IMG/VR virus record: IMGVR_UViG_3300021256_004112
Reading direction: 5' to 3' (one strand)
DNA: 64,000 nt
DNA from: an uncultured virus (IMG/VR IMGVR_UViG_3300021256_004112)
Lineage: Duplodnaviria; Heunggongvirae; Uroviricota; Caudoviricetes
Part shown: positions 1-64,000 of the stretch, in pieces
How the letters are laid out: every line of letters begins with the position of its first letter
Numbering within the stretch: the stretch's first letter is position 1
Program-made: the position numbers and the translations under genes
The notes under the pieces: generated by a model
What the model was told of the DNA's origin: nothing
Database searches by the model: none
What the model saw: the letters and a program-made list of their open reading frames with translations, nothing else

Positions 1-2769
1 CTGACGGATATAATTTCCATCAGCAGACAATGTACCAATACGGTCGCTCAATGCAGTATCTGCCGTAGTACGGGCAGTCTGTTCAGCCGTAATGCTTTCC
101 TGTAAAGCAGTATCCGCTATTTCACGGGCATTCTTTTCAGTATTTAATGCCGCATATACCGTACCACCTGTTACGATTCCAGTATTGCCATCCGTTACAG
201 TACCATCTGTAATAACATTCACTGCATAGGTATCTACACCATCAACATCTCTTTTACTAATCGTTGTATGCGTACCGTCAACAGCATTAATAGCAGACTT
301 CGCATCAGATTTAATCACACTATGACCAGCTTCGGTAACATTATCCAATGCTACATTTGCCTTGCCAGTTAAAGCAGTATCTGTGGTTGTCTTTTGTGCC
401 TGTAAAGCACTATAAACTGTTCCACCGTCTACAATACCAACATTCCCTTCTGCAACAGCACCATCAACAGTAACTCCTACAGTATAGGTATCAACTCCAC
501 TTACATCTGTCTTGTCTACGGTTACTTTTCCGCTACCTTTCATATTGATAGCTTCTTTCGCATTTGTTTTGATTACTGATTTGCCATCATTAGTAATGTT
601 ATCCAATGAAGTATTAGCTTTACCTTCCAATCCAGTATTAATTTGAGTAATCGCATCTGCGTTAATCTTCACCGCAGTATCCAATGCTGACAAGTTCCCT
701 GCAACCGTATTACTTGCTCTCACATAATTGGCATCAGCAGACACACGACCTTCGGTAAACAAAGTGCCACCACTAACAAGCCCAGTATTTCCATCAGCAA
801 CCGTTCCATTTCCGGCAACATTAATACCATTATTATCTACAGTTACATTTGTACCTGCTTTTGCTGTAAATTCCGTGCCAGTTAATTCCAAGCCATTTCC
901 AGCAGTATATTCTGTATTATTATCCTGTGTAGTAAATGTGCCAGTCGTTCCATCCCCTTTAGTAAAGGTTACTGTCGTTCCGCTTGACGTAATATTTTTA
1001 ATCGCAGTATTATCTGCTGTTTTTAAAGCGGAATCTAATGCACCTAAATTCTGCGCTGTGGTATTTGCCGTAGCAATATAATTACCATTAGTTGTCGGAC
1101 GCAATTCGCTATACGCTGTTCCACCACTGATTAACCCAGTATCCGCAGAAGCAACTGCACCATTACCAACAACATTGACACCATTGGTATCCACTGTTAC
1201 ATTCGTACCTGCTTTTACGGCAATGGATTCATTCTTAGACCCATTTGTATTCGTAGTCTCCGTTAACACAATACCGTTACCTTCAGAAACAGTACGAACC
1301 TGTCCCACAGTAGCAGCATCCGTAGCAGAAACACCATCAGCCACATTCACAACCTTACGTTTAGAAGTGGAATTACCAACAGACACAACATTGCTCTGAG
1401 AACCATCAGAACCCACACCGAGAATAACACTGTTAGAACCGGTCACAGCAAGCTTATTTGCGGCATCCGTACTACCACCCAGCACAACAGTATTAGAACC
1501 AGTCGTATTCACATTATTACCTAACACGAACACATTGCTTGTATTTTCCGCAACCGTAGAATTATTACCAACAACATACGAATTATCACCATTTACAATA
1601 TTCGGGTCACCAAATGTACCACTGTTATTGCCAAGTACACGATGCCCTAAACCAATAGCAATAGATTTTTCCCCTGTTACTTGAGAATCATAACCGATAG
1701 CAATAGAACTATCGGCATTATCTCCCGTTAAAGCATTGCCACCAATAGCGATAGAGTTTTGACTCGCTGCACGGGTATTAAAACCAAAAGCCATAGAATT
1801 CTGTCCAGACGCACGAGTAATAGAATCAGTAAAATCTTTATCAGTATTCGCAGTACCAGAACCTAACGCAATTGCATTGATACCAGTTGCTTCCGTTTTA
1901 TAACCCAATGCCATAGCATTATCTTCAGTGGCGGCGGACAAATATCCAATCGCTACCGCATTTGTGCCAACATTTTCCACACTGGTAGCAGTAGACCCAG
2001 CACCAGAACGAATTTTTCCAGAAGAATTCTGACCTGTATAAGCTTCACGCCCTAATGCAACCGCATTCTTACCATAAGATTTAGCTCCGTAACCGGAAGC
2101 ATAAGAACCTAACAAACCACTATAAGAATTAGCACCAATAGATACTACCCATGCCTTACCAGCTTCAGCTACAGCATTATCACCAATAGCAACAGAAAGG
2201 TTAGCCATAGCTTTAGAACCAGCACCAATAGCTACCGCACGAGATTTACCTGAATTATCATTTGCAAAAGCATCACTTGTCAACGCTTGTGCGCCCGCAC
2301 CAATAGCTACAGAACGATAACCATACGCAATTGCATTACTACCAATAGAAGTAGAATAAGAGCCAGTAGTCAACGCGTTATTACCAATAGCAACAGAATA
2401 ACCAACCGAATTACTCGATAATGCACCAACACGGGCACCAGAACCAATTCCAATAGAAGCATATGACGAAATAGGTTCCGGACCAGTACCTATCATAGAA
2501 GCACCGTACAATCCATATTTCTTTAACCATTCATAAACATCAGCACCAGTTACAGTATTATTATTAGAACTACTAATTTTACTCGCATCCCCCGCAGCCC
2601 ATACCGGCCCCGCAACACCACACCCAAGTACACAAGCCAACACGCCTGCAACTAAAGTACATCCAATTACAGAACTTCTCGGAGATTTTGTATGGCTCTT
2701 AGCGATTTCTGCAACCGCTACCCACATATTTTTCACTTTTGACCAAATGAGTTTATAAATCTTATTCAT
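1..2769 (-). CDS. ESPR-domain YadA-like trimeric autotransporter adhesin, N-terminal part (runs off left edge)
   Basis: ATG at 2769 gives MNKIYKLIWSKVKNMWVAVAEIAK (extended signal peptide), then repeated SVAIG/AIALG head motifs, a neck motif (RKVVNVADG) and stalk repeats. It is absent from the ORF track, most likely because it has no stop in the window. Confidence 0.88.
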   Translation of the reverse strand, partial: MNKIYKLIWSKVKNMWVAVAEIAKSHTKSPRSSVIGCTLVAGVLACVLGCGVAGPVWAAGDASKISSSNNNTVTGADVYEWLKKYGLYGASMIGTGPEPISSYASIGIGSGARVGALSSNSVGYSVAIGNNALTTGSYSTSIGSNAIAYGYRSVAIGAGAQALTSDAFANDNSGKSRAVAIGAGSKAMANLSVAIGDNAVAEAGKAWVVSIGANSYSGLLGSYASGYGAKSYGKNAVALGREAYTGQNSSGKIRSGAGSTATSVENVGTNAVAIGYLSAATEDNAMALGYKTEATGINAIALGSGTANTDKDFTDSITRASGQNSMAFGFNTRAASQNSIAIGGNALTGDNADSSIAIGYDSQVTGEKSIAIGLGHRVLGNNSGTFGDPNIVNGDNSYVVGNNSTVAENTSNVFVLGNNVNTTGSNTVVLGGSTDAANKLAVTGSNSVILGVGSDGSQSNVVSVGNSTSKRKVVNVADGVSATDAATVGQVRTVSEGNGIVLTETTNTNGSKNESIAVKAGTNVTVDTNGVNVVGNGAVASADTGLISGGTAYSELRPTTNGNYIATANTTAQNLGALDSALKTADNTAIKNITSSGTTVTFTKGDGTTGTFTTQDNNTEYTAGNGLELTGTEFTAKAGTNVTVDNNGINVAGNGTVADGNTGLVSGGTLFTEGRVSADANYVRASNTVAGNLSALDTAVKINADAITQINTGLEGKANTSLDNITNDGKSVIKTNAKEAINMKGSGKVTVDKTDVSGVDTYTVGVTVDGAVAEGNVGIVDGGTVYSALQAQKTTTDTALTGKANVALDNVTEAGHSVIKSDAKSAINAVDGTHTTISKRDVDGVDTYAVNVITDGTVTDGNTGIVTGGTVYAALNTEKNAREIADTALQESITAEQTARTTADTALSDRIGTLSADGNYIRQ

Positions 2770-3044
2770 ACGATAACCTCACTCTCCTAAAAAACATCAA
2801 TAAAAACCGAATAAAAAAATAATGAAAACTACTAAAAAAGTACCACAAACCATTGTTTTTCTAAAAATGAAAATAGACGGAAAAAGAATTCCGTCTTACC
2901 AATAACAAACAGCTCAAAAACCTATATAGTACGAAAAACAAATTTTTAAAAACCATAATTCAACAAATCCTTTACAACAATCTTTTATCCCATAAACTCA
3001 AAAAAAACAAAAAAGAGGTCTAAAAAGAAAAGAAAGCAACTGGA

Positions 3045-3749
3045 TTAAGCCGTTGCCCGGGTAAACCAAAACGTCTTATCCGTTACCAAGCCGTAACAAA
3101 AGGATAATTCCTGCAATAATCTTTGCTGTAAAACGATATTAACAGGACATTCAAAAAGATAGCTGCTATACACCACGCCTTTTACACCTTCCAACTGCTT
3201 ACCTTTCCTGTCGCACAACAACTTCCAATGGACACCTTTATTGCGGGGCATGGAACGGAAACTTAACCCGATGCGATATAAAAATTCAGGTGAATACCCA
3301 TGACGGGAAAAATAATCCAGCAATTTTTTCCGCTTAACAAAGAGGACGAAAGCGCCGGTAATATCTTCCTGGTACATCCGCTTAAAATAGTCCGTTTTCC
3401 GTTCATCTTTTCGGACGGGGAATTTCACCTCATTCAGCCGCCCCCAAATAAAAGCATAGATATCCGTTTGTTTTTCATCATCCACGAACCAGCCTTTATT
3501 GCCTTTAGGAGTGACCAGTTCCAAAACAAAATTATCTTTTGCCGTATTCATATAATGGGCGGCCAGCTTTTCATCTATGGCATACTGTTTCCCGTTATTT
3601 TCAACAAAAACATCCACTCCTGCATATTGCAGGTCACGGGTAAAGACAGGCTGAAACGAATCCACCCCAAGACGGGGATATAAATACTGTTGTAAATAAT
3701 TGGCAAAATACTTTTCAACGCTTACATCATATTTCCGCAATCCACGCAT
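3045..3749 (-). CDS. Putative PD-(D/E)xK nuclease-fold protein
   Basis: 234 aa ORF with GVD...YAIDEK spacing typical of restriction-endonuclease-like folds. Confidence 0.45.
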   Translation of the reverse strand: MRGLRKYDVSVEKYFANYLQQYLYPRLGVDSFQPVFTRDLQYAGVDVFVENNGKQYAIDEKLAAHYMNTAKDNFVLELVTPKGNKGWFVDDEKQTDIYAFIWGRLNEVKFPVRKDERKTDYFKRMYQEDITGAFVLFVKRKKLLDYFSRHGYSPEFLYRIGLSFRSMPRNKGVHWKLLCDRKGKQLEGVKGVVYSSYLFECPVNIVLQQRLLQELSFCYGLVTDKTFWFTRATA

Positions 3750-3808
3750 TTATACAAAAATCCTTTTCATTTTCAAAAAATAATAGGACAAAAAATAATC
3801 AACGAAAA

Positions 3809-4693
3809 TCAACCAACCGCCTGTTTCCTGACCACGTTTTCCAAACGATACTGTCCAAGCTGAATCAAGGGATAACACCCTTCCTCTTTCGGTCGGACAT
3901 CTTTTGTTCCGAGTGAAAACGGGATACAGGTCTTCACATAAGAAATCCCCTGTTGCGTTCCTGCGATTGCCTGATACGGGGATGGCTTCCGTAGCCCAAT
4001 ATAACGACGGCAGAACGAATCTGCCAATGCCAGATACAAATCCGACACCCGTTGAGACAAAACGATATGGCAGGAATCATACATAAAAGCACAGACATTC
4101 ACATCATCAAAAACGATACAAAGACTGCAGGCTAATTCGTTCTCACCCACCACAATCTTAGTAAAATGGAGAGAATGAACGGTAAACGCATCCATCTTTG
4201 CGATACCTGTCAAATGTACAGGCAAGCCTGATATGGTATGACCTTCCGCATAAATTTCGAGATGGTACACATACGGATTAATGGAAATCTCTTCCGCCCA
4301 ACCGGCCGTCCCTATCTTATCCAACACAATTTCTTCCCGCAGGACGGCTTTTTCACCAAACACAGCAGAAAGCTTATCAAATAATTTATTTTCAAAAATC
4401 CACTGTACATCCAAAACCCGCTCATCCAAATACTGACGGTATTCCATCAAATGCAACTCATTCGGATGCCGTTCTTCCTGCGCAACCATAAACCGCACAG
4501 TTTCCGTCAATAAATCATGAGGTCCATCCAGTAACAATGTAGTGATATATCCGGTACTTTCCGGCAACCCCAAATTTTGTACCGTATTACTTTTCTTTTC
4601 ACCGTTCACTGCATTTACCATATTTCTCTTTTCTTCTTTTTTCGCCATATCTTTTTTAAAAAAAGCAGTTGGGCAGAAGCCAAACAATTTCAT
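3809..4693 (-). CDS. Hypothetical protein
   Basis: 294 aa ORF, purine-rich sequence upstream, no recognisable motif. Confidence 0.65.
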   Translation of the reverse strand: MKLFGFCPTAFFKKDMAKKEEKRNMVNAVNGEKKSNTVQNLGLPESTGYITTLLLDGPHDLLTETVRFMVAQEERHPNELHLMEYRQYLDERVLDVQWIFENKLFDKLSAVFGEKAVLREEIVLDKIGTAGWAEEISINPYVYHLEIYAEGHTISGLPVHLTGIAKMDAFTVHSLHFTKIVVGENELACSLCIVFDDVNVCAFMYDSCHIVLSQRVSDLYLALADSFCRRYIGLRKPSPYQAIAGTQQGISYVKTCIPFSLGTKDVRPKEEGCYPLIQLGQYRLENVVRKQAVG

Positions 4694-4700
4694 TCCTTTT

Positions 4701-4725
4701 CATCCATTCCTTTCTTTATTGACCC
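4701..4725 (+). repeat. Dispersed polarised motif copy (CCTTTCTTTATTGACCC core at 4709)
   Basis: Exact 17-mer also at 23533, 32738, 40887 and 47547; variants at 13283, 53750 and 55705; one reversed copy at 5468. Confidence 0.85.
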
Positions 4726-4839
4726 TCTTTTCCTGTACCGTTTCATTAATATCCATCCGCCTTCCACAACAGGAACAGCCAAAAGAAAGAAAAGTATTTT
4801 CTTCATCCGTTTCTTCCACATAGACAATCCATTCCTTTC

Positions 4840-5379
4840 TTAAATCAAATGCTGGTACAGTATAGCCGTAACGCTTGCTTTTGGTATTCCCAAATGGGAT
4901 GCGACCTTCCCAAGTTTCGCCGTCGGATTATCCTGTATAAACTGAAGCACGACCCGTTCCGTATCCGACAGGAACAACGGCAATACTAAAAACCGTTTTT
5001 GCTCTTTTATTAATTTAACAATTGTTTGGGACGAAACACCGATATCCTTGGCACATCCGCGGACGCCCTTTTCCGGATATTTTTTCAGATACCTTAAAAT
5101 TTCTGCCTTACGGTCTTTGTGTTGTTTCCGTCGCTCTTTACGAATCGGAGCAAAATCCACATCAGAAAGAGTGAATAAAGAAGTATGCCCTGATTTCGGC
5201 AGACATTGCATATACCGCAACGATTCATTTGTATCTATCCCGCGGATGATACAAAGCGCAAGGGCAAAATAGCCAACATCCATTGGCGAAAAAGGATTAA
5301 CATACGGTCTTTGGGTTATTTTTCCAACTACAGGACGCAATAAAGATTCCCCCTTTACAGAAACAATGTTATTCCGCAC
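4840..5379 (-). CDS. Winged-HTH DNA-binding protein (two HTH-like segments)
   Basis: GVRGCAKDIGVSSQTIVKL and AKLGKVASHLGIPKASVTAIL are HTH-like; a TTGACA..TATAAT promoter lies upstream. Confidence 0.55.
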   Translation of the reverse strand: MRNNIVSVKGESLLRPVVGKITQRPYVNPFSPMDVGYFALALCIIRGIDTNESLRYMQCLPKSGHTSLFTLSDVDFAPIRKERRKQHKDRKAEILRYLKKYPEKGVRGCAKDIGVSSQTIVKLIKEQKRFLVLPLFLSDTERVVLQFIQDNPTAKLGKVASHLGIPKASVTAILYQHLI

Positions 5380-5577
5380 AACACGTAAAACAAAATTTAT
5401 CTAATTATAATTATATGTAATACGAAATTTAATGTCAATACCAAAAAGAAAAAGAAAAGCAAAAAAAGGGTCAATAAAGAAAGAGATATAGGGAAAAACG
5501 GGAATTCCCATATCATTCCATCACAAGTATAAGAAAAAACCGCTACCAAAAATTGATAGCGGCATATTATTTTATCT

Positions 5578-6207
5578 TTATACAGGATATCTGCGTTCCA
5601 TAGTACGCTCCATCCCTTCCCGTTCCCTTTCTTTTTCCTTTTCTTTTTGGCGGATACGGCGCAGGCGATGTTTTCGGTCAGCGGAAAGCTCCTTTTTTTC
5701 TTCCTGCGACAAATCATGCCTTGTATCCATTTCGCCTACGGTCTTACCCAAAGCCAATTCAGCGGTTTCCTGCACCTGTTTCATGGTTTCGGGATTCCGT
5801 TCCGCAATCTTTTCCAAGGACTCGAGAAGTTCTTTTGCTTCGGGCATCCCATTTGCTACGCCGGCCGTCAGCATAGCCCGGGCCGCCAATGCTTTTTCAT
5901 TAGAAGACATATTATGGAATTTTTCACGGGCTTTATCTTTTCGTTCATCAAATTCTTTTTGTTTTTGCTCTACGGCTTTTTCTTCCAACTTAATGGTTTC
6001 TGAAGCCTGTTCCAGTTTCTTCATAAGCTTTTCTTTTTCATCGGGCGTTGCCTCACCCATATCTTTCAGGATTTTATTATATTCGGCAACACTGGAACGA
6101 AGATTACCGACTTCCCAATCCAATTCTGCTTTTTCATCTCTTGCCTGCCATGTAGCATAAGCTTCCTGGCAATTCTCCTCAATCTTACTATCAATTAACA
6201 TCCCCAT
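5578..6207 (-). CDS. Coiled-coil hypothetical protein
   Basis: 209 aa, E/K-rich, AGGAG RBS; C-terminus EREGMERTMERR. Confidence 0.7.
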   Translation of the reverse strand: MGMLIDSKIEENCQEAYATWQARDEKAELDWEVGNLRSSVAEYNKILKDMGEATPDEKEKLMKKLEQASETIKLEEKAVEQKQKEFDERKDKAREKFHNMSSNEKALAARAMLTAGVANGMPEAKELLESLEKIAERNPETMKQVQETAELALGKTVGEMDTRHDLSQEEKKELSADRKHRLRRIRQKEKEKEREREGMERTMERRYPV

Positions 6208-6298
6208 AATCCATATCTCCTTTAAAAATAAAATTATTTTGGGTTACCAAACCAAAGGCTTTCATTATTAAAAAGCTCTTTATAATTCATAATTAAAA

Positions 6299-8191
6299 TT
6301 AATTTCTATCATTGGTATTAGCATCACGTTCTGATGTCTTCCCCAATTTAATACCCAGCCGTTTAGCTGATGTAATAACCGTGTTCATATTCTTTGCATT
6401 ACGGAAATCAACCCCGCTGGATTCCATCCCGATGACAATTGCTTTCTCAAAATTCGTATTGGTAAGCTTCGTATCCTTATCCATGATGACGCCAATAAGA
6501 TTGGCATGAGAAAGGTTAGTATCGGAAAGATTAGCGCCACGCAGGTCAGACCCTTCCAAAACGGCATAAGATAAATCCATAGAAGATAAATCCATCCCCT
6601 GCAAATTACAATTACGCATCACTAATGGGCGTTCCGCATTTTCTTTCTGTTCCGTCATAACTTTTTCTACCTTCTTTTCTTCTTCCCAGCGGGGAACAAA
6701 GAACTGTTCCGACAAACCGTGGGAAGCAATTGTAATCATATTCCCATCTCTTTTATCCATAGGTAGGGTTATATACCCCTGCAATCCTTCTGCTCGGATA
6801 TCCCTTGCCAAATCCCGTTCTACTTCCTGCCAAGGCTTATCCAACGCTTTAGAAATTTCATCAATATTGATATGCTCTACGCCTTTTTCGTCGCTCATAG
6901 CCCGTTTAAGGCAATACAAACCTGCTTCACTTAACACAAGGGCGTTGTTTTTATTTTTAAAGATATCATTCGAATCCTTGTCCAATGAAATCGCCAACGC
7001 CAAACGGGCGGGAAGCTGCTCTGACGAAAAATCAAAAGTGCCAAGCGTAGCGGCCGGCAGATATATGGAATCTGCTTTATTTAATTTCTCCCTGCCCACA
7101 AACACATTTGCCTGACGGGTTTCATCACAGACAGTGACCTGGAAACCGTCTGAAACTTCCTTACACGATTCCACGGAGAATGGCAGGCTGGATGAAATTT
7201 TGCGTATTTCTTCTTTTTCGATACGCAGGGAAAAATCACTATCCGCTTTAATATAATCATCCTGCAGTTGTTTCAACGATTTCGACCATAATGCCTGTCC
7301 TTTAGAAGTTGTCGGGTATTTTGCCATATGTTCTTCGCTATATAAAGAAGGAATCACACAAGGCGAAATAGACATCCGCGGGTCAGCAAACAAAGTTTGG
7401 AACATAACAGGTTTCCCGTTAACATTTTTAAACGCGACATCATCAAAATCATATTTTGGAAGGTACGGATTGGAAATATTCATAACATCGTTCATCTTGT
7501 TATGTACAACCCGTAAGGCGATTAAAGCGTCTAACGGGGATTTTTTAGTGTTCAGAGAAATCGGGGTTTCTCCCTTTTCCAAAAAAGTTTGCTGGTACGC
7601 ATTATCCAATGAAACAAAAGAAGGATTTATCTTCCATTCTTCCCCTTTACGATATGCTTCCAAGCAGGAAACAGGTCCTTTTACATCCACAACACGGACA
7701 ATAGAGTTTCCATTATCTTCCATGTCAAACTGATAGCCGGTCTTGGAAAGCATCTCATGGACAAACTTGGCATCATACATCACGATATTAACAGGTTCAT
7801 CAGGAAATGCGTCCCGTAACGCTTCAAAGAAGTTAGGGATATCTTCTTTCAGTTGTGTATTAGATGGGCATTTTGCTACCATAGCAGAAGTAATGCCATT
7901 ATGTTCCGCTACTTTATCCCAATCCCGTTTAAATTCAGGATGATACAAACTGCCTGCTACAAGAGAGATAGATTCTTTGTCGTCTTGAACATAAGAAGCA
8001 CCAAATCCTTTTAAACGGATAACAGGAAAAGCGCCAGCAATTTTGGTCAACTTATCTTCAATATCTGCGCTATCCTTCTCTTTACTGGGCAAATCTGTAA
8101 CAACCGCATGCCAACGGATAACTTCATGCCCCGTATCACCAATTTGTTCATTATCAATTCCTGTTGTATCTACTTTAAAATAAACATTCAT
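6299..8191 (-). CDS. Degenerate DEDD-exonuclease-like N-terminus fused to C-terminal pentapeptide repeats
   Basis: N-terminal FKVDTTG...HNGITSAMV resembles ExoI but lacks the Glu; C-terminal NLQGMDLSSMDLSYAVLEGSDLRGANLSDTNLSHANL repeats. Start placed after an AGGAGG RBS. Confidence 0.65.
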   Translation of the reverse strand: MNVYFKVDTTGIDNEQIGDTGHEVIRWHAVVTDLPSKEKDSADIEDKLTKIAGAFPVIRLKGFGASYVQDDKESISLVAGSLYHPEFKRDWDKVAEHNGITSAMVAKCPSNTQLKEDIPNFFEALRDAFPDEPVNIVMYDAKFVHEMLSKTGYQFDMEDNGNSIVRVVDVKGPVSCLEAYRKGEEWKINPSFVSLDNAYQQTFLEKGETPISLNTKKSPLDALIALRVVHNKMNDVMNISNPYLPKYDFDDVAFKNVNGKPVMFQTLFADPRMSISPCVIPSLYSEEHMAKYPTTSKGQALWSKSLKQLQDDYIKADSDFSLRIEKEEIRKISSSLPFSVESCKEVSDGFQVTVCDETRQANVFVGREKLNKADSIYLPAATLGTFDFSSEQLPARLALAISLDKDSNDIFKNKNNALVLSEAGLYCLKRAMSDEKGVEHINIDEISKALDKPWQEVERDLARDIRAEGLQGYITLPMDKRDGNMITIASHGLSEQFFVPRWEEEKKVEKVMTEQKENAERPLVMRNCNLQGMDLSSMDLSYAVLEGSDLRGANLSDTNLSHANLIGVIMDKDTKLTNTNFEKAIVIGMESSGVDFRNAKNMNTVITSAKRLGIKLGKTSERDANTNDRN

Positions 8192-8364
8192 ATAAAATTC
8201 CTCCTGTTCTCTTATCTTTGGCTGCATTATAACAATGAATTCCTAAACACTCCCTTACCGAACGCCAATTGATAGTCTCTCAGCTTTTTACTTTATTGTG
8301 TTTTTCTATTTATCTATACGCTTATATAACATCGTTAACTTATTATGTCGGCAATTTGTTGTTA

Positions 8365-9200
8365 TGACCTGACCTCAACCGTTGTGGTTATCTTTATTTC
8401 TCGGTATTCAATTATCCAACCGATTCATCGTAACAACTTCCGGACGCAAACGATTGACACCACATGCAGATTCTCCCCCCAGGCCTGAACTCGAAAGAGG
8501 AGCGGTTGAGGCACAGGTCACCCTGACGCAGTGGATATTGTCTGACTATTCAGAATTAAACACAATATTCATTGCTTCAGGATATGACCTGTCTGATACC
8601 TCAACCGCTCCAACATAGTTTGTATTGTTTGTCGTGGTAAGTAAGATTCACCTTACAGACCCTCACTGTCAGTCGTCGCGTATATCAACACACCTCTTCG
8701 GTCACACAAGCTGTAACATCATTTACCAATAACAGTACCGTCCGTTACGTCCGTTACAGCCCCCTGGGTTTCCCCACCGGCACTCCGCATTCAAGCCGTT
8801 TCCATGGCCGCTCTCGCCGTCCTTACACACAGCCCCGGAAGAGGAAGAGGGCTTGTCCATGGCTATTTGCCTGTCAAGTGTGTAGCGGTTGTTTTCTTCC
8901 TGCACCGCGAAGCAGCAGTCGTTGTTATTCGCCCTCTTTTGCTTAGGATAAATAAGGTAGTATAAAGTTAAATTTCTCATGTACGGTAAGATTTAAATTG
9001 GTATTCAGATTAATTATGTACATGAGGGTAGCAGGAAAGAGGACGGGTATGGGAGTTTTACTGCCTCTCCCCTTTCGGATACAGCCACAGGGATTCCGAA
9101 GATTAAACGATTGCCCTGGGAAAAGAGTTATCGCATAATACGGATGGGTCTGTACCGAAAGTCCTGTCCGTCAGGTCTACGCCATAAAGGATATGAAATA
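8365..9200. ncRNA. Candidate large structured non-coding element (ncRNA or origin)
   Basis: ~1 kb intergenic gap, GC-richer than its flanks, with many inverted repeats: a 113-nt hairpin at 8499-8611 and GAAA-capped stems on the minus strand at 8760-8810. Confidence 0.4.
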
Positions 9201-9237
9201 TACAGGCGTTAGAACGCCATAAAAACAAAACGAAAAA

Positions 9238-10005
9238 TCAAATGACAAAGTAGATAGCGACAGCGGTTACGGCAAGGATACCAATAACGCCGACCATCTT
9301 TTTCCGCTGTTCTTTTTTTGCATAACGGATATTATCTTCTTCACTTTTGATGTCATCTGTAATTGAATTTTCAATATCCAAAAATCCTTCGGAAGCGTTA
9401 TAGATTTTCCCCGTCTTACGATACTGACGTTTCATCCCCGTATTATCCGAGGCAATCAATTCTAAGTACTTTTCCTTACGTTCCTTGGGGGAAGTAATCT
9501 TATCTACAATAGTGCGGATTTCTTCCGCAACTTCCTGTCCCTCAGTAAGAACGATTTCTTCCCGTTCCCCACCCATATGGCGTGGCAGGAATTCCAACTG
9601 CTGAAAAGCTTCCAAAGATTCGTAGACCGCTTTCAGTGTTTCTTCACATCCCAACTCTTTTGCTACATAAGATAAAGAAACTGCTTTCTTATCACTGAAG
9701 ATTTCCACAAACTTATCAGCCAGTAATGCGACCTGTGTATGGAACACTTTCCCATCTTGCTGATACAGGCTGTTTAAGCGTTCAAAATCCGTATTGTTAA
9801 ACATAACTAACGGATAAGCGCCTAAGAACGGTAACAGTTTTCTTGCACAGGCGGCGATGCCGTCTTTCTTTACATCCATCTCAATACGGTTCGTTTCCGT
9901 TCCGTCTTTGAAAGATATACAGGTAACCGTGGCAAGCTCTGTTTCCAGCCCTGTGGTTTCTACAGTGACGAAAGCAGTTTTAATTCCATTTGAGGAAAGA
10001 AACAT
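9238..10005 (-). CDS. Degenerate DEDD-exonuclease-like protein with C-terminal membrane anchor
   Basis: FVTVETTGL (first Asp missing), LVMFNNTDF; hydrophobic C-tail MVGVIGILAVTAVAIYFVI. Start uncertain (ORF extends to 10056). Confidence 0.55.
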   Translation of the reverse strand: MFLSSNGIKTAFVTVETTGLETELATVTCISFKDGTETNRIEMDVKKDGIAACARKLLPFLGAYPLVMFNNTDFERLNSLYQQDGKVFHTQVALLADKFVEIFSDKKAVSLSYVAKELGCEETLKAVYESLEAFQQLEFLPRHMGGEREEIVLTEGQEVAEEIRTIVDKITSPKERKEKYLELIASDNTGMKRQYRKTGKIYNASEGFLDIENSITDDIKSEEDNIRYAKKEQRKKMVGVIGILAVTAVAIYFVI

Positions 10006-10208
10006 GTTTTCACCCATATTTTTAAAACTCCTTAACGTAAATTTTGTTTTACACACCGTAAACTTGCTCTAACATGTAAAATACAATTTTTTATGCTCCC
10101 ATTATAAGTAAAAGAAAATCATTTGTCAATACCTAAAAACGTAAAAGAAAATTTGCAAAGAAAAATAAAAAACCGCCAATACAAATTGGCGGTAAAAATC
10201 TACTTGGA

Positions 10209-10598
10209 TTAAGCAATGGGCTTTTTCAGTCGTTCAGCAGTTTCAATCAGTTCTTTGGCAAAATTACATTTACGATTGGAAATAACTCTCAGCAGTTTTT
10301 CTTTCAGCTTATCCAGCGCCCATTCCTTACCAAACGCTGCGTCAAACACATCATCTGCATGGCAACGGGCGACAGCAACATAAATCGGTTTCATCGTAAT
10401 TTTTTCCCACAGTCGGCTGTTATCTTCAATTTGGATAATCGCAAGAGAATGAAACGCTTGCGGAATAGCTTTCAAGGCGAGGTCTTCACACCCAATTGCT
10501 TTCGCCACAACCATTTTCCGTTCCGAATACAGTTCCACTTCTACGGGAACGCTGATGCCAGATGATACATGCAACACCATGTTTTTATTTTGCTTCAT
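10209..10598 (-). CDS. Phage-type hypothetical protein
   Basis: MKQNK start after GAGGAG; VARCHADDVFDAAFGKEWAL motif. The longer ORF call overlaps tRNA-Ser. Confidence 0.6.
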   Translation of the reverse strand: MKQNKNMVLHVSSGISVPVEVELYSERKMVVAKAIGCEDLALKAIPQAFHSLAIIQIEDNSRLWEKITMKPIYVAVARCHADDVFDAAFGKEWALDKLKEKLLRVISNRKCNFAKELIETAERLKKPIA

Positions 10599-10634
10599 AT
10601 TGACTTCTCCTCTCAAAACTAAAATTTTCAATTT

Positions 10635-10726
10635 TGGCGGAGCGAGAGGGATTTGAACCCCCGCGCGACATCTCTGCCGCCTCACGGTTTTCAAAACCGT
10701 TCCCTTCACCGCTTGGGTATCGCTCC
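10635..10726 (-). tRNA. tRNA-Ser(TGA)
   Basis: Cloverleaf, long variable arm, loop TT-TGA-AA, encoded CCA. Confidence 0.95.
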
Positions 10727-10729
10727 ATA

Positions 10730-10804
10730 TGGCATCCCCAATAGGAATTGAACCTATATCATTGGTTTAGAAGACCAATGCTCTATCCGTTGAGCTATGG
10801 AGAT
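10730..10804 (-). tRNA. tRNA-Arg(TCT)
   Basis: Loop CT-TCT-AA, GTTCAAT T-loop, CCA. Confidence 0.92.
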
Positions 10805-10807
10805 GCT

Positions 10808-10882
10808 TGAGGTAACGGACAGAAATCAAACCTATATTGGGTGAACCACAATCACCCGTTCTGCTGATGAACTGCCGCTACC
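10808..10882 (-). tRNA. Degenerate tRNA-His(GTG), possible pseudogene
   Basis: Anticodon stem GGGTGA/TCACCC with TT-GTG-GT loop; T-loop GTTTGAT; 3' end TCA rather than CCA. Confidence 0.6.
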
Positions 10883-10896
10883 AAAAAATCAAAATA

Positions 10897-10972
10897 TGGT
10901 GACCCATCCGCGACTCGAACGCGGGACCCCCTGATTAAAAGTCAGATACTCTGCCAACTGAGCTAATGGGCC
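10897..10972 (-). tRNA. tRNA-Lys(TTT)
   Basis: Loop CT-TTT-AA, CCA. Confidence 0.95.
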
Positions 10973-10976
10973 AAAA

Positions 10977-11065
10977 TGGTGCCCAGAACAGGATTTGAAC
11001 CTGCACGAGAAACTAATCTCACTTGCACCTCAAACAAGTGCGTCTGCCGATTCCGCCACCTGGGC
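10977..11065 (-). tRNA. tRNA-Leu(GAG)
   Basis: Loop TT-GAG-GT, long variable arm, CCA. Confidence 0.95.
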
Positions 11066-11067
11066 AT

Positions 11068-11090
11068 TGGTGCGGTTGATAAGCAACCGC
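11068..11090 (-). other. Acceptor-stem microhelix with ACCA end
   Basis: GCGGTTG-CTTAT-CAACCGC-A-CCA in a tRNA-gene position of the array. Confidence 0.6.
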
Positions 11091-11094
11091 ATAT

Positions 11095-11186
11095 TGGCGG
11101 AGCAAGAAGGATTTGAACCTTCGCAGGGCTGTTCACCCCCTATCGGTTTTCGAAACCGGCCCCTTCAACCGCTTGGGTATTGCTCC
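11095..11186 (-). tRNA. tRNA-Ser(CGA)
   Basis: Loop TT-CGA-AA, long variable arm, CCA. Confidence 0.95.
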
Positions 11187-11345
11187 GTGGCTAACTGAAA
11201 TCTTAGGTTGGAAACACCTGTCACATGTATACCACCAACCGCATTTCATTCCTGCTTCGCCGAAGCCGGTTATTATCACACTCCGAAGAGCAGTTTTCCC
11301 AGCTTCTCCACAGGCTTTACATCCGACGTAGCCTCACCGTACAAA
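11185..11345 (-). ncRNA. Orphan TnpB omega-RNA/right-end-like scaffold (IS607/IS605-like remnant)
   Basis: TGTACGG...AAGCCTGTGGAG...CTTCGGCGAAGCAGGAA, then stem TGAAAT..GGTTGG/CCAACC..ATTTCA and end TTAGCCACGG. Resembles Firmicute tnpB 3' ends as recalled; not searched. Confidence 0.5.
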
Positions 11346-11573
11346 TAAGATTTATAAAACAATATCAAATGACACTGTTTTTATTAAAATGTTGGATGCC
11401 GTTTATTATTAGCGGTTAACTCTGTTTTCAACCAATAATTTTATTTACCCGATTAAATTATATTTGAAAGGTATGTTTTTATAAAAATTAACAAAAACAT
11501 CTCAGCAAAATAAAAAAGTGGTCTTTGGCATGTAACCAAAAACCACCCAAAATGTTATAAAGTTAAAATTTTA

Positions 11574-11822
11574 CTAATACCTTGAAACAGCAGAACATTG
11601 ACCACCGGATTCCACATAGCAGGTTTTCTTTCCGCCGGCTACCTGCTTCAGTACTTCGCCATCTAACTCCATATCTTCCATGTCTGCCATATAGGCTTCA
11701 GCTTCTTCTTTCGTAAGCTCAATGCCTTCCCCTTTGGCAAATTCTATGAGTTCTTCAACCGTTTCACAGGATAAGGCCTTCGCAGCCTGTTCCTTCGTCA
11801 GTTCATTTACATTAATTGGCAT
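11574..11822 (-). CDS. Nif11-like leader peptide precursor
   Basis: ELTKEQAAKALSCETVEELIEFAKGEGIELT...ELDGEVLKQVAGG followed by a Cys-containing core KKTCYVESGGQCSAVSRY. Confidence 0.85.
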   Translation of the reverse strand: MPINVNELTKEQAAKALSCETVEELIEFAKGEGIELTKEEAEAYMADMEDMELDGEVLKQVAGGKKTCYVESGGQCSAVSRY

Positions 11823-11904
11823 CACCATCACCCCCAAACTTGACATACTCCCCACAGCTAAGCCATACGGCATAAGCTCAACAACGAAATCACAGATTTC
11901 TGTT

Positions 11905-13225
11905 TACGCTTAAAGCAGGGGGATTCTACCGTCATAAGAAACCGCTATCAAAATAGACAGTCTTACGTCTCCTCTTGTAGTAACGAGGAAGATGCCCCTT
12001 CCCCGATAAAATTACATATTCGCTAAAATCCGCAATCCTTCGTTACGGATATTAATGGCAGCGTTAATATCCCTATCATGTTCTTCCCCGCAATGAGGAC
12101 AAGTCCATTTTCGTAAGCGTAAATCTTTTACGCCCGTAAACTTATGCCCACAGTCAGAACAGATTTGGGAAGAAGCGAACCACTTACCAACCTTTATTAC
12201 CTGGCAACCACATTTCTTTGCCATGTACTCCAGCTTTGTTACGAATTCACCAAAGCAAAGGTCGTGTATCTTCTTACCCCACAATTTAGCCATGCCTTTC
12301 AGAGAAAGATTTTCGATACAAATAGTGGCATAATTTCCACACAAAGCTACCGATAATTTCCACTGGAAATTATCCCGTAAATTCCGCAAGCGTTCATACA
12401 TACGGGACAGTTTATAGTTAGCCCGTAACCAATTCTTTGACTTCTTCTCGCCTTTACGCTCGCCAATCTTATGAGAACGGTTACGGTTTAATTTCCGTAT
12501 CGTATTCCGCATCTGCTTGAAAAATAACGGGGAATCAATCCGCTCGCCGGTATTAGTAGTGAGGAAATGCTTCAGTCCAAAGTCTAACCCGATGGCATCA
12601 CCCTGTCTGAGCAAGACTTCGTTGGAATCCACATCACAAACTACGAACAAATACCAGTCACCAAGAGCATTACGCTTGATGGTTACGGTTTTAATCTTCC
12701 CGTCAATTTCACGGCTTTTACTGAATTTAATACGGAAATTCTTTTGAAGTGTCAGTACATTTCCATCAAATTTATAACCTGTCTGTTTATAGGTAATGGA
12801 CTTATATTTCTGCTTGCTACAAAAATGAGGCGGATTTGCTTTATCGTTCTTTTTACGGTTACTGAAGAACGAACGGTAAGAACGACAGACGCGTTCAGAA
12901 ATATCCTGCACTGTTTGGCTGTTCAATTCACCCCAAAACAGAAAGCGTTTTTTATGAGTCATTTTCGTCAAATGTTTATTCAGCGTAAATGCGCTGACAT
13001 TCTTACCGAACAATCTATAATAGCGTTTCTGTAAGGCAATACAATGGTTATAAATAAAACAGGCAATTCCAAGAAGATATTCCAATTTACGGTTTCGTTT
13101 TGAGTTGTATATTTTAAATTTGTAACAACGCTTCATAGCCTACCTCTTTTAATAGCTGTTTTAAATATAGATTAACAAGAATCCTTATATCCCCATAGTT
13201 GAAACAAAGAGTTTTACGGGACGAA
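11905..13225 (-). mobile_element. IS200/IS605-family (IS1341-like, tnpB only) element
   Basis: Left-end-like GTAAAACTCTTTGTTTCAACTATGGGGATATAAG upstream; right-end-like AGAATCCCCTGCTTTAAGCG downstream; no tnpA. Confidence 0.75.
12012..13136 (-). CDS. tnpB: TnpB RNA-guided endonuclease
   Basis: N-terminal HTH (YKFKIY...FIYN), RuvC GLDFGLK / IENL / DRDINAAINI intact, CxxC..CxxC zinc ribbon. Confidence 0.95.
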   Translation of the reverse strand: MKRCYKFKIYNSKRNRKLEYLLGIACFIYNHCIALQKRYYRLFGKNVSAFTLNKHLTKMTHKKRFLFWGELNSQTVQDISERVCRSYRSFFSNRKKNDKANPPHFCSKQKYKSITYKQTGYKFDGNVLTLQKNFRIKFSKSREIDGKIKTVTIKRNALGDWYLFVVCDVDSNEVLLRQGDAIGLDFGLKHFLTTNTGERIDSPLFFKQMRNTIRKLNRNRSHKIGERKGEKKSKNWLRANYKLSRMYERLRNLRDNFQWKLSVALCGNYATICIENLSLKGMAKLWGKKIHDLCFGEFVTKLEYMAKKCGCQVIKVGKWFASSQICSDCGHKFTGVKDLRLRKWTCPHCGEEHDRDINAAINIRNEGLRILANM

Positions 13226-13301
13226 TGATAATTATCAACACAACTCTAATTTTTCAAAAAGACGGATTCATTTTCCCTCATCCTTTTCTTTATAGACCCC
13301 T

Positions 13302-16300
13302 TTATTCGGTTTTTCCCTGCTCTTTTTTGTCAAACAGTTCATTTAAGAGTTCAGGGAGTTTACCTTCTTTTGCGTAAGGAAGGGCATCCACCTGACGGAA
13401 GTTATGGGTAGGGATATGGACTTCATCATCAAAGCCCAAAATATAACTGATAGCAATTTTATAGATGATTTCCGTAGGGGCTAATCCATACACCTGTTTC
13501 TCGAAAATATGCCGTAAGCGGTCTTCCTTATTGGGGAATAATGCTTTCATTTTTTCGCTTTGATACAAACGCTTTACGATTTCGGTAATATACAGCCCTG
13601 ATTTCATATAAAGGTCAATGAATGTTTTATCGGGTAAATCAAAGCAACCGGGATTTTCTTTTTCTAACATATCGACCATCCGTTGTACTACCGTCTTGGG
13701 GGTAAATATCTGATTGGTCTTCTGTGGTGGGATATAATCAAAGATATCTTCAATGGCCTTTTCATCAAAGTAATCAGCCAGCTTCTTTTTCAGGGCAAGG
13801 AATTCTTTGACGGAATCATCAAACACGACGGCATCGAACAACTGTCCATTAAAATGTTTCTTCTCGCCCGTTTCCTTGTCTATATAATCCCCGCCGTCCC
13901 TCAACAGGCGGAACTGGTCTAAGGTAATGCTGGTGACTTCCGTAAAGACTTTGCCGGGGACGACCGTGTCAAAAGTAGCCAACGTTACAGTATTATCCCC
14001 ATACGCCATCAGAAAGGACGGGATAGTACGGGAGAATCCCCGCAGATGCTTACGGACTTCATCCTCAATATCTTCCTTTTCCTTCTGTTTTTGGGAAGTT
14101 TCTACCGTAGCGATAGTTTCCTTTTTCGTCTCATCGGTAATTTTTTCCAAAAGCTCAGAAACTTCTTCCTTAAAGGACTGATTGACCGCCCGTTTCTTTT
14201 CCACATATTCCTGTTCGATTTCCTCAACAGTACGGTTGGTCTTATCCCTGTTCTGTAAAACCTCTTTGCGTTCTTCTTCCAATACCTTATGGTTGATATC
14301 ATGCTGGGCGAAGGCTTTATCAATCTTGCGGTCCGATTCCGCCACAAGCTGTTTTTTTAGCCGACTCTGTTCCGTAGACTTTAATTGGTATTTATCAGAA
14401 GCATCGGCGACAATCTGCTCAATCTGTTTTTCCTTCACCAGCTTTTTAATAGAATCCGCAAGGGACGACATATCATCTTTCGCTACATGTTCTTCCATCT
14501 CGGAAATAGCTTCCTGCGTATCATACACCTTATCGCCAAAGACATCCTTTTCTTTGCCGATGATATATTCTTCCGTAACCTCTACTTCCCCGTCTTCATT
14601 GAGGCAAAGGTCTTCTTTCACATCGGGGGGAAGATTCACCTTATCCAACTTCCCTTCTTCCACGGGAGCGAACTGATTAATAATATCCTGTATCTCTTTG
14701 GGAGCGCCAAAGATATGAGAGATATTGCAGAAGAGGAAGTCGGACATAAAGCCCCGCCGTACCACTTCCACGGATTTAATCTTACGGGGAATGGACAATA
14801 CTTTTTCGGCATCCAGCTCTATCATTTCCCCATTCTCATCTTCACCGATGACAGGGAAGAAGTTTAGGAGTGTACGGATATTCTCTTTACGGTCTTCTAT
14901 GCTACCATGTCCCGATGCCGTATTGGGCGAAAGGTCATTAGCAAATTCCTCAAAGATAATCAATGTGCGGGCTGGGTCAAAATCGAACACATAGGCATTC
15001 TCCTTCCGTTCAAAGCCGCTCTCGGTAGCGAACAGACAGGGATTCTGCGCACGGAACGCCGCCTGCATATAAAGAGATGGGCTTTTCACATTGGAAAGCA
15101 TCAGCACTGCGGTCCATTCAGGGATAGTCACCCCTGTCGTTAACTGCCCGACAGATAAAGTGATGGTTTTGTCATGAGAAGCAATAGCTTCTTTTACCTT
15201 ATCGAAGGATTTTTTATTTTCGTCCTCATCATCTATCTTACCGTCGCCGGCCGCCAGCACAATCTCATAATCCTTAAACACAGGATGTTCTTGTAACATT
15301 TTAGCCAACGCTTTGGCAGAATCCACACGGTTCAGTAACCAAAAGGTATGTTTTAATTTTCCCCGTAGCTCCTCGGTAGAGAAGGGAAATTTTTCCTGTT
15401 TGGTCAATGCGTCCAAAAAACGGATGACGGAAGACTCATGGATGAACTTCCCGTTCCCGTTGGTAGCAAAAAACTCGTTGAGGTCGAAAGCATATTCCAC
15501 GGTCTCGCCGTTGATTTCGATACCCTGTTTCAAATCCTCACGGACGATTTCCGACATTTGGTAGGTAAAGAGGTTCAGCTTGGGTAATGTACCGTAAGGA
15601 TTATCCTCTTCTCCCTGCCAGTCCCGTTTGGCTTCCTGCTCATCCGCATAGGTCCAGTTATAGATAGCGTCTTCGGCGAACTTATTATCCGCCAGCGCTT
15701 TAAAGGGAGTCCCCGACAGATGCAGAGTAAATTTCCGTTTGATATTGTCGAAAGCGACGTCGGTTTTATAGGTATCTACCCCTTCATGAGCTTCATCAAT
15801 GACCAACATATCCCAGTCCATATTACGGACTTCTTCCAACTTTTTGTATTGTCCGCCGAAATAGATAGACCCCTTCATATCCTGTAAAGATACGAATTCA
15901 ATACACTTGGCGTTCTCATCCTCATACAGTTTTTCGATAAACTGCTGACGGGTAAGTACACCTGCTTTATTTTTAAGGGCATCCACTTCGGACACGAAAT
16001 AATATCCGGCTTCCTGCCCGATGAATTTTTTATAATCCTCGAACCATGAATTAGCGATGGCGGGACGGTTGGTAACAATCAAGACGGTTTTAGCGTCTAC
16101 CTGTTTCATCAGGTCATAAGCGGATAATGTCTTGCCGAACCGAGGTTTAGCGTTCCACAAAAACTCTCCCTGCGGATGTGTTTTGGCATAAGAAGCCGTC
16201 CGTTCCACTGCTTTTTGCTGTTCCTCACGAAGCGTATATGGGATAACGACGGCATCCAAATCCAACCCGCGGGTCTTACGAAACTTATAGAACCGTATTT

Positions 16301-16622
16301 CAGAATCATCGGGAGTGATATGAAACCACTCATTATTTTTACCCTTTTCCTGTTCCACGCCCTGCTTACGGAGATAAGAATGGAATTCCTTATCGGTAAA
16401 TCGGTCATTAGTGCCAGCATATACAGCGTTATCATGCCATTCCAGCTTCCATAAAATATCCGCCGTATGGGTCTGCTGGTTGATACGGGAAGCCACATCC
16501 TGCTCAGTATACCCAATTTTCGTCCAGCCGTCATGACGGGCAATCTCAGGAGTGGTATAGGCATAAATCTGCGGAAACGCAGGCTTGGTAGTCTGTATCT
16601 GTATGCTTGCCAACTTATTCAC
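13302..16622 (-). CDS. Restriction-type endonuclease: GIY-YIG + SF2 helicase + C-terminal MTase N-half
   Basis: IYAY...KIGYT (GIY-YIG-like), KPRFGKT, DEAH, SGTP; C-terminal QIFTPK...DLYMKSG resembling N6-MTase motifs X/I. Confidence 0.85.
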   Translation of the reverse strand: MNKLASIQIQTTKPAFPQIYAYTTPEIARHDGWTKIGYTEQDVASRINQQTHTADILWKLEWHDNAVYAGTNDRFTDKEFHSYLRKQGVEQEKGKNNEWFHITPDDSEIRFYKFRKTRGLDLDAVVIPYTLREEQQKAVERTASYAKTHPQGEFLWNAKPRFGKTLSAYDLMKQVDAKTVLIVTNRPAIANSWFEDYKKFIGQEAGYYFVSEVDALKNKAGVLTRQQFIEKLYEDENAKCIEFVSLQDMKGSIYFGGQYKKLEEVRNMDWDMLVIDEAHEGVDTYKTDVAFDNIKRKFTLHLSGTPFKALADNKFAEDAIYNWTYADEQEAKRDWQGEEDNPYGTLPKLNLFTYQMSEIVREDLKQGIEINGETVEYAFDLNEFFATNGNGKFIHESSVIRFLDALTKQEKFPFSTEELRGKLKHTFWLLNRVDSAKALAKMLQEHPVFKDYEIVLAAGDGKIDDEDENKKSFDKVKEAIASHDKTITLSVGQLTTGVTIPEWTAVLMLSNVKSPSLYMQAAFRAQNPCLFATESGFERKENAYVFDFDPARTLIIFEEFANDLSPNTASGHGSIEDRKENIRTLLNFFPVIGEDENGEMIELDAEKVLSIPRKIKSVEVVRRGFMSDFLFCNISHIFGAPKEIQDIINQFAPVEEGKLDKVNLPPDVKEDLCLNEDGEVEVTEEYIIGKEKDVFGDKVYDTQEAISEMEEHVAKDDMSSLADSIKKLVKEKQIEQIVADASDKYQLKSTEQSRLKKQLVAESDRKIDKAFAQHDINHKVLEEERKEVLQNRDKTNRTVEEIEQEYVEKKRAVNQSFKEEVSELLEKITDETKKETIATVETSQKQKEKEDIEDEVRKHLRGFSRTIPSFLMAYGDNTVTLATFDTVVPGKVFTEVTSITLDQFRLLRDGGDYIDKETGEKKHFNGQLFDAVVFDDSVKEFLALKKKLADYFDEKAIEDIFDYIPPQKTNQIFTPKTVVQRMVDMLEKENPGCFDLPDKTFIDLYMKSGLYITEIVKRLYQSEKMKALFPNKEDRLRHIFEKQVYGLAPTEIIYKIAISYILGFDDEVHIPTHNFRQVDALPYAKEGKLPELLNELFDKKEQGKTE

Positions 16623-17688
16623 CCCTTTTGCGTAAATTATCTACTCTGTTTTTTATATAATCAATCTCTGCTTCTGAAAACCCAACCAGTTGAAACAGTT
16701 GCGTATTCAAATCAGAAGCAAAATCTATCAGCTTATTGTTATCCGAATAATCAATAATATCCGGAACTGCTTTCCCTAAAGAAGTCAACGCTTCATCCGT
16801 CATCAGAAAAGCAAATTTTATCAGATAGGTATTAGCGTAATCGTAAAAATGCTTTGCTTCCGCCAATGTCTTAAAAGAACGTAAGCCGACTCGGACACGT
16901 CCATAGGCAGAATGGTTATCAGCAATTTCAATCTGATTATCTCTTTTTTGACCGCCGGCATTGGCGCTGGACACAATGACCTGCCATTCTTTGATATATT
17001 CTGTATTAGTAGTAATTAAATCCTTATCAGCGACGAACCATTTTGCCCGTCCTGCCTTCCCTGCACGGTCGTTGGTCAACAGTTTTATTTTCTTATCCCA
17101 GTTATATTTTTTAGAAGGGATATATTCTTCCACACGGGACGGATTCTTTTCAACGAAATCACTTTCGATAGAAAACAAAGAACGGGGAAGAATCGCTTCA
17201 TGCAAAAACGACAGGTGATTCTTTTGGACGAATTCCGTAATCTTATCCACGATTTTCATATCATCAGGAATTAACGGCATCAAATCATCACCTGGATTTT
17301 TAGCAAAAATTTCTTGTTCTTCCCCATGCTTACAATACACATAGTTAAACCCGTCGGTATCTTTATCCTTCTTTTTGGTAACGATAGTTATCCCGTCGGA
17401 CAAATCAGCAGCCTGCCCGAATAATTCCTTAGAGTCGGGATAAAACTCTACAGTAGAAAGGGTATGGTCGTTTATCAGAGATTTACCGAACTGTTGCAAG
17501 CCCTTCCCCGATTGATGTATCCAGCGACCGCCGGGATATATCATGACGGAACTCTGCTTTATAATCTTATCGGCTTCCATTTGGAAATAATGAAAAATGT
17601 TCTTACGAGGTTTTTGCCCATTGGTTGCAGATTCCGTCTCGGATTCTTCCTGATACGGCGGATTCCCAATACAAAAATCGAATTTCAT
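16615..17688 (-). CDS. Eco57I-like N6-adenine MTase catalytic half plus target-recognition region
   Basis: Begins MKFDFCIGNPPYQ; no SAM-binding motif I; overlaps the helicase start. Confidence 0.85.
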   Translation of the reverse strand: MKFDFCIGNPPYQEESETESATNGQKPRKNIFHYFQMEADKIIKQSSVMIYPGGRWIHQSGKGLQQFGKSLINDHTLSTVEFYPDSKELFGQAADLSDGITIVTKKKDKDTDGFNYVYCKHGEEQEIFAKNPGDDLMPLIPDDMKIVDKITEFVQKNHLSFLHEAILPRSLFSIESDFVEKNPSRVEEYIPSKKYNWDKKIKLLTNDRAGKAGRAKWFVADKDLITTNTEYIKEWQVIVSSANAGGQKRDNQIEIADNHSAYGRVRVGLRSFKTLAEAKHFYDYANTYLIKFAFLMTDEALTSLGKAVPDIIDYSDNNKLIDFASDLNTQLFQLVGFSEAEIDYIKNRVDNLRKRGE

Positions 17689-17716
17689 AAAAATGTCCCC
17701 TTTTCTTTATCAACTG

Positions 17717-18661
17717 TTATCTACGGTTGTTCTCTTTGATGCTGTTGAATGTTAAAGACTTTTGCGCCCGCCAATCCCTGATACGACAATAGACGGACTT
17801 ATTCTGCGCATCCCCGTCCTGCAGGACAAAATCAAACAAACTGTTCTGTTCCGCTGCGGGCTTACTGAAAGGCACAAGACCTGTCAAGCCATCCATCTGC
17901 CATATATTCCATACAATATAATTAACCACCTTATTCAATTCGCACTTCGTCGGATTTTTCTGCCAACGCTCCTGCATATGTTCCGCAAAAGATACCAAAA
18001 GATTGATACGGGCAATTAATAAGTTATCCCCTTGGAATTCATATCCATATACAGACTGGAACGCACGATATGTCCATTTTAACCAGTCATCATAATTATC
18101 AGTATTTTCCCCTACGATGCGTAATTTACGGTCAAGGATACCGATGCGTTCACGGACGGGGATATATTCCCCTGTGGCGGCATCATAACGGGAAACGATA
18201 TAAGGGGCTTCCCCGCAAGTAATCTCTAAACGCTTAGAGTCCACATACCGTTGCCAACCTTTCTTTTTAGGAAATTCAATGTTACCTTTGGTGATAACCC
18301 ATGTATGCTTCCCGTCTTTCGTGTCTACCTCTTTATTGAATACATCCTTGCGCCCGAACCATTCTTCGTCACAATGGTTGTTCATGCGGTTACAAATCCA
18401 TGCAGGGGTAAAGACTTCCGCTTTCTTCTTCGTGCGTTCCGCCTGTTCCTGCAAGGATTTTAATACACGAGGTTGGATAGATAAGGTATCCAAGCCATAA
18501 AGCATGGCAGTCGTAATCTCAGTGGTCTTATCGGCATCCAGCTTATCGGACTTATATGCGTCCGTCGCAAAAATAATATTCCGTTTTGTCGTCTTATCCT
18601 GCAAAAGTTTATCCAATACGTCAACGACGGGATATGCTTTTAAGTCAATCAAATTTTCCAT
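17717..18661 (-). CDS. Restriction-modification M subunit (MTase N-half, no NPPY)
   Basis: KAEVFTPAW, LEITCGEAPY, YGYEFQGDNL; ends before any NPPY motif. Confidence 0.8.
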   Translation of the reverse strand: MENLIDLKAYPVVDVLDKLLQDKTTKRNIIFATDAYKSDKLDADKTTEITTAMLYGLDTLSIQPRVLKSLQEQAERTKKKAEVFTPAWICNRMNNHCDEEWFGRKDVFNKEVDTKDGKHTWVITKGNIEFPKKKGWQRYVDSKRLEITCGEAPYIVSRYDAATGEYIPVRERIGILDRKLRIVGENTDNYDDWLKWTYRAFQSVYGYEFQGDNLLIARINLLVSFAEHMQERWQKNPTKCELNKVVNYIVWNIWQMDGLTGLVPFSKPAAEQNSLFDFVLQDGDAQNKSVYCRIRDWRAQKSLTFNSIKENNRR

Positions 18662-19004
18662 GTGTACCCCTTATAATAAATTACTTCTCTATTATACCAT
18701 ATTGCGAAAACAAAATAGAATTAATCATTCAAAACAATTATATTATAATTTCGCCATCATTTTTTCTTTTATATCAGGTCTTGGTATGACATACCAATAT
18801 TTTATTAAATATCGAAGACATTGCTCAAAAGTATCCTTAAAAACTTCTGCCACATCATCCGTTTTTACAATCCAAACATTCTTTTTTTGTAGAATCAGAT
18901 ATATTCTAATGCTTTTAGTTTTTCCCAACCTCTTTTTAATGAATTATAATATCCATAATCATCCATTAAATAATCTTACATAAACCTATTCCCCTTTACA
19001 ATAA

Positions 19005-20048
19005 TCATTCTCCAGAAATTAAATCATAAAAAGTAGTTTCAGAAATAACATTTATCTTTTTCCCTTTTGCAATTAAAACTTCCACTTTTTTCATCTTTGT
19101 GCTTTTATAAAATTCTTCGCCCATAAAGTCAAAATCGCCTACCACTAAAAAATCTGTATCTTTATTTACTCCGTTTTGACAATAACCACCAATATTCACC
19201 ACAATTTGTCCTGCTTCTTTTCGTAAAAACCGTTTTAATTTTCCAGTAAAAACAATGTTTTTGCCATAAAAAGGACTGTCTTTATTTATTAAAATCCCCT
19301 CAGACTTTAATGTCGTTAAATCAAAGTGTTCCCTATAATTATATTTCGGTTTTAATAATTCTGTAATATCGACATCGCTTTCAATAACAATGCCGTTAAG
19401 CCATAAATAAAGCTCCTGTGTTGCAACGCAATCACTTAATGCCCTATGAAAAGAAATATCTACCGGCATTCGATTTTCTCTAATCCTTTCCAAATTAAGC
19501 ATTAATATCATATCCCCCAACGTATAGCTATCGCTTTCAATAAGTTTTCGGCTCAACGTCAATGTGTCTAAATAATCATTGGTCAAATAATACCGTTTTT
19601 CTAAATTAAATAAACAATTACGCAAAAAACGAATATCAAAAGAAATATTATGTCCAACAATAATATCATCTGCCAAAAAAGTATTTACTTTATCAGCAAT
19701 ATCAGAAAACAAAGGGGCATCCTCTAACATATTGTTAGTAATACCGGTCAATTCCGAAACAAAATTATCAACATACCCTTCAGGATAATCGTAATACCGA
19801 TTCGGTCGAACTAAAGTAGAAAACCTGTCTACCTCTTTAAAGTTCCGGTACTTAATACAGGCGATTTCTATTATTTCATCATAATCAGGTTGAAACCCAG
19901 TAGTTTCAACATCTAAAATTACATAATCCTTCGGCATATAATTAACAGGCTCTCCAATATGAATCCAATTTTGCTTAAAATGCTCTTTTATAGCAAGATT
20001 GCCTACAAAATTACCGAAAAACTTATCGTCACTTTTTATGTATCGCAT
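19005..20048 (-). CDS. DEDDh 3'-5' exonuclease with C-terminal BRCT domain
   Basis: LDVETTG, GHNISFD, HRALSD; BRCT GKNIVFTG...GG...VNKDTDFLVVG. Confidence 0.9.
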   Translation of the reverse strand: MRYIKSDDKFFGNFVGNLAIKEHFKQNWIHIGEPVNYMPKDYVILDVETTGFQPDYDEIIEIACIKYRNFKEVDRFSTLVRPNRYYDYPEGYVDNFVSELTGITNNMLEDAPLFSDIADKVNTFLADDIIVGHNISFDIRFLRNCLFNLEKRYYLTNDYLDTLTLSRKLIESDSYTLGDMILMLNLERIRENRMPVDISFHRALSDCVATQELYLWLNGIVIESDVDITELLKPKYNYREHFDLTTLKSEGILINKDSPFYGKNIVFTGKLKRFLRKEAGQIVVNIGGYCQNGVNKDTDFLVVGDFDFMGEEFYKSTKMKKVEVLIAKGKKINVISETTFYDLISGE

Positions 20049-20059
20049 AATTTCACCTA

Positions 20060-20671
20060 TTATATATTTCTATTTACACCATAAAAAATATGCCCATGTT
20101 CTAAATGATATCTATACGTACAAGCCGTAGAATATAATTTATTGGGATGCACACACTTCTTTGCATCCGAACATTGAAGATATCTATAACAACATCCAAA
20201 AGAAGATTCGTTAGAATGATAAGTACTAACATTATAAATAATAAGATTGCACATAAAAGTAAAAAGAGCTGAGTCAGATACTAAATATCTGACTGTTTTT
20301 GCATCTTTACTGCCTAACACTTTAGGATTCCCAACTATAGCAATTTTATCTAAAGTATCTTCATTTACACGTATAATGCAAAAAACGCCCTTCTTTTTTA
20401 GTTCTTTCTTAACAAAGCTAAAACATTGCTCAATCTGTTTATCAAATTTATTGTCACCATAAGGAGCTGGATAATAAGGTTCATGAATACAAAACGACCA
20501 GCTAATCAACTCATTATTTTTACGGGAATAATTTTCTTGTATAAACAAACATCCATCAGGCAACTCAAATTCTTTTTCAACTGTTTTTAAATACTGTTTT
20601 AAAGAACTCAATAAATCGTTAAAATTATTAACTTCTTCGTTTTGTACAAATTTATCACTAACAAATAGCAT
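20060..20671 (-). CDS. Hypothetical protein with C-terminal Cys cluster
   Basis: FGCCYRYLQCSDAKKCVHP...CTYRYHL, a putative metal-binding segment. Confidence 0.7.
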   Translation of the reverse strand: MLFVSDKFVQNEEVNNFNDLLSSLKQYLKTVEKEFELPDGCLFIQENYSRKNNELISWSFCIHEPYYPAPYGDNKFDKQIEQCFSFVKKELKKKGVFCIIRVNEDTLDKIAIVGNPKVLGSKDAKTVRYLVSDSALFTFMCNLIIYNVSTYHSNESSFGCCYRYLQCSDAKKCVHPNKLYSTACTYRYHLEHGHIFYGVNRNI

Positions 20672-20678
20672 ATTTACC

Positions 20679-21764
20679 TCATTCCATTGCTTTCACTTTT
20701 TCTTCAATAAACCTTACTTCCTCATCCGACAACCCATATTTCCGATACAACTGCAAATCTATGTCATGAACGGATTTCGTCCAATCAATATCGGACTTAT
20801 CGGTAAAGTCCTGTAAGGGAACATATTTCCAGGTAGGTTTACTATTTAACTGAGTTGCTTTCAAAACACTCAATAACACCCTTACAAATTTGGTTTTTAT
20901 ATACTTGGCACAATAATTAGCTTCAATCAAAGTTTCAAACTTCCCAATGCTAATAAAAGTCGGAGTATTTGATTCAAATGGACCAAAAACCAAAGGCTGA
21001 CTTAATACCCCGCCAAATTTATTCTCGTTAGCCAAAGGAATTATCACTTTGTACTTACTAATATTATTATCATTTAAATGTCTTGGCGTCATATAACACT
21101 TGCGAATCCAACGAAAAACACGTTTATTATTAAACAATCCAAAAATCTTATAATAATTTTCGCTGTCAATTGGCTCATTTTTAAGAAAAATGTCAAAAAG
21201 AACATCAAAAGTATTTGTTCTTAATTCATACTCTTCATTGGAACACAATTTAGTAACATTAGAATTTTTAGCTTTCATATTAGATAACCTAATATTTACA
21301 GATTCAGGATAATCACGCAAAAAAGCATCAGTAAATTTTAAATCTGACCTACCACTATAAACAATTAAGGATAAATCTCCAAGTGTTAACGCATCACTTA
21401 CTCTTTTTATAATTGAATTAAGTTCAGGATATATCGTATAAACACCAATTTTACCGAAAACTTTGCCATCATCGCGATAATGTATCGCAACACCTCCAGA
21501 AATATCCGTAACAGAAAAAATTTTAGAACTATCAGGTTCATATAACAATACTTTAAAATGGTCGTCATTCAATATCTTTTCATTCCAAGCCTTAGATGTA
21601 CTACCAGCATTAAATAAAAATTTCGCAGGTGTTATCATCTCTACTTTACCAGCAATCGTATATGCCGAATCCATAAAAACATCAAAAACAGAAGGCATAA
21701 CCACACTATTCCCTGTTGCTTCTTCCTGATACGGTGGATTGCCGATACAAAAATCAAACTTCAT
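20679..21764 (-). CDS. Second Eco57I-like N6-MTase catalytic half plus target-recognition region
   Basis: Same start MKFDFCIGNPPYQEE as 16615-17688, divergent middle, VPLQDF..IDW..LYRKYGLSDEEV end. Confidence 0.85.
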   Translation of the reverse strand: MKFDFCIGNPPYQEEATGNSVVMPSVFDVFMDSAYTIAGKVEMITPAKFLFNAGSTSKAWNEKILNDDHFKVLLYEPDSSKIFSVTDISGGVAIHYRDDGKVFGKIGVYTIYPELNSIIKRVSDALTLGDLSLIVYSGRSDLKFTDAFLRDYPESVNIRLSNMKAKNSNVTKLCSNEEYELRTNTFDVLFDIFLKNEPIDSENYYKIFGLFNNKRVFRWIRKCYMTPRHLNDNNISKYKVIIPLANENKFGGVLSQPLVFGPFESNTPTFISIGKFETLIEANYCAKYIKTKFVRVLLSVLKATQLNSKPTWKYVPLQDFTDKSDIDWTKSVHDIDLQLYRKYGLSDEEVRFIEEKVKAME

Positions 21765-21804
21765 AGGATACCTCTTTCCTTACATACCATTTACACGTTA
21801 TGTC

Positions 21805-21878
21805 TAAGGAAAGCGTACCAAAACGACCCCTTTTTTCTAAAACGGAAACAGGTCAATACTCGTCTCAAAAGAAGGAAT
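21805..21878 (-). promoter_or_regulatory. Conserved GAGAC-box promoter module
   Basis: CTCGTCTC-N3-AGAAG box with copies at 26921, 32515, 40699 and 54880. In three copies it is followed on the minus strand by TTAG(A/G)N-17-TAYGCT. Confidence 0.6.
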
Positions 21879-22215
21879 GAGGGAATGCTTCCGTCACATT
21901 GTTGAATCCTAATTAACTTTTATCAAGCGCCATTCAACTCCCCGCCCTCCCCACCGAAACGGACAGACTACGGACAAGATACGGACAGTCCCACACAAAA
22001 AAGAAGAATCCGCACCACAATGGCACGGATTTGATGAAATATGCGCATTTTCAAATTGTAGCAGCTAACCGCCGAATTTTTAGTTAATCGTCACCACGAC
22101 CACCTTTTGTTTTATCTTGCTTGACCCTCACTGACCATTTTTCCTTTGTAAACGAAAAAGAAAAGACTCCCAATGGAAAAATCCACGGGAGTCAATTTTT
22201 CTTCTATCTGCTATT

Positions 22216-22428
22216 CTACTTTCCATAGGAAACAGATTCTTGCTCGCCATTTTCATCGTAATCTACAGTTTCGTACCAATCGTGGTGAGTCGGAGTCTGA
22301 ATCGACCAACCCTTTCCTTTCTGTCGGAAAATAATTACGGTCTTCCCATCCTCATTCGTTGCGGAATACATGCCACTTTCCAACGACCGAAGTTTCTCCA
22401 AAGTAACAACTTCTTTCAATTCATTCAT
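22216..22428 (-). CDS. Small hypothetical protein
   Basis: 70 aa, GAGGTG RBS and a TTGACA..TATAAT promoter upstream. Confidence 0.65.
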   Translation of the reverse strand: MNELKEVVTLEKLRSLESGMYSATNEDGKTVIIFRQKGKGWSIQTPTHHDWYETVDYDENGEQESVSYGK

Positions 22429-22506
22429 ATAATCGCACCTCTATCAAAATTTAGTCAACCCATTATAATCATGGAAAAGTTTCTTTGTCAATTTAAGTCA
22501 GCCATT

Positions 22507-23214
22507 TTATTTCCCTTTTTCCGTATCTTTCTTCCAGTCATTAAGCGCAACCTTCAGCCTTTCAATGTCATTACGAAGTCGGTCGTATCGGCTGTCCCAA
22601 ATACCCTTTTGAATCTGCCCGTCCTTATTGGCAATTAAAGGCTTGAATATTTTCGTAAACTCATCATCCAAATGAGGCGGCGACCACATATTAGACCGAC
22701 AGATAAACAGCATATCCCAGGCAACCTTATCAATCTTACTTAAATCGAACGCAGCCGTAAAATTCAATTTTCGGGGCTTGCCGACCTTATAAGAATCAGG
22801 CCAGCCAATCCAATTCCACTTCCCCTTGTATTCATTCATCAACAGGGAATACCAGTTACCGCAATCCAACGCTTCGGTATCTTTTCGACAGTCACTATGA
22901 AAATCAATATTTAAGAAGTTAAACTGCGTATTCCCCGTTTCCCGTAAACGCTGGATTCCGAATGTATATGCGTACTTGTGGCTGTCACACACGCAGATAT
23001 AGGGAATATAATTCAGCCGTTTTACCAAAGCGTATACGGCAGGCTTTACACCAACTTTAAACAAACTATCATCTTCCGCATAACGGGAAATCCAAATCGC
23101 ATCCTGAAGCGATTGAGGGTATTTTTCGTTTGGAATATCGGGGAAGTGTTCGAAGCGATACTGCCCGTTAGCATCTACGAAATAATCCCAGTCTATAGAT
23201 AGTACATTCAGCAT
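22507..23214 (-). CDS. Arginase-like (UPF0489-type) metallohydrolase
   Basis: LSIDWDYF, DSH, NIDFHSD, LDCGNW, SxxWSPP motifs. Confidence 0.7.
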   Translation of the reverse strand: MLNVLSIDWDYFVDANGQYRFEHFPDIPNEKYPQSLQDAIWISRYAEDDSLFKVGVKPAVYALVKRLNYIPYICVCDSHKYAYTFGIQRLRETGNTQFNFLNIDFHSDCRKDTEALDCGNWYSLLMNEYKGKWNWIGWPDSYKVGKPRKLNFTAAFDLSKIDKVAWDMLFICRSNMWSPPHLDDEFTKIFKPLIANKDGQIQKGIWDSRYDRLRNDIERLKVALNDWKKDTEKGK

Positions 23215-23241
23215 AGTTAAGAGTCTCCAATCAATCACCAA

Positions 23242-23514
23242 TTATAAATTTACTTCGTCCCATACAATTTCCGGCGCATCATAGCTGTGGTTTTCCTTAA
23301 TTATCGCAATGACATCCACCAACATTTCCTTTGTACAAAGGACATCCAATTTAAACTCATCCACCAAAATCCGTTTCCCTTTCCTGCGATACCAACTTTG
23401 GACGGAAGACACATGAACGGAAGGAACACCAAGCTGCATTAAAGCGTCGGCAATTACAGTCAAGATTGCTTTATCATCCGAATATGTTGCTACTGCAATC
23501 ATTGTGTTATTCAT
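23242..23514 (-). CDS. cutA: CutA1-family divalent cation tolerance protein
   Basis: VQSWYRRKG...E and ENHSYDAPEIV motifs. Confidence 0.75.
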   Translation of the reverse strand: MNNTMIAVATYSDDKAILTVIADALMQLGVPSVHVSSVQSWYRRKGKRILVDEFKLDVLCTKEMLVDVIAIIKENHSYDAPEIVWDEVNL

Positions 23515-23555
23515 TGAATTATTCCCTTCATTCCTTTCTTTATTGACCCTATTTA

Positions 23556-24164
23556 TTAAACACTTTTGTACCGTTCAAAGTACTTTTCGTTCGCTTGTAG
23601 AATCTGTCGGTATTCCGTTAACAGGTTATAAAATGTTGCCTTTTTCAAGCCAGAACTTTCCAAAAATGTTTTGGAGTCAATCTCTTTTCGTTCCCACTGG
23701 TCGTATAACACTTCCCATTTATCGGGAAACGCCAACCGTTTTCTTCCGGCATTCGATTTCCTATGTTCCGGAATCATTACCGTATGCCCGTCATTTTTCC
23801 CCAGCAATGCCTGTTGCAGAGTCTGTAGTATCGCCTGGTTCATCGGTTGGGAAACACCCCAAATATAGGATGTGTTGAAATTAGCAATGACCAGCATACG
23901 AGGCTTCTTTATAAACCAGTCCAGCCCCGCTGCGATATCCTGTTCATTCAAGCCCAAAGAAGCAAGATTGGTAATCATACAGACATCGTTCTCTGTCATC
24001 GCCTGCTTTATCTTATCCAATTCATAGTAACTTCGTCTCGGCTCTGTACTGATAAGGACATCGGCAAACCGTTGTTTAACCTGGATACTCTGCAAAACAT
24101 ATTCAAAGTGCTGAATATTATCCGTTATCTTTGCGTACAGATAAATCTTACCTAACTGTTCCAT
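23556..24164 (-). CDS. Degenerate serine resolvase-family protein with C-terminal HTH
   Basis: IYLYAKIT in place of YxRVS, ITNLASLG in place of LDRLG; GRK hinge; SGLKKATFYNLL HTH. Confidence 0.7.
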   Translation of the reverse strand: MEQLGKIYLYAKITDNIQHFEYVLQSIQVKQRFADVLISTEPRRSYYELDKIKQAMTENDVCMITNLASLGLNEQDIAAGLDWFIKKPRMLVIANFNTSYIWGVSQPMNQAILQTLQQALLGKNDGHTVMIPEHRKSNAGRKRLAFPDKWEVLYDQWERKEIDSKTFLESSGLKKATFYNLLTEYRQILQANEKYFERYKSV

Positions 24165-24177
24165 AACAAAATTCCTT

Positions 24178-26385
24178 TCACGAAAGCAACTTTTTGAGTT
24201 TTGCCTTCAAGCCGGTACTAAATGTAATACCAAGATGTTCTTCCAACTCTTTACGATTCATTCTGATTTTAGAGTAATTGGCATCCAAAAGCTTTTCTGC
24301 CTGAATCTCACGGGGGAGAAGATTTGCCCATTTAGCCGCTTCTTTTTGTCCCGCCCAATCATTGCTTAATGAAATAGTAACATATTTTTCGTTAATTTGA
24401 AATAAGTGGTTTTCCGAATTGTACATATCATAAATCTTAGCCAGCACTTCATCATAAACCGCTTTTGAGTTATCTGCATAGTCTTCATCCCATGAAAGAA
24501 CCTTCATATAGTCAGGAACATCAAACCCGTAATCCTTAATAATTTGGATGATAATTTCTGAAGACCGCTGCATAAGTTCGGGATAATATTTATCCGTAAT
24601 CCCTTCTTTAGTGACAATCTTATCCAGCTCTGACATCACATACGGAACCATATAGGACAAATACTTCCTGTAAAAAGCCGTACCGATACGCTTCATGTAC
24701 TGCTTACCTAACGCTTCCAGCTCCGAACGGGACGTATCACTGGAAAGACCGATATCATAACTTAAGAACAGCATCCGCTTACGCAATGATTCATCGGGGT
24801 CGCTTATAACATTAGACGCAAAGATAGTTAACGGTTGGTATTCCCGCAAATTATCCTCACAGGAATCGGCTGTACGAATCATCCCGCCGTAAGTCGTCTT
24901 GAAGGATGAAACCACTTCATCAATAAAAATAGGAACACCTTTATGCATAACTTTTTCTACCGATTGAAAAGCGGTCAAATCCGCAGATTTAACTTTTTCG
25001 GATTTATACCCCAAGCGTTTCTTCCCCGTCATCATCTTTAAAAAATAACGTACCATAAAGGTTTTCCCACAATTAGCAGGGGAATTCAACAGCAGATATA
25101 ACGGTAAGCCGGATGTAGCTAAATCCTGTATAAAAGCCGTACACCGAAGCTTTGCGTTAAAGGGGGAAGAGAACATAGCGTTCATCAGTTTAAAATGATT
25201 CCTTTTAGCTTGCTTGACCTTACCGACAAAATTATCGAAATTAGAAAAGACAGCAAGAAGCTCGACAATATCGTTCCGTACTTCTTCATCAGGTGGATTC
25301 AGGAACAATTTCTCATTATCCAAATACACTTCCCCCGTTTCATAATTGGGAATCATTCGGGGATAATTTAAAGAAACTTTCTCAATCGGCATCTTCTTCA
25401 TGCTTTCTTTTTTCGCATTGAATAAATACTTCTTAATAACATTAGGGACAATCGCAATCACATCATTTTTGGCGATTAATTTCATACCCTTGAAAATCTC
25501 TGTTTGATTTTGTTTAAGAATCTCCAAATCCTTATTATGAGCAATGATTTCCATTTTCTCTTCAGGGTCGTCCACTTCCCTTACGATGATTGCTTTTTCT
25601 ACTGTGCTGGTCTGTGCGCTATTGATTATCGGATTATCTTCTATAACTGAAAACTCTTCCGCCTCTTTCCCCAGTAAATCCTTATCGGGAAGTTCTTCCA
25701 TCGGTTTATCGGCTACCCTTTCGACAATCCTTGCGCTGGGAATAATCGGGGTAGACAAGCTCCAAGCGGTTTCAAATTCCAATAAGTAGTTATCATAGGC
25801 AACAGGGTCATCGCTGACAACATAGTTCTCTAACTGATTGAATCCCACCCATGCGGTTGCCGAAATATTGGCAGACGGGATAATAACCCGTTTCCTTCCG
25901 TCGTCGGCTTTCAAGAGGTAAATCTTCCGATGGTCAACCAAAAACTGAGGAAATCTGAGTTCAACTTCTTCCTCAATAACCCGCTTCGCCAATTTTTGGT
26001 TTCGGTTCAAATTCATCTGTACTAAACAGCTTTCCGCAGAGATAGTAGACATTATCATCTGTTCGGTCTGCTTGGCCAATGCCTGATTCATCCGAAAAGC
26101 AACAAAATCAGCGCCTAAGATAATCTGCGCATGTTCAAACTTCTCCGCCAGTCTTGCAACAAAGGAAAAGTTATAAGAGAAGGAAATCACCTTCATTTCC
26201 TGAAACCCGTCAAATAAACTAAGTGGTTCTTCATATGTTGATTCCACATATTTAACCCAATGGCAATGTATCTTATCGTTATCTTCTTTTATATCGTCAT
26301 TTCGACTGACGACTGAAATCGGTTGTAACTCCGCTTCCCCAAACAAATTCATAGATATTTCATCCCGACTTGCCATGTACCGCAC
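24178..26385 (-). CDS. PLD-family nuclease fused to P-loop ATPase (putative defence protein)
   Basis: HRKIYLL...SANIS...NQLE (HKD-like); SPANCGKT Walker A; IFIDE Walker B. Confidence 0.75.
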   Translation of the reverse strand: MRYMASRDEISMNLFGEAELQPISVVSRNDDIKEDNDKIHCHWVKYVESTYEEPLSLFDGFQEMKVISFSYNFSFVARLAEKFEHAQIILGADFVAFRMNQALAKQTEQMIMSTISAESCLVQMNLNRNQKLAKRVIEEEVELRFPQFLVDHRKIYLLKADDGRKRVIIPSANISATAWVGFNQLENYVVSDDPVAYDNYLLEFETAWSLSTPIIPSARIVERVADKPMEELPDKDLLGKEAEEFSVIEDNPIINSAQTSTVEKAIIVREVDDPEEKMEIIAHNKDLEILKQNQTEIFKGMKLIAKNDVIAIVPNVIKKYLFNAKKESMKKMPIEKVSLNYPRMIPNYETGEVYLDNEKLFLNPPDEEVRNDIVELLAVFSNFDNFVGKVKQAKRNHFKLMNAMFSSPFNAKLRCTAFIQDLATSGLPLYLLLNSPANCGKTFMVRYFLKMMTGKKRLGYKSEKVKSADLTAFQSVEKVMHKGVPIFIDEVVSSFKTTYGGMIRTADSCEDNLREYQPLTIFASNVISDPDESLRKRMLFLSYDIGLSSDTSRSELEALGKQYMKRIGTAFYRKYLSYMVPYVMSELDKIVTKEGITDKYYPELMQRSSEIIIQIIKDYGFDVPDYMKVLSWDEDYADNSKAVYDEVLAKIYDMYNSENHLFQINEKYVTISLSNDWAGQKEAAKWANLLPREIQAEKLLDANYSKIRMNRKELEEHLGITFSTGLKAKLKKLLS

Positions 26386-26408
26386 CTCTTTTCCGAAAAT
26401 AAAACTTA

Positions 26409-26475
26409 ATTTATAGACTAAACTTTTTTATATTATATCGACCTTCTAAAAATAAGTCAATATTTATAGACTAAA
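26409..26475 (-). promoter_or_regulatory. Sigma70 promoter flanked by 14-bp direct repeats
   Basis: TTGACT-17-TATAAT on the minus strand between two ATTTATAGACTAAA copies (26409, 26462). Confidence 0.65.
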
Positions 26476-26610
26476 TTTATTTTATTTCCGCAAAAGAAAT
26501 ACCCTATGCCACTAACACACAATGCCATTAAATTATTAAAGAAAAAAATAAATCCCTGCTTATTTCAAAATAAGCAGAGAGCCGTGAATTTCTTAATGTC
26601 ATTATTACGA

Positions 26611-26859
26611 CTAACGCTGTTTAGAATGACAGTGGTAACGCTCGCTGGGACAGTCATTATAACAACGACCACCAGCAACTTTAGTTAATGCTTCGCTATC
26701 CAGCTCAAAGTCGTTCAGCTCCGTTAAATACGCCTCGGCCTCGTCCTTTATCAGCTCGTAGCCCTCGGCTTTCGCCAACGCCATCAATTCTTCGACAGTC
26801 TCGCAGGACATAGCTTTGGCAATCTGTTCTTTCGTCAATTCGTTTTTGTTAATCGGCAT
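26611..26859 (-). CDS. Nif11-like leader peptide precursor (second copy)
   Basis: MPINKNELTKEQIAKAMSCET...ALTKVAGG followed by RCYNDCPSERYHCHSKQR; GGAGG RBS. Confidence 0.85.
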   Translation of the reverse strand: MPINKNELTKEQIAKAMSCETVEELMALAKAEGYELIKDEAEAYLTELNDFELDSEALTKVAGGRCYNDCPSERYHCHSKQR

Positions 26860-27138
26860 TGTAACACCTCCGCAAATATTATATGAAAACATTATAACAT
26901 GACAGCCCAAATTTGCACTACTCGTCTCAGAAGAAGGGATTTGAAGGAAACCGTAAATTATATCCTCTCTCATCGTTTTTGGCTCGCAAAATATAATTTC
27001 ACGGGAATAAAAACATACAGCTATCTTACTATCTTATTGTTATCTTGCCTATCCACCCCAAAAAGGAAGGCAAAATAAAAGAGTGGAAGCCTTTTGCAAG
27101 AACTTCCACTCGGTAAAGGAGAGAACCATGAACGCTAA

Positions 27139-30100
27139 TTAATGTCTCGCATTGTACGCCTGTCCTGCCGCCTGCATATTGGCGTCGTTATCTGCTACTA
27201 CGATATTGTACCCTTTGAGTACTTCCGGTCTGCCTGCTTTACGGGCAATCTGCCGCAGTTCAGGAGCATACTGCTGTACGTGTTCTTTCTTCACATTCCC
27301 GCCTTTAGACAGAGCGTTAAATAACATCTCTGCGTATTCATAACGGGTCATGGGTTTATCACCCTTGAATGTACCATCAGGATATCCCTGCACCATGTTA
27401 TTGCCGTGCAGAGTATCTACGGCGTTCTTTGCCCAATGTCCATTGGGAACATCGGGGAAGGATGCTTTACGGTCGGTAATCAGACTTAAGGAAGACAGCT
27501 TATTAGCCATATCCTGCATTGCCCGTTCCATGTTAGCAATCTTAGCATTCTGTGCTTTTACCTGCTGTTGTAACGCAGATTTGGAAGCACCAGTACCTTT
27601 CGACAACGCATAGCTGATACCGAAGTTCAGCATATTATCGGAATTGCCAACCGTACCACCGACATTCATCATCACACGGTCGCTCGGGCGATAGAACAAA
27701 CCAATAGCGGCTGCCGTCTCACCCTTATAGTTACCCATAGAAGCGGCGATATTCCATTTCTGTGACGGGTCATATTCAATCGGATGCAGACCTGCTAAAG
27801 CGGCAGCCTGTGCGCCAACCGTATCCACACGGTCATCCAACCGTTTAATTTCATTATTCATATCTTTCCCGCCGGCAATGATTTTATCAGCGACTAATGT
27901 ACCGCCAACATTGGCATTACCGTCTACTTTCAGGTCTTTGTGCATGGTTACATTGCCGTCGAATGAGCTGTTACCGCCAACGCTGAAATCTTTGTCTACC
28001 CGACTGCTTCCATGTACATTGGAGTTCCCGTCCACAGTTAAATCACGATGGATAGTGGTATTCCCCGCAATATTGGTATCCCCTGCTACCGACAGGTTCT
28101 TATTCATGGTTACATCGCCGGCGAAGTTAGAATCCCCGTTTACCGTCAGGTTCTGTTCAACGGTATGGTTTCCTTTAACGGTGGAATCTCCCTCAACCGT
28201 CAGATTCTTCTGCATTGTGACATCACCAGCAAAGTTACTGTCACCATTGACTGTCAGGTTCTGCTGAATTGTAGTGTTACCGCCAATGTTGGTATCGCCA
28301 TCTACATCCAAGTTACCTTTCACATCTGCATTTCCGCCGACTTCAAGGTCTTTCTCAATATACCCGTAGATACCCTTGATACGACCGTCTTCATGCATAG
28401 CGGCTTTGGCTTCGTCCCAATTATGTCCACCAGCATACACGCCATGGGCGTCTATATGGGTGCTGTTCAGACCAACACGGATACCCGTTTCGTTGATTTC
28501 TACCTGATGTTCTTCACCCTCATGCCAAATAGACTTATCGAAGTAGGAAGTGCCATTATCGGCATGTAAGTCACCACCGATGTTCACATCACCTTTTAAA
28601 TCACTGTTTCCAGTTACTGTCAGGTCTGCAGGCTTATCATCTGTACCGATGGTGGTATTGCCATCTAACTGGGTCACCCCTGCTACATGCAGGTCTTTAC
28701 CAATATCAGCATTGGAATTCATGAACACATCACCTTTGAGGGTAGATGTTCCTTCTACGGTTAAATCTTTACCAATGTTAGCATTCCCCTGTAAATCACT
28801 GTCGCCCGTTACTGTAGCATTGCCGTTTACCAGCAAATCAGCGGGCGCATCTTCCGTACCAATTGTGGTATTGCCTTTCAGGTTGGACACGCCTTCTACA
28901 GTTAAATCCTTACCGATATTGGCGTTACCTTCCATAGAAGTATCGCCTTTTACGGTAGCATTACCGTTCACAAGCAAGTCTGCCGGAGAGTCTTCTGTAC
29001 CAATTGTGGTGTTACCATCCAACTGAGACTGTCCTTTTACATGTAAATCCTTACCGATATCGGCGTTCCCCTGTAAGTCGGAATCACCTTTTACGGTCAT
29101 ATTGCTTTCAGCAGTTACATCGCCTTTCAAAGTGGAAGTGCCTTCTACAGTCAGGTCTTTCCCAATGGAAGCATTACCCGCTACCGCTAAATCCTTATCC
29201 ATTGCCACATTGTCATGGAACGTAGCCTCTTTGTTGACTTCCAATACACCATCAACCAGTGTATCTTTCAATTCGGTCTTACCCGCTACGGAGAAGTTAC
29301 CCGCTACGGATGCATCAGACCCCATGGTTACTTTACCGTCTAATTTACTTTCCCCTGTTACATGCAGGTCTTTTCCGATATCGGCGTTGCCGTCTACGGT
29401 TAAATCTTTACCAACATGAGCATTCCCCTGTAAGTCAGAATCACCTTTGACGGTCAGATTTTTGCCGATTTCGGCGTTATTATCCATTGTTACATCGCCC
29501 TTGAGATGGGACTTACCTTCTACGGTCAGGTCTTTCTTAATGGTCTGATTCCCATTGATGATGGAATCCCCCAGTACTTCCTGAGAGCCTACTGTGGATT
29601 TCCCGTCAACGGTTTGGTTGCCATAGATATGGGAATTACCCTCGACAGACTGATTTCCTAATACTGTCCAGTTTCCGTTTACCTTACCATTACCTTCTAC
29701 TTCCAAAGAACCGACTGTTGCTTTACCATCTACGTCCAAATTCTTCTTCATAGTAACATCATCATTGAATGTAGATTTTCCGTCAACGGTCAAATCACCT
29801 TCCAGTTTGGTATCCCCTTCTACAGTCAGGTCACCGCCGAACGAACCATCGCCATCCACACGCAAACTTTTCTCCATAGTAACATCATCTTTAAAGGTTG
29901 ATTTTCCATTAACAGTTAAATCGCCGTCTACCGTAGCGTTTTCGGTCACATGTAATGTCTTGGTAGTGGTCGTACCTTTTACTTCAATGTCTTTCTCGAA
30001 AGTAGCATTGTCATGGAAGGTAGCTTCCTTATTTACTTCCAATGTATCCGTATGCAGTTCCTTAATGGTTGCTTTATCGGATTCCAGCTCTTTGATAGTT

Positions 30101-31626
30101 GCCTTATCCGTTATCAATTCTTTTGTCTTAACTTCTTTTACTTCAATCGTATTATTCGGATTATGCAACGCATCATAAACAGTCTTGCCGGTAACCAGTT
30201 TAGTATCATCAGCAGTTACTGTACCCGTACCAATAGCGTCTGCCCACTGTTGCGCATAAGCAGCAACATTGGAAGCATCTTTTTCTGCTTTCGCTTCATC
30301 TAAACTGTCTACGGAATCTGCTGTGTTCTTCGCCTGTGTATCCAACGCTTTTAGGTTCAGGTTAACCGTATTAGAAGTACGCAAGAAGTTACTGCCGTTT
30401 ATAACATCATTTTCACCGACTTTATCGTCCAGTGCTTTCAGATTCTGTGCTACATTATTGGACGCTTTGATATAATGCCCGTCTGCTACCGTACCAATAC
30501 GGTTGGATAACGCAGTATCAGCAGCTTCACGGGCAGTCTTTTCATTATTCACTGCTGTAGTACGATTCGTCACTTCTGCGGCAATTGCATCCGCATTCTT
30601 TTTTGCCTGTGTATCTAATGCCGTTAAATTTTTAGAAACGTCATTTGTCGCAGACTTTTTAATATAACTACCATCCGCACTTACAGTACCGATACGATTA
30701 GACAATGCTGTGTCTGCATTTTCACGAGCAGTCTTTTCGTTATTGACAGCCGTAGTACGATTCGTCACTTCCGCTGCAATCGCATTAGCATTAGCCTTTG
30801 CCTGTGTATCTAACGCTGTCAGATTGGCCGCTGTGGTATTTCCTGTCTTGACATAATTGCCGTTACCGGACGGACGTACTTCGGAGTAAAGCTTACCACC
30901 GTCAATTAAGCCGGTGTTGCCCGATGCAACAGAGCCATTACCAGTAACGGAGATGCCGTTGGCATTGACGGTAACGTTAGTACCTGCTTTGGCGGAGAAA
31001 GTTGTACCGCTTAACGCCAAGCCATTGCCAGCAGTATATTTGGTATCAGTATCCTGTGTGGTAATTGTACCTTTTGTACCGTCGGCTTTAGTGTAAGTAA
31101 TGGTTTTCCCACTGGCAGATAAGCCTGTGATGGCGTCAGAAGAAGAACCACCTATTCCAGCTTTAGCAGTATTTAATTTTGTAGCCGAACCAAATGCTTG
31201 AATAGCTTCAGCCTCTGTTTTTTCTACCCAACCATTTGTAGCGCCATCCTCGGTTCCGGTATCAACCCAACCTACTTGAAAATAACGATAAGTATTATTA
31301 TCCAAATTTTTTGCTATGAGAAATTGTTTAGCGTTTGATTGAACTGTAAAACTTTCGAACAACCAATTTCCGCCTAAAAAAGTCCTATTAATGTCAGAAT
31401 AATATCCCGCCAACTGATGAAGATATTCAAGTCTTCCCTCTGCTTTAACAGAATTTACAATCCATGGATTTAATAATGTCCCAAACATAGCTAACGTAGT
31501 GAACGCTATACGAGATGTTTTTACAACACCTGACTTCGGTGCTTTGCTATGTGACCGTGCAAATTCACACACCGCCACATACATGTTTTTGGTCTTTGAC
31601 CATACCAGTTTGTAAATTTTGTTCAT
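27139..31626 (-). CDS. Trimeric autotransporter adhesin (ESPR, beta-solenoid repeats, YadA anchor, SLH)
   Basis: MNKIYKLVWSK ESPR; many GKDLTVxG repeats; GAQAAALAGL...GNYKGE anchor; FPDVPNGHWA...GYPDGTF SLH. Confidence 0.92.
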   Translation of the reverse strand: MNKIYKLVWSKTKNMYVAVCEFARSHSKAPKSGVVKTSRIAFTTLAMFGTLLNPWIVNSVKAEGRLEYLHQLAGYYSDINRTFLGGNWLFESFTVQSNAKQFLIAKNLDNNTYRYFQVGWVDTGTEDGATNGWVEKTEAEAIQAFGSATKLNTAKAGIGGSSSDAITGLSASGKTITYTKADGTKGTITTQDTDTKYTAGNGLALSGTTFSAKAGTNVTVNANGISVTGNGSVASGNTGLIDGGKLYSEVRPSGNGNYVKTGNTTAANLTALDTQAKANANAIAAEVTNRTTAVNNEKTARENADTALSNRIGTVSADGSYIKKSATNDVSKNLTALDTQAKKNADAIAAEVTNRTTAVNNEKTAREAADTALSNRIGTVADGHYIKASNNVAQNLKALDDKVGENDVINGSNFLRTSNTVNLNLKALDTQAKNTADSVDSLDEAKAEKDASNVAAYAQQWADAIGTGTVTADDTKLVTGKTVYDALHNPNNTIEVKEVKTKELITDKATIKELESDKATIKELHTDTLEVNKEATFHDNATFEKDIEVKGTTTTKTLHVTENATVDGDLTVNGKSTFKDDVTMEKSLRVDGDGSFGGDLTVEGDTKLEGDLTVDGKSTFNDDVTMKKNLDVDGKATVGSLEVEGNGKVNGNWTVLGNQSVEGNSHIYGNQTVDGKSTVGSQEVLGDSIINGNQTIKKDLTVEGKSHLKGDVTMDNNAEIGKNLTVKGDSDLQGNAHVGKDLTVDGNADIGKDLHVTGESKLDGKVTMGSDASVAGNFSVAGKTELKDTLVDGVLEVNKEATFHDNVAMDKDLAVAGNASIGKDLTVEGTSTLKGDVTAESNMTVKGDSDLQGNADIGKDLHVKGQSQLDGNTTIGTEDSPADLLVNGNATVKGDTSMEGNANIGKDLTVEGVSNLKGNTTIGTEDAPADLLVNGNATVTGDSDLQGNANIGKDLTVEGTSTLKGDVFMNSNADIGKDLHVAGVTQLDGNTTIGTDDKPADLTVTGNSDLKGDVNIGGDLHADNGTSYFDKSIWHEGEEHQVEINETGIRVGLNSTHIDAHGVYAGGHNWDEAKAAMHEDGRIKGIYGYIEKDLEVGGNADVKGNLDVDGDTNIGGNTTIQQNLTVNGDSNFAGDVTMQKNLTVEGDSTVKGNHTVEQNLTVNGDSNFAGDVTMNKNLSVAGDTNIAGNTTIHRDLTVDGNSNVHGSSRVDKDFSVGGNSSFDGNVTMHKDLKVDGNANVGGTLVADKIIAGGKDMNNEIKRLDDRVDTVGAQAAALAGLHPIEYDPSQKWNIAASMGNYKGETAAAIGLFYRPSDRVMMNVGGTVGNSDNMLNFGISYALSKGTGASKSALQQQVKAQNAKIANMERAMQDMANKLSSLSLITDRKASFPDVPNGHWAKNAVDTLHGNNMVQGYPDGTFKGDKPMTRYEYAEMLFNALSKGGNVKKEHVQQYAPELRQIARKAGRPEVLKGYNIVVADNDANMQAAGQAYNARH
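30849..31125. repeat. Left arm of ~270-bp imperfect inverted repeat (partner 32125-32400)
   Basis: Both arms encode ..TITYTK.GTITTQDTDT.Y.AGNGL.L.GTTFSAKAGTNVTVNANGISVTGNG.VASGNTGLIDGGKLY.EVRP..NGNYV on opposite strands. Confidence 0.85.
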
Positions 31627-31850
31627 AGTTAAAGTCCCCCTGTGTAAATAAATTATAAAATCAAAAAGCAAATATATAGTTTTAATCTTTACCATTAAAG
31701 ATATATATTTGTTTTTTAATGTAGTTTTATTATTTTAAGTTCTGAAAGGGGAAAAGAGACATGAACAGAGTATTTAAAGTAGTTTGGAACAAAGCAAGGA
31801 ACTGCTATATGGTAGTTTCCGAGCTGGCAAAAAGAAGAACAAAAGCACCG
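31545..31850. repeat. Divergent ESPR/promoter module, directly repeated at ~38740-39045
   Basis: Near-identical intergenic spacer and both flanking ESPR starts in the two copies. Confidence 0.9.
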
Positions 31851-32408
31851 AAAAGTAATGTATTTAGTAAAATATTGGTTGCGGGTGTGTTAGCATGTGT
31901 ATTATGTCCTACTTCTTTGGTTCTTGCCAGAAATTATTCAAGTAATAGTTATAGTTTTGAATTTGTTGATGACAGTAATTCACAAACTGTTGCTGGTGAT
32001 ACGATTACAGGTATTCGAATTATATATGAGACTTCAGAAACTGGCTACCATACTTTTGACAAAGTTTTTTCGATTGGTGCTTCTGGGAGTTCATCATCAA
32101 GTTCAGACCCAAATGCCATTTACAGTTTGTCTGCAAATGGTAGGACGATTACCTATACAAAAGGTAATGGTGCAACGGGGACGATTACTACCCAGGATAC
32201 TGATACGACATATTCTGCTGGTAATGGTCTTTCATTAAACGGTACGACATTTTCTGCGAAAGCAGGTACTAACGTTACCGTCAATGCTAATGGAATTTCC
32301 GTTACTGGGAATGGTACGGTAGCATCAGGTAATACCGGCTTGATTGACGGCGGTAAACTCTACACCGAAGTCCGTCCCGCCGATAACGGCAATTATGTAA
32401 TGAGCTGA
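31761..32408 (+). CDS. Anchor-less adhesin N-terminal cassette (ESPR + variable region + stalk start)
   Basis: MNRVFKVVWNKARNCYMVVSELAK; stops two residues after NGNYV. Confidence 0.8.
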   Translation: MNRVFKVVWNKARNCYMVVSELAKRRTKAPKSNVFSKILVAGVLACVLCPTSLVLARNYSSNSYSFEFVDDSNSQTVAGDTITGIRIIYETSETGYHTFDKVFSIGASGSSSSSSDPNAIYSLSANGRTITYTKGNGATGTITTQDTDTTYSAGNGLSLNGTTFSAKAGTNVTVNANGISVTGNGTVASGNTGLIDGGKLYTEVRPADNGNYVMS

Positions 32409-32977
32409 CACGCTATCCATTCCCCAAAATTCACTCTACCAACATAACAAAAAACCGTGTTTTTCTCCAAAAAACAACAACCAAAAAACAAAATTTTGAC
32501 GAAATTTACAAATTGTCTCGGAAGAAGGGATTTAGAGAAACCGTAATCTATCTCATGTTTCACCGTTTAAGGATTGCTAAATATCATTCCTCGGAAATAA
32601 AATACCAATCCGTCCCATCCCTTCATTCCCCCACCAATAATGTTAGTAATACCACCGAAAATGCTATAAAGAACACAAAAAAACAACCCCACGCCATAAA
32701 TACGGCATGGAGTTTTACGCTTATATTTCCCTTTATCCCTTTCTTTATTGACCCGTCTTTCGCTTTTATGACCAAGCCTGCGGGTAGCGTAGCATCCAAC
32801 CCGCAAGTCTAATGTCCCCCCCGCCAGCATCGCGCCCAGACGGGGTATTTTATTGTGTCGCAATATCATCATCCATCCCCCTTCCCTTGCAAAAGAAAAG
32901 GGGTAGAAGCCCTTTTTTAAAGGAACTTCTACCCAAATGAGGAGATAACCCCATGGACGCTAAATCAGTTAATATCG

Positions 32978-35900
32978 TTAGTTAATATCATATTCCGCTA
33001 ATACATCGGCTCTGCCTGTTTCTTCCGCAATCTGCTGCAGTTCAGGTGCATATTCCTGTACATGTGATTTATCTACATTCCCACCTTTCGATAAGGCATT
33101 GAACAGCATTTCTGCGTATTCGTAGCGGGTCATCTTTTGGTCGCCCTTGAACTCGCCGTCTGGATATCCCTGTACCATATTGTTGCCATGTAAGGTTTCA
33201 ACGGCTTTGTTTGCCCAGTGGTCTTTCGGCACATCGGGGAATTCTGCAGTCTTGCCTTCGATTAAGGACAGGCTGCCTAATTTTTGCGCCATAGCCTGCA
33301 TTGCGGATTTCAAAGAAGCAATTTCTTTATCCTGCGCATTCATCTTTTTCGCCATCGCCACTTTACTCATGCCATAATTCTTACCTTTGTTGAGGGCGAA
33401 GCTCAAAGAAGCATTCAGCATATTATCGGAATTACCGACTGTACCGCCGACACCGAACAGGACGCTATCGGTAGGTTTATAGAATAATCCAACCGCTGCG
33501 GCATTCTCACCTTTGTAATTACCGTAAGAAGCGGCCATACTCCATACCTGGTCGGCATCCATATCCACAGGACGTAAGCCAGCTAACGCTGCCGCCTGTG
33601 CGCCAGTCTTATCAATACGGGTATCTAAGCGTTTGAATTCCTGACTCATATCTTTTCCGTCGGAAGTCAAAATACGGTCGGCGATTACTGTACCGTTCAC
33701 TACGGTATCCCCATCCACTTTTAAATTCTTTGTAACATGGGTGTTCCCATCAATAGTGGTATTCCCGCCCACATGCAGGTTACGGTCAACGGTTACATTG
33801 TTGTGGAAATGGGTATCTCCACCAACTTCCAAATTCTTTGAAACATACTGGCTACCGTCTACATAACTATCGCCAGCCACATGCAGGTTACGGTTCACAT
33901 TCACATTGTTATGGAAATTAGCGTCCCCGCCAACCTCGAAATTATTGGCAACATACTGACTTCCGTCCACATAGCTGTCCCCGCCCACATGAATATCCTT
34001 CCGTACATTCACGTTTTCATTAAAGATGGAAGGTCCTTCAAATACGGACGTACCGCCTACGTGTAAGTTCTGAGAAATATTGGTGTTGCCGTCTACATAG
34101 GTATCGCCACCCACATGCAGGTCTTTCGTAACATTGGTATTCCCGTGTAAATGAGTATCCCCGCCAACATGGATGTCTTTCATGATAGTTACATTTTTGT
34201 TAAAGGTACTGTCCCCTTCAAAGGTAGAATCTCCACCTACATGTAAATCCTGCTGAATGTTAGTATTTCCATCAAGGTAGGTGTTACCGCCAACATGGAA
34301 GTCCTGTTGTACATCGGCGCTTCCGTCAATTTTGGTATCGCCGTTCACGGTCAAATTCTTCTGAATAGTGGTATTCCCCTCGAAAGTGGAATCCCCGCCA
34401 ACGGAGAAGTTATTGTTTACCCGAGCGTCTTTGTTCACAGTGAGATTCTGTTCAACAGTTTGGTTGCCTTTTACATTGGAATCGCCTTCTACGGTCAGGT
34501 TACCATCTACGCCCATATCACCGTTAAACTGTGTACTGCCTTCCACAATCATGTCTTTCTTGACAATTAGGCTACCATTGACGGACAAGTCTTTTTCCAC
34601 AGTAGCATTGCCTTTCATGTTGGTATCGCCGTCAACGGTTAAATCACCGCCAACGCCGGCATTCCCAGTTACCCCAAGGTCACCACCAACATCTGCATTC
34701 CCGCCGACAGACAGGTCTTTTTCAAAGTTGCCATAGATACCTTTTACCCGCCCGTCTTCGTGCATAGCGGCTTTGGCTTCATCCCAATTATGTCCACCAG
34801 CATAGATACCATGTGCATCCATATGAGTACTGTTCAAACCGACGCGGATACCCGTTTCATTGATTTCTACCTGATGTTCTTCGCCTTCATGCCAAATGGA
34901 TTTGTCGAAATAGGAAGTCGTGCCGTTGTCCGCATGTAAATCCCCGCCGATATTCACATCCCCTTTTAAGTCGGTGTTGCCCGTTACAGCTAAATCAGCA
35001 GGTGCTTCTTCTGTACCAATGGTTGTGTTGCCGTCTAACTGGGACGCACCTTTCACATGCAGGTCTTTGCCGATTTCAGAGTTACCCGTTACGGTAGAAT
35101 TTCCGTTTACAGTCAAATTAGCGTTTATGCCTTCCGTACCGATGGTAGTATCCCCACGCAGTTCAGACGTACCGTTTACGGTTTGATTACCCCGTGCCGT
35201 TATATTGTTCGCAGAAATATCACCCATAGATTCAATATCTCCGCCAACCACCATACCTTTGGTAACTGCCATAGTCCCTTCTACCAAAGTTGATTTCAGA
35301 TAAGTCGTACCATTAACCGTCAGGTCTTTATCCATTGTTACATCATCATGGAAATTGGATTTGCCCGTTACATCCAAATCCCCGCCAAAGGAACCATTAC
35401 CAGCTACGGACAGGTCTTTCCCCACAGAAGCGTTGCCGTCTACAGATAAATCCTTACCTACATGAGCGTTCCCCTGCAAGTCAGAATCACCCTTAACGGT
35501 TAAATCCTTACCCACTTCGGCATTGCTCTGCATCTGTACATCGCCAGCCAAAGTAGATTTCCCATCAACAGTTAAATCTTTACCAACATGGGCGTTTCCC
35601 TGCATATCAGTATCACCTGTTACAGTGGAATTGCCGTTCACCAGTAAATCAGCAGGAGCTTCTTCACTACCGATGGTGGTGTTACCGTTCAGATTGGTTG
35701 TACCATTAACGGTCAAGCCGTCGCCTTCTTCGCCGTTTCCTACAGTAAAGGTATCGGTCACTTCACCCGTGCCGTTGACTTTCAGCCAACCGTTATCAGC
35801 ACCTTCTTTACCAATAGCCAGTCCAGCTCCAGTATCATTATTACCGATAGTGGTATTCCCGCCAACCTCCAATGTACCGGAAATGGTTTCGTTCCCTTCT

Positions 35901-38821
35901 ACCGTCAAGTTGGCGTTTTGGTCTTTCGTACCGATACGGGTATCCCCGTCCAACTGAGATTTACCATCTACATGGAAGTCACCTTGTACCTCACTGTTTC
36001 CTTTTACGATTTGGTTGCCATTTATAAGAGAGTCGCCCAATACTTCTTGTGAACCGACGGTAGATTTACCTTTTACAGTTTCATCACCGTTAATTGTCAC
36101 GTTTTTATCAAAAGTAGCATTGTCTTTCACGTTCAATGTACCTTCAACGGTTTCATTACCTTTTACGGTTTGATTACCGCCAATGACGCTGTTCCCCAAA
36201 ATTTCCTGAGAACCAGCGGTTAATTTACCAACCACTTCGGCGTTCCCGTTGGTTTTAGAATCTCCGTTCACAAGGAACGTGCCATTGACTGTGGTATCTT
36301 TCAGCTCAGTTTTGCCATCAACCTTTAACCCGCCTTCGCCGACTTTTACAGTGCCGGCTTCCACTGTGCCAGTGGTTCGAATCGTACCATCCCCAGCGTC
36401 AATCGTACCGCCATTTGTATTGATACCACCACCTTCGGTATCAATCGTGCCACCACCAGTTTCAATGCCACCACCTTCAGTATCAACCTTACCACCTTTA
36501 GTGCCGATATCGCCACCGCCGGTGCTGAGATTCTTATTATCCATGATTAAGTCGCCAAGGATAGTAACGTTACGGTTAAACACGGCGTTGTCCTTAAATT
36601 CAGACTGCCCGGTCACCGTAAGCTTCCCGCCGATATCGGAATTACCTGTTACGGTTTGGTTGCCCGTGATTTTTGTATTTCCATTCAAGTTAGACGGTCC
36701 GTTCACAGTTAAAGTTCCGTCAATCGTCGTATCATCCAGTGTTGTATTTCCATCAACATCAAAATTTCCAGTTACAGACTGGTTTCCTTTTACAGTAACA
36801 TTCTTATCAAAGGTAGCATCGTCAGTCGCTTCTATGGTAGAAACAGTGGTTTTTCCTGTTACGGATAATGTACCGCCAACGGTAGAGTTACCCGTTACCG
36901 TAGAAGAAGCGGATTTTACATTGCCGCTATACTCCGCAGTAGAACCCGTAGTCTTACCAGTTACATTTAATGCACCGCCAATGTTTTCGTTGCCAGTTAC
37001 AGTAGAATTTCCTGTAATCTTTGTATTTCCGTTCAGGTTGGACGGTCCGTTTACGGTCAGAGTACCATCAATGGTCGTATCATCCAATGTGGTGTTACCG
37101 TCTACATCAAAGTTGCCCGCAACGGATTCGTTGCCTTTTACGGTCACATTCTTATTGAAAGTAGCATCACCTGTTGCTTCTATGGTAGAAACAGTGGTTT
37201 TACCTGTTATGGATAATGTGCCACCAACGGTGGAGTTACCAGTTACTGTGGAAGACGCGGATTTAATATTCCCGCTATATTCTGCCGTAGAACCCGTAGT
37301 CTTACCCGTAACATTTAATGTACCGCTTACGGTTTCATTGCCGTTAACGGTCAGATTCTTGGTTGTGGTAGTCCCGTTCAGGGTAGTTGAACCAGTAACA
37401 GTCAAAGCACCGCCAACAGATTCATTCCCCGTTACGGTTTCATTTCCTGTAATCGTTGTATTCCCTTTCAGATTAGATGGACCGTTCACGTTCAGTGTAC
37501 CATCAATATCGGTATCATCCAATGTGGTTTTACCGTCAACATCTAAATCCCGCTGCATATACACATTCTTGGTAAATGTGGTATCGTTGTTGAATTCCAT
37601 TTCACTGGAAGAATGGATTTTACCCGTTACAAACAGGTCGCCAGCAATCGTAGCGTCATCGTTTACCTTTAAGGTGCCGGTAGTCGTCTTACCAGCAACA
37701 GTAGAATTGCCGTTAATACTGGTGTTTCCTTTTACCGTCAGGTCTTTATCGAACGTACCGTTACCGACAGACTCAAATGTACCGCCGACTTTTGTAATAC
37801 CAGTAGTTTCCATAGAACCTGCGGTTACTTTACCAGTAACAGTCTCATTACCGTTCACGGTCAAATTAGCATTCGCACCCGTAGTACCAATCGTAGTATT
37901 TCCACGAAGAGCAGAAGTGCCTTCCACTGTCAGAGAATCCAAGGTAGTCGCCCCTGCGTCAACAACACCTAATGTGGATTTACCCGTAACACCCAATGTA
38001 CCGGATACGGTTTCATTACCGTTCACCGTCAGATTCTTAGTAGTGGTAGTCCCGTTCAAGGTAGTTGCGCCAGTAACGGTCAATGTCCCGCCAATACTTT
38101 CATTCCCACCTACAGAAGCATTACCTGTCGTAGAAACAGTCTTAAATTTTGCGTCTACCGTACTACCTGTCAGCGCATCATATACACCATCGCTGGTAGC
38201 TAAATTAGTATTTCCATTTGCAATATCATGCGTTCCAGTTACATTGATACCGCTTCCATTAACGGTAACGTTAGTACCAGCTTTAGCGGAAAATGTTGTG
38301 CCGCTTAATGCCAATCCATTGCCAGCGGTGTATTTGGTATCGGTATCCTGCGTGGTAATCGTACCAGTTGTACCATCGGCTTTTGTATAGGTGATTGTCT
38401 TTCCGCTGACAGACAGACCTGTAATGGCGCCGATGGAACCACCTACAGTACCCCAGACTTCTGCTGAATAAAATCTCTCGTCATATTCCCGAGTGCCAGC
38501 ATTATATAAAATAGTTAACTCACCCGTTGATTTATTTTTAGCTAACCACAAATGTGCCCAGGTAGAACCCTCATCATCCGTTTCTATTACTGAGGACTGA
38601 TGAGATTGAATGTCATAATATTTCCATAATTCACTTGCACCAATAGCTGCATTAGCAGGTGCTACTGTACCAAAAGACAAAACTGTTGCCAGTACGCCTG
38701 CTACCACGGCACGGCTAATTATGCCGGATTTTGGCGCTTTCGTATGCGATTTGGCAAATTCACACACCGCCACATACATGTTTTTGGTCTTCGACCATAC
38801 CAGTTTGTAAATTTTGTTCAT
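32978..38821 (-). CDS. Trimeric autotransporter adhesin (ESPR, long beta-solenoid, YadA anchor, SLH)
   Basis: Same architecture as 27139-31626, with a shared FDKSIWHEGEEHQVEINETG block. Confidence 0.92.
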   Translation of the reverse strand: MNKIYKLVWSKTKNMYVAVCEFAKSHTKAPKSGIISRAVVAGVLATVLSFGTVAPANAAIGASELWKYYDIQSHQSSVIETDDEGSTWAHLWLAKNKSTGELTILYNAGTREYDERFYSAEVWGTVGGSIGAITGLSVSGKTITYTKADGTTGTITTQDTDTKYTAGNGLALSGTTFSAKAGTNVTVNGSGINVTGTHDIANGNTNLATSDGVYDALTGSTVDAKFKTVSTTGNASVGGNESIGGTLTVTGATTLNGTTTTKNLTVNGNETVSGTLGVTGKSTLGVVDAGATTLDSLTVEGTSALRGNTTIGTTGANANLTVNGNETVTGKVTAGSMETTGITKVGGTFESVGNGTFDKDLTVKGNTSINGNSTVAGKTTTGTLKVNDDATIAGDLFVTGKIHSSSEMEFNNDTTFTKNVYMQRDLDVDGKTTLDDTDIDGTLNVNGPSNLKGNTTITGNETVTGNESVGGALTVTGSTTLNGTTTTKNLTVNGNETVSGTLNVTGKTTGSTAEYSGNIKSASSTVTGNSTVGGTLSITGKTTVSTIEATGDATFNKNVTVKGNESVAGNFDVDGNTTLDDTTIDGTLTVNGPSNLNGNTKITGNSTVTGNENIGGALNVTGKTTGSTAEYSGNVKSASSTVTGNSTVGGTLSVTGKTTVSTIEATDDATFDKNVTVKGNQSVTGNFDVDGNTTLDDTTIDGTLTVNGPSNLNGNTKITGNQTVTGNSDIGGKLTVTGQSEFKDNAVFNRNVTILGDLIMDNKNLSTGGGDIGTKGGKVDTEGGGIETGGGTIDTEGGGINTNGGTIDAGDGTIRTTGTVEAGTVKVGEGGLKVDGKTELKDTTVNGTFLVNGDSKTNGNAEVVGKLTAGSQEILGNSVIGGNQTVKGNETVEGTLNVKDNATFDKNVTINGDETVKGKSTVGSQEVLGDSLINGNQIVKGNSEVQGDFHVDGKSQLDGDTRIGTKDQNANLTVEGNETISGTLEVGGNTTIGNNDTGAGLAIGKEGADNGWLKVNGTGEVTDTFTVGNGEEGDGLTVNGTTNLNGNTTIGSEEAPADLLVNGNSTVTGDTDMQGNAHVGKDLTVDGKSTLAGDVQMQSNAEVGKDLTVKGDSDLQGNAHVGKDLSVDGNASVGKDLSVAGNGSFGGDLDVTGKSNFHDDVTMDKDLTVNGTTYLKSTLVEGTMAVTKGMVVGGDIESMGDISANNITARGNQTVNGTSELRGDTTIGTEGINANLTVNGNSTVTGNSEIGKDLHVKGASQLDGNTTIGTEEAPADLAVTGNTDLKGDVNIGGDLHADNGTTSYFDKSIWHEGEEHQVEINETGIRVGLNSTHMDAHGIYAGGHNWDEAKAAMHEDGRVKGIYGNFEKDLSVGGNADVGGDLGVTGNAGVGGDLTVDGDTNMKGNATVEKDLSVNGSLIVKKDMIVEGSTQFNGDMGVDGNLTVEGDSNVKGNQTVEQNLTVNKDARVNNNFSVGGDSTFEGNTTIQKNLTVNGDTKIDGSADVQQDFHVGGNTYLDGNTNIQQDLHVGGDSTFEGDSTFNKNVTIMKDIHVGGDTHLHGNTNVTKDLHVGGDTYVDGNTNISQNLHVGGTSVFEGPSIFNENVNVRKDIHVGGDSYVDGSQYVANNFEVGGDANFHNNVNVNRNLHVAGDSYVDGSQYVSKNLEVGGDTHFHNNVTVDRNLHVGGNTTIDGNTHVTKNLKVDGDTVVNGTVIADRILTSDGKDMSQEFKRLDTRIDKTGAQAAALAGLRPVDMDADQVWSMAASYGNYKGENAAAVGLFYKPTDSVLFGVGGTVGNSDNMLNASLSFALNKGKNYGMSKVAMAKKMNAQDKEIASLKSAMQAMAQKLGSLSLIEGKTAEFPDVPKDHWANKAVETLHGNNMVQGYPDGEFKGDQKMTRYEYAEMLFNALSKGGNVDKSHVQEYAPELQQIAEETGRADVLAEYDIN

Positions 38822-38953
38822 AGTTATAGTCCCCCTGTGTAAATAAATTAAAAAATCAAAAAGCAAATACATAGTTTTAATCGCTATTAAAGATATATAT
38901 TTGTTTTTTAATGTAAGTGTTATTATTTTAAGTTCTGAAAGGGGAAAAGAGAC

Positions 38954-39589
38954 ATGAACAAGGTATTTAAAGTCATTTGGAGCAAAGCAAGGAACTGCTA
39001 TATGGTAGTTTCCGAGCTGGCGAAACGTAGGACAAAATCGCCGAAGTCCGGCATAATTAACCATGCAGTGTCAACCAGCGTATTAGCGTCATTTTTATCG
39101 TTTGGTGTTATATTGTCTGCTCCGGCAGAGGCGCGTACTACCGTTTCATTAATTGATAGGGGTAGTAGTTATGCATATGCTTTAATAAATAACACCAGAT
39201 ACGAATACGGAACCGCTAATTTCAATAAAATAAAAACTATATTGGACAAAGTACGGGCTTCATCGTCTAATATATCAACAAATAGCTTTTATGGTGAAAG
39301 CGATTCAGGAATTGCAATGGTTCAAGGCATAAATGTATTAGGAAATTTTGCATCATATAAATATGTTGACGGTTGGCAAAGTTCTAACGGAGACCCGAAC
39401 GAGGAACATTTGATTATTTCCAATGATATAACAATTAATGATTTAGACAAAATTATTACTGATTTAAATAGCGGTGGTAGCGGTTCATCCGACTTCACAA
39501 GGTCCGATAACGGCGATTATGTAACTTTAAACCCACAAATTTCATTTTCAAGAAAATATAACAAAAAATACTGTTTTTCACAAAATTGA
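38954..39589 (+). CDS. Second anchor-less adhesin N-terminal cassette
   Basis: MNKVFKVIWSKARNCYMVVSELAK, unrelated variable region, DNGDYV motif, then ~20 AT-rich codons to the stop. Confidence 0.8.
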   Translation: MNKVFKVIWSKARNCYMVVSELAKRRTKSPKSGIINHAVSTSVLASFLSFGVILSAPAEARTTVSLIDRGSSYAYALINNTRYEYGTANFNKIKTILDKVRASSSNISTNSFYGESDSGIAMVQGINVLGNFASYKYVDGWQSSNGDPNEEHLIISNDITINDLDKIITDLNSGGSGSSDFTRSDNGDYVTLNPQISFSRKYNKKYCFSQN

Positions 39590-39668
39590 AATACAAAAAA
39601 CAAATAGTCAATCTCAAAAAAAGCAGAATCCTTTTCTACGGAATTCTGCCCTAATTGTTTTAGCTACC

Positions 39669-40598
39669 CTATTTCTTCAGCAACGAATCAAAATAGTCCT
39701 TATACAAATCAATATTACGCTCCACATCTTCCTTTGAAATTTCAATAAGCACATTATTTTCGAATATAAAACTTTTACGCTCAAGTTTTTCCAAATAATC
39801 CTTTTTAAACAACGGATTCACATATAAATTAAAACAGGTAGCCATATCCAATGGATTGCGAACGCCCAAATTTTCTTTAATCTTTAGCAAATCCTGATAA
39901 ATCCGATGTCGGTTTAAGGCTTCTTCGGCAAACAAAAAATCCATTTTATACGTCAATTTTAAATTACAGGGAAGACATGACCCACAAGGCTTCCCGTCTA
40001 TGGGATAATAACAAAAACAGATATGCTCAAACACATCTTCATAACCCCACTCCTGTATCTTCTCCCACATCATTGGTTCTGAATAAGAGGCAACAGGACA
40101 AGTCAGATTACCAAACAAAGTAAATACATCAGGGTCGCAGTCTTCTTTCGTAAAATACCCCACGCCATCTTCCGTAAACTTCCAGTTCGCTTTATCTAAA
40201 AACAATTGCGTTATATGACCTGGCTTGTCTAAATATCGTTCATGCCCCCAACAAATCCCTTTGTGGGTTTTAGAAAATTCCGCAATAAACCGTTGTTGCC
40301 CGCCAACTACATACGGTTTACCCGCATATTTCTCTAACGCCTTAACAACATCATCGAAAGGAACAAAATATTCCTGCTTCACAAATTTAACCGGTAATAT
40401 TTTTGCTTTTAAATCTTTCTTTTTACGCAATACCTTCATGATTTCTCGTATTGCTCTGTGTTCATCTTTTTGGATGCTACGCTTTATATCTAAATAGTAT
40501 GGTTGGATAACAGCACTTTTTGTACGCGCCAATAAGCACAGCATAAATGTAGAATCAAAACCACCTGTCCATAAAATCTCTATTTTCTTATCAGACAT
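39669..40598 (-). CDS. QueC-like PP-loop protein
   Basis: ILWTGGFDST PP-loop and CFCYYP..GKPCGSCLPC zinc motif. Confidence 0.75.
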   Translation of the reverse strand: MSDKKIEILWTGGFDSTFMLCLLARTKSAVIQPYYLDIKRSIQKDEHRAIREIMKVLRKKKDLKAKILPVKFVKQEYFVPFDDVVKALEKYAGKPYVVGGQQRFIAEFSKTHKGICWGHERYLDKPGHITQLFLDKANWKFTEDGVGYFTKEDCDPDVFTLFGNLTCPVASYSEPMMWEKIQEWGYEDVFEHICFCYYPIDGKPCGSCLPCNLKLTYKMDFLFAEEALNRHRIYQDLLKIKENLGVRNPLDMATCFNLYVNPLFKKDYLEKLERKSFIFENNVLIEISKEDVERNIDLYKDYFDSLLKK

Positions 40599-41039
40599 AT
40601 TATTTATACTCCCCTATGCATCACAATGTCATTAATACTCTTCTAAGGAAAAGCATACCAAAATAAGCTCTTATTCCTAAAACAAAAACAAACCAATACT
40701 CGTCTCGAAAGAAGAGAATAAGAGGGAAATCTACCATCCCCCTCGCACAACAAAAATCCCGCACCGAACAAAATCGATACGGGAAAAATTATTTATATTC
40801 CACTATTTTATTTTCAATTTCAATCTATTTCATTTTCTTTTCAATTTTATTCACACTTCACACGGAGCGACATATTCCCACTTATCCCTTTCTTTATTGA
40901 CCCCTTCATTCACCCCTGCAGGCAGCATCGCGTCCCGCCAGCGGGAAATTCATCGGTCGTCAGCATCGCGCCCCGACGACCGCAATGGCAAGTGGTGGAA
41001 GAAATCCACAATGCTTTTAAATATTGAGCTTACCGAGTA

Positions 41040-41067
41040 TTGACATTGCTGTCAAAATGACTATAAT
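41040..41067 (+). promoter_or_regulatory. Consensus sigma70 promoter
   Basis: TTGACA-16-TATAAT. Confidence 0.75.
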
Positions 41068-41073
41068 AAGTGT

Positions 41074-41226
41074 TGAACGTCATTGTTCCGGCAAGCAGTG
41101 ATGTTCATTCACCTTCTGATGGTTGCTGGCGCACCCAAACGCCGGATAGGGAGCGGTCCATCCCGAAAGAAAACGCCAGACAAAAAAAGTAGAACCTGTT
41201 GGAAAAATCCAGCAGGTTCTTTTTTG
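41074..41226 (+). ncRNA. Candidate small RNA
   Basis: Lies between a consensus promoter and terminator AGAACCTGTTGG..CCAGCAGGTTCT-polyT; has a 5' hairpin; no convincing ORF. Confidence 0.55.
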
Positions 41227-41236
41227 TTGCCAGTAT

Positions 41237-41533
41237 TCATAACGCCCGTTCCCCTTTTAATGTCGCAACCATATCGGTCAACATGCTCATAGTGCTTTCC
41301 ACGCGATAGACTTTCCCGTCAGCAATAACGAAATAGGCGGTATATGGGTCAACAGCTTCAAATTTTTCGGCATATATCTTTACCCCGCCTGCGTTACGGA
41401 CAGGACGATGAAAGGGTTTGTCTACCTTTATCAGACCTGCTTTTACATTACGGTACACAACGCCGTCAACGACTTTATAATACGTGTCTTCAATGAATCC
41501 AAAATGTTTTAAGAATTTGTTTACATCTACCAT
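41237..41533 (-). CDS. Hypothetical protein
   Basis: 98 aa, downstream of the XRE gene. Confidence 0.65.
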   Translation of the reverse strand: MVDVNKFLKHFGFIEDTYYKVVDGVVYRNVKAGLIKVDKPFHRPVRNAGGVKIYAEKFEAVDPYTAYFVIADGKVYRVESTMSMLTDMVATLKGERAL

Positions 41534-41551
41534 AAATTACCCCCACAGCCA

Positions 41552-41758
41552 TCATTTAAACTCAATCAAATCATGGATATCCGTTATCTGCAGGACTTCC
41601 GCAATTTTCTCTAAATGTTCCTTGTTAATGCCGGTTCCCGTGTTACGGCAAATGACGGATACCTGGGATTCCCGCATCCCCGAGAGTTTGGCAAATTCTT
41701 TCTGTGTCATACCCCGTTCATCCAGCAGTTCCTTTAGTCGAATACGAATCTTCTTCAT
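41552..41758 (-). CDS. XRE-family HTH regulator
   Basis: LKELLDERGMTQKEFAKLSGMRESQVS...LEKIAEVL. Confidence 0.9.
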   Translation of the reverse strand: MKKIRIRLKELLDERGMTQKEFAKLSGMRESQVSVICRNTGTGINKEHLEKIAEVLQITDIHDLIEFK

Positions 41759-41955
41759 TGAAATTCACCGTTCCTTTCTTTTACCTATATTATACCATAA
41801 TTTCGACATTCCGCAATACGCAATTTAGTGAAGAAGATACGCAAAAAAAGAAACCTGTCAGAAACACAGACAGGTTGGAAAGACCCACAAAAGAAACAAG
41901 AGAGAAAAAATAGAGCTAATAACATTTTAGGTGGTTTTGCAAAAAATATCTTTTA

Positions 41956-42029
41956 TGGAGCGGATAACGGGACTCGAACCCGTACCATCAGCTTGGAAGG
42001 CTAATATGCTGCCATTACACCATATCCGC
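41956..42029 (-). tRNA. tRNA-Gly(TCC)
   Basis: Loop CT-TCC-AA, CCA. Confidence 0.95.
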
Positions 42030-42044
42030 AAATAGACAAAACAT

Positions 42045-42425
42045 TTAATTCTCTAAATCGTTCAAAGCATCTTGGTTTATAAACACGCCCTGTTCAGCCG
42101 GCAATGTGGGATGCACCTGCCGATACCATTCCCTGCGTTTTGTTTCCAATATCGTTTTACGGATACGCCAGCTTTTATAAAGAAAGACTAATTTAGTGAA
42201 AAGCAACGAAACATAGCAAATTCCAATAACCGCCGAGGCAATATATACCCAATTAAGGGAAGGATTGTACATTCTTGTAAATTGAGACTCATCTACATGA
42301 CTGCCGATAATGACTGTCAAAACAGAAACAATTCCAATAATCACCATAAGACGGTCAAGAAAGAATTGAAAGTTATCAGTCCGTTTTGCCGTATCAGCAA
42401 GTCGCTCCTGCAGTGTTTTACACAT
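42045..42425 (-). CDS. Two-TM hypothetical membrane protein
   Basis: MCKTLQ start after AGGAG; two hydrophobic segments. Confidence 0.65.
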   Translation of the reverse strand: MCKTLQERLADTAKRTDNFQFFLDRLMVIIGIVSVLTVIIGSHVDESQFTRMYNPSLNWVYIASAVIGICYVSLLFTKLVFLYKSWRIRKTILETKRREWYRQVHPTLPAEQGVFINQDALNDLEN

Positions 42426-42447
42426 AAGACAACTCCTTGAAAATATA

Positions 42448-42532
42448 TGGTAGGCGAGGTGGGATTTGAACCCACAAGTCCGAAGACGACGGTTTTTGAG
42501 ACCGTTGCGTATGCCAGTTCCGCCACTCGCCC
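42448..42532 (-). tRNA. tRNA-Leu(CAA)
   Basis: Loop CT-CAA-AA, variable arm, CCA. Confidence 0.95.
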
Positions 42533-42534
42533 AT

Positions 42535-43002
42535 TTAACAAACACAGTCACTATTCCCTGTAAGAATTAAATCATACAGAAACAAATCGTATAAATGTGG
42601 ACAACCCTGTTCATCCGATTTTTTAACCTCAATCGCAATCATGCAAAATATTTCTTTATCTTTATCCTGTTCCCAAATATCGTATTCATCCCTGCCTAAC
42701 CAAAAAGAGTTTGTATAATCACAAACACCCGTTAAATCTTCTATGTAAATGCCGATATAAACAAACCCGTTGGAAACAAGGTGGGCATAATCAGGGAACG
42801 CTTTTACAGAAATTTTACGCTGTTGAGCTTTATCTTCCAATACGAACAATTCAATCATTTTACGGTCGGCAAAAGCATCTTTCACAGCCTGTTTATCTGC
42901 CCGCAGAAAATTCATGATTGTCTGCTGTTCATTTCTTGTAAAATTAATCTTTACCTGCAGCTGTCGTCTGCCGTCAAATGTATCAATCTCTTGGTATTTC
43001 AT
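42535..43002 (-). CDS. Hypothetical protein
   Basis: 155 aa between tRNAs, GAGG RBS. Confidence 0.6.
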   Translation of the reverse strand: MKYQEIDTFDGRRQLQVKINFTRNEQQTIMNFLRADKQAVKDAFADRKMIELFVLEDKAQQRKISVKAFPDYAHLVSNGFVYIGIYIEDLTGVCDYTNSFWLGRDEYDIWEQDKDKEIFCMIAIEVKKSDEQGCPHLYDLFLYDLILTGNSDCVC

Positions 43003-43022
43003 AAAAAACCTCGAAAATAAAA

Positions 43023-43098
43023 TGGCAGGCGGTGAAGGATTTGAACCCTCATCGCACGGTTTTGGAGACCGGCATTTTTCCAGTTAAACTAACCGCCT
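43023..43098 (-). tRNA. tRNA-Trp(CCA)
   Basis: Loop CT-CCA-AA, CCA end. Confidence 0.93.
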
Positions 43099-43129
43099 GA
43101 TTGGTGGAGCGTACTGTTCCATGAATATA

Positions 43130-43216
43130 TGGTGCGGGAAGAGGGATTTGAACCCTCACGGTGTTTCCACCTCGGGATTTTAAGTCCCGTGCGTCTGCCG
43201 ATTCCGCCATTCCCGC
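43130..43216 (-). tRNA. tRNA-Leu(TAA)
   Basis: Loop CT-TAA-AA, variable arm. Confidence 0.95.
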
Positions 43217-43225
43217 AAAATAACA

Positions 43226-43302
43226 TGGTTTCCCGAGCAGGAGTTGAACCTGCAACCTTCGGTTTCGTAGACCGACACTCTATCCTATTGAGCTATCGGG
43301 AA
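43226..43302 (-). tRNA. tRNA-Arg(ACG)
   Basis: Loop CT-ACG-AA. Confidence 0.95.
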
Positions 43303-43305
43303 ATA

Positions 43306-43382
43306 TGGTCCGAATGGCAGGACTCGAACCTGCGACATCCTGCTCCCAAGGCAGGTGCGCTACCAAACTGCGCCACATTCGG
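43306..43382 (-). tRNA. tRNA-Pro(TGG)
   Basis: Loop CT-TGG-GA. Confidence 0.95.
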
Positions 43383-43390
43383 ATAATATA

Positions 43391-43466
43391 TGGTTTCCGA
43401 GGCAGGACTCGAACCTGCGCATAACGGAGTCAAAGTCCGTTGCCTTACCGCCTTGGCGACTCGGAA
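43391..43466 (-). tRNA. tRNA-Gln(TTG)
   Basis: Loop CT-TTG-AC. Confidence 0.95.
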
Positions 43467-43480
43467 ATGTTTAATGATTC

Positions 43481-44044
43481 TCAAAATGGTATCGCATAAT
43501 GTGGACGGTCAGCATTCGCTATATCCCGTTTCCATTTTGCCCATTTTGCTATATATACTCGGGATTTTTGGTAATCCTCTTCATTCAACCATTTGACTTC
43601 TTTATACGGACGAAAGGTAATATAACCATATTCATCAGGAATACCACAAACGACTTCTTCTTTGATTGTCTCACAGCCTATATCAATCGGTTGAATCTGC
43701 CAAAACACATTTTCCAGCTCAAATGACTGAATCTGCACTTTAGCTGTCCTTTCAGAAAAGGTATAAATGTACTCTGATACCGCTTCCTGACAAGGCGATT
43801 TTATTTTGGGATAAAACAAATATTGGCTCTGCCCGATATCCAATACAGGATATTTCCCTTTAGCCAAAGAATCCTGCAAGTATGTATACGCCTCATGCAG
43901 TTTCCCTTCAAACCGTTTCGCAACAGAAGGCAACCATTCCGCATACGCCATCCGTGCGGGAATTGTCCAATTTTTACATTCTTTCGGGCAATTCTCAGGA
44001 AAATAATATCTTCCTCTGACATTTTGAACCAATACCAGCTTCAT
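43481..44044 (-). CDS. Hypothetical protein
   Basis: 187 aa, AGGAG RBS. Confidence 0.65.
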   Translation of the reverse strand: MKLVLVQNVRGRYYFPENCPKECKNWTIPARMAYAEWLPSVAKRFEGKLHEAYTYLQDSLAKGKYPVLDIGQSQYLFYPKIKSPCQEAVSEYIYTFSERTAKVQIQSFELENVFWQIQPIDIGCETIKEEVVCGIPDEYGYITFRPYKEVKWLNEEDYQKSRVYIAKWAKWKRDIANADRPHYAIPF

Positions 44045-44060
44045 CTTTAACTCCTTTTTA

Positions 44061-44134
44061 TGGAGCGGCCGACGGGACTCGAACCCGTGATAACAGCTTG
44101 GGAAGCTGTGGTGTTACCGCTACACTACGACCGC
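44061..44134 (-). tRNA. tRNA-Gly(CCC)
   Basis: Loop TT-CCC-AA. Confidence 0.95.
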
Positions 44135-44383
44135 AAAAGTAGCCGCCCAAGACAAGAAGAAAGCGGCCATGAGGATTTTGTAACGCCAACCCTTTTATGG
44201 AACTAATCCATTAACACGCCTGGCCTTTAACCGGCAACCTGCAACAATAGCTACAGGCCAGAAGCTCTATACTCTCCACAGGTCTTACTACCTCAACACG
44301 TACCAGACATACATCGCTTTGATTTAAGAGTGTGCGTCCCGGTAAATTTTCACTCTTATTCAAACCCTTACGGGAAAGAAACC

Positions 44384-44800
44384 TGGTGGATGTGAGGAGA
44401 ATCGAACTCCTGTCCGAACTGCATCTTCCGACGGATTTTATTGCGATAGATTTTTGAGACTTTCTTGTCCTGCGTTTTTAGAACCGCTACGTTCAGGGGT
44501 ACAAAAGCTTGCACCCTCCACCACCCCATTTTTACAGAACGGGGAAACTGTACCGGGTCATTATTCACAAGACCCGAAGAAATAGTCAAGGTTTATTTGA
44601 CGACCGAGGTTGACCCCAAGACTGGAACTCTTCGGCGTTGCAGTCATCTTACGCAGCCAGTGCTACCGGCGCTACAGAACGACGAGCAAAAATGTTTACA
44701 ACATTTTTAGCGTTTAATTTTAATTGCCTGTTTTAAGGTCATCAGACACAGACCCGCAAAACCGTCAGCTTCAACAACCCGTCGAAACCTTTACACACCC
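44384..44800 (-). ncRNA. ssrA: tmRNA
   Basis: 5' GGGTGTGTAAAGGTTTCGAC; 3' GTTCGATTC...CACATCCACCA with a G3-U pair; tag reading frame AKNVVNIFARRSVAPVALAA*. Confidence 0.95.
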
Positions 44801-44890
44801 AAAATAAGAATGAGGAATATTAGTTAGCAAGCGTACCAACACTCGCCATAAGCCCCAAAACCACGACAAGGTTTTCCTCAACTTCGGGGA

Positions 44891-44965
44891 TGGCTCCACG
44901 GGCAGGACTCGAACCTGCAACCGGACGGTTAACAGCCGTCTGCTCTACCGTTGAGCTACCGTGGA
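44891..44965 (-). tRNA. tRNA-Asn(GTT)
   Basis: Loop CT-GTT-AA. Confidence 0.95.
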
Positions 44966-45104
44966 ATTTTTATATATTACTTAAGAAAAAGAGCGGTCCA
45001 CCTGATGAAATCTTTATGACCGGGATTCATGTTTTCATAGAAGCATCAGATTTCAGTTTTTCACGCCCGCGCTCTTTCTGAAATAATATCTGATTCATAA
45101 AATA

Positions 45105-45180
45105 TGGCGACTCGGATGGGATTTGAACCCACGACCTCCGCCGTGACAGGGCGGCATTCTAACCGCTGAACTACCGAGCC
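45105..45180 (-). tRNA. tRNA-Asp(GTC)
   Basis: Loop CT-GTC-AC. Confidence 0.95.
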
Positions 45181-45183
45181 GTA

Positions 45184-45259
45184 TGGTGACGCATGAGGGA
45201 ATTGAACCCATCATTTGCGGATTGAAAGCCCGCTGTACTAACCTTTATACGAATGCGCC
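45184..45259 (-). tRNA. tRNA-Glu(TTC)
   Basis: Loop CT-TTC-AA. Confidence 0.93.
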
Positions 45260-45262
45260 ATT

Positions 45263-45337
45263 TGGAAGCAGGGGTTGGAATTGCACCAACCTTGACTTGG
45301 GTATGAACCAAGAGAAGCACTTTGCTTCATCCCTGCG
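45263..45337 (-). tRNA. Atypical initiator-like tRNA-Met(CAT)
   Basis: Loop TT-CAT-AC, unpaired C1, T-loop GTGCAAT, aberrant D arm. Confidence 0.75.
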
Positions 45338-45350
45338 ATAAAAACATATT

Positions 45351-45439
45351 TGGTGGGCAGGGTTGGATTCGAACCAACGAAGCGCAATCAACGCAACAGA
45401 TTTACAGTCTGCGCCCTTTAGCCACTTGGATACCTGCCC
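45351..45439 (-). tRNA. tRNA-Tyr(GTA)
   Basis: Loop CT-GTA-AA, variable arm. Confidence 0.95.
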
Positions 45440-45444
45440 ATTTA

Positions 45445-45520
45445 TGGAGCTGGCGACAGGACTTGAACCTGCAACCTGCGCATTACAAGTGCGCCGCGCT
45501 ACCCATTGTGCCACGCCAGC
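45445..45520 (-). tRNA. tRNA-Thr(TGT)
   Basis: Loop CT-TGT-AA. Confidence 0.95.
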
Positions 45521-45526
45521 ATTTGC

Positions 45527-45700
45527 TTATTTATCCCTGCCAACATGAGACCAACTCTGCCCCGAAATCTTAGGACAGTAGGAAGCCATCCGCAGTTTCT
45601 CTTTCAATGCAATTTCCTTTTCTTTCCGAATTTCCTTTTCCGTTTTCTCAACGGATTTTTTATGGATAACTGCATAAGAGTTTCCTTGTTTTTCAATCAT
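45527..45700 (-). CDS. Small basic hypothetical protein
   Basis: 57 aa between tRNAs, AAAGGA upstream. Confidence 0.45.
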   Translation of the reverse strand: MIEKQGNSYAVIHKKSVEKTEKEIRKEKEIALKEKLRMASYCPKISGQSWSHVGRDK

Positions 45701-45730
45701 GGTAATATTCATCCTTTCTTTTATTAAAAA

Positions 45731-45806
45731 TGGAGCTGACGAGAGGAATTGAACCTCCAACCTACTGCTTACGAAGCAGTTGCTCTGCCGATTGAGCTAC
45801 GTCAGC
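45731..45806 (-). tRNA. tRNA-Thr(CGT)
   Basis: Loop TT-CGT-AA. Confidence 0.95.
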
Positions 45807-45946
45807 AGAAAGGGAATTTAGTAATGGCAAATATAAGAAAGTGAGGACGCACCACGACGGAATCATCCGTAAGCGCCAAAAGTAAAAGATTGCCATATAA
45901 GCCCCTGCGCCGCGTCAAGGCATTCCCTATGCAGGGGAATTAAGGA

Positions 45947-46024
45947 TGGTGGGGAGTGATGGAATCGAACCACCGCAAAGCCCTGCTCTTCAGGCAGGCG
46001 CTCTACCGACTGAGCTAACTCCCC
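45947..46024 (-). tRNA. tRNA-Phe(GAA)
   Basis: Loop CT-GAA-GA. Confidence 0.93.
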
Positions 46025-46027
46025 GTA

Positions 46028-46102
46028 TGGTGGTCTCGGCAGGACTTGAACCTGCAACCTGTCGCTTATGAGGCGATTTCTCTGCCATTGAGATACGAGA
46101 CC
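46028..46102 (-). tRNA. tRNA-Met or Ile2 (CAT)
   Basis: Loop CT-CAT-AA, paired acceptor stem. Confidence 0.9.
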
Positions 46103-46167
46103 TAAACTGTCAATTACTGTTTCGGAGTAATATTGGCTGAAGCCATACCCATACCGATTTTTTAGTA

Positions 46168-46256
46168 TGGCGGAGAGTGCAGGATTCGAACCTGCGAGGG
46201 GAACAACCCCTGACGGTTTAGCAAACCGTTGCCATCAGCCACTCGGCCAACTCTCC
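46168..46256 (-). tRNA. tRNA-Ser(GCT)
   Basis: Loop TT-GCT-AA, long variable arm. Confidence 0.95.
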
Positions 46257-46303
46257 AAAGAACTTACAGACGACTATACCACAAACGCCTGTTTTTCCGA
46301 AAA

Positions 46304-46780
46304 TCAATACATTTCCCGAAAATCAATATCAGGAAAATGATACAACAGCATCTTCCGTTTCAGGCGATAAACGGGATTTGCTTCCGTGATACGGGATTTT
46401 ACATCCACAACCACTACATGCCCGTCTTTTTCCTTATAACGGAAATCAGCAAGATACGTAATCGCCCGTTGCGTCTTCCCTTCTTTATCCTTAAAGGAAG
46501 GTTGCAGGACGAATTTAGGCTGTAATTCCAAATCGGATATTACCCCTGCTTCCTCACTAAGTTTCAAGCCGTTATAAATGGTAGCTTCCCTGCGACTGTC
46601 AAATGTATGCCCATCTACCATGATTTTGGAGTTGCGGTATTTAGGAATAGAAGAAGACTCATTCTGCTCCGAAGACTCCTCCGTAATTACAGAAGGGCGT
46701 TTCCTGCGAACGATAAAACGGGGACGCTTTGAACGGTTAGCCATATATTCCTTATATTGCTCCTCAGTCCAATAAGTCAT
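46304..46780 (-). CDS. DUF1064-family phage nuclease-like protein
   Basis: KYRNSKIMVDGHTFDSRREA...LQPKF...YLADFRY...VVDVKS. Confidence 0.85.
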   Translation of the reverse strand: MTYWTEEQYKEYMANRSKRPRFIVRRKRPSVITEESSEQNESSSIPKYRNSKIMVDGHTFDSRREATIYNGLKLSEEAGVISDLELQPKFVLQPSFKDKEGKTQRAITYLADFRYKEKDGHVVVVDVKSRITEANPVYRLKRKMLLYHFPDIDFREMY

Positions 46781-46996
46781 AAGAAAACCTCAAAAACAAA
46801 ACCGAAAATAAAAGGTCAAAGAAGAAGAAAAAGATGGAAATGAGAAATGGAATGAGTGGTCAGTAAACGAGAAACAACTTTCAAATACTGATACTGCTTT
46901 AATGCCATATCCCAGTTTTTTCTTTCTATTCCTTTTATGCAGGTAAAAAGGGCAGGTACACCGACCTGCCCTTAAAGTTAAACCGCACAATAAAGC

Positions 46997-47332
46997 TTAT
47001 TCCGCTGCGTCAGCGTCGGTGTCGTCGTCACCACCGCCCTTGAAAGCCTGTTCAGCCCATTCGGAAGGCAAACCGATATTGGTAAAATCACCATTTGCAA
47101 TTTCTTTGGGGACAGCCCATTCGTCGTAGTAAGTGATGCGCATGTTGTTGTGGATATACAGGCGGTCAGCTTCATGCTGCGGAGTATAGGTATCTCCCTG
47201 CTTTGCCTGTTCTGCCCATTTCTCCATGAGGGTATCCGCCAGCAGTTTGTCTTCCAACGGATTAGCCGCCATTGCGGATGCAGTGATTGCGCTCATAGCC
47301 ATTGCTGTCATTAATACTTTCTTCAGATTCAT
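46997..47332 (-). CDS. Secreted hypothetical protein
   Basis: Signal peptide MNLKKVLMTAMAMSAITASAMA. Confidence 0.75.
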   Translation of the reverse strand: MNLKKVLMTAMAMSAITASAMAANPLEDKLLADTLMEKWAEQAKQGDTYTPQHEADRLYIHNNMRITYYDEWAVPKEIANGDFTNIGLPSEWAEQAFKGGGDDDTDADAAE

Positions 47333-47679
47333 GTGTTCTTTCTCTCCTTATAATTTAAAATTTTGGATAATGCAGGGATTAGAAAAGTTCCCAACGATTG
47401 ATATTTGTATATCCCTGTATTTCCTTTACACTCTCATTATATAACACTTATATTATATTGTCAATACGCAATTAATTAATTTTACGCAACCAAAAAGCCT
47501 TCTTTTATATCATTGCGGAATAGAAGGTTCATTTATTCCTTTCATTCCTTTCTTTATTGACCCCTGCTGGTCATTTTCCTTCTTTACCATAAGTGATTGA
47601 AATGATTGAAGGACAAGATGAACATAATCAAAATAAAAAATCCCGTACACAAACATCATGTACGGGATTAAGGAGAGGC

Positions 47680-47988
47680 TTATTTCTTTTTCGCTTTCTT
47701 GGCAGGTTTAGCCGCCGGTTTCACTGCTTCTTTCAGCGCTTTGCCTGCTTTGAATACAGGTGCAACAGTAGCAGGAATCTTAATCGGTTTACCTGTCTGA
47801 GGATTCTTGCCTGTACGGGCGGCGCGTTCGCGGGTTTCAAAAGTACCAAAGCCAATCAACTGCACTTTGTCCTGTTTAACCAGCGCTTCCGTTACGGTTT
47901 CCACGATGGCTTTGAGAGCCACTTCAGAATCTTTTTGGGTAAATCCGGTCTTTTCTGCCACAATGGCAACAAGTTCTTTCTTGTTCAT
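47680..47988 (-). CDS. hup: HU DNA-binding protein with Lys/Ala/Pro tail
   Basis: MNKKELV...LIGFGTFETRERAARTGKNPQTG...PVFKAGKALKEAV plus PAAKPAKKAKKK. Confidence 0.95.
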   Translation of the reverse strand: MNKKELVAIVAEKTGFTQKDSEVALKAIVETVTEALVKQDKVQLIGFGTFETRERAARTGKNPQTGKPIKIPATVAPVFKAGKALKEAVKPAAKPAKKAKKK

Positions 47989-48049
47989 TCTTATTCTCCT
48001 TTTCAAAATGAAAAATTTTATATATCAACCCTGACGGGTCAATAACTGA

Positions 48050-49090
48050 TTATAAGCGTTTCCACCCTACACCATCATTATTACGGACATAGACTTTTCT
48101 GTCAATAGCACTCATCTCGGCAACCAGCATTTCCAAATTTTTTCCAACAGGGGAGGCCATGCGCAATATCCAACTGCTGCCGTCTTTTTCCCATTTAAGG
48201 AAACCAAGGGATTTCACTAAATCTCTTAATTCAGGAATGAATCCGTTGATACGGATAATTGCCGTATTTTCCTTAATGTTTACCAATAACCCGTAAGGAA
48301 CAATTGCTGTGGCAGGTTTTGGCATTGGCGCAACAGGCGTGGGTTTGGATTCTGAACGATGGATAACTTGTATCGGTCTTCCGTCCGTTTCATGCAATTC
48401 CCCGCCAAATAAATCCATTGCATGTGCAGTAGATTGTAATACGGTACGGAAAGAAACTGTTTCGTTCTTGTTTATACGATTTCCGTAATTTGCCTGTAAC
48501 ACAGGATACATATCGCGATACAGTTTCCGTAACGCCTGATACACTTCATTTTCCATATAAGTATCATTCAAGGCCCGATGAGCTGGATATTTCTTCAATT
48601 GGAAATAATTCACAAGGGCTTCCACGCTTATCTTTCCATTTGTTGCGTCCTTGCTTATCAGTTGACGGGCAAGGGAAAGCGTATCCAAATAGGGATTCGG
48701 CAAAATCGGGATATGGAAGCATTTACAGGTGTAATCTAAAAAGCGAAGGTCGAACCCTTTAATTCCATGTCCGATTAACGGAAGGTCGCCAATAAACTGA
48801 ATAAAAGAAGGAAACACTTCCTGTAGCAAAGGACGGTCAGCGACCATCTTTTCGGTAATTCCCGTAATATCTTTTGCCATGCCTGAAATAAGGCAGGTAG
48901 GACGAACTAATGTAGAAAACGATGCAAGGACATTACCGTCTTTTTGGCATTTCAAAGCGCCAATTTCCAAAATCTCGTCGCCTGGCGTACAAGTACCCGT
49001 GGTTTCAAAATCGAAGATGATGTAATCGCTTTCAATCGGAGTTTTGAATTCCGTTCTCCGAAAAACGCCAAAAGTATCATGCTCTTTCAT
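48050..49090 (-). CDS. DEDDh 3'-5' exonuclease (PolC/epsilon-like) with C-terminal extension
   Basis: FDFETTG, GHGIKGFD, HRALND. Confidence 0.9.
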   Translation of the reverse strand: MKEHDTFGVFRRTEFKTPIESDYIIFDFETTGTCTPGDEILEIGALKCQKDGNVLASFSTLVRPTCLISGMAKDITGITEKMVADRPLLQEVFPSFIQFIGDLPLIGHGIKGFDLRFLDYTCKCFHIPILPNPYLDTLSLARQLISKDATNGKISVEALVNYFQLKKYPAHRALNDTYMENEVYQALRKLYRDMYPVLQANYGNRINKNETVSFRTVLQSTAHAMDLFGGELHETDGRPIQVIHRSESKPTPVAPMPKPATAIVPYGLLVNIKENTAIIRINGFIPELRDLVKSLGFLKWEKDGSSWILRMASPVGKNLEMLVAEMSAIDRKVYVRNNDGVGWKRL

Positions 49091-49517
49091 TATTTTCACC
49101 GCCTTTCAGGCTATCCGTTTCCTTTCCTTTTTTAAGGAAGAATACGCAATAACCCAAGCACAGGAAAACGAAGAGAATCCCGGCAACCTTGCTTAAAGCG
49201 TCGCTTAACATCATTGCGCCGGTAACAAGGAACGATACAGTGATGATGATAGCATACTCACTGTCCCATCCGATGTCATTCAAACGGCGGGATAACAGCG
49301 CATTTTGTCTCCATAACAAAATGCCGCCGATAACAAACAGTAACAGGGAAAGAACGCCTGCGATGATAACAAGATACGGATTTTTTGTATCGTTGGCGTA
49401 TGCACCGATGACAGTTGGAACATAAGTAGACAGCGCAAAGATACAGGCGGATATTACCGTCTGTTTAAAAAATGCTATTCTGTTTAATTTCCCTTTTGTC
49501 TCGAACATCTTTTTCAC
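49077..49517 (-). CDS. DUF805-like membrane protein
   Basis: GKLNR...RRLNDIGW, four hydrophobic segments. Confidence 0.7.
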   Translation of the reverse strand: MKKMFETKGKLNRIAFFKQTVISACIFALSTYVPTVIGAYANDTKNPYLVIIAGVLSLLLFVIGGILLWRQNALLSRRLNDIGWDSEYAIIITVSFLVTGAMMLSDALSKVAGILFVFLCLGYCVFFLKKGKETDSLKGGENNERA

Positions 49518-49918
49518 CCGTGATAATGAGAAGAAACAAAATTTTCCTTTACATTCCCATAGTAATCAAAAACAACAATAAAACGGCGGGCTAATTTAGC
49601 CAATTCTATCAACCGTCTTTCATTGGAAGATTTCCCATCCCAAAAGATGACCATTGCGTCAATGTAGTCAATCAGTTCAGCATCTCGAATGACTGTTGCT
49701 TCGGTCTGTGGCAGTATTCGGCATTGCCATTTTCTCATAGCAGCATACCGCTCTCCCATTCGGTCAGCCCCGTCAGTATGACGGGAAACGACCCATATAT
49801 CATTTCTTTCCTGAAAAGAAGAAAGACGGTCAAGGGAAAGTTTAAAGGTATTCCAATCATTAAAATCATTACCGCCACAAATTAAAATATGCATCGAATC
49901 CAACCTTCCATTTTTCAT
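49514..49918 (-). CDS. SLOG/YspA-like (DUF2493) protein
   Basis: ILICGGNDF, GADRMGERYA, VIFWDGKS. Confidence 0.75.
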   Translation of the reverse strand: MKNGRLDSMHILICGGNDFNDWNTFKLSLDRLSSFQERNDIWVVSRHTDGADRMGERYAAMRKWQCRILPQTEATVIRDAELIDYIDAMVIFWDGKSSNERRLIELAKLARRFIVVFDYYGNVKENFVSSHYHG

Positions 49919-50071
49919 TATACACTAATTATAGCATAATGTCAATACTATTGCAATAAGAAACCGCAATATTTCAGCATTTATAAAATAATAGCCACAT
50001 TTGCGTATTTACATTACACTGTTTATATGATATAATAAGTGTACAATAAAGAACAGGAGAGGTAATGCACT

Positions 50072-50695
50072 ATGGAAGAATTACTGAAGAAACTGGCAAC
50101 AGTACAGAAAGTATTACGTGTAGGAAAAGAGCAGAACAATGATTTTGGCGGGTACAAATTCCGCAGTACAGAAGACATCCTGCAGGCGGTAAAACCCATC
50201 CTTTCCGAAAACGGGCTGGTCATGTACATGTCTGACAATGTAGTCTTAATTGGCGAACGGTATTATGTGAACGTCACGGTTACGATTACAGACGGGAAAG
50301 ACATGTTGCAGGTAGAAGCACAGGCTCGGGAAGAATTGGCAAAGAAAGGCATGGATGCTTCACAGATTACGGGAATGGCCTCTTCCTACGCACATAAGCG
50401 GGCATTAGGGTCGTTATTCTTAATTGATAATACACCGGATGCAGACAAGCTGAACACGGAAGTTCCGGACGACACCAAACCGCCCATCAATACCAAAAAG
50501 GAATTATTGAAAGAGATTGCAGCAGAAGCCCGCAACAAAGGAATCAACCCTGCGTCGCTCAAACAGGTCATCCAGCGTATGTTCAATGTAAGCGGTTCTG
50601 ACTCATTGACACTGGACCAGGTACAGCAGTTGCGCCTCAATTTTGAAGAATGTTGGAAAGAAATTGTAGCAGAAGGCACAGCAAAAAGCGCATAA
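50072..50695 (+). CDS. ERF-family single-strand annealing protein
   Basis: NDFGGYKFRSTEDIL, KKGMDASQITGMASSYA. Confidence 0.9.
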   Translation: MEELLKKLATVQKVLRVGKEQNNDFGGYKFRSTEDILQAVKPILSENGLVMYMSDNVVLIGERYYVNVTVTITDGKDMLQVEAQAREELAKKGMDASQITGMASSYAHKRALGSLFLIDNTPDADKLNTEVPDDTKPPINTKKELLKEIAAEARNKGINPASLKQVIQRMFNVSGSDSLTLDQVQQLRLNFEECWKEIVAEGTAKSA

Positions 50696-50705
50696 CGGAA
50701 AATGA

Positions 50706-50742
50706 AAAAGCCCGTTGGGAATAATCCCAGCGGGCTGTTTTT
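50706..50742. terminator. Bidirectional intrinsic terminator
   Basis: AGCCCGTTGGGA-ATAA-TCCCAGCGGGCT between convergent genes. Confidence 0.8.
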
Positions 50743-50748
50743 ATAATC

Positions 50749-51894
50749 TCAATTTCTTTCATAACTTTCCGTTCTTGCATTTCCTGTATTTTCTTTCTTC
50801 AAAGCCCCTGTTTTTACAGGTTGGCGGAATAAAGTTACGGCTTTTTCTATATTTTCATGAACAGCTTTAAAGAATCCTTCTTTATCCCCTTGCAAAAACT
50901 CATTAGGGTCTTTATATTCCCCATTGACATTTCCTTCAATATACGGAAGATGCAATCGTTTCAGCGTTTCAATCATTTTTGTTTTGTACATATTTCCTGT
51001 TTTGTCGTCATCCAAGGATACAATGACGACAGCAGGAATTTTATCTTTGGCAAGTCGTTCGCCGAAAGAAGTTGCCATAGCTGCCGAACCAACGCTTACA
51101 GCATGTCCGCCTGCATAAGCAATACTTAATGCGTCAAATTCCCCTTCCACGACAAAAACAGCTTTTGGTTCCTCTTTCTTCATATGGTCATATAAAAAAG
51201 GCGGGATAACCTTTCCTGTTTTCACCTTATATTTTTTCAGATACACAGAATCATTGACCCCTCTGGCCATATAATTATTAGCATCGTAAGGAAGAATAAA
51301 ACGGGGGGAAGGATTCAGCTTAGAATCAACCTTTCCTTCAATATGCGGTGGTCGCCAGCGGGCATAATACCCTACCCCGTATTTCAGGCAAAATTCAGTA
51401 GGAATACCGCGTATTTCTTTCCATCCTGTTCGGATTAAATTTTGCTGCCCACCCCAATAGAATTTAGAAAAATCCTGTTTCTGTTTTTCGATTAACGCAT
51501 CCTGTTGCTTTTCCCGTTCCTTACGGCGCAGTTCCCGTTGTTTAAGAAGCGCTTCCTTATCATGATAATCATATGTTTCAACATCGGAAAACTGATGCCC
51601 AAAGGTATGGCGTAACGACTCAATTGCACCTCGGAAATCCGTATGTTCGGCTAATTTTACAAGGTCAATAGCCCTGCCATGTTCCTGACAACTATAACAA
51701 TTAAAGAATGGCGGTTTCCCACCTTTCCCATCAGACACATGTAATGCTCCGGTTCCCCCGCCCATACCACTGCCACAGGAAGGGCAACAATAAAAATTCT
51801 TGCCGGCTTTTGGGGATGGCTCGAGATAATGTTGCGCAATCTCCTGCAAATTTTCCGTATAAAAATCAATTTCTTCCTGCGAAACTTTTTTCAT
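50749..51894 (-). CDS. DNA primase (zinc finger + TOPRIM)
   Basis: CPSC...CYSC; VVEGEFDALS; SLDDD; YKDPNE. Confidence 0.88.
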   Translation of the reverse strand: MKKVSQEEIDFYTENLQEIAQHYLEPSPKAGKNFYCCPSCGSGMGGGTGALHVSDGKGGKPPFFNCYSCQEHGRAIDLVKLAEHTDFRGAIESLRHTFGHQFSDVETYDYHDKEALLKQRELRRKEREKQQDALIEKQKQDFSKFYWGGQQNLIRTGWKEIRGIPTEFCLKYGVGYYARWRPPHIEGKVDSKLNPSPRFILPYDANNYMARGVNDSVYLKKYKVKTGKVIPPFLYDHMKKEEPKAVFVVEGEFDALSIAYAGGHAVSVGSAAMATSFGERLAKDKIPAVVIVSLDDDKTGNMYKTKMIETLKRLHLPYIEGNVNGEYKDPNEFLQGDKEGFFKAVHENIEKAVTLFRQPVKTGALKKENTGNARTESYERN

Positions 51895-51939
51895 GGCACA
51901 TTCCTTTCAAAATTAAAATTTGTAAAGAGCTTACTCTGT

Positions 51940-53634
51940 TTACTTTTCCAAATCATTCGCTTTCAGCTTATTAAATCCTTGCGCTTGTGCCTGCTTTACC
52001 AACAAATTAAAACTTGCAGGTACATTCTCGGCGTTACGATTATAAGAAAGCAGATATCCCTTATTGTTCCGCTTATCATTCTCAAACGCCCATTTTTCAA
52101 TCGCAAAGGCAAGTTTATTCTGCTTATCGGTTAATTTCGAGCTACGCTTGAAATAGAACTTTTTGCCTTTTGCCGGGACAGATTTCTCAGAAATCATTTT
52201 ATGGTCTTCCGCCAATGCCATTTCATTTGTTACTGACTTTGGTTTCTCTTTTTCTTTGCTCAAATAAGTATCGCAACAAAGTTTCGAAAACTCCGCAACA
52301 TCTACTATCCGAGTGGTTTTCCCAGCAGACAGTCTAAGCTCCTGCCCTTCATTAAACTTCAAAAATTCCTGTTTCTCATCAAAATTGTATCCAGCATCTT
52401 TTAATTCTTTTTTATTTTCATTAGTTGGCACTGCGGGAGTAAATGGAATATTTGTATATTCGTTATACCCAAAATTCGCATAATTAGGAACACCATAGAA
52501 TTCCACGCGCCAATAATCATTTGGCAATGATTTTGAACTGTTATAAGGAACAAGATAACTTTTGCAAACGCCCTTATCCGTAATAGCGCTATCTAAATCG
52601 CCACTCTGTTTCAATCTGTCAATCACATCTTCTGAAGCGCCTTTTAAATTAGCGTGTCTAAACTGGCATCCGAAAAATTTATTTTTCAAAGGTTCTTTTT
52701 CTGCCGTAAATTTCGCATCGGATAAATCCGCATAATTTAAACTAACATAATAAAACCCATTCACTGGCGCCTCTGAAAAATCAGCTCCCTTAAAATTAGC
52801 CCCAGATAAGTCCACTGCATTAAATTCCATCTGACTGTTATCAACAGTAAATTTAACATTCGAAAAATCAGCCCGTCGCGGGTCGTTTAAAAGTTCTTCC
52901 GACAGCTTGTTGAAATCAGTATTCTCAACCCTGTTATAATATGCTTCATCATATTTACCCGCAAACCCATACACATCATTCAGCCATGCCTGATGATTCT
53001 CAATGGTCTTCCTTACTTCATCCAACTCCATATTACGATTCGCAATATCAAATACTTCCTGCTTACCATTATTTGCTATTGTTTCTTTTCCCTGTTCTGC
53101 AGGATTGTATTCAAATTCCTTTCTTATCCCAACCGCCAAAATAGCATGTTTTTCCTTAAAATGTTTTTCGCCACTATATTTCGATAACAGAACTGTTGAA
53201 TTATAAAGTTTATGTTCAGAACAAAACTGTTGAAAATCATTAGAAAATTCTTCGTGATGTTCTTTTGTAAGACGGGTTCCAACAAACAAAGTAAATTCAT
53301 CGCGATAATTTTCATCTACAGCATGATGCGCAGTTATCAGCACCTCTTCTTTACCTTTAATAAACGCTAATGTGCGTTCATCCCAATACTCTTCCCTGTT
53401 TTGATATTCAGCTACAATGCCTTCCCGACCTTTGGCTGCGATACGGAACAAATCCTGTACGGCTTCTGAAGCTTTATCCAATTGCTGAAAATCAGCTTCA
53501 TACATTTGTTGAGGAAATTTCCCGTAATAATAAGGGACTGAATGCCACATATACACCAATTCATCATTGGTATTCGCAACAGTATTTTCCGTCCCCGCTT
53601 CTTTATGATTAACCATTTCTGTATCCCCTTTCAC
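51940..53634 (-). CDS. Pentapeptide-repeat-containing protein
   Basis: ADFSN, VDLSGANFKGADFS, ADLSDAKF, ANLKGA. Confidence 0.7.
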   Translation of the reverse strand: MKGDTEMVNHKEAGTENTVANTNDELVYMWHSVPYYYGKFPQQMYEADFQQLDKASEAVQDLFRIAAKGREGIVAEYQNREEYWDERTLAFIKGKEEVLITAHHAVDENYRDEFTLFVGTRLTKEHHEEFSNDFQQFCSEHKLYNSTVLLSKYSGEKHFKEKHAILAVGIRKEFEYNPAEQGKETIANNGKQEVFDIANRNMELDEVRKTIENHQAWLNDVYGFAGKYDEAYYNRVENTDFNKLSEELLNDPRRADFSNVKFTVDNSQMEFNAVDLSGANFKGADFSEAPVNGFYYVSLNYADLSDAKFTAEKEPLKNKFFGCQFRHANLKGASEDVIDRLKQSGDLDSAITDKGVCKSYLVPYNSSKSLPNDYWRVEFYGVPNYANFGYNEYTNIPFTPAVPTNENKKELKDAGYNFDEKQEFLKFNEGQELRLSAGKTTRIVDVAEFSKLCCDTYLSKEKEKPKSVTNEMALAEDHKMISEKSVPAKGKKFYFKRSSKLTDKQNKLAFAIEKWAFENDKRNNKGYLLSYNRNAENVPASFNLLVKQAQAQGFNKLKANDLEK

Positions 53635-53744
53635 TTATTTTCTCTTGCATATCTTATCATTCTTGTTTGCTTCTACTTATTGTACACTACAAAACCAAAA
53701 GACTCCCCCAAGAAGCTTTCCTGTACATGTCCTGCTATTCCCAT

Positions 53745-54797
53745 TCATCCCTTTCTTCCTTGACCCTTTAGCCCAAATATATTAAGCCTTACAAAACCTA
53801 TACAGCTACAAACGCAATAAACGAGAATTGCTATAGCAATAGATAATGGGATGAAATACCATTTCTGTTGATATGCGCTCATATTGAATACATTCATCCA
53901 TAAACATTCCCTTATAACCGGATAATCTGAAATCAAATACACATCAAATACTACGCTTGCAATCTTATTAATCCAAACACTATGAAAGGAAATATTCTTG
54001 AACAACAAAAAGATGAAAACCGAAAGTACGAAAGTTGGGAAATAATATTTATCATAATAGTATGGAACATTTTTCCCAAACATAGGCAAATCATATCGGT
54101 TCATTAAATAATTCGTTACAACTATTTCCAGTAAAGTAAACAATAGGATTAGAAACATTAATCTTTTAGGGGAAACAGAAAAATCTTCCTCATAAAACCT
54201 TATGTATCCTGCAATTAAGAACAGATAACTAAACCACATTACATTTACAATCAAAAGATTTCGGATGATAAATTCGCCAAACGCAGAAGGTATCATAGTG
54301 GGAGTTATGCACAAAATAAGACAGGCATACAAAAGGATAATACCCAAAAACAACTTGTGTGACTTTTGCAAAATGAAATTCAAGACAGGAATCAATAAAA
54401 GCAGAAACAGATAGGTTGTTGCAAACCACCATTTATCAGGGAAGATTGCGGTCAATAACAGATTCGGACTACTTACATCTGTAAGGTTGAACAATGCCGT
54501 AAAAACGGCTAAAAAGAAGCTGTAAAATGCAAGAAGGGACACAAATTTCAAAACCCTTTTATAATCAAACCCTAATTTTATTTTAGACGACAAAAAATAT
54601 CCGGTAATCAACACGAAGACATTTACGCCTACCTCGCCCAAAACTTGTACATATCGTACAAACGCATTGTTAACGGATTCAATTTCAACATTATAATTGC
54701 CATGATAGAACATATGAAACAGTACTATGCCTACCATTGAAGTTACTCTGAGCAATTCAATATTAGCTAACCTGTTCATCTTAAAATTCCTTCTCAT
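53745..54797 (-). CDS. Acyltransferase family 3 membrane protein
   Basis: NIELLR...VLFH, GVNVFVLITGYF, WWF, multiple TM segments; AT-rich. Confidence 0.88.
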   Translation of the reverse strand: MRRNFKMNRLANIELLRVTSMVGIVLFHMFYHGNYNVEIESVNNAFVRYVQVLGEVGVNVFVLITGYFLSSKIKLGFDYKRVLKFVSLLAFYSFFLAVFTALFNLTDVSSPNLLLTAIFPDKWWFATTYLFLLLLIPVLNFILQKSHKLFLGIILLYACLILCITPTMIPSAFGEFIIRNLLIVNVMWFSYLFLIAGYIRFYEEDFSVSPKRLMFLILLFTLLEIVVTNYLMNRYDLPMFGKNVPYYYDKYYFPTFVLSVFIFLLFKNISFHSVWINKIASVVFDVYLISDYPVIRECLWMNVFNMSAYQQKWYFIPLSIAIAILVYCVCSCIGFVRLNIFGLKGQGRKG

Positions 54798-55016
54798 CCT
54801 TTTGTTTACTACATCTTTTATATTCCAAGGAAAGCGTACAAAAGCGCCATACTTAATCTAAAACAAAAACGGGTCAATACTCGTCTCGAAAGAAGGGATT
54901 TGGAAAATGCTGTATATTATATCCTCACCCGCTGTTCAATCTTTGCTAAAAAATCCCCCGCATCTGCTAAAGCAAATTGGGGGATTTTCCATTTTTACAA
55001 AAATGGCTGACAAAAG

Positions 55017-56141
55017 TTATCTAAAGTCAAAGCTATGGATTTCCTCAGAACCATCTTCTTTATAAAAAACAATATTCGTGTAACCAAGCTTCGGCTTATT
55101 CTCATTCAAAGTGAGTAAAACAAAGAACGTTTTTTCATCATGCCAATTATATTTATTATTCAAAAAGATATCCACCCGATGACCGCACTCATTACAGAAC
55201 TTCAAAAATTCTTTTTCTCTTAAAAACATTTCAACGATATCGGCAACACCTTGAAACATGTGCGTCATGTATGGTTGTGAAACAACATACACTTTCTTGT
55301 TTCCAATCCAAACGCTATTATTGTCAAATAATGTATGGCGCAAATCTGATTTCAACGCTTTCTGCAAATACGTGCTTTTTTCCAAAGTAAGGCAGGTCAA
55401 CAAATAAGACATTTCAACAGATTCCGTAATTCCAAAATCGCAGATAAAATTCTTAAACTTCTGCTTCCCCGGATTCCGTACTATGTTCATCTGCTTTACC
55501 CTCTCATGCGGGAGCGCAAACAAAATTCTTTTGTACCGTAACGCAACAGTATCCTTTGAATCTTTTTCACAATGATTGGAAGAATTCGCAACAGGAGCGG
55601 TGTTATAGGGTGAGGATTTTACATTGGCACAAGTCGAATTGCCGAAATTCGATTCATCAAAATCCTCGTGATTTTCCCCTTCGGTTTCCTTTTTCCCATT
55701 CATCCCTTTCTTTATAGACCCGCTTTTTGCTTTTTCCTCTTTTTCATCCAACGCTGCCTTCAAATTTATAATTTCTTCTTCCTGTTTTTTAATCAAATCA
55801 TACATTGCTTTCAGCATATTAACACTTTCGGTAGCACAAGCGAAAAGTCTATGAAAATCTTCCTGATTAATAGAAGTTGAATAGAGAACTTCGCCGGTCT
55901 CTTCATCTTCCTCTTCCACAAAATTCGTCCGCAGTCGGGAAAGGATGTCAGCGAGATAGTAACCATTTCTCGGACACAACTCATCCAACCTATCGAAAAT
56001 TTCATCCATTATTTCTTCATTGAGCAATTCATCCGCTTCTTTACTATTTTTAAATACAATCTTAACAGTAGTATTCTTACCAAAGCGATTCTCGGAATTC
56101 CAAATTGTTATATCCATGATTTTTTCCTTTCTTCCTTTCAT
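55017..56141 (-). CDS. Hypothetical protein
   Basis: 374 aa with a central coiled coil. Confidence 0.65.
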   Translation of the reverse strand: MKGRKEKIMDITIWNSENRFGKNTTVKIVFKNSKEADELLNEEIMDEIFDRLDELCPRNGYYLADILSRLRTNFVEEEDEETGEVLYSTSINQEDFHRLFACATESVNMLKAMYDLIKKQEEEIINLKAALDEKEEKAKSGSIKKGMNGKKETEGENHEDFDESNFGNSTCANVKSSPYNTAPVANSSNHCEKDSKDTVALRYKRILFALPHERVKQMNIVRNPGKQKFKNFICDFGITESVEMSYLLTCLTLEKSTYLQKALKSDLRHTLFDNNSVWIGNKKVYVVSQPYMTHMFQGVADIVEMFLREKEFLKFCNECGHRVDIFLNNKYNWHDEKTFFVLLTLNENKPKLGYTNIVFYKEDGSEEIHSFDFR

Positions 56142-56216
56142 TTAAAATCATCATTTTTATTATCCCCATCAATGTATCAAATCCCTTTATTTTTTTATAA
56201 AATGTCAAAACGAAAT

Positions 56217-56792
56217 TCATTTCCATTTGAAAACTACCGCTATCTTCTTTTTCACATCCGAAAGGTTATAAAACTTTCCTTTTGTTTCTTCCATAAACCC
56301 AATCGGTAATTTTCTGTTCGCCTTATAAGGAAAATCTACTCGGATAATATTTTCATCTCCGTAGTCCTTATTCCAAAAATACGCATCAAACAAATAAATA
56401 TATTCGTCATCCGCATCCGTAAGCGTTATATAATGTTCGTCCCACAAAAGGCACATCACAACAATAGCACAATTTCCTTTACGCAGCATATTTAATAACG
56501 GCGAGTTTTTCTGAAAATTAAATTCTTCGTAACAATCGCAATGTAAAGGAAACCCTGTTTTTTGCGAATACCTGTTAATCCATTGCGCTAAATATTTCAT
56601 TGCTTCCGGCGATGTTCCTTCCCGTCCAATCATTCCCGTTTGATTGCATTCATTTAGGCAAACACCATAAATCACTTTTAAGAAGGAAGCGGGGATATCC
56701 GAGAACGGGACGACATAATTTATTGCGTTTATGACCGCAGTACTTCCGCAATCATACTCCGTAATCTGATATTTTAACGGTACTTCGTTCAT
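56217..56792 (-). CDS. Stand-alone C39-like cysteine peptidase
   Basis: YQITEYDCG (Q..C), EHY, LFD catalytic spacing. Confidence 0.75.
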   Translation of the reverse strand: MNEVPLKYQITEYDCGSTAVINAINYVVPFSDIPASFLKVIYGVCLNECNQTGMIGREGTSPEAMKYLAQWINRYSQKTGFPLHCDCYEEFNFQKNSPLLNMLRKGNCAIVVMCLLWDEHYITLTDADDEYIYLFDAYFWNKDYGDENIIRVDFPYKANRKLPIGFMEETKGKFYNLSDVKKKIAVVFKWK

Positions 56793-56914
56793 ACATTATT
56801 CCCCCACATCACAAAAACCGTCGCAAAATACATAATGACCGCCAATAGTAAAATCAACATGTACCCGTCACCGAAAAATCCCAAAAACGATTTTATGTCT
56901 TTCTTATCCATCAT
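56789..56914 (-). CDS. Small hydrophobic peptide coupled to the C39 gene
   Basis: MMDKKDIKSFLGFFGDGYMLILLLAVIMYFATVFVMWGNNV; ATGA overlap; AGGTG RBS. Confidence 0.5.
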   Translation of the reverse strand: MMDKKDIKSFLGFFGDGYMLILLLAVIMYFATVFVMWGNNV

Positions 56915-57248
56915 CTATCACCACCTAATTTTATTTACCCACCGTTTTATCAATCCGTATCCTTTTAGCAAATACCATCCGTTATTTTTCTTATTCCGTT
57001 TTACTCCATTTTATTCACCATTTCTTTGGCATCCTGCTTAATCTTATTCCGCAACTTTTTGTTAAAGTACATCAAGCGTTTAAATTTCATGGTATCCTTT
57101 TCCCCGCCGTTGTAGATATAAGAATTCTTTGCCTTTTTCTTTTTATTTTGGCTTGCCATTATGTTTCGCCCTTTCGAATCTTTCTGTAAAACACAATATT
57201 AAAAATGAGCGAGAAACTTTTACACAGAAATTCCCCGCTCTATTCAAA

Positions 57249-59084
57249 TTAACCTGTTTTCCCTAAGTGTTGGGAAAGCCGTTTCAAAATCCAATCCGGA
57301 CAAACCTGCGCCATACCGTTACCCAGTGCTTTATAACGGGCGCTATCGCTACAGGTTTTATTGTCAATCAAAGTCCATCCATCAGGAAGCGCTTGCAAAC
57401 GCTCGCATTCCAGTGGCGTAAGACGGCGTACCAGTCGAACATCTTCTCTTTGGTTTACGAGAATAAAATAAGCACCGGAAAAAGCTTCCTGATTCCCTAA
57501 CCAAAGCTTAGTCGCACAATTGGCCATCAGACATCCCACTGTATCCTTACCATTAGCTAATTCCTGTTCTTTTGTTACAGTACATACTGCATGACGGTCA
57601 ATCGTATTCAATGTATAGCAAAGTTCTTCCAGTACGCCTTTCCCGTTTCCACCATTTTGAAGTTTACGGTCAATGGTATTACCGGCGATACAATAACTGT
57701 TTTCGCCTATTGCAGCTTCCTGTTTTTTATCAGATTTCAATTCAACAGATTCTTTCTGCTGCACATAAAGAACCACCATCCCACCTTGATTACAGGCAGG
57801 ATTTCCACCGTTACAATCTAAAGTACGGCTTGTCTCAGCCAAATAAATCCCGCTGTTAGGATTCATTGATTTCATGGAATTGCTGTTTTGAGAACAAATA
57901 CCAAACACTAATGGCACATTATGCCCGCCAGTACCCATTCTTGCTGTTAATGTAGGTGTACTTTCCTTAAAAACACGAATGACATCACTTCGATGAGAAA
58001 TATCGAAGCAAGGTATAGATTCACGAATATTATTATCTTTTTCCGCATCTCCTTCTTCCGAGACAACTACCCCAATTCGATGTGTAGTGCGTAATGGCGG
58101 TGTTTTCTCTTCCAGCACAGGGGCATTATCAGATGCGGATGCGTTAACGGAAAAAGCTAATACGATAGGAATATTTCCATGCATCTCTGCTCGTAAAGTA
58201 TTAACCTTTTCAACAGAGATAGCCATGCTTTTCCCGCCCTGGTCATTTAAGCAAAAAACCTTTTCCGATAAAGAATGCAGTACAGTATCTGCGATTGCAG
58301 TATCTACAATTTGTAATGGCAAGGAAGTTTGGTTTCCCTTTTCATCAATCAAATCCAGCCGTTGTTCTTCCACATTTATATTTATATATTGGACAACAAG
58401 GGGCGGTTCTTTCCAGTCTGTAGCGGTCAACGGGTCGGTTCTTCCCTCTTTCAGTTTGGCGCTTCGCATATCATGCCCGATTGTGATTGCGTTCTCTTTT
58501 ACGGAAAGAGTAAGCAACACTTTAGGTCCGATAGCATTTCCTTTATCACTGTTTGCGGTCAAGGAAGAAAAAGTATTGGAAACAGTGCCATTAAAAATAT
58601 CGCAAGCCTTACTCTGTTCCGAAGAGACTTTCGGCAGGTTCAATTTCGGGCTTTGGTTTACTATGTCGTTTTCTGCTTGTAGTTCCAGTGCTTTTTTTAA
58701 CGGACCTGGGAGTATCTTTTTCCTTGCTTCCGCTCGGCGAAGAATCCCCTGACATGCTTTGGAACTCAAAAAGTACCGTATCGGCACATCGTTCGCCGGT
58801 TGCAAAATCTCCGACAAGAAAGATTCTACGACGACGTTGGGGGACGCCGAAAAATTGACTGTCCATTGTTCGCCACGCAACATCACATTTTCGGCTTCTA
58901 ACCATTCCGGCTTCTGCCCATTTCCCACTTCGAGGCATTGGAATTTCGGTCTCACAGATTTCTTCAAGGACGGCTTTAAAATCCAGTCCCCCACTACTGG
59001 AAAAGGCTCCGCAGTTGTGGACAGCAATTCCGTTTGCAAGAAATGTGTGTTCTCCGCTAACGGTAAGATTGAAGACATCTTCAT
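57249..59084 (-). CDS. C5-cytosine MTase C-terminal polypeptide (alternative-frame segment + multi-TRD + motifs IX/X)
   Basis: SPNVVVESFLSEIL..YFLSSKACQGILRRA; RRLTPLECERLQALPDGWT...RYKALGNGM; AAGGAGG RBS. Confidence 0.8.
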   Translation of the reverse strand: MKMSSILPLAENTHFLQTELLSTTAEPFPVVGDWILKPSLKKSVRPKFQCLEVGNGQKPEWLEAENVMLRGEQWTVNFSASPNVVVESFLSEILQPANDVPIRYFLSSKACQGILRRAEARKKILPGPLKKALELQAENDIVNQSPKLNLPKVSSEQSKACDIFNGTVSNTFSSLTANSDKGNAIGPKVLLTLSVKENAITIGHDMRSAKLKEGRTDPLTATDWKEPPLVVQYININVEEQRLDLIDEKGNQTSLPLQIVDTAIADTVLHSLSEKVFCLNDQGGKSMAISVEKVNTLRAEMHGNIPIVLAFSVNASASDNAPVLEEKTPPLRTTHRIGVVVSEEGDAEKDNNIRESIPCFDISHRSDVIRVFKESTPTLTARMGTGGHNVPLVFGICSQNSNSMKSMNPNSGIYLAETSRTLDCNGGNPACNQGGMVVLYVQQKESVELKSDKKQEAAIGENSYCIAGNTIDRKLQNGGNGKGVLEELCYTLNTIDRHAVCTVTKEQELANGKDTVGCLMANCATKLWLGNQEAFSGAYFILVNQREDVRLVRRLTPLECERLQALPDGWTLIDNKTCSDSARYKALGNGMAQVCPDWILKRLSQHLGKTG

Positions 59085-61191
59085 ATTCCTCCTTATCTAT
59101 CACTTCAGCCACAGGCATCCAAAGGAAACCATCCTGATAAATTCCTGTTTCTACTGGATGGCTGTCATCTTCAAAAGAAAACGAAACACAGTACCCATTT
59201 TGCTTATCGTCATATTGCAATGCAGGTACGATATGCAATACATCGCGGACTAAACGGGCAATTTGATATGCATTTTTCCTTTGTTTTATAAACAAATTAA
59301 TCTTAGAACTTTTTTCTTCATATCCTGCATATTCCAATACGCCTCGTAATAAAGCTAACTGTTCATTATCCGCCATATTGAAAATAAAGGGATAGATATA
59401 AGTACTTAATAAATGTCGCCCCATATAAAAAGCATTGATTTTACCAATCGTATCTTCCTGTTTTAATTCACCTACAGGATATCCGATATAATCCTCATAA
59501 GGTCGTAATTTACCAGCAGGTTTCCAATCAGGAGCAGACAATCGCATTCCGTCCAGTTTACGGACAAGAAAAGGATGATTAGGTGTTACCCGAATCGGCT
59601 CAGAGCCATTCACTTTTACAGTAATAGCTTTCTTGTTTTTTAATCGGATAACCTTTTCCACCTTACAGTACTGCCCTGTATGCGTTTTTACCGTATCCCC
59701 TTTTTTAATATCCTGAATTTCCGTCAACCCGTTATTGGTAGTAATCAATGTTTCTTTTGTAAAACATACATTTTCCCAAAGGAAGAAACGGGGATATTGA
59801 TTATTTGTGGCTTTTCGCATTTCACGGAAAATACGGGTCGCCTGTAAAAACAATCCGCTTTCCCCTGCCAACCCTTCTCGTTTCCCCGCCACAGACAGGG
59901 ACTGACAGTTATGAACGACAATACCGTTTGCGCAATAAGAATGCACATCTTCTACTTCCAAGTTATAAACCATGGCGGTTTCGTTAATTTTGGTGATAGA
60001 CCGAACTGGTTGCCAAATATACTCCCCATCGGTAAAAGCATTAACTTTTTTAGGTGTATCCTGATTCCATTCAATGCGATAAGTATTCCGTTGATTGACA
60101 ATCTTACCTTCAACAATACAAGGAGACAGTTTTTTGAAAAAACGGATTTTGCAGGGTGTACGGAATACTTTATGGATTGCCAATTGCAAAGACAAGGCAA
60201 GTTTTCGGCTGATTGTTGTAGCAGAATACGTTTTATTGGATGAACAATAACTGCCAACGCCGCTAATATATCCATCCAACAAAGCGGACAATAATTTAAC
60301 GGGCAACAATAAATATTTATAAGGAATTTCTTTATTTTCTGCCCCGCTTCCACATTCCCTGCACAAACGCATAAGCCTTTCGCTTTTAACTTCATATTGG
60401 CAGGTTGTTATATCTTTATGGACACAAACATCATAACCTGTTATCTTTTCCTTGAATACTTCTAATTTGCCATTGCTTATAGAAAAGATTGTTTGATGGT
60501 TCGGTTTGCCTTCAAGATTGCCATCATACTGGACATCATGAATATAACCGTCAGCAATATAGTAGCCAACCAACCATGCTTCCTTTGCAGTAATTTTCTC
60601 CAAATTGCGCTCTTCTTTTATAATCGGATACCCAACAACATCGGTTTCCTGTAAGTTTTTCACCTGTATCCATTCAGTATCCGAAAATTTTTGGTAATTG
60701 TCCTTCTTCCCATTTCCTAACTGCGGATTATACCGTTTCTTATGCCTTACCAAAATAGGATGGTTACCTGTAACAAAAGTCTTTAAAAGCCCTTGGGCAG
60801 TTAGCTCATAAATAAATTCAGACATACGGGACATAGTTTTTATAACTTTATGATATTTCCCGTCTTCTGTTAAAACGCAGTCTATCCCCTGCATAACATC
60901 TTCAATTGCTTTCACCCCGTTAGACGTATGAACCAATGTGCCTGCAACAAAACAGGGGCTTCCTGCGCAAAGAATATCAACAGGCTGGATAGTCGCACCA
61001 TCAATCTTGGTTACATCCCCTAATTGTTTTACATAAGGGAAACGGACTTTTGTAACTTCTAATGGGAACGCTTCAATTTCTGAACTCCAAACAGGTACAA
61101 TACCTGCCCGTTCGGCCGCTAAAGGCCAGCCCCCCACGCCATCGAAGAGGGAACCAAGCGTTAATTCTTTTGGTTTATTATTTTCTTTCAT
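58609..61191 (-). CDS. C5-cytosine MTase N-terminal polypeptide with two inteins
   Basis: SLFDGVGG, GSP|CQ, ENV|CG, VPQRRRRIF. Confidence 0.9.
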   Translation of the reverse strand: MKENNKPKELTLGSLFDGVGGWPLAAERAGIVPVWSSEIEAFPLEVTKVRFPYVKQLGDVTKIDGATIQPVDILCAGSPCFVAGTLVHTSNGVKAIEDVMQGIDCVLTEDGKYHKVIKTMSRMSEFIYELTAQGLLKTFVTGNHPILVRHKKRYNPQLGNGKKDNYQKFSDTEWIQVKNLQETDVVGYPIIKEERNLEKITAKEAWLVGYYIADGYIHDVQYDGNLEGKPNHQTIFSISNGKLEVFKEKITGYDVCVHKDITTCQYEVKSERLMRLCRECGSGAENKEIPYKYLLLPVKLLSALLDGYISGVGSYCSSNKTYSATTISRKLALSLQLAIHKVFRTPCKIRFFKKLSPCIVEGKIVNQRNTYRIEWNQDTPKKVNAFTDGEYIWQPVRSITKINETAMVYNLEVEDVHSYCANGIVVHNCQSLSVAGKREGLAGESGLFLQATRIFREMRKATNNQYPRFFLWENVCFTKETLITTNNGLTEIQDIKKGDTVKTHTGQYCKVEKVIRLKNKKAITVKVNGSEPIRVTPNHPFLVRKLDGMRLSAPDWKPAGKLRPYEDYIGYPVGELKQEDTIGKINAFYMGRHLLSTYIYPFIFNMADNEQLALLRGVLEYAGYEEKSSKINLFIKQRKNAYQIARLVRDVLHIVPALQYDDKQNGYCVSFSFEDDSHPVETGIYQDGFLWMPVAEVIDKEEYEDVFNLTVSGEHTFLANGIAVHNCGAFSSSGGLDFKAVLEEICETEIPMPRSGKWAEAGMVRSRKCDVAWRTMDSQFFGVPQRRRRIFLVGDFATGERCADTVLFEFQSMSGDSSPSGSKEKDTPRSVKKSTGTTSRKRHSKPKPEIEPAESLFGTE
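59014..59766 (-). mobile_element. Intein 2 (251 aa, degenerate endonuclease)
   Basis: CFTKET...VTPNHPF...VFNLTV..HTFLANGIAVHN|C. Confidence 0.9.
59908..60954 (-). mobile_element. Intein 1 (349 aa, LAGLIDADG-type)
   Basis: CFVAGT...VTGNHPI...LVGYYIADG...LLDGYISGVG...VYNLEV..GIVVHN|C. Confidence 0.92.
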
Positions 61192-61219
61192 TCTGTAACA
61201 CTCCGAAATTTAATCTAAA

Positions 61220-61302
61220 AACATGTAAAACACAATTATTTGTACCCTTATTATATGTTATTTGCACATTTTTGTAAATACGCAACATGTAAAACACAAT
61301 TA
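61220..61302 (-). promoter_or_regulatory. Promoter flanked by 19-bp direct repeats
   Basis: AACATGTAAAACACAATTA at 61220 and 61284 around TTTACA-17-TATAAT on the minus strand. Confidence 0.65.
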
Positions 61303-61370
61303 CAAAAAAACAAAAAATATGCCACCAATACTGATGGCATAAACTTAATCATGTAACTGCAAATCCGTAT

Positions 61371-61679
61371 TCAATTCAATACTTTTATAATCTTTAACAC
61401 ATAATACTTCTTTCCCGGCTCTGCGCCCCACTCAGGCTTTCCTTCCCGCACATCAACCAATTCACACAATGCGCAGAAAGACGGGGAATCTTTCCTGTAC
61501 CCGTTCCGAAATTCCACCCATTCCGCTACCCCGCCTGTTGGGAAACAAGAATGAGGATGCATCGGGAAATACTTGCAAAACCGAGTCATCCAATACACAG
61601 AAGTCGCACGATATTCTTCTTTCTTTTCCCCTGAAAGAATCATATCAAACCATTTCTTCTTAATCGGAAGAATTAACAT
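61371..61679 (-). CDS. ASCH-domain protein
   Basis: LPIKKKWFDMILSGEKKEEYR...FRNGY. Confidence 0.85.
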   Translation of the reverse strand: MLILPIKKKWFDMILSGEKKEEYRATSVYWMTRFCKYFPMHPHSCFPTGGVAEWVEFRNGYRKDSPSFCALCELVDVREGKPEWGAEPGKKYYVLKIIKVLN

Positions 61680-62652
61680 TAGCTTTCCTTTCCACAATCA
61701 AAGCATTCCCGCAAGTTATACGGTCAGAATCCTCTTCTTTACTCGGCACAAATACAATAACATCCCAGCCTTTTTCCAGTAACGGCTCTTCAAACTGACG
61801 ATACACATCATAATCATCATATGATGTGGTAACATCAAACCCGTTGTCTATGGCAGCATGTGTCTCGTGGATGGGCGTAATCTTTACGATGAACTTTTCT
61901 GTATCAAACATATTAGACAGGACGCCAGCATCCAAAACCGTATCTTTTGTAACCGCAAAATTCAACGTGTATTTCCGTCCCACAGGCATAGGCAAGTTGT
62001 CCGCAATCCTTGCAATCGCCGCCAACGGAATACTTTTATAATTGAACTGCTGGCTTCGTTGTAACGGGTCAGTAGAATTAATACTGAACTGCAAACCAGC
62101 TTCCCCATGATACACTTCATTCTTTATACGACACCACTGATACAGAAATTCTTTCAGATGGGGATTTGCCAACGGCAACATAGTAGAAACAACAGGATGG
62201 ATTGTATCCGCTTTAATATATTTTTCCACCAGTTTTCGCAAATCAAATTCCGCAAACTTCAACACATCATGGTTAAAAGTCGGTTCACCCATTCGGGCAA
62301 AATGAACATTAAAGCGTTTAGTGTATTTACATTCTTCGTTTTCCAATATGGTTTTAATTTCATACGCCAACTCTTCACGGGACGCATTCCCATAAAACCC
62401 AAACTTAGGACAATCGCAGAACTGACATTTCATGGGACAGCCTTTTTGCGTAGAAATGGTTGCTACCCATTTATCCGAAAGGTCAACATCTTTATGTTGC
62501 ACCCCATTGATTTCTTTTGTCAGCCCCAAAAAATTTGCTTTTATGTTATTTTCCTTGCCGTAATCCCCGACCGTAAGAAACTCAAGTTTTCGTTCATGGT
62601 CCACATAAATCTTTCCTGTATGAGTACGGACAATCGTTAATTTGCTATTCAT
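61660..62652 (-). CDS. RlmN/Cfr-like radical SAM protein
   Basis: STQKGCPMKCQFC, MGEP, C-terminal TCG. Confidence 0.8.
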   Translation of the reverse strand: MNSKLTIVRTHTGKIYVDHERKLEFLTVGDYGKENNIKANFLGLTKEINGVQHKDVDLSDKWVATISTQKGCPMKCQFCDCPKFGFYGNASREELAYEIKTILENEECKYTKRFNVHFARMGEPTFNHDVLKFAEFDLRKLVEKYIKADTIHPVVSTMLPLANPHLKEFLYQWCRIKNEVYHGEAGLQFSINSTDPLQRSQQFNYKSIPLAAIARIADNLPMPVGRKYTLNFAVTKDTVLDAGVLSNMFDTEKFIVKITPIHETHAAIDNGFDVTTSYDDYDVYRQFEEPLLEKGWDVIVFVPSKEEDSDRITCGNALIVERKANVNSSD

Positions 62653-62654
62653 AT

Positions 62655-63284
62655 TTAAAACATCCTTTCCTTTTCCGAGAAACGGAATCCCCAGTCTTCT
62701 CTTTCTTCGGGTGTTGTAAAATACCACATACGGCGTTCCACATCCCATTTTGCGCCAAATCTTTTTGCATTATCTTTTTCATCATAAGAAACGGACGCAT
62801 AATACCGATGATTCACTTCATCATCTATTTCGCAGGAAATGCCTAATTGTGCAAAAACCGTATCCTTAATTTGTTGCACATCAATCTTCCATGGAAAATC
62901 ACTGCGTCTTTCCCAGTCATCCCACGCAGCGTCTAAATCTTTTTCCGCAAGCTGTTCCGAAAGGAAATTGACTTTTTGGTAATGGGCAAACGCTTCTTTA
63001 TCCAATCCGATTATCTGCGCATACCCTATATGGATTGTATGATGGCATTCTTTACAAACGGAAATGACTCTCTTTAACTTTTGCGTATGTTGCACATCAT
63101 CATATTCCCAAACCTCATGGGCGTCTAATGAACTGGTTGCTTTTCCACAGATATCGCAATGTCCCGAAGCCCTAACTTTCAGTGATATTTCTTTCCAATT
63201 AGGCAATATACTGCGAAGATTGGTATACCACGATGTAGAAGGAACAAGCTGGAAAGATAGCTTTCGTTTTTCATATTCTTTCAT
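62655..63284 (-). CDS. HNH-like nuclease with C-terminal DUF5710-like domain
   Basis: CDICG..LDAHEVW..CKECHHTIH; VSYDEKDNAKRFGAKWD..WY. Confidence 0.8.
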   Translation of the reverse strand: MKEYEKRKLSFQLVPSTSWYTNLRSILPNWKEISLKVRASGHCDICGKATSSLDAHEVWEYDDVQHTQKLKRVISVCKECHHTIHIGYAQIIGLDKEAFAHYQKVNFLSEQLAEKDLDAAWDDWERRSDFPWKIDVQQIKDTVFAQLGISCEIDDEVNHRYYASVSYDEKDNAKRFGAKWDVERRMWYFTTPEEREDWGFRFSEKERMF

Positions 63285-63309
63285 TTTGTCTCCTTACATA
63301 CACAATCTG

Positions 63310-64000
63310 TTAGAAGTTGCCACCGAAGCTGAAATGGAATCGACCGCGACGGCTACCATGTTCATTCTTACCAAAACCATAATCCAGTTTTACCGGTCCC
63401 AACGGGGTATGGACTCTGACGCCAATACCGTAACCAAACTGCATTTTCTTCAAGTCAAATGCGCTTTCATCCCGTTTATCCCATGCATAACCAGAATCAA
63501 GGAACGCAAGGACGGAGAACTTTTTAGCAACAGGTACACGATATTCAAGAGACGCCCGCAACATGGAATTCCCGCGGAACTGTCCGTCTTCATACCCACG
63601 TAGCGTAGACCCGCCACCCATATAGAACCGCTGGCTTAACGGCATATCGCCCCAAGCATACCCTGCGCCAAAGTCAAACGCTAACGTATGTTTTCCTTTT
63701 TCGCCTGCCGACCAGTAATAACGCTGGTCAAAGCTTAATTTACGGAAATTGAAATCACCGCCAAATCCGGCCCATTCAAACGAAATCTCATTCCGTTTCC
63801 CTTTATGCGGGTCTTGCACATTATCACGATTATCATAAACACGGGAGAATGTAATAGAACGGGTCGTGCCGAAGTTCTCCTTACGGCGTTCATCGGCTGT
63901 CGTATGTTTCCCATAACGGGCATAATATTCATCATTATAAGAGTCTTCAAAATACTGACGGCTATATCCGGATATAGGCTTCTTATAAGAATCCTTACGG
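63310..64000 (-). CDS. bamA: Omp85/BamA-family beta-barrel, C-terminal part (runs off right edge)
   Basis: Frame is open to the window end; VYDNRDN..DP..G, FYMGGGSTLRGY, TPLGPVKLDYG, terminal FHFSFGGNF. Confidence 0.85.
   Translation of the reverse strand, partial: RKDSYKKPISGYSRQYFEDSYNDEYYARYGKHTTADERRKENFGTTRSITFSRVYDNRDNVQDPHKGKRNEISFEWAGFGGDFNFRKLSFDQRYYWSAGEKGKHTLAFDFGAGYAWGDMPLSQRFYMGGGSTLRGYEDGQFRGNSMLRASLEYRVPVAKKFSVLAFLDSGYAWDKRDESAFDLKKMQFGYGIGVRVHTPLGPVKLDYGFGKNEHGSRRGRFHFSFGGNF

Follow-up and report, generated by a model that had tools for sequence, protein, structure and literature searches.

A two-part GTC-purine word on both strands of a large gut-bacterial mobile element: candidate priming sites for the element's own primase

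We found that a two-part word, 5'-GTC-N3-RAAGRAR-3', often followed on its 3' side by a purine-rich tail, recurs on both strands of a 116.7-kb virus record, from which a stretch of 64,000 nucleotides (the window) was taken. The carrier is a large mobile element of a gut bacterium, and judging from its sequence the word most likely marks dedicated priming sites for the element's own primase. The record contains 24 copies on its minus strand and 16 on its plus strand (12 and 9 of them, respectively, in the window), against 4.8 and 2.3 expected from protein-preserving shuffles of the record, with about 7 of the 40 matches expected by chance and the pattern itself derived post hoc from the same data. 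The spacer has a constant length of 3 nt, and the pair of bases directly before GTC varies. A previous sequence-only reading had described a one-stranded signal; its copies turned out to be the strongest members of a word that lies on both strands.

The long copies share a 17-mer that is exact at 4709, 23533, 32738, 40887 and 47547, carries one mismatch at 55705 and in a reversed copy at 5468-5484, and carries two mismatches at 13283 and 53750, in agreement with the exact copies and variants located before (Table 1). The minus-strand long copies are separated by 8574, 10250, 9205, 8149, 6660, 6203 and 1955 nt; the gaps listed earlier stand except for the last one of 8.2 kb, which passes over the copy at 53750. 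Four or five further long copies lie beyond the window (75553, 90194, 99468 and 105863, with a weak one at 69273), and the strand ratio of long copies is 13:1. Scored with a 33-column matrix trained on the same 12 long copies, these copies reached 37-48, whereas 30 shuffles gave 23.5 at most. Once aligned on GTC, a second family, located on the plus strand (21862, 26924, 32515, 40702 and 54883), shows the same core, as do the shorter intragenic copies of both strands. Reading this family as the long motif plus 10 inserted nt was dropped, because alignment on GTC gives a better fit. The plus-strand sites at 21860, 40700 and 54881 have about 85 nt of flank in common. Conservation stops at the 5' edge of the motif, where the bases before GTC are GG in most long minus-strand copies and TC, AG or CG in many others. 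The consensus columns contain no palindrome, confirming what had been said of the motif, and the sites have no common fold or conserved hairpin, the motif being unpaired relative to its flanks.

Table 1 Word sites and candidate reader genes in the window.
Feature	Position	Strand	Context
Long site, type GG-GTC-AAT-AAAGAAAGGRAT + purine tail	4698..4725	-	overlaps ribosome-binding region of ORF 3809-4693
Long site	5468..5495	+	between terminator and TTGACA-17-TATAAT promoter of double-HTH gene
Long site	13272..13299	-	3 nt past stop of restriction-helicase gene
Long site	23522..23549	-	fills 41-nt gene junction
Long site	32727..32754	-	intergenic, ahead of terminator-like hairpin
Long site	40876..40903	-	intergenic
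Long site	47536..47563	-	between terminator of HU-like ORF (ORF read from sequence) and sigma70-type promoter
Long site	53739..53766	-	within last codons of acyltransferase gene
Long site	55694..55721	-	within ORF 55017-56141
Plus-strand site, type TC-GTC-TCR-RAAGAAGGRAT	21860..21885	+	
Plus-strand site, type TC-GTC-TCR-RAAGAAGGRAT	26922..26947	+	
Plus-strand site	32513..32538	+	240 nt from 32754 minus-strand site
Plus-strand site	40700..40725	+	200 nt from 40903 minus-strand site
Plus-strand site, type TC-GTC-TCR-RAAGAAGGRAT	54881..54906	+	
Core + GGGAT	24592..24617	-	within ORF 24178-26385
Core + GGAGAT	58041..58066	-	within methylase-region ORF
Short-core site	3016..3032	+	intergenic
Short-core site with purine tail	46813..46838	+	
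Short-core site	58556..58572	+	antisense, within methylase-region ORF
Stand-alone primase, 381 aa	50749..51894	-	predicted Cys4-type zinc ribbon + TOPRIM with conserved EG and DxD; proposed reader
Orphan protein, two HTH-like repeats	4840..5379	-	two long sites flank gene; candidate reader, operator rival

The two parts of the word are tied to each other by distance. On either strand, the leading trinucleotide at a distance of exactly 6 nt before RAAGAA was GTC, which preceded 17 of 239 such hexamers on the plus strand (2.5 expected) and 25 of 472 on the minus strand (4.2 expected), and no enrichment was seen with spacers of 2 or 4 or with the triplets GAC, CTG, GTT and GCT. In a de novo scan of triplet-gap-pentamer words, the word ranked first, and it ranked second, behind an A-run word, once the 14 long copies, adhesins and tRNAs were masked. 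Within genes, sense copies number 15 against 4.5 expected (at most 12 in 300 synonymous shuffles) and antisense copies 6 against 1.4 expected (P 0.003). This excess over a protein-preserving null supports the proposal of a replicon-scale DNA signal.

Over the whole record, spacing is even on each strand taken separately (CV 0.58, P 0.003; CV 0.52, P 0.004) but not significantly so with both strands pooled (CV 0.84, P 0.17). The eight minus-strand copies in the window have a spacing CV of 0.38, with P 0.007 when compared with uniform placement and P 0.006 when compared with random gene junctions; for the looser core pattern in the window alone, evenness was not significant (per-strand P 0.20 and 0.11). 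The largest gap is 10.3 kb on the minus strand and 16 kb on the plus strand.

The record encodes a primase that sequence profiles place in the zinc-ribbon/TOPRIM fold class and that gives a weak match to a primase/helicase PHROG. It has no sequence match in the PDB, so that the GTC specificity of T7 primase cannot be transferred to it. No AEP-class primase was found in Pfam, PHROG and NCBIfam scans of the record, which is rated 81% complete.

In the part of PMC12839067 drawn on here, active priming sites of T7 gp4 consist of 5'-(G/T)2GTC-3' and a 10-nt 3' flank, A/T-rich at +1 to +8 with TA, TG, GA or GG at +9/+10; the flank picks the small subset of GTCs in use, and Okazaki fragments are 1-6 kb long. 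Set beside this account, the record's sites are similar in that GTC is fixed, the sequence beyond it in the 5' direction is free and the information lies 3' of the triplet; they also make up a small subset of all GTCs and are spaced on the kb scale, and the element likewise encodes a primase with predicted zinc-binding and TOPRIM parts. GTC is also the top triplet at a fixed offset on both strands. Unlike in the T7 sites described there, the 3' block is far more specific, stands at a fixed 3-nt distance and has a tail that can reach about 20 nt, the arrays lie on both strands, and the primase is a stand-alone protein of 381 aa rather than a gp4 primase-helicase. The T7 details are also departed from: (G/T)2 directly precedes GTC at 18 of 40 sites, +9/+10 is AA in 28 and AG in 12 of the 40 and never TA, TG, GA or GG, and only 15 of the 40 have seven A/T among the eight positions +1 to +8. 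Gaps of 6-10 kb, and of 16 kb on the plus strand, exceed the Okazaki lengths of 1-6 kb given for T7 (PMC12839067).

We propose that the word would serve as a strand-specific start signal on a single-stranded template, read by the putative zinc-ribbon/TOPRIM primase. Initiation would take place at the GTC triplet, with the free bases 5' of it copied first, and binding would depend on the purine block at a fixed distance 3' of the triplet (RAAGRAR and its tail), which would single out a few of the 2231 GTCs for use. Selection would maintain one site per few kb on each strand, allowing either strand to be copied whenever replication, recombination-dependent replication or transfer exposes it. Gene junctions contain the strongest copies, and there the purine tail could double as a ribosome-binding site. 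The T-A skew at fourfold sites flips sign with gene strand, and this tracking suggests the minus strand, which has more and stronger sites, as the usual lagging template. As a tentative extension, a TOPRIM primase encoded by a family of large gut-bacterial elements may have exchanged triplet recognition for a long two-part code, in which GTC and a purine block stand three free bases apart, with a fixed priming map on both strands every few kb, intragenic where needed; fragment lengths would then be set independently of the host primase.

How DnaG- and T7-type primases choose a few sites among thousands of triplets is presented as an open question in the part of PMC12839067 cited above, and the element would be a natural, high-information answer that can be tested with one enzyme and a few oligonucleotides. 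If true, the priming reading would provide an orthogonal primase-site pair, a sequence marker with which to find and bin poorly known elements, and a replication mode readable from sequence. If false, the word is still a selected two-strand DNA signal.

Long, dedicated, element-specific priming signals on both strands have a counterpart in ssiA and ssiB of RSF1010 (IncQ), which the excerpt of PMC8567376 describes as one 40-nt hairpin site per strand in oriV, read by RepB', a primase of the AEP class whose binding takes place 5' of the start. Compared with that description, the putative sites of the record are about 40 in number, unstructured and spread over 117 kb, their conservation lies 3' of the triplet, and the primase is of the predicted TOPRIM type. 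Turning single-stranded element DNA into duplex, as proposed for the record's sites, is also the task of the Frpo, ssi and sso signals on conjugative plasmids (PMC7690428) and of primases that are transferred, for example SogL (PMC8406263); unlike the record's word, those signals are stem-loops for host RNA polymerase or few per plasmid. No transfer genes were identified in the record.

The word recurs in a second element. L013, an unrelated 10-kb contig with no DNA match to the record, has three plus-strand and two minus-strand copies against 0.23 expected. Metagenomes held the exact 20-mer at 16 loci, seven of them identical to the record, one the independent L013 and eight single matches; these eight, without protein match to the record, were taken to be chance matches despite the high scores of L008 and L009. 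The same 20-mer gave two single matches in species genomes and none in the viral contigs searched, and the 17-mer with one mismatch was no commoner than in controls across 401 genomes from a class reached by way of a BamA match and presumed to be Negativicutes. Four chromosomes of the probable host class contain 6-37 copies per 1.8-2.5 Mb, against 34 per 117 kb in the record, a 20- to 90-fold lower density; this comparison replaced pooled chromosome loci (8 against 0.8), which are invalid as a control because half had been chosen by the motif itself. A distant related element (G575:C42), with a primase 28% identical, had only 7 loose matches where 1.8 were expected, with no word that stood out, and no excess was seen in 12 public records and 6 other genome loci with 24-34% identical primases. 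Primase relatives in the 401 presumed Negativicutes and 140 G575-family genomes were distant only, and a further search gave short partial matches. Viral scans with the HTH protein, the primase, a primase alignment and two other patterns returned no relative; PLSDB and phage searches returned distant proteins only, or nothing. A word common to plasmids with homologous primases, GGGTCTTT, was not counted as support, since 9 of 10 checked copies read antisense K-D-P, several of them being the primase's own motif.

The main rival, which we consider unlikely, is a double-stranded operator or partition-type site for an element protein such as the product of the double-HTH ORF 4840-5379, in the manner of KorB on RK2. 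Both the KorB operators, spread over RK2, and parS sites are palindromic targets of ParB-family proteins; in the rival model, an arrangement of the KorB kind would give global regulation or DNA organisation. The record likewise has some dozen strong sites distributed over a large element, close to promoters, between genes and within them, whereas its word has no palindrome and is evenly spaced only when each strand is taken by itself. The double-HTH gene has a long copy on either side, one of them 30 nt upstream of its promoter, another copy precedes the promoter at 47467, and tandem HTH repeats could read a non-palindromic site. However, evenness that is found per strand but not in the pooled sites is not predicted for a double-strand binder, a near-consensus promoter lies within 200 nt of only 4 among the 19 long or plus-type sites examined, and family scans of the incomplete record gave no ParB/KorB match. 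The HTH protein, moreover, has no full-length relative except in near-identical strains, yet the word occurs in the unrelated L013. The spacing pattern, the non-palindromic word and the absence of ParB from these scans also weaken the partition or nucleoid site offered by the sequence-only reading; of its three options, a priming site fits best, and none is proven.

It is improbable that the word is a strand-specific processing signal other than for priming, whether for nicking or, in a Chi-like way, for stopping or loading the recombination enzymes that the element encodes (ERF, NinB-like, RecD2 and exonucleases). Such a signal would likewise require even spacing on each strand. Family scans of the record gave no HUH or relaxase, and the word is gapped with a free 5' side, unlike known Chi words, which are short and continuous.

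A signal acting in RNA, as a ribosome-binding block, an antitermination site or a pairing of minus-type with plus-type copies in a transcript, has very little probability. Six long copies directly precede start codons, and minus-type and plus-type copies that flank a terminator can pair (L013; 40903/40702), but the 32754/32515 pair has no such fold, and the tendency of plus and minus sites to lie close together is borderline (P 0.05). Among 98 minus-strand genes, only 6 start within 45 nt of a long copy, and two copies sit between a terminator and a promoter, in support of a signal that is neither a ribosome-binding site nor an IS end. Intragenic antisense copies exceed the null, no Rfam family matched the motif (matches in the window are tRNA and tmRNA only), and family scans of the record gave no NusG or sigma-factor match. 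Promoter readings were rejected too: the sites have no constant -10 box for a sigma factor, and for a phage single-subunit RNA polymerase no polymerase match was found and copies are also antisense and intragenic.

Two further readings are highly unlikely. A KOPS/SRS-like guide for a DNA translocase draws on the strand bias of the long copies and on the similarity of the purine block to the Bacillus SRS octamer, but it is largely contradicted by the distribution of the core over both strands (16:24); the SRS octamer itself occurs only 2+2 times, and the fixed GTC is left unexplained. Because both strands carry the word and the four chromosomes of the probable host class are not enriched, the KOPS/Chi-like option of the sequence-only reading is weakened as well. 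Nor do the copies look like recombination sites for gene-cassette capture or remnants of IS or MITE ends, even with an integrase 150 nt from the 105863 copy and strain contigs that, in two runs, lose alignment 8 nt past the 23549 copy: no inverted arms, target duplications or common interior between facing copies were seen. A TnpB guide or TAM role was rejected for want of a match, the word being absent from the ends and guide region of the TnpB element, and copies of the word lie within intact genes in several frames.

Nine copies of a recurring motif had been named in the sequence-only reading; all are present, and its gaps are correct. The minus-strand consensus consists of GGGTCAATAAAGAAAGGRAT and, after it, a less strict purine tail; together they span about 28 nt, and conservation ends sharply at the 5' side. 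The whole record carries 14 such long copies, 13 of them minus-strand and the other plus-strand. The 13 are spaced more evenly than random gene junctions (CV 0.41, P 0.0006), and so are the eight long copies in the window (CV 0.38, P 0.006). As RNA or DNA, the motif pairs less than its own flanks, and it matched no family in Rfam. We regard it as a real feature. The record's only GC-rich hairpins with the common loop word CGCGATGCT stand directly 5' of two long sites, those at 32754 and 40903. A degenerate long site lies at 22127, where sequencing run X2 appears to carry a full copy; this would imply site gain and loss between strains, although the joint could also be a duplication.

Self-comparison brought out a further, plus-strand family, and short copies were found antisense inside genes. 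All three kinds align on GTC and share a word made up of GTC, three variable bases and RAAGRAR, a pattern defined after the data had been inspected. At 6 nt 5' of RAAGAA, no other triplet came near GTC in enrichment on either strand (17/239 on the plus strand, 2.5 expected; 25/472 on the minus strand, 4.2 expected). Across the record the word occurs 16 times on the plus and 24 times on the minus strand, against 2.3 and 4.8 in protein-preserving shuffles (n = 40; maxima 5 and 10). No excess was seen in the record when the spacer was 2 or 4, or with any of four other triplets. In an unbiased scan the word came out on top; once long copies, adhesins and tRNAs were masked, only an A-run word ranked above it. 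The earlier claim of polarity is incomplete. More than half of the sites (21/40) lie wholly within genes, in several reading frames, with 15 sense (4.5 expected) and 6 antisense (1.4 expected; 300 shuffles). The dinucleotide 5' of GTC varies among the 40 sites (GG 13, TC 6, AG 5, TT 4, CG 3, others 9). Three plus-strand sites, each upstream of an accessory gene, have about 85 nt of flank in common at 80% identity.

Over the whole record, word spacing was even on the minus strand (CV 0.58, P 0.003, largest gap 10.3 kb) and on the plus strand (CV 0.52, P 0.004, largest gap 16.4 kb), but evenness was lost when the strands were pooled (CV 0.84, P 0.17). The plus-strand evenness is the weaker result, since a slightly different word pattern gave P 0.015 and 0.087 for the two strands and the loose pattern was not significantly even in the window alone.

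An array of putative priming sites is the most likely reading, and we hold it with slightly better than even confidence. Intragenic selection in both orientations and evenness per strand but not pooled point to a priming-type signal on a single-strand template, as do the absence of structure, the fixed triplet, the free 5' side and the conserved 3' side. The candidate reader of such a signal would be the element's primase, a stand-alone zinc-ribbon/TOPRIM protein in a cluster of 58 proteins, with acidic motifs conserved in four relatives. According to PMC12839067, T7 primase initiates at GTC; out of 504 such triplets it employs no more than about 6-37, its site choice being set by the 10 nt 3' of GTC. 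The word departs from the finer T7 rules, so at most it resembles a T7 priming site in the way it works, without being one. Known extended priming signals include T7 priming-site flanks (PMC12839067), RSF1010 ssiA/ssiB (PMC8567376), Frpo/ssi (PMC7690428) and SogL transfer (PMC8406263). Searches of open-access full texts turned up no description of a large bacterial mobile element with such sites dispersed as an array over both strands.

Minus-strand genes had a T-A skew at 4-fold sites of +0.26, and plus-strand genes one of -0.11. This difference suggests that replication runs mainly in one direction and that the minus strand is usually the lagging template. The minus strand carries more and stronger sites. 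Recombination-dependent replication, restart or single-strand transfer would each need sites on the plus strand.

An operator model, in which a protein such as the double-HTH gene product binds the sites, has one good argument: that gene is flanked by two long copies, one just upstream of its promoter. It leaves the per-strand evenness unexplained. A ribosome-binding role fits only 6 of 98 genes, and the best view of it is that the purine tail was co-opted. Interpretations as KOPS/SRS, promoter, TnpB target, and cassette or IS end each fail on specific points raised against them.

L013, a 10-kb metagenome contig without DNA similarity to the record yet with similar gene types, has a pair of long copies, 6.5 kb from one another and each directly past a stop codon, two plus-type copies on the opposite strand and one more within a gene. 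These five copies (0.23 expected) form only a partial hold-out, as four were known before the pattern was fixed. Four chromosomes of the probable host class gave 6-37 matches per 1.8-2.5 Mb, against 34 in the 117 kb of the record. G575:C42 (L078-L080, L114), a distant relative in a species genome, has ERF, RecD2, SSB and a 28%-identical primase in common with the record; it showed only 7 loose matches (1.8 expected) and its scan no standout word. In a further 18 records or loci that encode distant primases, the word was not in excess. Both results count against its generality. G575:C42 also carries CRISPR arrays, whose repeats resemble those of type V-A. Four intergenic GGGGGTCTTTAG copies lie 7-11 kb apart in L103, a plasmid region (CP026658.1) with a distant primase homolog; at least two sit in the loop of a long hairpin.

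The record is a single one of 116,665 bp, and the window is its first 64 kb. It is classified as a provirus, with a completeness rating of 81%; 98 of its 111 curated genes are on the minus strand. It holds 23 tRNA genes and one tmRNA, and protein-family scans identified SLH/YadA-type adhesins, a BamA-like protein, methylases, TnpB, ERF, SSB, RecD2, a CCA-adding enzyme, a tyrosine integrase with an excisionase-like neighbour and the primase; they found no virion, relaxase or type IV secretion families. The safest description is a large integrative element. Co-occurrence of SLH domains with outer-membrane proteins points to a Negativicutes host. Three other runs, one of them labelled sheep metagenome, contain strain relatives at about 95% identity. 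After the integrase, two 29-nt direct repeats enclose the 3' half of a tRNA-Trp, an arrangement resembling an attP site. Among ORFs of at least 100 aa, 13/103 have ER or GR as their last two residues, and charged C-terminal tails are seen on many orphans (both mainly G000 75000-116665); these traits recall proteins of conjugative elements, though the record yielded no transfer genes. A C5 DNA methylase with intein domains spans two overlapping reading frames. One insertion, of the IS200/605 type, encodes only TnpB and keeps its catalytic-type motifs intact; contigs of runs X2 and X3 join across it. Each of two large adhesin genes has a short head-to-head ORF repeating its ESPR N-terminus, and with the inverted arms (79%) these look like invertible N-terminal cassettes. 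Most members of a separate sigma70-type promoter family are followed by a common operator-like word.

Coordinates of features (window unless marked G000, the whole record, or L103)
Feature	Coordinates	Strand
Plus-strand sites with common flank	21803-21885 (methylase), 40642-40728 (QueC-like), 54824-54899 (acyltransferase)	plus
Region of the degenerate long site (22127)	22100-22160	
CGCGATGCT-loop hairpins	32834, 40932, 40970	minus
GGGGGTCTTTAG copies in L103	11931, 20133, 30844, 37717	mixed orientation
Excisionase-like gene, integrase and attP-like region	G000 105462-107650 (L003 8462-10650)	
tRNA-Trp 3' half	G000 107516-107565	
C5 methylase	57249-61191	
TnpB insertion	11839-13228	
Regions of the large adhesin genes and their short ORFs	27139-32408, 32978-39589	
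Short ESPR-repeating ORFs	31761-32408, 38954-39589	plus
Inverted arms, example	30846-31122 / 32127-32403	
Sigma70-type promoter family	5378-5458, 10071-10182, 50001-50046, 61220-61331; G000 65270, 72512, 83208

Follow-up and report, generated by a model that had tools for sequence, protein, structure and literature searches.

Candidate dif-like sites in trimeric autotransporter adhesin genes may allow exchange of N-terminal heads on mobile elements of Acidaminococcaceae

The window analyzed here is the whole 64-kb stretch of viral-database DNA (64,000 nucleotides), which is part of a 181-kb contig and which we infer to have a host of the family Acidaminococcaceae. It contains two anchored adhesin genes, A1 and A2, each with a divergent, anchor-less reading frame (C1 and C2), and three 28-bp sites that resemble a candidate for the chromosomal dif of this family. 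The features are:

27139..31626, minus strand: A1, a trimeric autotransporter adhesin of 1495 aa (Pfam and translation) with ESPR, variable head, stalk, YadA anchor and SLH; the expression locus
30846..30873, minus strand: A1 dif-like site, CCGTCCGGTAA CGGCAA TTATGTCAAGA, in frame; 17/22 arm positions
30860..32390, no strand: predicted invertible two-head segment (C-module type) with the A1 head, divergent promoters and the C1 head
31627..31760, no strand: intergenic region between the divergent frames, containing two RBS as well as a palindrome with 27-nt arms at 31660-31720
31761..32408, plus strand: C1, an anchor-less spare head of 215 aa (translation and Pfam) with ESPR, its own variable domain and the shared stalk arm, stopping three codons past NGNY
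32376..32403, plus strand: terminal dif-like site of C1, CCCGCCGATAA CGGCAA TTATGTAATGA; 16/22, ATAA-N6-TTAT intact
32978..38821, minus strand: A2, a second anchored adhesin, 1947 aa (Pfam)
38822..38953, no strand: second copy of the divergent intergenic region (sequence comparison)
38954..39589, plus strand: C2, an anchor-less ESPR head of 211 aa without the shared stalk arm
39500..39527, plus strand: C2 dif-like site, AGGTCCGATAA CGGCGA TTATGTAACTT; 19/22, the best dif match of the window

Both A1 and A2 contain an ESPR signal, a YadA-type anchor and a C-terminal SLH by Pfam, as do the SLH-type trimeric autotransporters of Negativicutes. Vta of Veillonella has the same architecture of ESPR, passenger, YadA anchor and periplasmic SLH; the available part of that preprint contains neither 'shuffl' nor 'phase varia', and head exchange is undescribed there (bioRxiv 10.64898/2026.01.22.700529). 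In C1 and C2 the ESPR is the only Pfam feature of this set, with no YadA anchor and no SLH, and a GAAAGGGG-type RBS lies upstream of each. A preliminary description of this DNA paired each full adhesin with a divergent, anchor-less reading frame bearing an RBS and ESPR. This is correct for A1 and A2 and does not extend to a third adhesin, whose start lies at 1-2769 of the window and which has no divergent ESPR cassette.

C1 and A1 share an inverted arm of 277 nt with 79% identity. Compared with A1, the last 90 codons of C1 include 40 that are identical, 36 with synonymous and 14 with non-synonymous changes. Both cassettes had been described as losing adhesin similarity right after a shared 21-mer; C1 does so, but C2 has no stalk, resembles A1 only at background level beyond ~40 nt upstream of the site, and continues in frame for 21 codons beyond it. 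The peptide NGNYV is encoded in frame by A1 and C1, and C2 encodes NGDYV.

We infer that the intergenic region between A1 and C1 has promoter activity. Palindromes similar to the one it contains also lie between head pairs in two related loci, L078 and L016, and its second copy is part of a 325-nt direct repeat (90% identity) with 31529-31852. The description of the spare heads as silent was rejected as an established state: inside the invertible piece, a near-symmetric, divergent promoter region is common to both heads, and C1 and C2 are probably unanchored rather than silent. A contig from RNA run X2 covers the C1 head (31848-32131) at a depth of 2.8 and none covers the C2 or A2 head; this is at most a hint of C1 transcription, and contigs show neither level nor strand. 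Run X3 (5% of words) contains the same promoter region in a 1288-nt contig between other heads, an observation that we do not count as support.

The three 21-mers lie precisely at 30849-30869 (minus), 32380-32400 (plus) and 39504-39524 (plus). The window has no further copy with up to three mismatches, and no match arose in 100 shuffles. The repeat is as first reported and is the core of a larger unit, a 28-bp site with two 11-bp arms around a 6-bp spacer. These sites match the Acidaminococcaceae dif candidate at 16-19 of the 22 arm positions and, with 19, 17 and 16/22, rank among the top dif matches of the window. A score of at least 18/22, as at C2, was reached in none of 20 shuffles. Because three other window positions also score 16/22, the score of C1 alone is not above chance. 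The inner ATAA-spacer-TTAT is intact in the C1 and C2 sites and broken in A1, where GTAA replaces the conserved ATAA; its putative XerC arm faces the head and its putative XerD arm faces the body. A site deviating from ATAA-spacer-TTAT was inactive according to the available part of PMC11705084. Degenerate site arms are also seen in evidently exchanged heads (cluster 4).

The dif candidate was found in 107 of 140 Acidaminococcaceae genomes, in single copy in 89, and the reversed control gave five hits. In the one genome tested for position (G006) it lies at the GC-skew switch, 49% of the way round from dnaA. The part of the PMC3025954 supplement available to us lists no Acidaminococcus dif, so the dif call rests on the tests of the present analysis. 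The genome that carries L078 (G001) encodes XerD over the cut-off and an xerC-like gene, a partial ORF scoring 320 bits against a cut-off of 335.

Within the window, the A1 and C1 sites have identical spacers, are inverted, and have their C arms inward. The C2 site is inverted relative to A1 and direct relative to C1, and its spacer differs from theirs at one of six bases; the C1-to-C2 stretch is of CD type. When joined in silico at the spacer, the A1 body forms an open frame with either head, 1449 aa long with C1 and 1426 aa long with C2, in line with the earlier claim that inversion would graft either head in frame. The further claim of three variants was not supported, given the C2 spacer and the lack of the C2 head in longer proteins (0 of 716 candidates, which is weak evidence). 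We found no anchored proteins bearing the C1 or C2 head, and the ESM Atlas yielded no usable family for either. In the likely source run (~25x), contigs span each of the three sites, always in the window orientation; the proposed check for inverted junctions found none at any site in these contigs, which drop rare forms. On balance we expect A1-C1 to flip in the window's strain, and use of C2 as a switching head is doubtful. A 21-mer search and dif scoring of the window revealed no dif-like site inside A2; its head is predicted to be fixed, and A2 was rejected as a switching gene.

Exchange of heads is more evident among relatives. Of the best 65 short homologues, one of which is C1, 55 end at the site (NG[N/D]Y) and then enter a few recurring, unrelated tails; homologues of the plus-strand frames were not simply full-length adhesins, as they would be if C1 and C2 were remnants. 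The 98 proteins with site and arm form 52 head clusters. Twelve clusters have at least two members; in 10 of these the head has several downstream partners, and in seven it is found on an anchored body as well as with a short tail. A single body occurs with four different heads (P0204, P0261, P0265, P0268) and a single head on two different bodies (P0204, P0277). Because heads that are 99-100% identical occur with several tails and with bodies, exchange events appear to have been recent and repeated. That cassette proteins lie on short contigs was left out as evidence.

L018 and L078 are two copies of one conjugative element with 90-97% identity in the backbone. A two-head segment of 1113 nt (97%) lies in opposite orientation in the two and ends at sites with CAAGGT spacers; the inversion is clean and reciprocal. 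This evidence for both orientations is one pair, of the CAAGGT spacer class, in an element other than the window's. L078 has two spacer classes side by side, with C arms inward in head pairs and D arms inward in tails, and holds an extra two-head module where L018 has a lone site. Head exchange at the site is thus supported at the family level, and the N-terminal switching first proposed for the window is borne out in relatives, where heads are anchored or unanchored and one element is found both ways; the window locus itself is seen in one orientation.

Carriers of the sites are the conjugative element, which belongs to a genome of the Acidaminococcaceae, and a tRNA-array element. A coding-form site at a cassette locus occurs in one of 401 sampled Negativicutes genomes, and the family-wide coding-site pattern has cassette sites in G001 only. 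Twelve other coding-site loci were inspected and are not adhesin cassettes. There was no site of at least 16/22 in G123 adhesins (one locus scanned), no match to the locus among PLSDB plasmids, and, for a 19-mer, 15 hits in viral contigs of which none was locus-related by blastn. Fifteen viral loci from protein alignment match in their N-terminal parts only.

From these comparisons, we consider it probable that the adhesins form an N-terminal shufflon with in-frame, pdif-type sites used by host XerC/XerD. The carrier would be a large mobile element in a host of the family Acidaminococcaceae, and the stalk-repeat codons of a trimeric autotransporter would imitate, over 28 bp, the chromosomal dif of that host. 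Heads, each a signal peptide and variable tip domain, would stand back to back around divergent promoters and terminate in a site whose XerC arm points inward, and the anchored body or short junk tails would start at the XerD arm. When two inverted sites of matching spacer recombine, the head pair would flip and the other head would come to lie in frame on the body. Orientation would decide which head is anchored and would not obviously set the choice of transcription. By analogy with Acinetobacter pdif sites, we are fairly confident that the enzyme is host XerC/XerD. The original caveat was that the window has no intact invertase. Pfam identified no recombinase among 45 scanned ORFs, and the dif mimicry of the site, which the preliminary description did not recognize, removes this caveat.

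The same sites and enzymes might instead exchange heads rarely or between elements, via cointegrates, so that slow reshuffling rather than phase variation occurs and the window locus is partly locked. We regard this as unlikely. It would suit the single orientation in the likely source run, the GTAA of the A1 site, the absence of a site from A2, the head shared by two bodies and the lone site of L018; the available part of PMC11705084 describes intramolecular recombination between plasmid sites as inefficient and favors cointegrates. The clean inversion between L018 and L078 and the nearly identical heads with several tails and bodies argue against it, as do the Acinetobacter pdif inversions between sites with identical or 5/6 spacers that were detected by PCR (PMC13141974, part available).

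Switching by an element-encoded recombinase (a serine resolvase, or else a tyrosine integrase encoded beyond the window), with the dif likeness secondary, is quite unlikely. A recombinase lies close to most inversions that alter genes (PMC9881135), the L078 element has two serine recombinases (a 208-aa resolvase ~6 kb from the adhesin and a large one at the element's end), and a tyrosine integrase is encoded by an element distantly related to the tRNA-array element of the window. However, the sites have an 11-6-11 layout with ATAA/TTAT, up to 19/22 identity to the family dif and separate 6-bp spacer classes. In addition, no tyrosine recombinase is found on the contig with L078 (G001:C29), which holds both element ends, and the 45 scanned window ORFs offer no candidate.

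It is very unlikely that homologous recombination in shared stalk arms, or mis-joins in metagenome assembly, produced the head-tail mosaics, even though the evidence comes nearly all from assemblies and the arms are 140-290 nt long with 73-81% identity. In the CGG-spacer class, runs of exact identity between pairs reach 29-33 nt, so mis-joins are possible for some, and the last eight arm residues are slightly linked to the tail (0.93 vs 0.87 background). By contrast, the L018/L078 crossover is confined to a ~32-nt window with exact identity of only 13-18 nt, unrelated tails start at the identical base and retain TTATG, sites without any arm exist (C2; L018 10545-10572), and arm residues go mainly with the head (0.85-0.97 vs 0.74-0.93). 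Finally, an origin of C1 and C2 as deletion remnants, with NGNYV being just an ordinary stalk repeat, is highly improbable, and largely refuted at the family level by the L018/L078 inversion and the shared heads: the motif is akin to a common stalk repeat and C2 lacks a stalk and an anchored relative, but among 108 similar motifs in adhesin-like ORFs 100 score 6-14/22 against dif (11 and 11 in the adhesin at 1-2769), seven of the eight with at least 16/22 are at cassette loci, C1 arm differences from A1 are mostly synonymous, and dozens of heads terminate at one position.

The pdif/dif modules of Acinetobacter, as far as the available parts of PMC13141974 and PMC11705084 describe them, also have 28-bp dif-like sites on mobile DNA in alternating orientation (C/D modules), spacer identity that governs partners, inversions and excisions, and no dedicated recombinase. 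Alternating C/D modules between inverted sites are present in L078 and in A1/C1. Unlike sites on Acinetobacter Rep_3/OrfX carriers, which separate whole-gene modules, the adhesin sites lie inside the reading frame and re-join protein parts, in a host of a different phylum; the available part of PMC13141974 terms the module system unique to Acinetobacter.

In the R64/IncI shufflon (pilV, Rci, sfx), also on a conjugative element, inversion yields alternative adhesin versions, but the accessible part of PMC11852207 describes C-termini swapped at 12-7-12 sfx sites by a dedicated invertase encoded alongside. In the adhesins, N-termini that bring their own start signals would be exchanged at 11-6-11 dif mimics, and no invertase is adjacent. 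Inversion gives alternative in-frame gene versions in L018/L078, and in silico in the window. Membership of the Rci/sfx group was rejected on the recombinase searches of the window and G001:C29 and on the N-terminal variable part. Intragenic inversion also brings a surface-protein N-terminus to alternative partners in Ureaplasma UU172/mba, where an Xer-family enzyme is suspected; there, in reverse, a constant N-terminal anchor moves to variable C-terminal parts, and dif mimicry of the sites is undescribed in the portion available (PMC3047005). The IMEX elements CTX, TLC and GGI similarly exploit host XerC/XerD through degenerate dif sites, but whole elements are integrated or excised rather than proteins varied (PMC5357621, in part).

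Our literature search found no earlier account of such an arrangement. We lean toward the view that in elements of rumen and gut Acidaminococcaceae dif is written into stalk codons, XerC/XerD act as the invertase that swaps tip domains within an element, a common pool of more than 50 heads is traded between unrelated elements, and the spacer is a compatibility code. There is perhaps an even chance that the purpose is to alter binding by the adhesin tip, plausibly to conjugation partner cells or gut surfaces. XerC/XerD resolve chromosome dimers and move whole genes or elements; if our interpretation is true, they also edit protein sequence in frame, and pdif-type module biology reaches a diderm Firmicute, beyond Acinetobacter. 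Invertible loci without a nearby invertase would be explained, and dif mimics inside genes would provide a search rule for hidden variation systems. The heads would also make up a natural library of small adhesin tips that can replace one another, and the system would permit a direct test of intramolecular recombination between plasmid-type Xer sites and of the effects of spacer and arms on partner choice.

The window carries two anchored trimeric autotransporter adhesins (A1, A2), each paired with a divergent anchor-less cassette (C1, C2). Here the head is the signal peptide plus variable tip, the body the anchored remainder, a tail a short unrelated end, and the arm the shared stalk stretch before the site.

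Adhesins, cassettes and sites in the window (domains from Pfam matches)
27139-31626: A1, adhesin with ESPR, YadA anchor and SLH
31761-32408: C1, cassette with ESPR only
32978-38821: A2, adhesin with ESPR, YadA anchor and SLH
38954-39589: C2, cassette with ESPR only
30846-30873 (-), 32376-32403 (+), 39500-39527 (+): 28-bp dif-like sites in A1, C1 and C2

The three copies of a 21-mer in A1, C1 and C2 that the preliminary description reported were confirmed, and none occurred in 100 shuffles. Scanning the window for the 21-mer and for a dif-like match revealed no site in A2. Both adhesin-cassette pairs have in common a 325-nt, 90% direct repeat that spans the divergent intergenic region. Similarity to the adhesin had been said to end at the site in both cassettes. 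This holds for C1, whose arm (277 nt, 79% identical to A1 in inverted orientation) ends at the site, and fails for C2, where the part in common with A1 is the site and ~40 nt only and the frame stays open for 21 codons beyond the site. Either head could nevertheless be grafted in frame onto the A1 body as claimed, since the in silico joint at the spacer stays open, giving 1449 aa with C1 and 1426 aa with C2. The 90 codons of the C1 arm differ from A1 by 36 synonymous and 14 non-synonymous changes, and this mostly synonymous divergence fits a head used at times. A relative in sequencing run X3 has a single adhesin fusing the A1 3' end to an A2-like body (window 27361 and 33144), suggesting that A1 and A2 arose by duplication and later diverged.

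A search for short homologues restricted to 118-377 aa gave 308 matches. NG[N/D]Y followed by one of a few unrelated tails was found in 55 of the top 65, C1 included, and the tail VIQLELY... in 11 of them. Unrelated tails stand behind near-identical heads in P0048/P0054 (100%), P0023/P0052 (97%) and P0017/P0026 (95%). Heads of short proteins also occur on full-length anchored adhesins, with the joint at the same motif: P0017 on P0127/P0128, P0015 on P0209 and P0014 on P0204. Cluster members of 10 chosen proteins included four heads on one body, and one 100% identical head on both a body and a tail. In a filtered subset of the fetched proteins, 98 with site and arm formed 52 head clusters; among the 12 with at least two members, 10 had several downstream partners and seven had both a body and a tail. 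Neither the C1 nor the C2 head of the window turned up in anchored form among the relatives searched. We consider it very likely that head exchange occurs in the family. N-terminal head switching is real, conserved and largely as first guessed, the same heads being anchored and unanchored in relatives. Signal peptides that differ, not all with ESPR, were also seen in front of the same variable head domain (P0017/P0026, P0004/P0006/P0014, P0127/P0128), pointing to a putative second exchange point near the signal peptide end.

Both orientations were found in two related loci, L018 and L078, the latter from genome bin RUG140 (G001). Their backbones are 90-97% identical and a 1113-nt, 97% two-head segment is inverted between them, with each head anchored in one locus and unanchored in the other. 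Head-specific bases move with the heads to within 25 nt of the spacer, and base 3 of the right arm remains linked to the body or tail; together these confine the crossover to ~32 nt. Exact identity at the crossover is 13-18 nt, insufficient for an assembly mis-join. This case is one pair only, of a spacer class other than the window's. The G001 locus sits in a conjugative element (MobA relaxase, VirB/TrbL genes, a large serine recombinase adjoining tRNA-Leu) embedded among chromosomal genes. At the position where L078 holds an additional two-head module (9140-10643), L018 shows a single dif-like site (10545-10572), located at the end of an ardC-like gene; this difference looks like a whole module gained or lost.

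Aligned sites consist of 11 bases ending in ATAA, a 6-base spacer and TTATG. A pattern search found ACGTCCGATAA-TATATA-TTATGTAAAAT, intergenic and adjoining lexA, in G001 and Succiniclasticum ruminis. This candidate is present in 107 of 140 genomes of the family Acidaminococcaceae, in single copy in 89, and the reversed control gave 5 matches. In G006, one contig starting at dnaA, the candidate sits 49% of the way along; all 8 stretches sampled between 0.2 Mb and this point have positive GC skew and 9/10 beyond it negative skew, the first 8 kb being negative as well. We infer that it is the dif of the family. Searching four genomes (Veillonella, Megasphaera, Dialister, Mitsuokella) with a dif pattern gave nothing that matched well. 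Second near-perfect copies occur at G001:C59 8197-8224 and G123:C60 169-196, on contigs that carry a tyrosine integrase; dif-targeting elements in the family are possible.

Against this candidate the window sites score 19/22 (C2), 17/22 (A1) and 16/22 (C1). Three unrelated window positions likewise reach 16/22, and 20 window shuffles gave 1.15 matches at 16, 0.2 at 17 and none above. The preliminary description had cautioned that NGNYV also occurs as an ordinary stalk repeat. This is answered by the low dif scores of such repeats: of the 108 comparable stalk motifs scored in adhesin-like ORFs, 100 lie at 6-14/22 and eight at 16 or more, seven of these at cassette loci. The stalk repeat would likely be the raw material, tuned towards dif at cassette loci alone. 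A third ESPR adhesin (1-2769, (-)), with YadA head repeats and truncated by the window edge, has two NGNY repeats at 11/22 each and no divergent cassette.

The window belongs to a 181,627-nt contig and looks like a piece of a large mobile element. It contains 23 tRNA genes and a tmRNA (10635-11186 and 41956-46256), an ERF-family protein, primase, restriction-modification genes and Omp85. A related tRNA/tmRNA array with 74% identity across the tmRNA is found integrated in G123, a genome of the family, from which the host is inferred to be a member of the Acidaminococcaceae; that array (G123:C63) adjoins chromosomal genes, and a tyrosine integrase is present. Two ORFs (16615-17688 and 20679-21764, (-)) both match one C-terminal region of the Eco57I methylase profile, and each begins within a 46-nt, 89% direct repeat (17644-17689, 21720-21765); a type IIG restriction-modification gene for which they provide alternative specificity ends is possible. 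A C5 cytosine methyltransferase with intein (Hint) domains covers two overlapping ORFs (57249-61191, (-)), possibly split by a frameshift or assembly error. A TnpB-like gene of the IS605 family lies at 12012-13136 (-).

As had been cautioned, no intact invertase was seen in the window: the 45 ORFs scanned contained no recombinases. G001 has XerD and a XerC-like gene adjoining codY, and all five of its tyrosine recombinases lie on other contigs than the adhesin locus, whose contig carries two serine recombinases. Host XerC/XerD probably performs the exchange. Acinetobacter pdif sites alternate in orientation, with inversion or excision between spacers identical or matching at five of six bases, according to PMC13141974. 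By this rule A1 and C1, inverted with the same spacer, should flip 30860-32390; A1 and C2, with one spacer mismatch, may flip 8.7 kb; and the direct C1 and C2 sites could excise A2. PMC11705084 speaks against these predictions: one site deviating from ATAA-spacer-TTAT was inactive there, and the A1 site has GTAA where ATAA is expected; intramolecular events were inefficient as well. The inverted junctions expected from the original proposal were not seen in the contigs of run X1, the probable source (98% of words, ~25x), which span all three sites in window orientation with no such joint; contigs lose rare forms, so this excludes only a common inverted form. On balance we lean towards A1-C1 flipping being active here, while use of C2 in switching is doubtful.

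The R64 shufflon works similarly, but its defining Rci, sfx and C-terminal variation (PMC11852207) are absent here. Acinetobacter pdif sites behave similarly (PMC13141974), whereas here the sites lie in frame inside a gene and in another phylum. PMC3047005 describes Ureaplasma UU172, in which a constant N-terminus is moved onto variable C-termini, and PMC5357621 describes IMEX exploiting host Xer for integration. XerC and autotransporters are absent from the main text of two surveys of gene-altering inversions (PMC9881135, PMC10028968), and the locus tables of PMC9881135 may contain such loci. The literature searched, with most subscription papers lying outside it, gave no account of adhesin heads being exchanged at dif-like sites. 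The switch first proposed gains what is likely a better mechanism, host Xer acting at dif mimics. Both predicted promoters lie within the flipped piece, so orientation would decide which head is anchored. The Omp85-family gene at 63310-64000 (-) might help insert the element's adhesins. By analogy with PilV, our best guess is that the heads recognize partner cells or gut surfaces.
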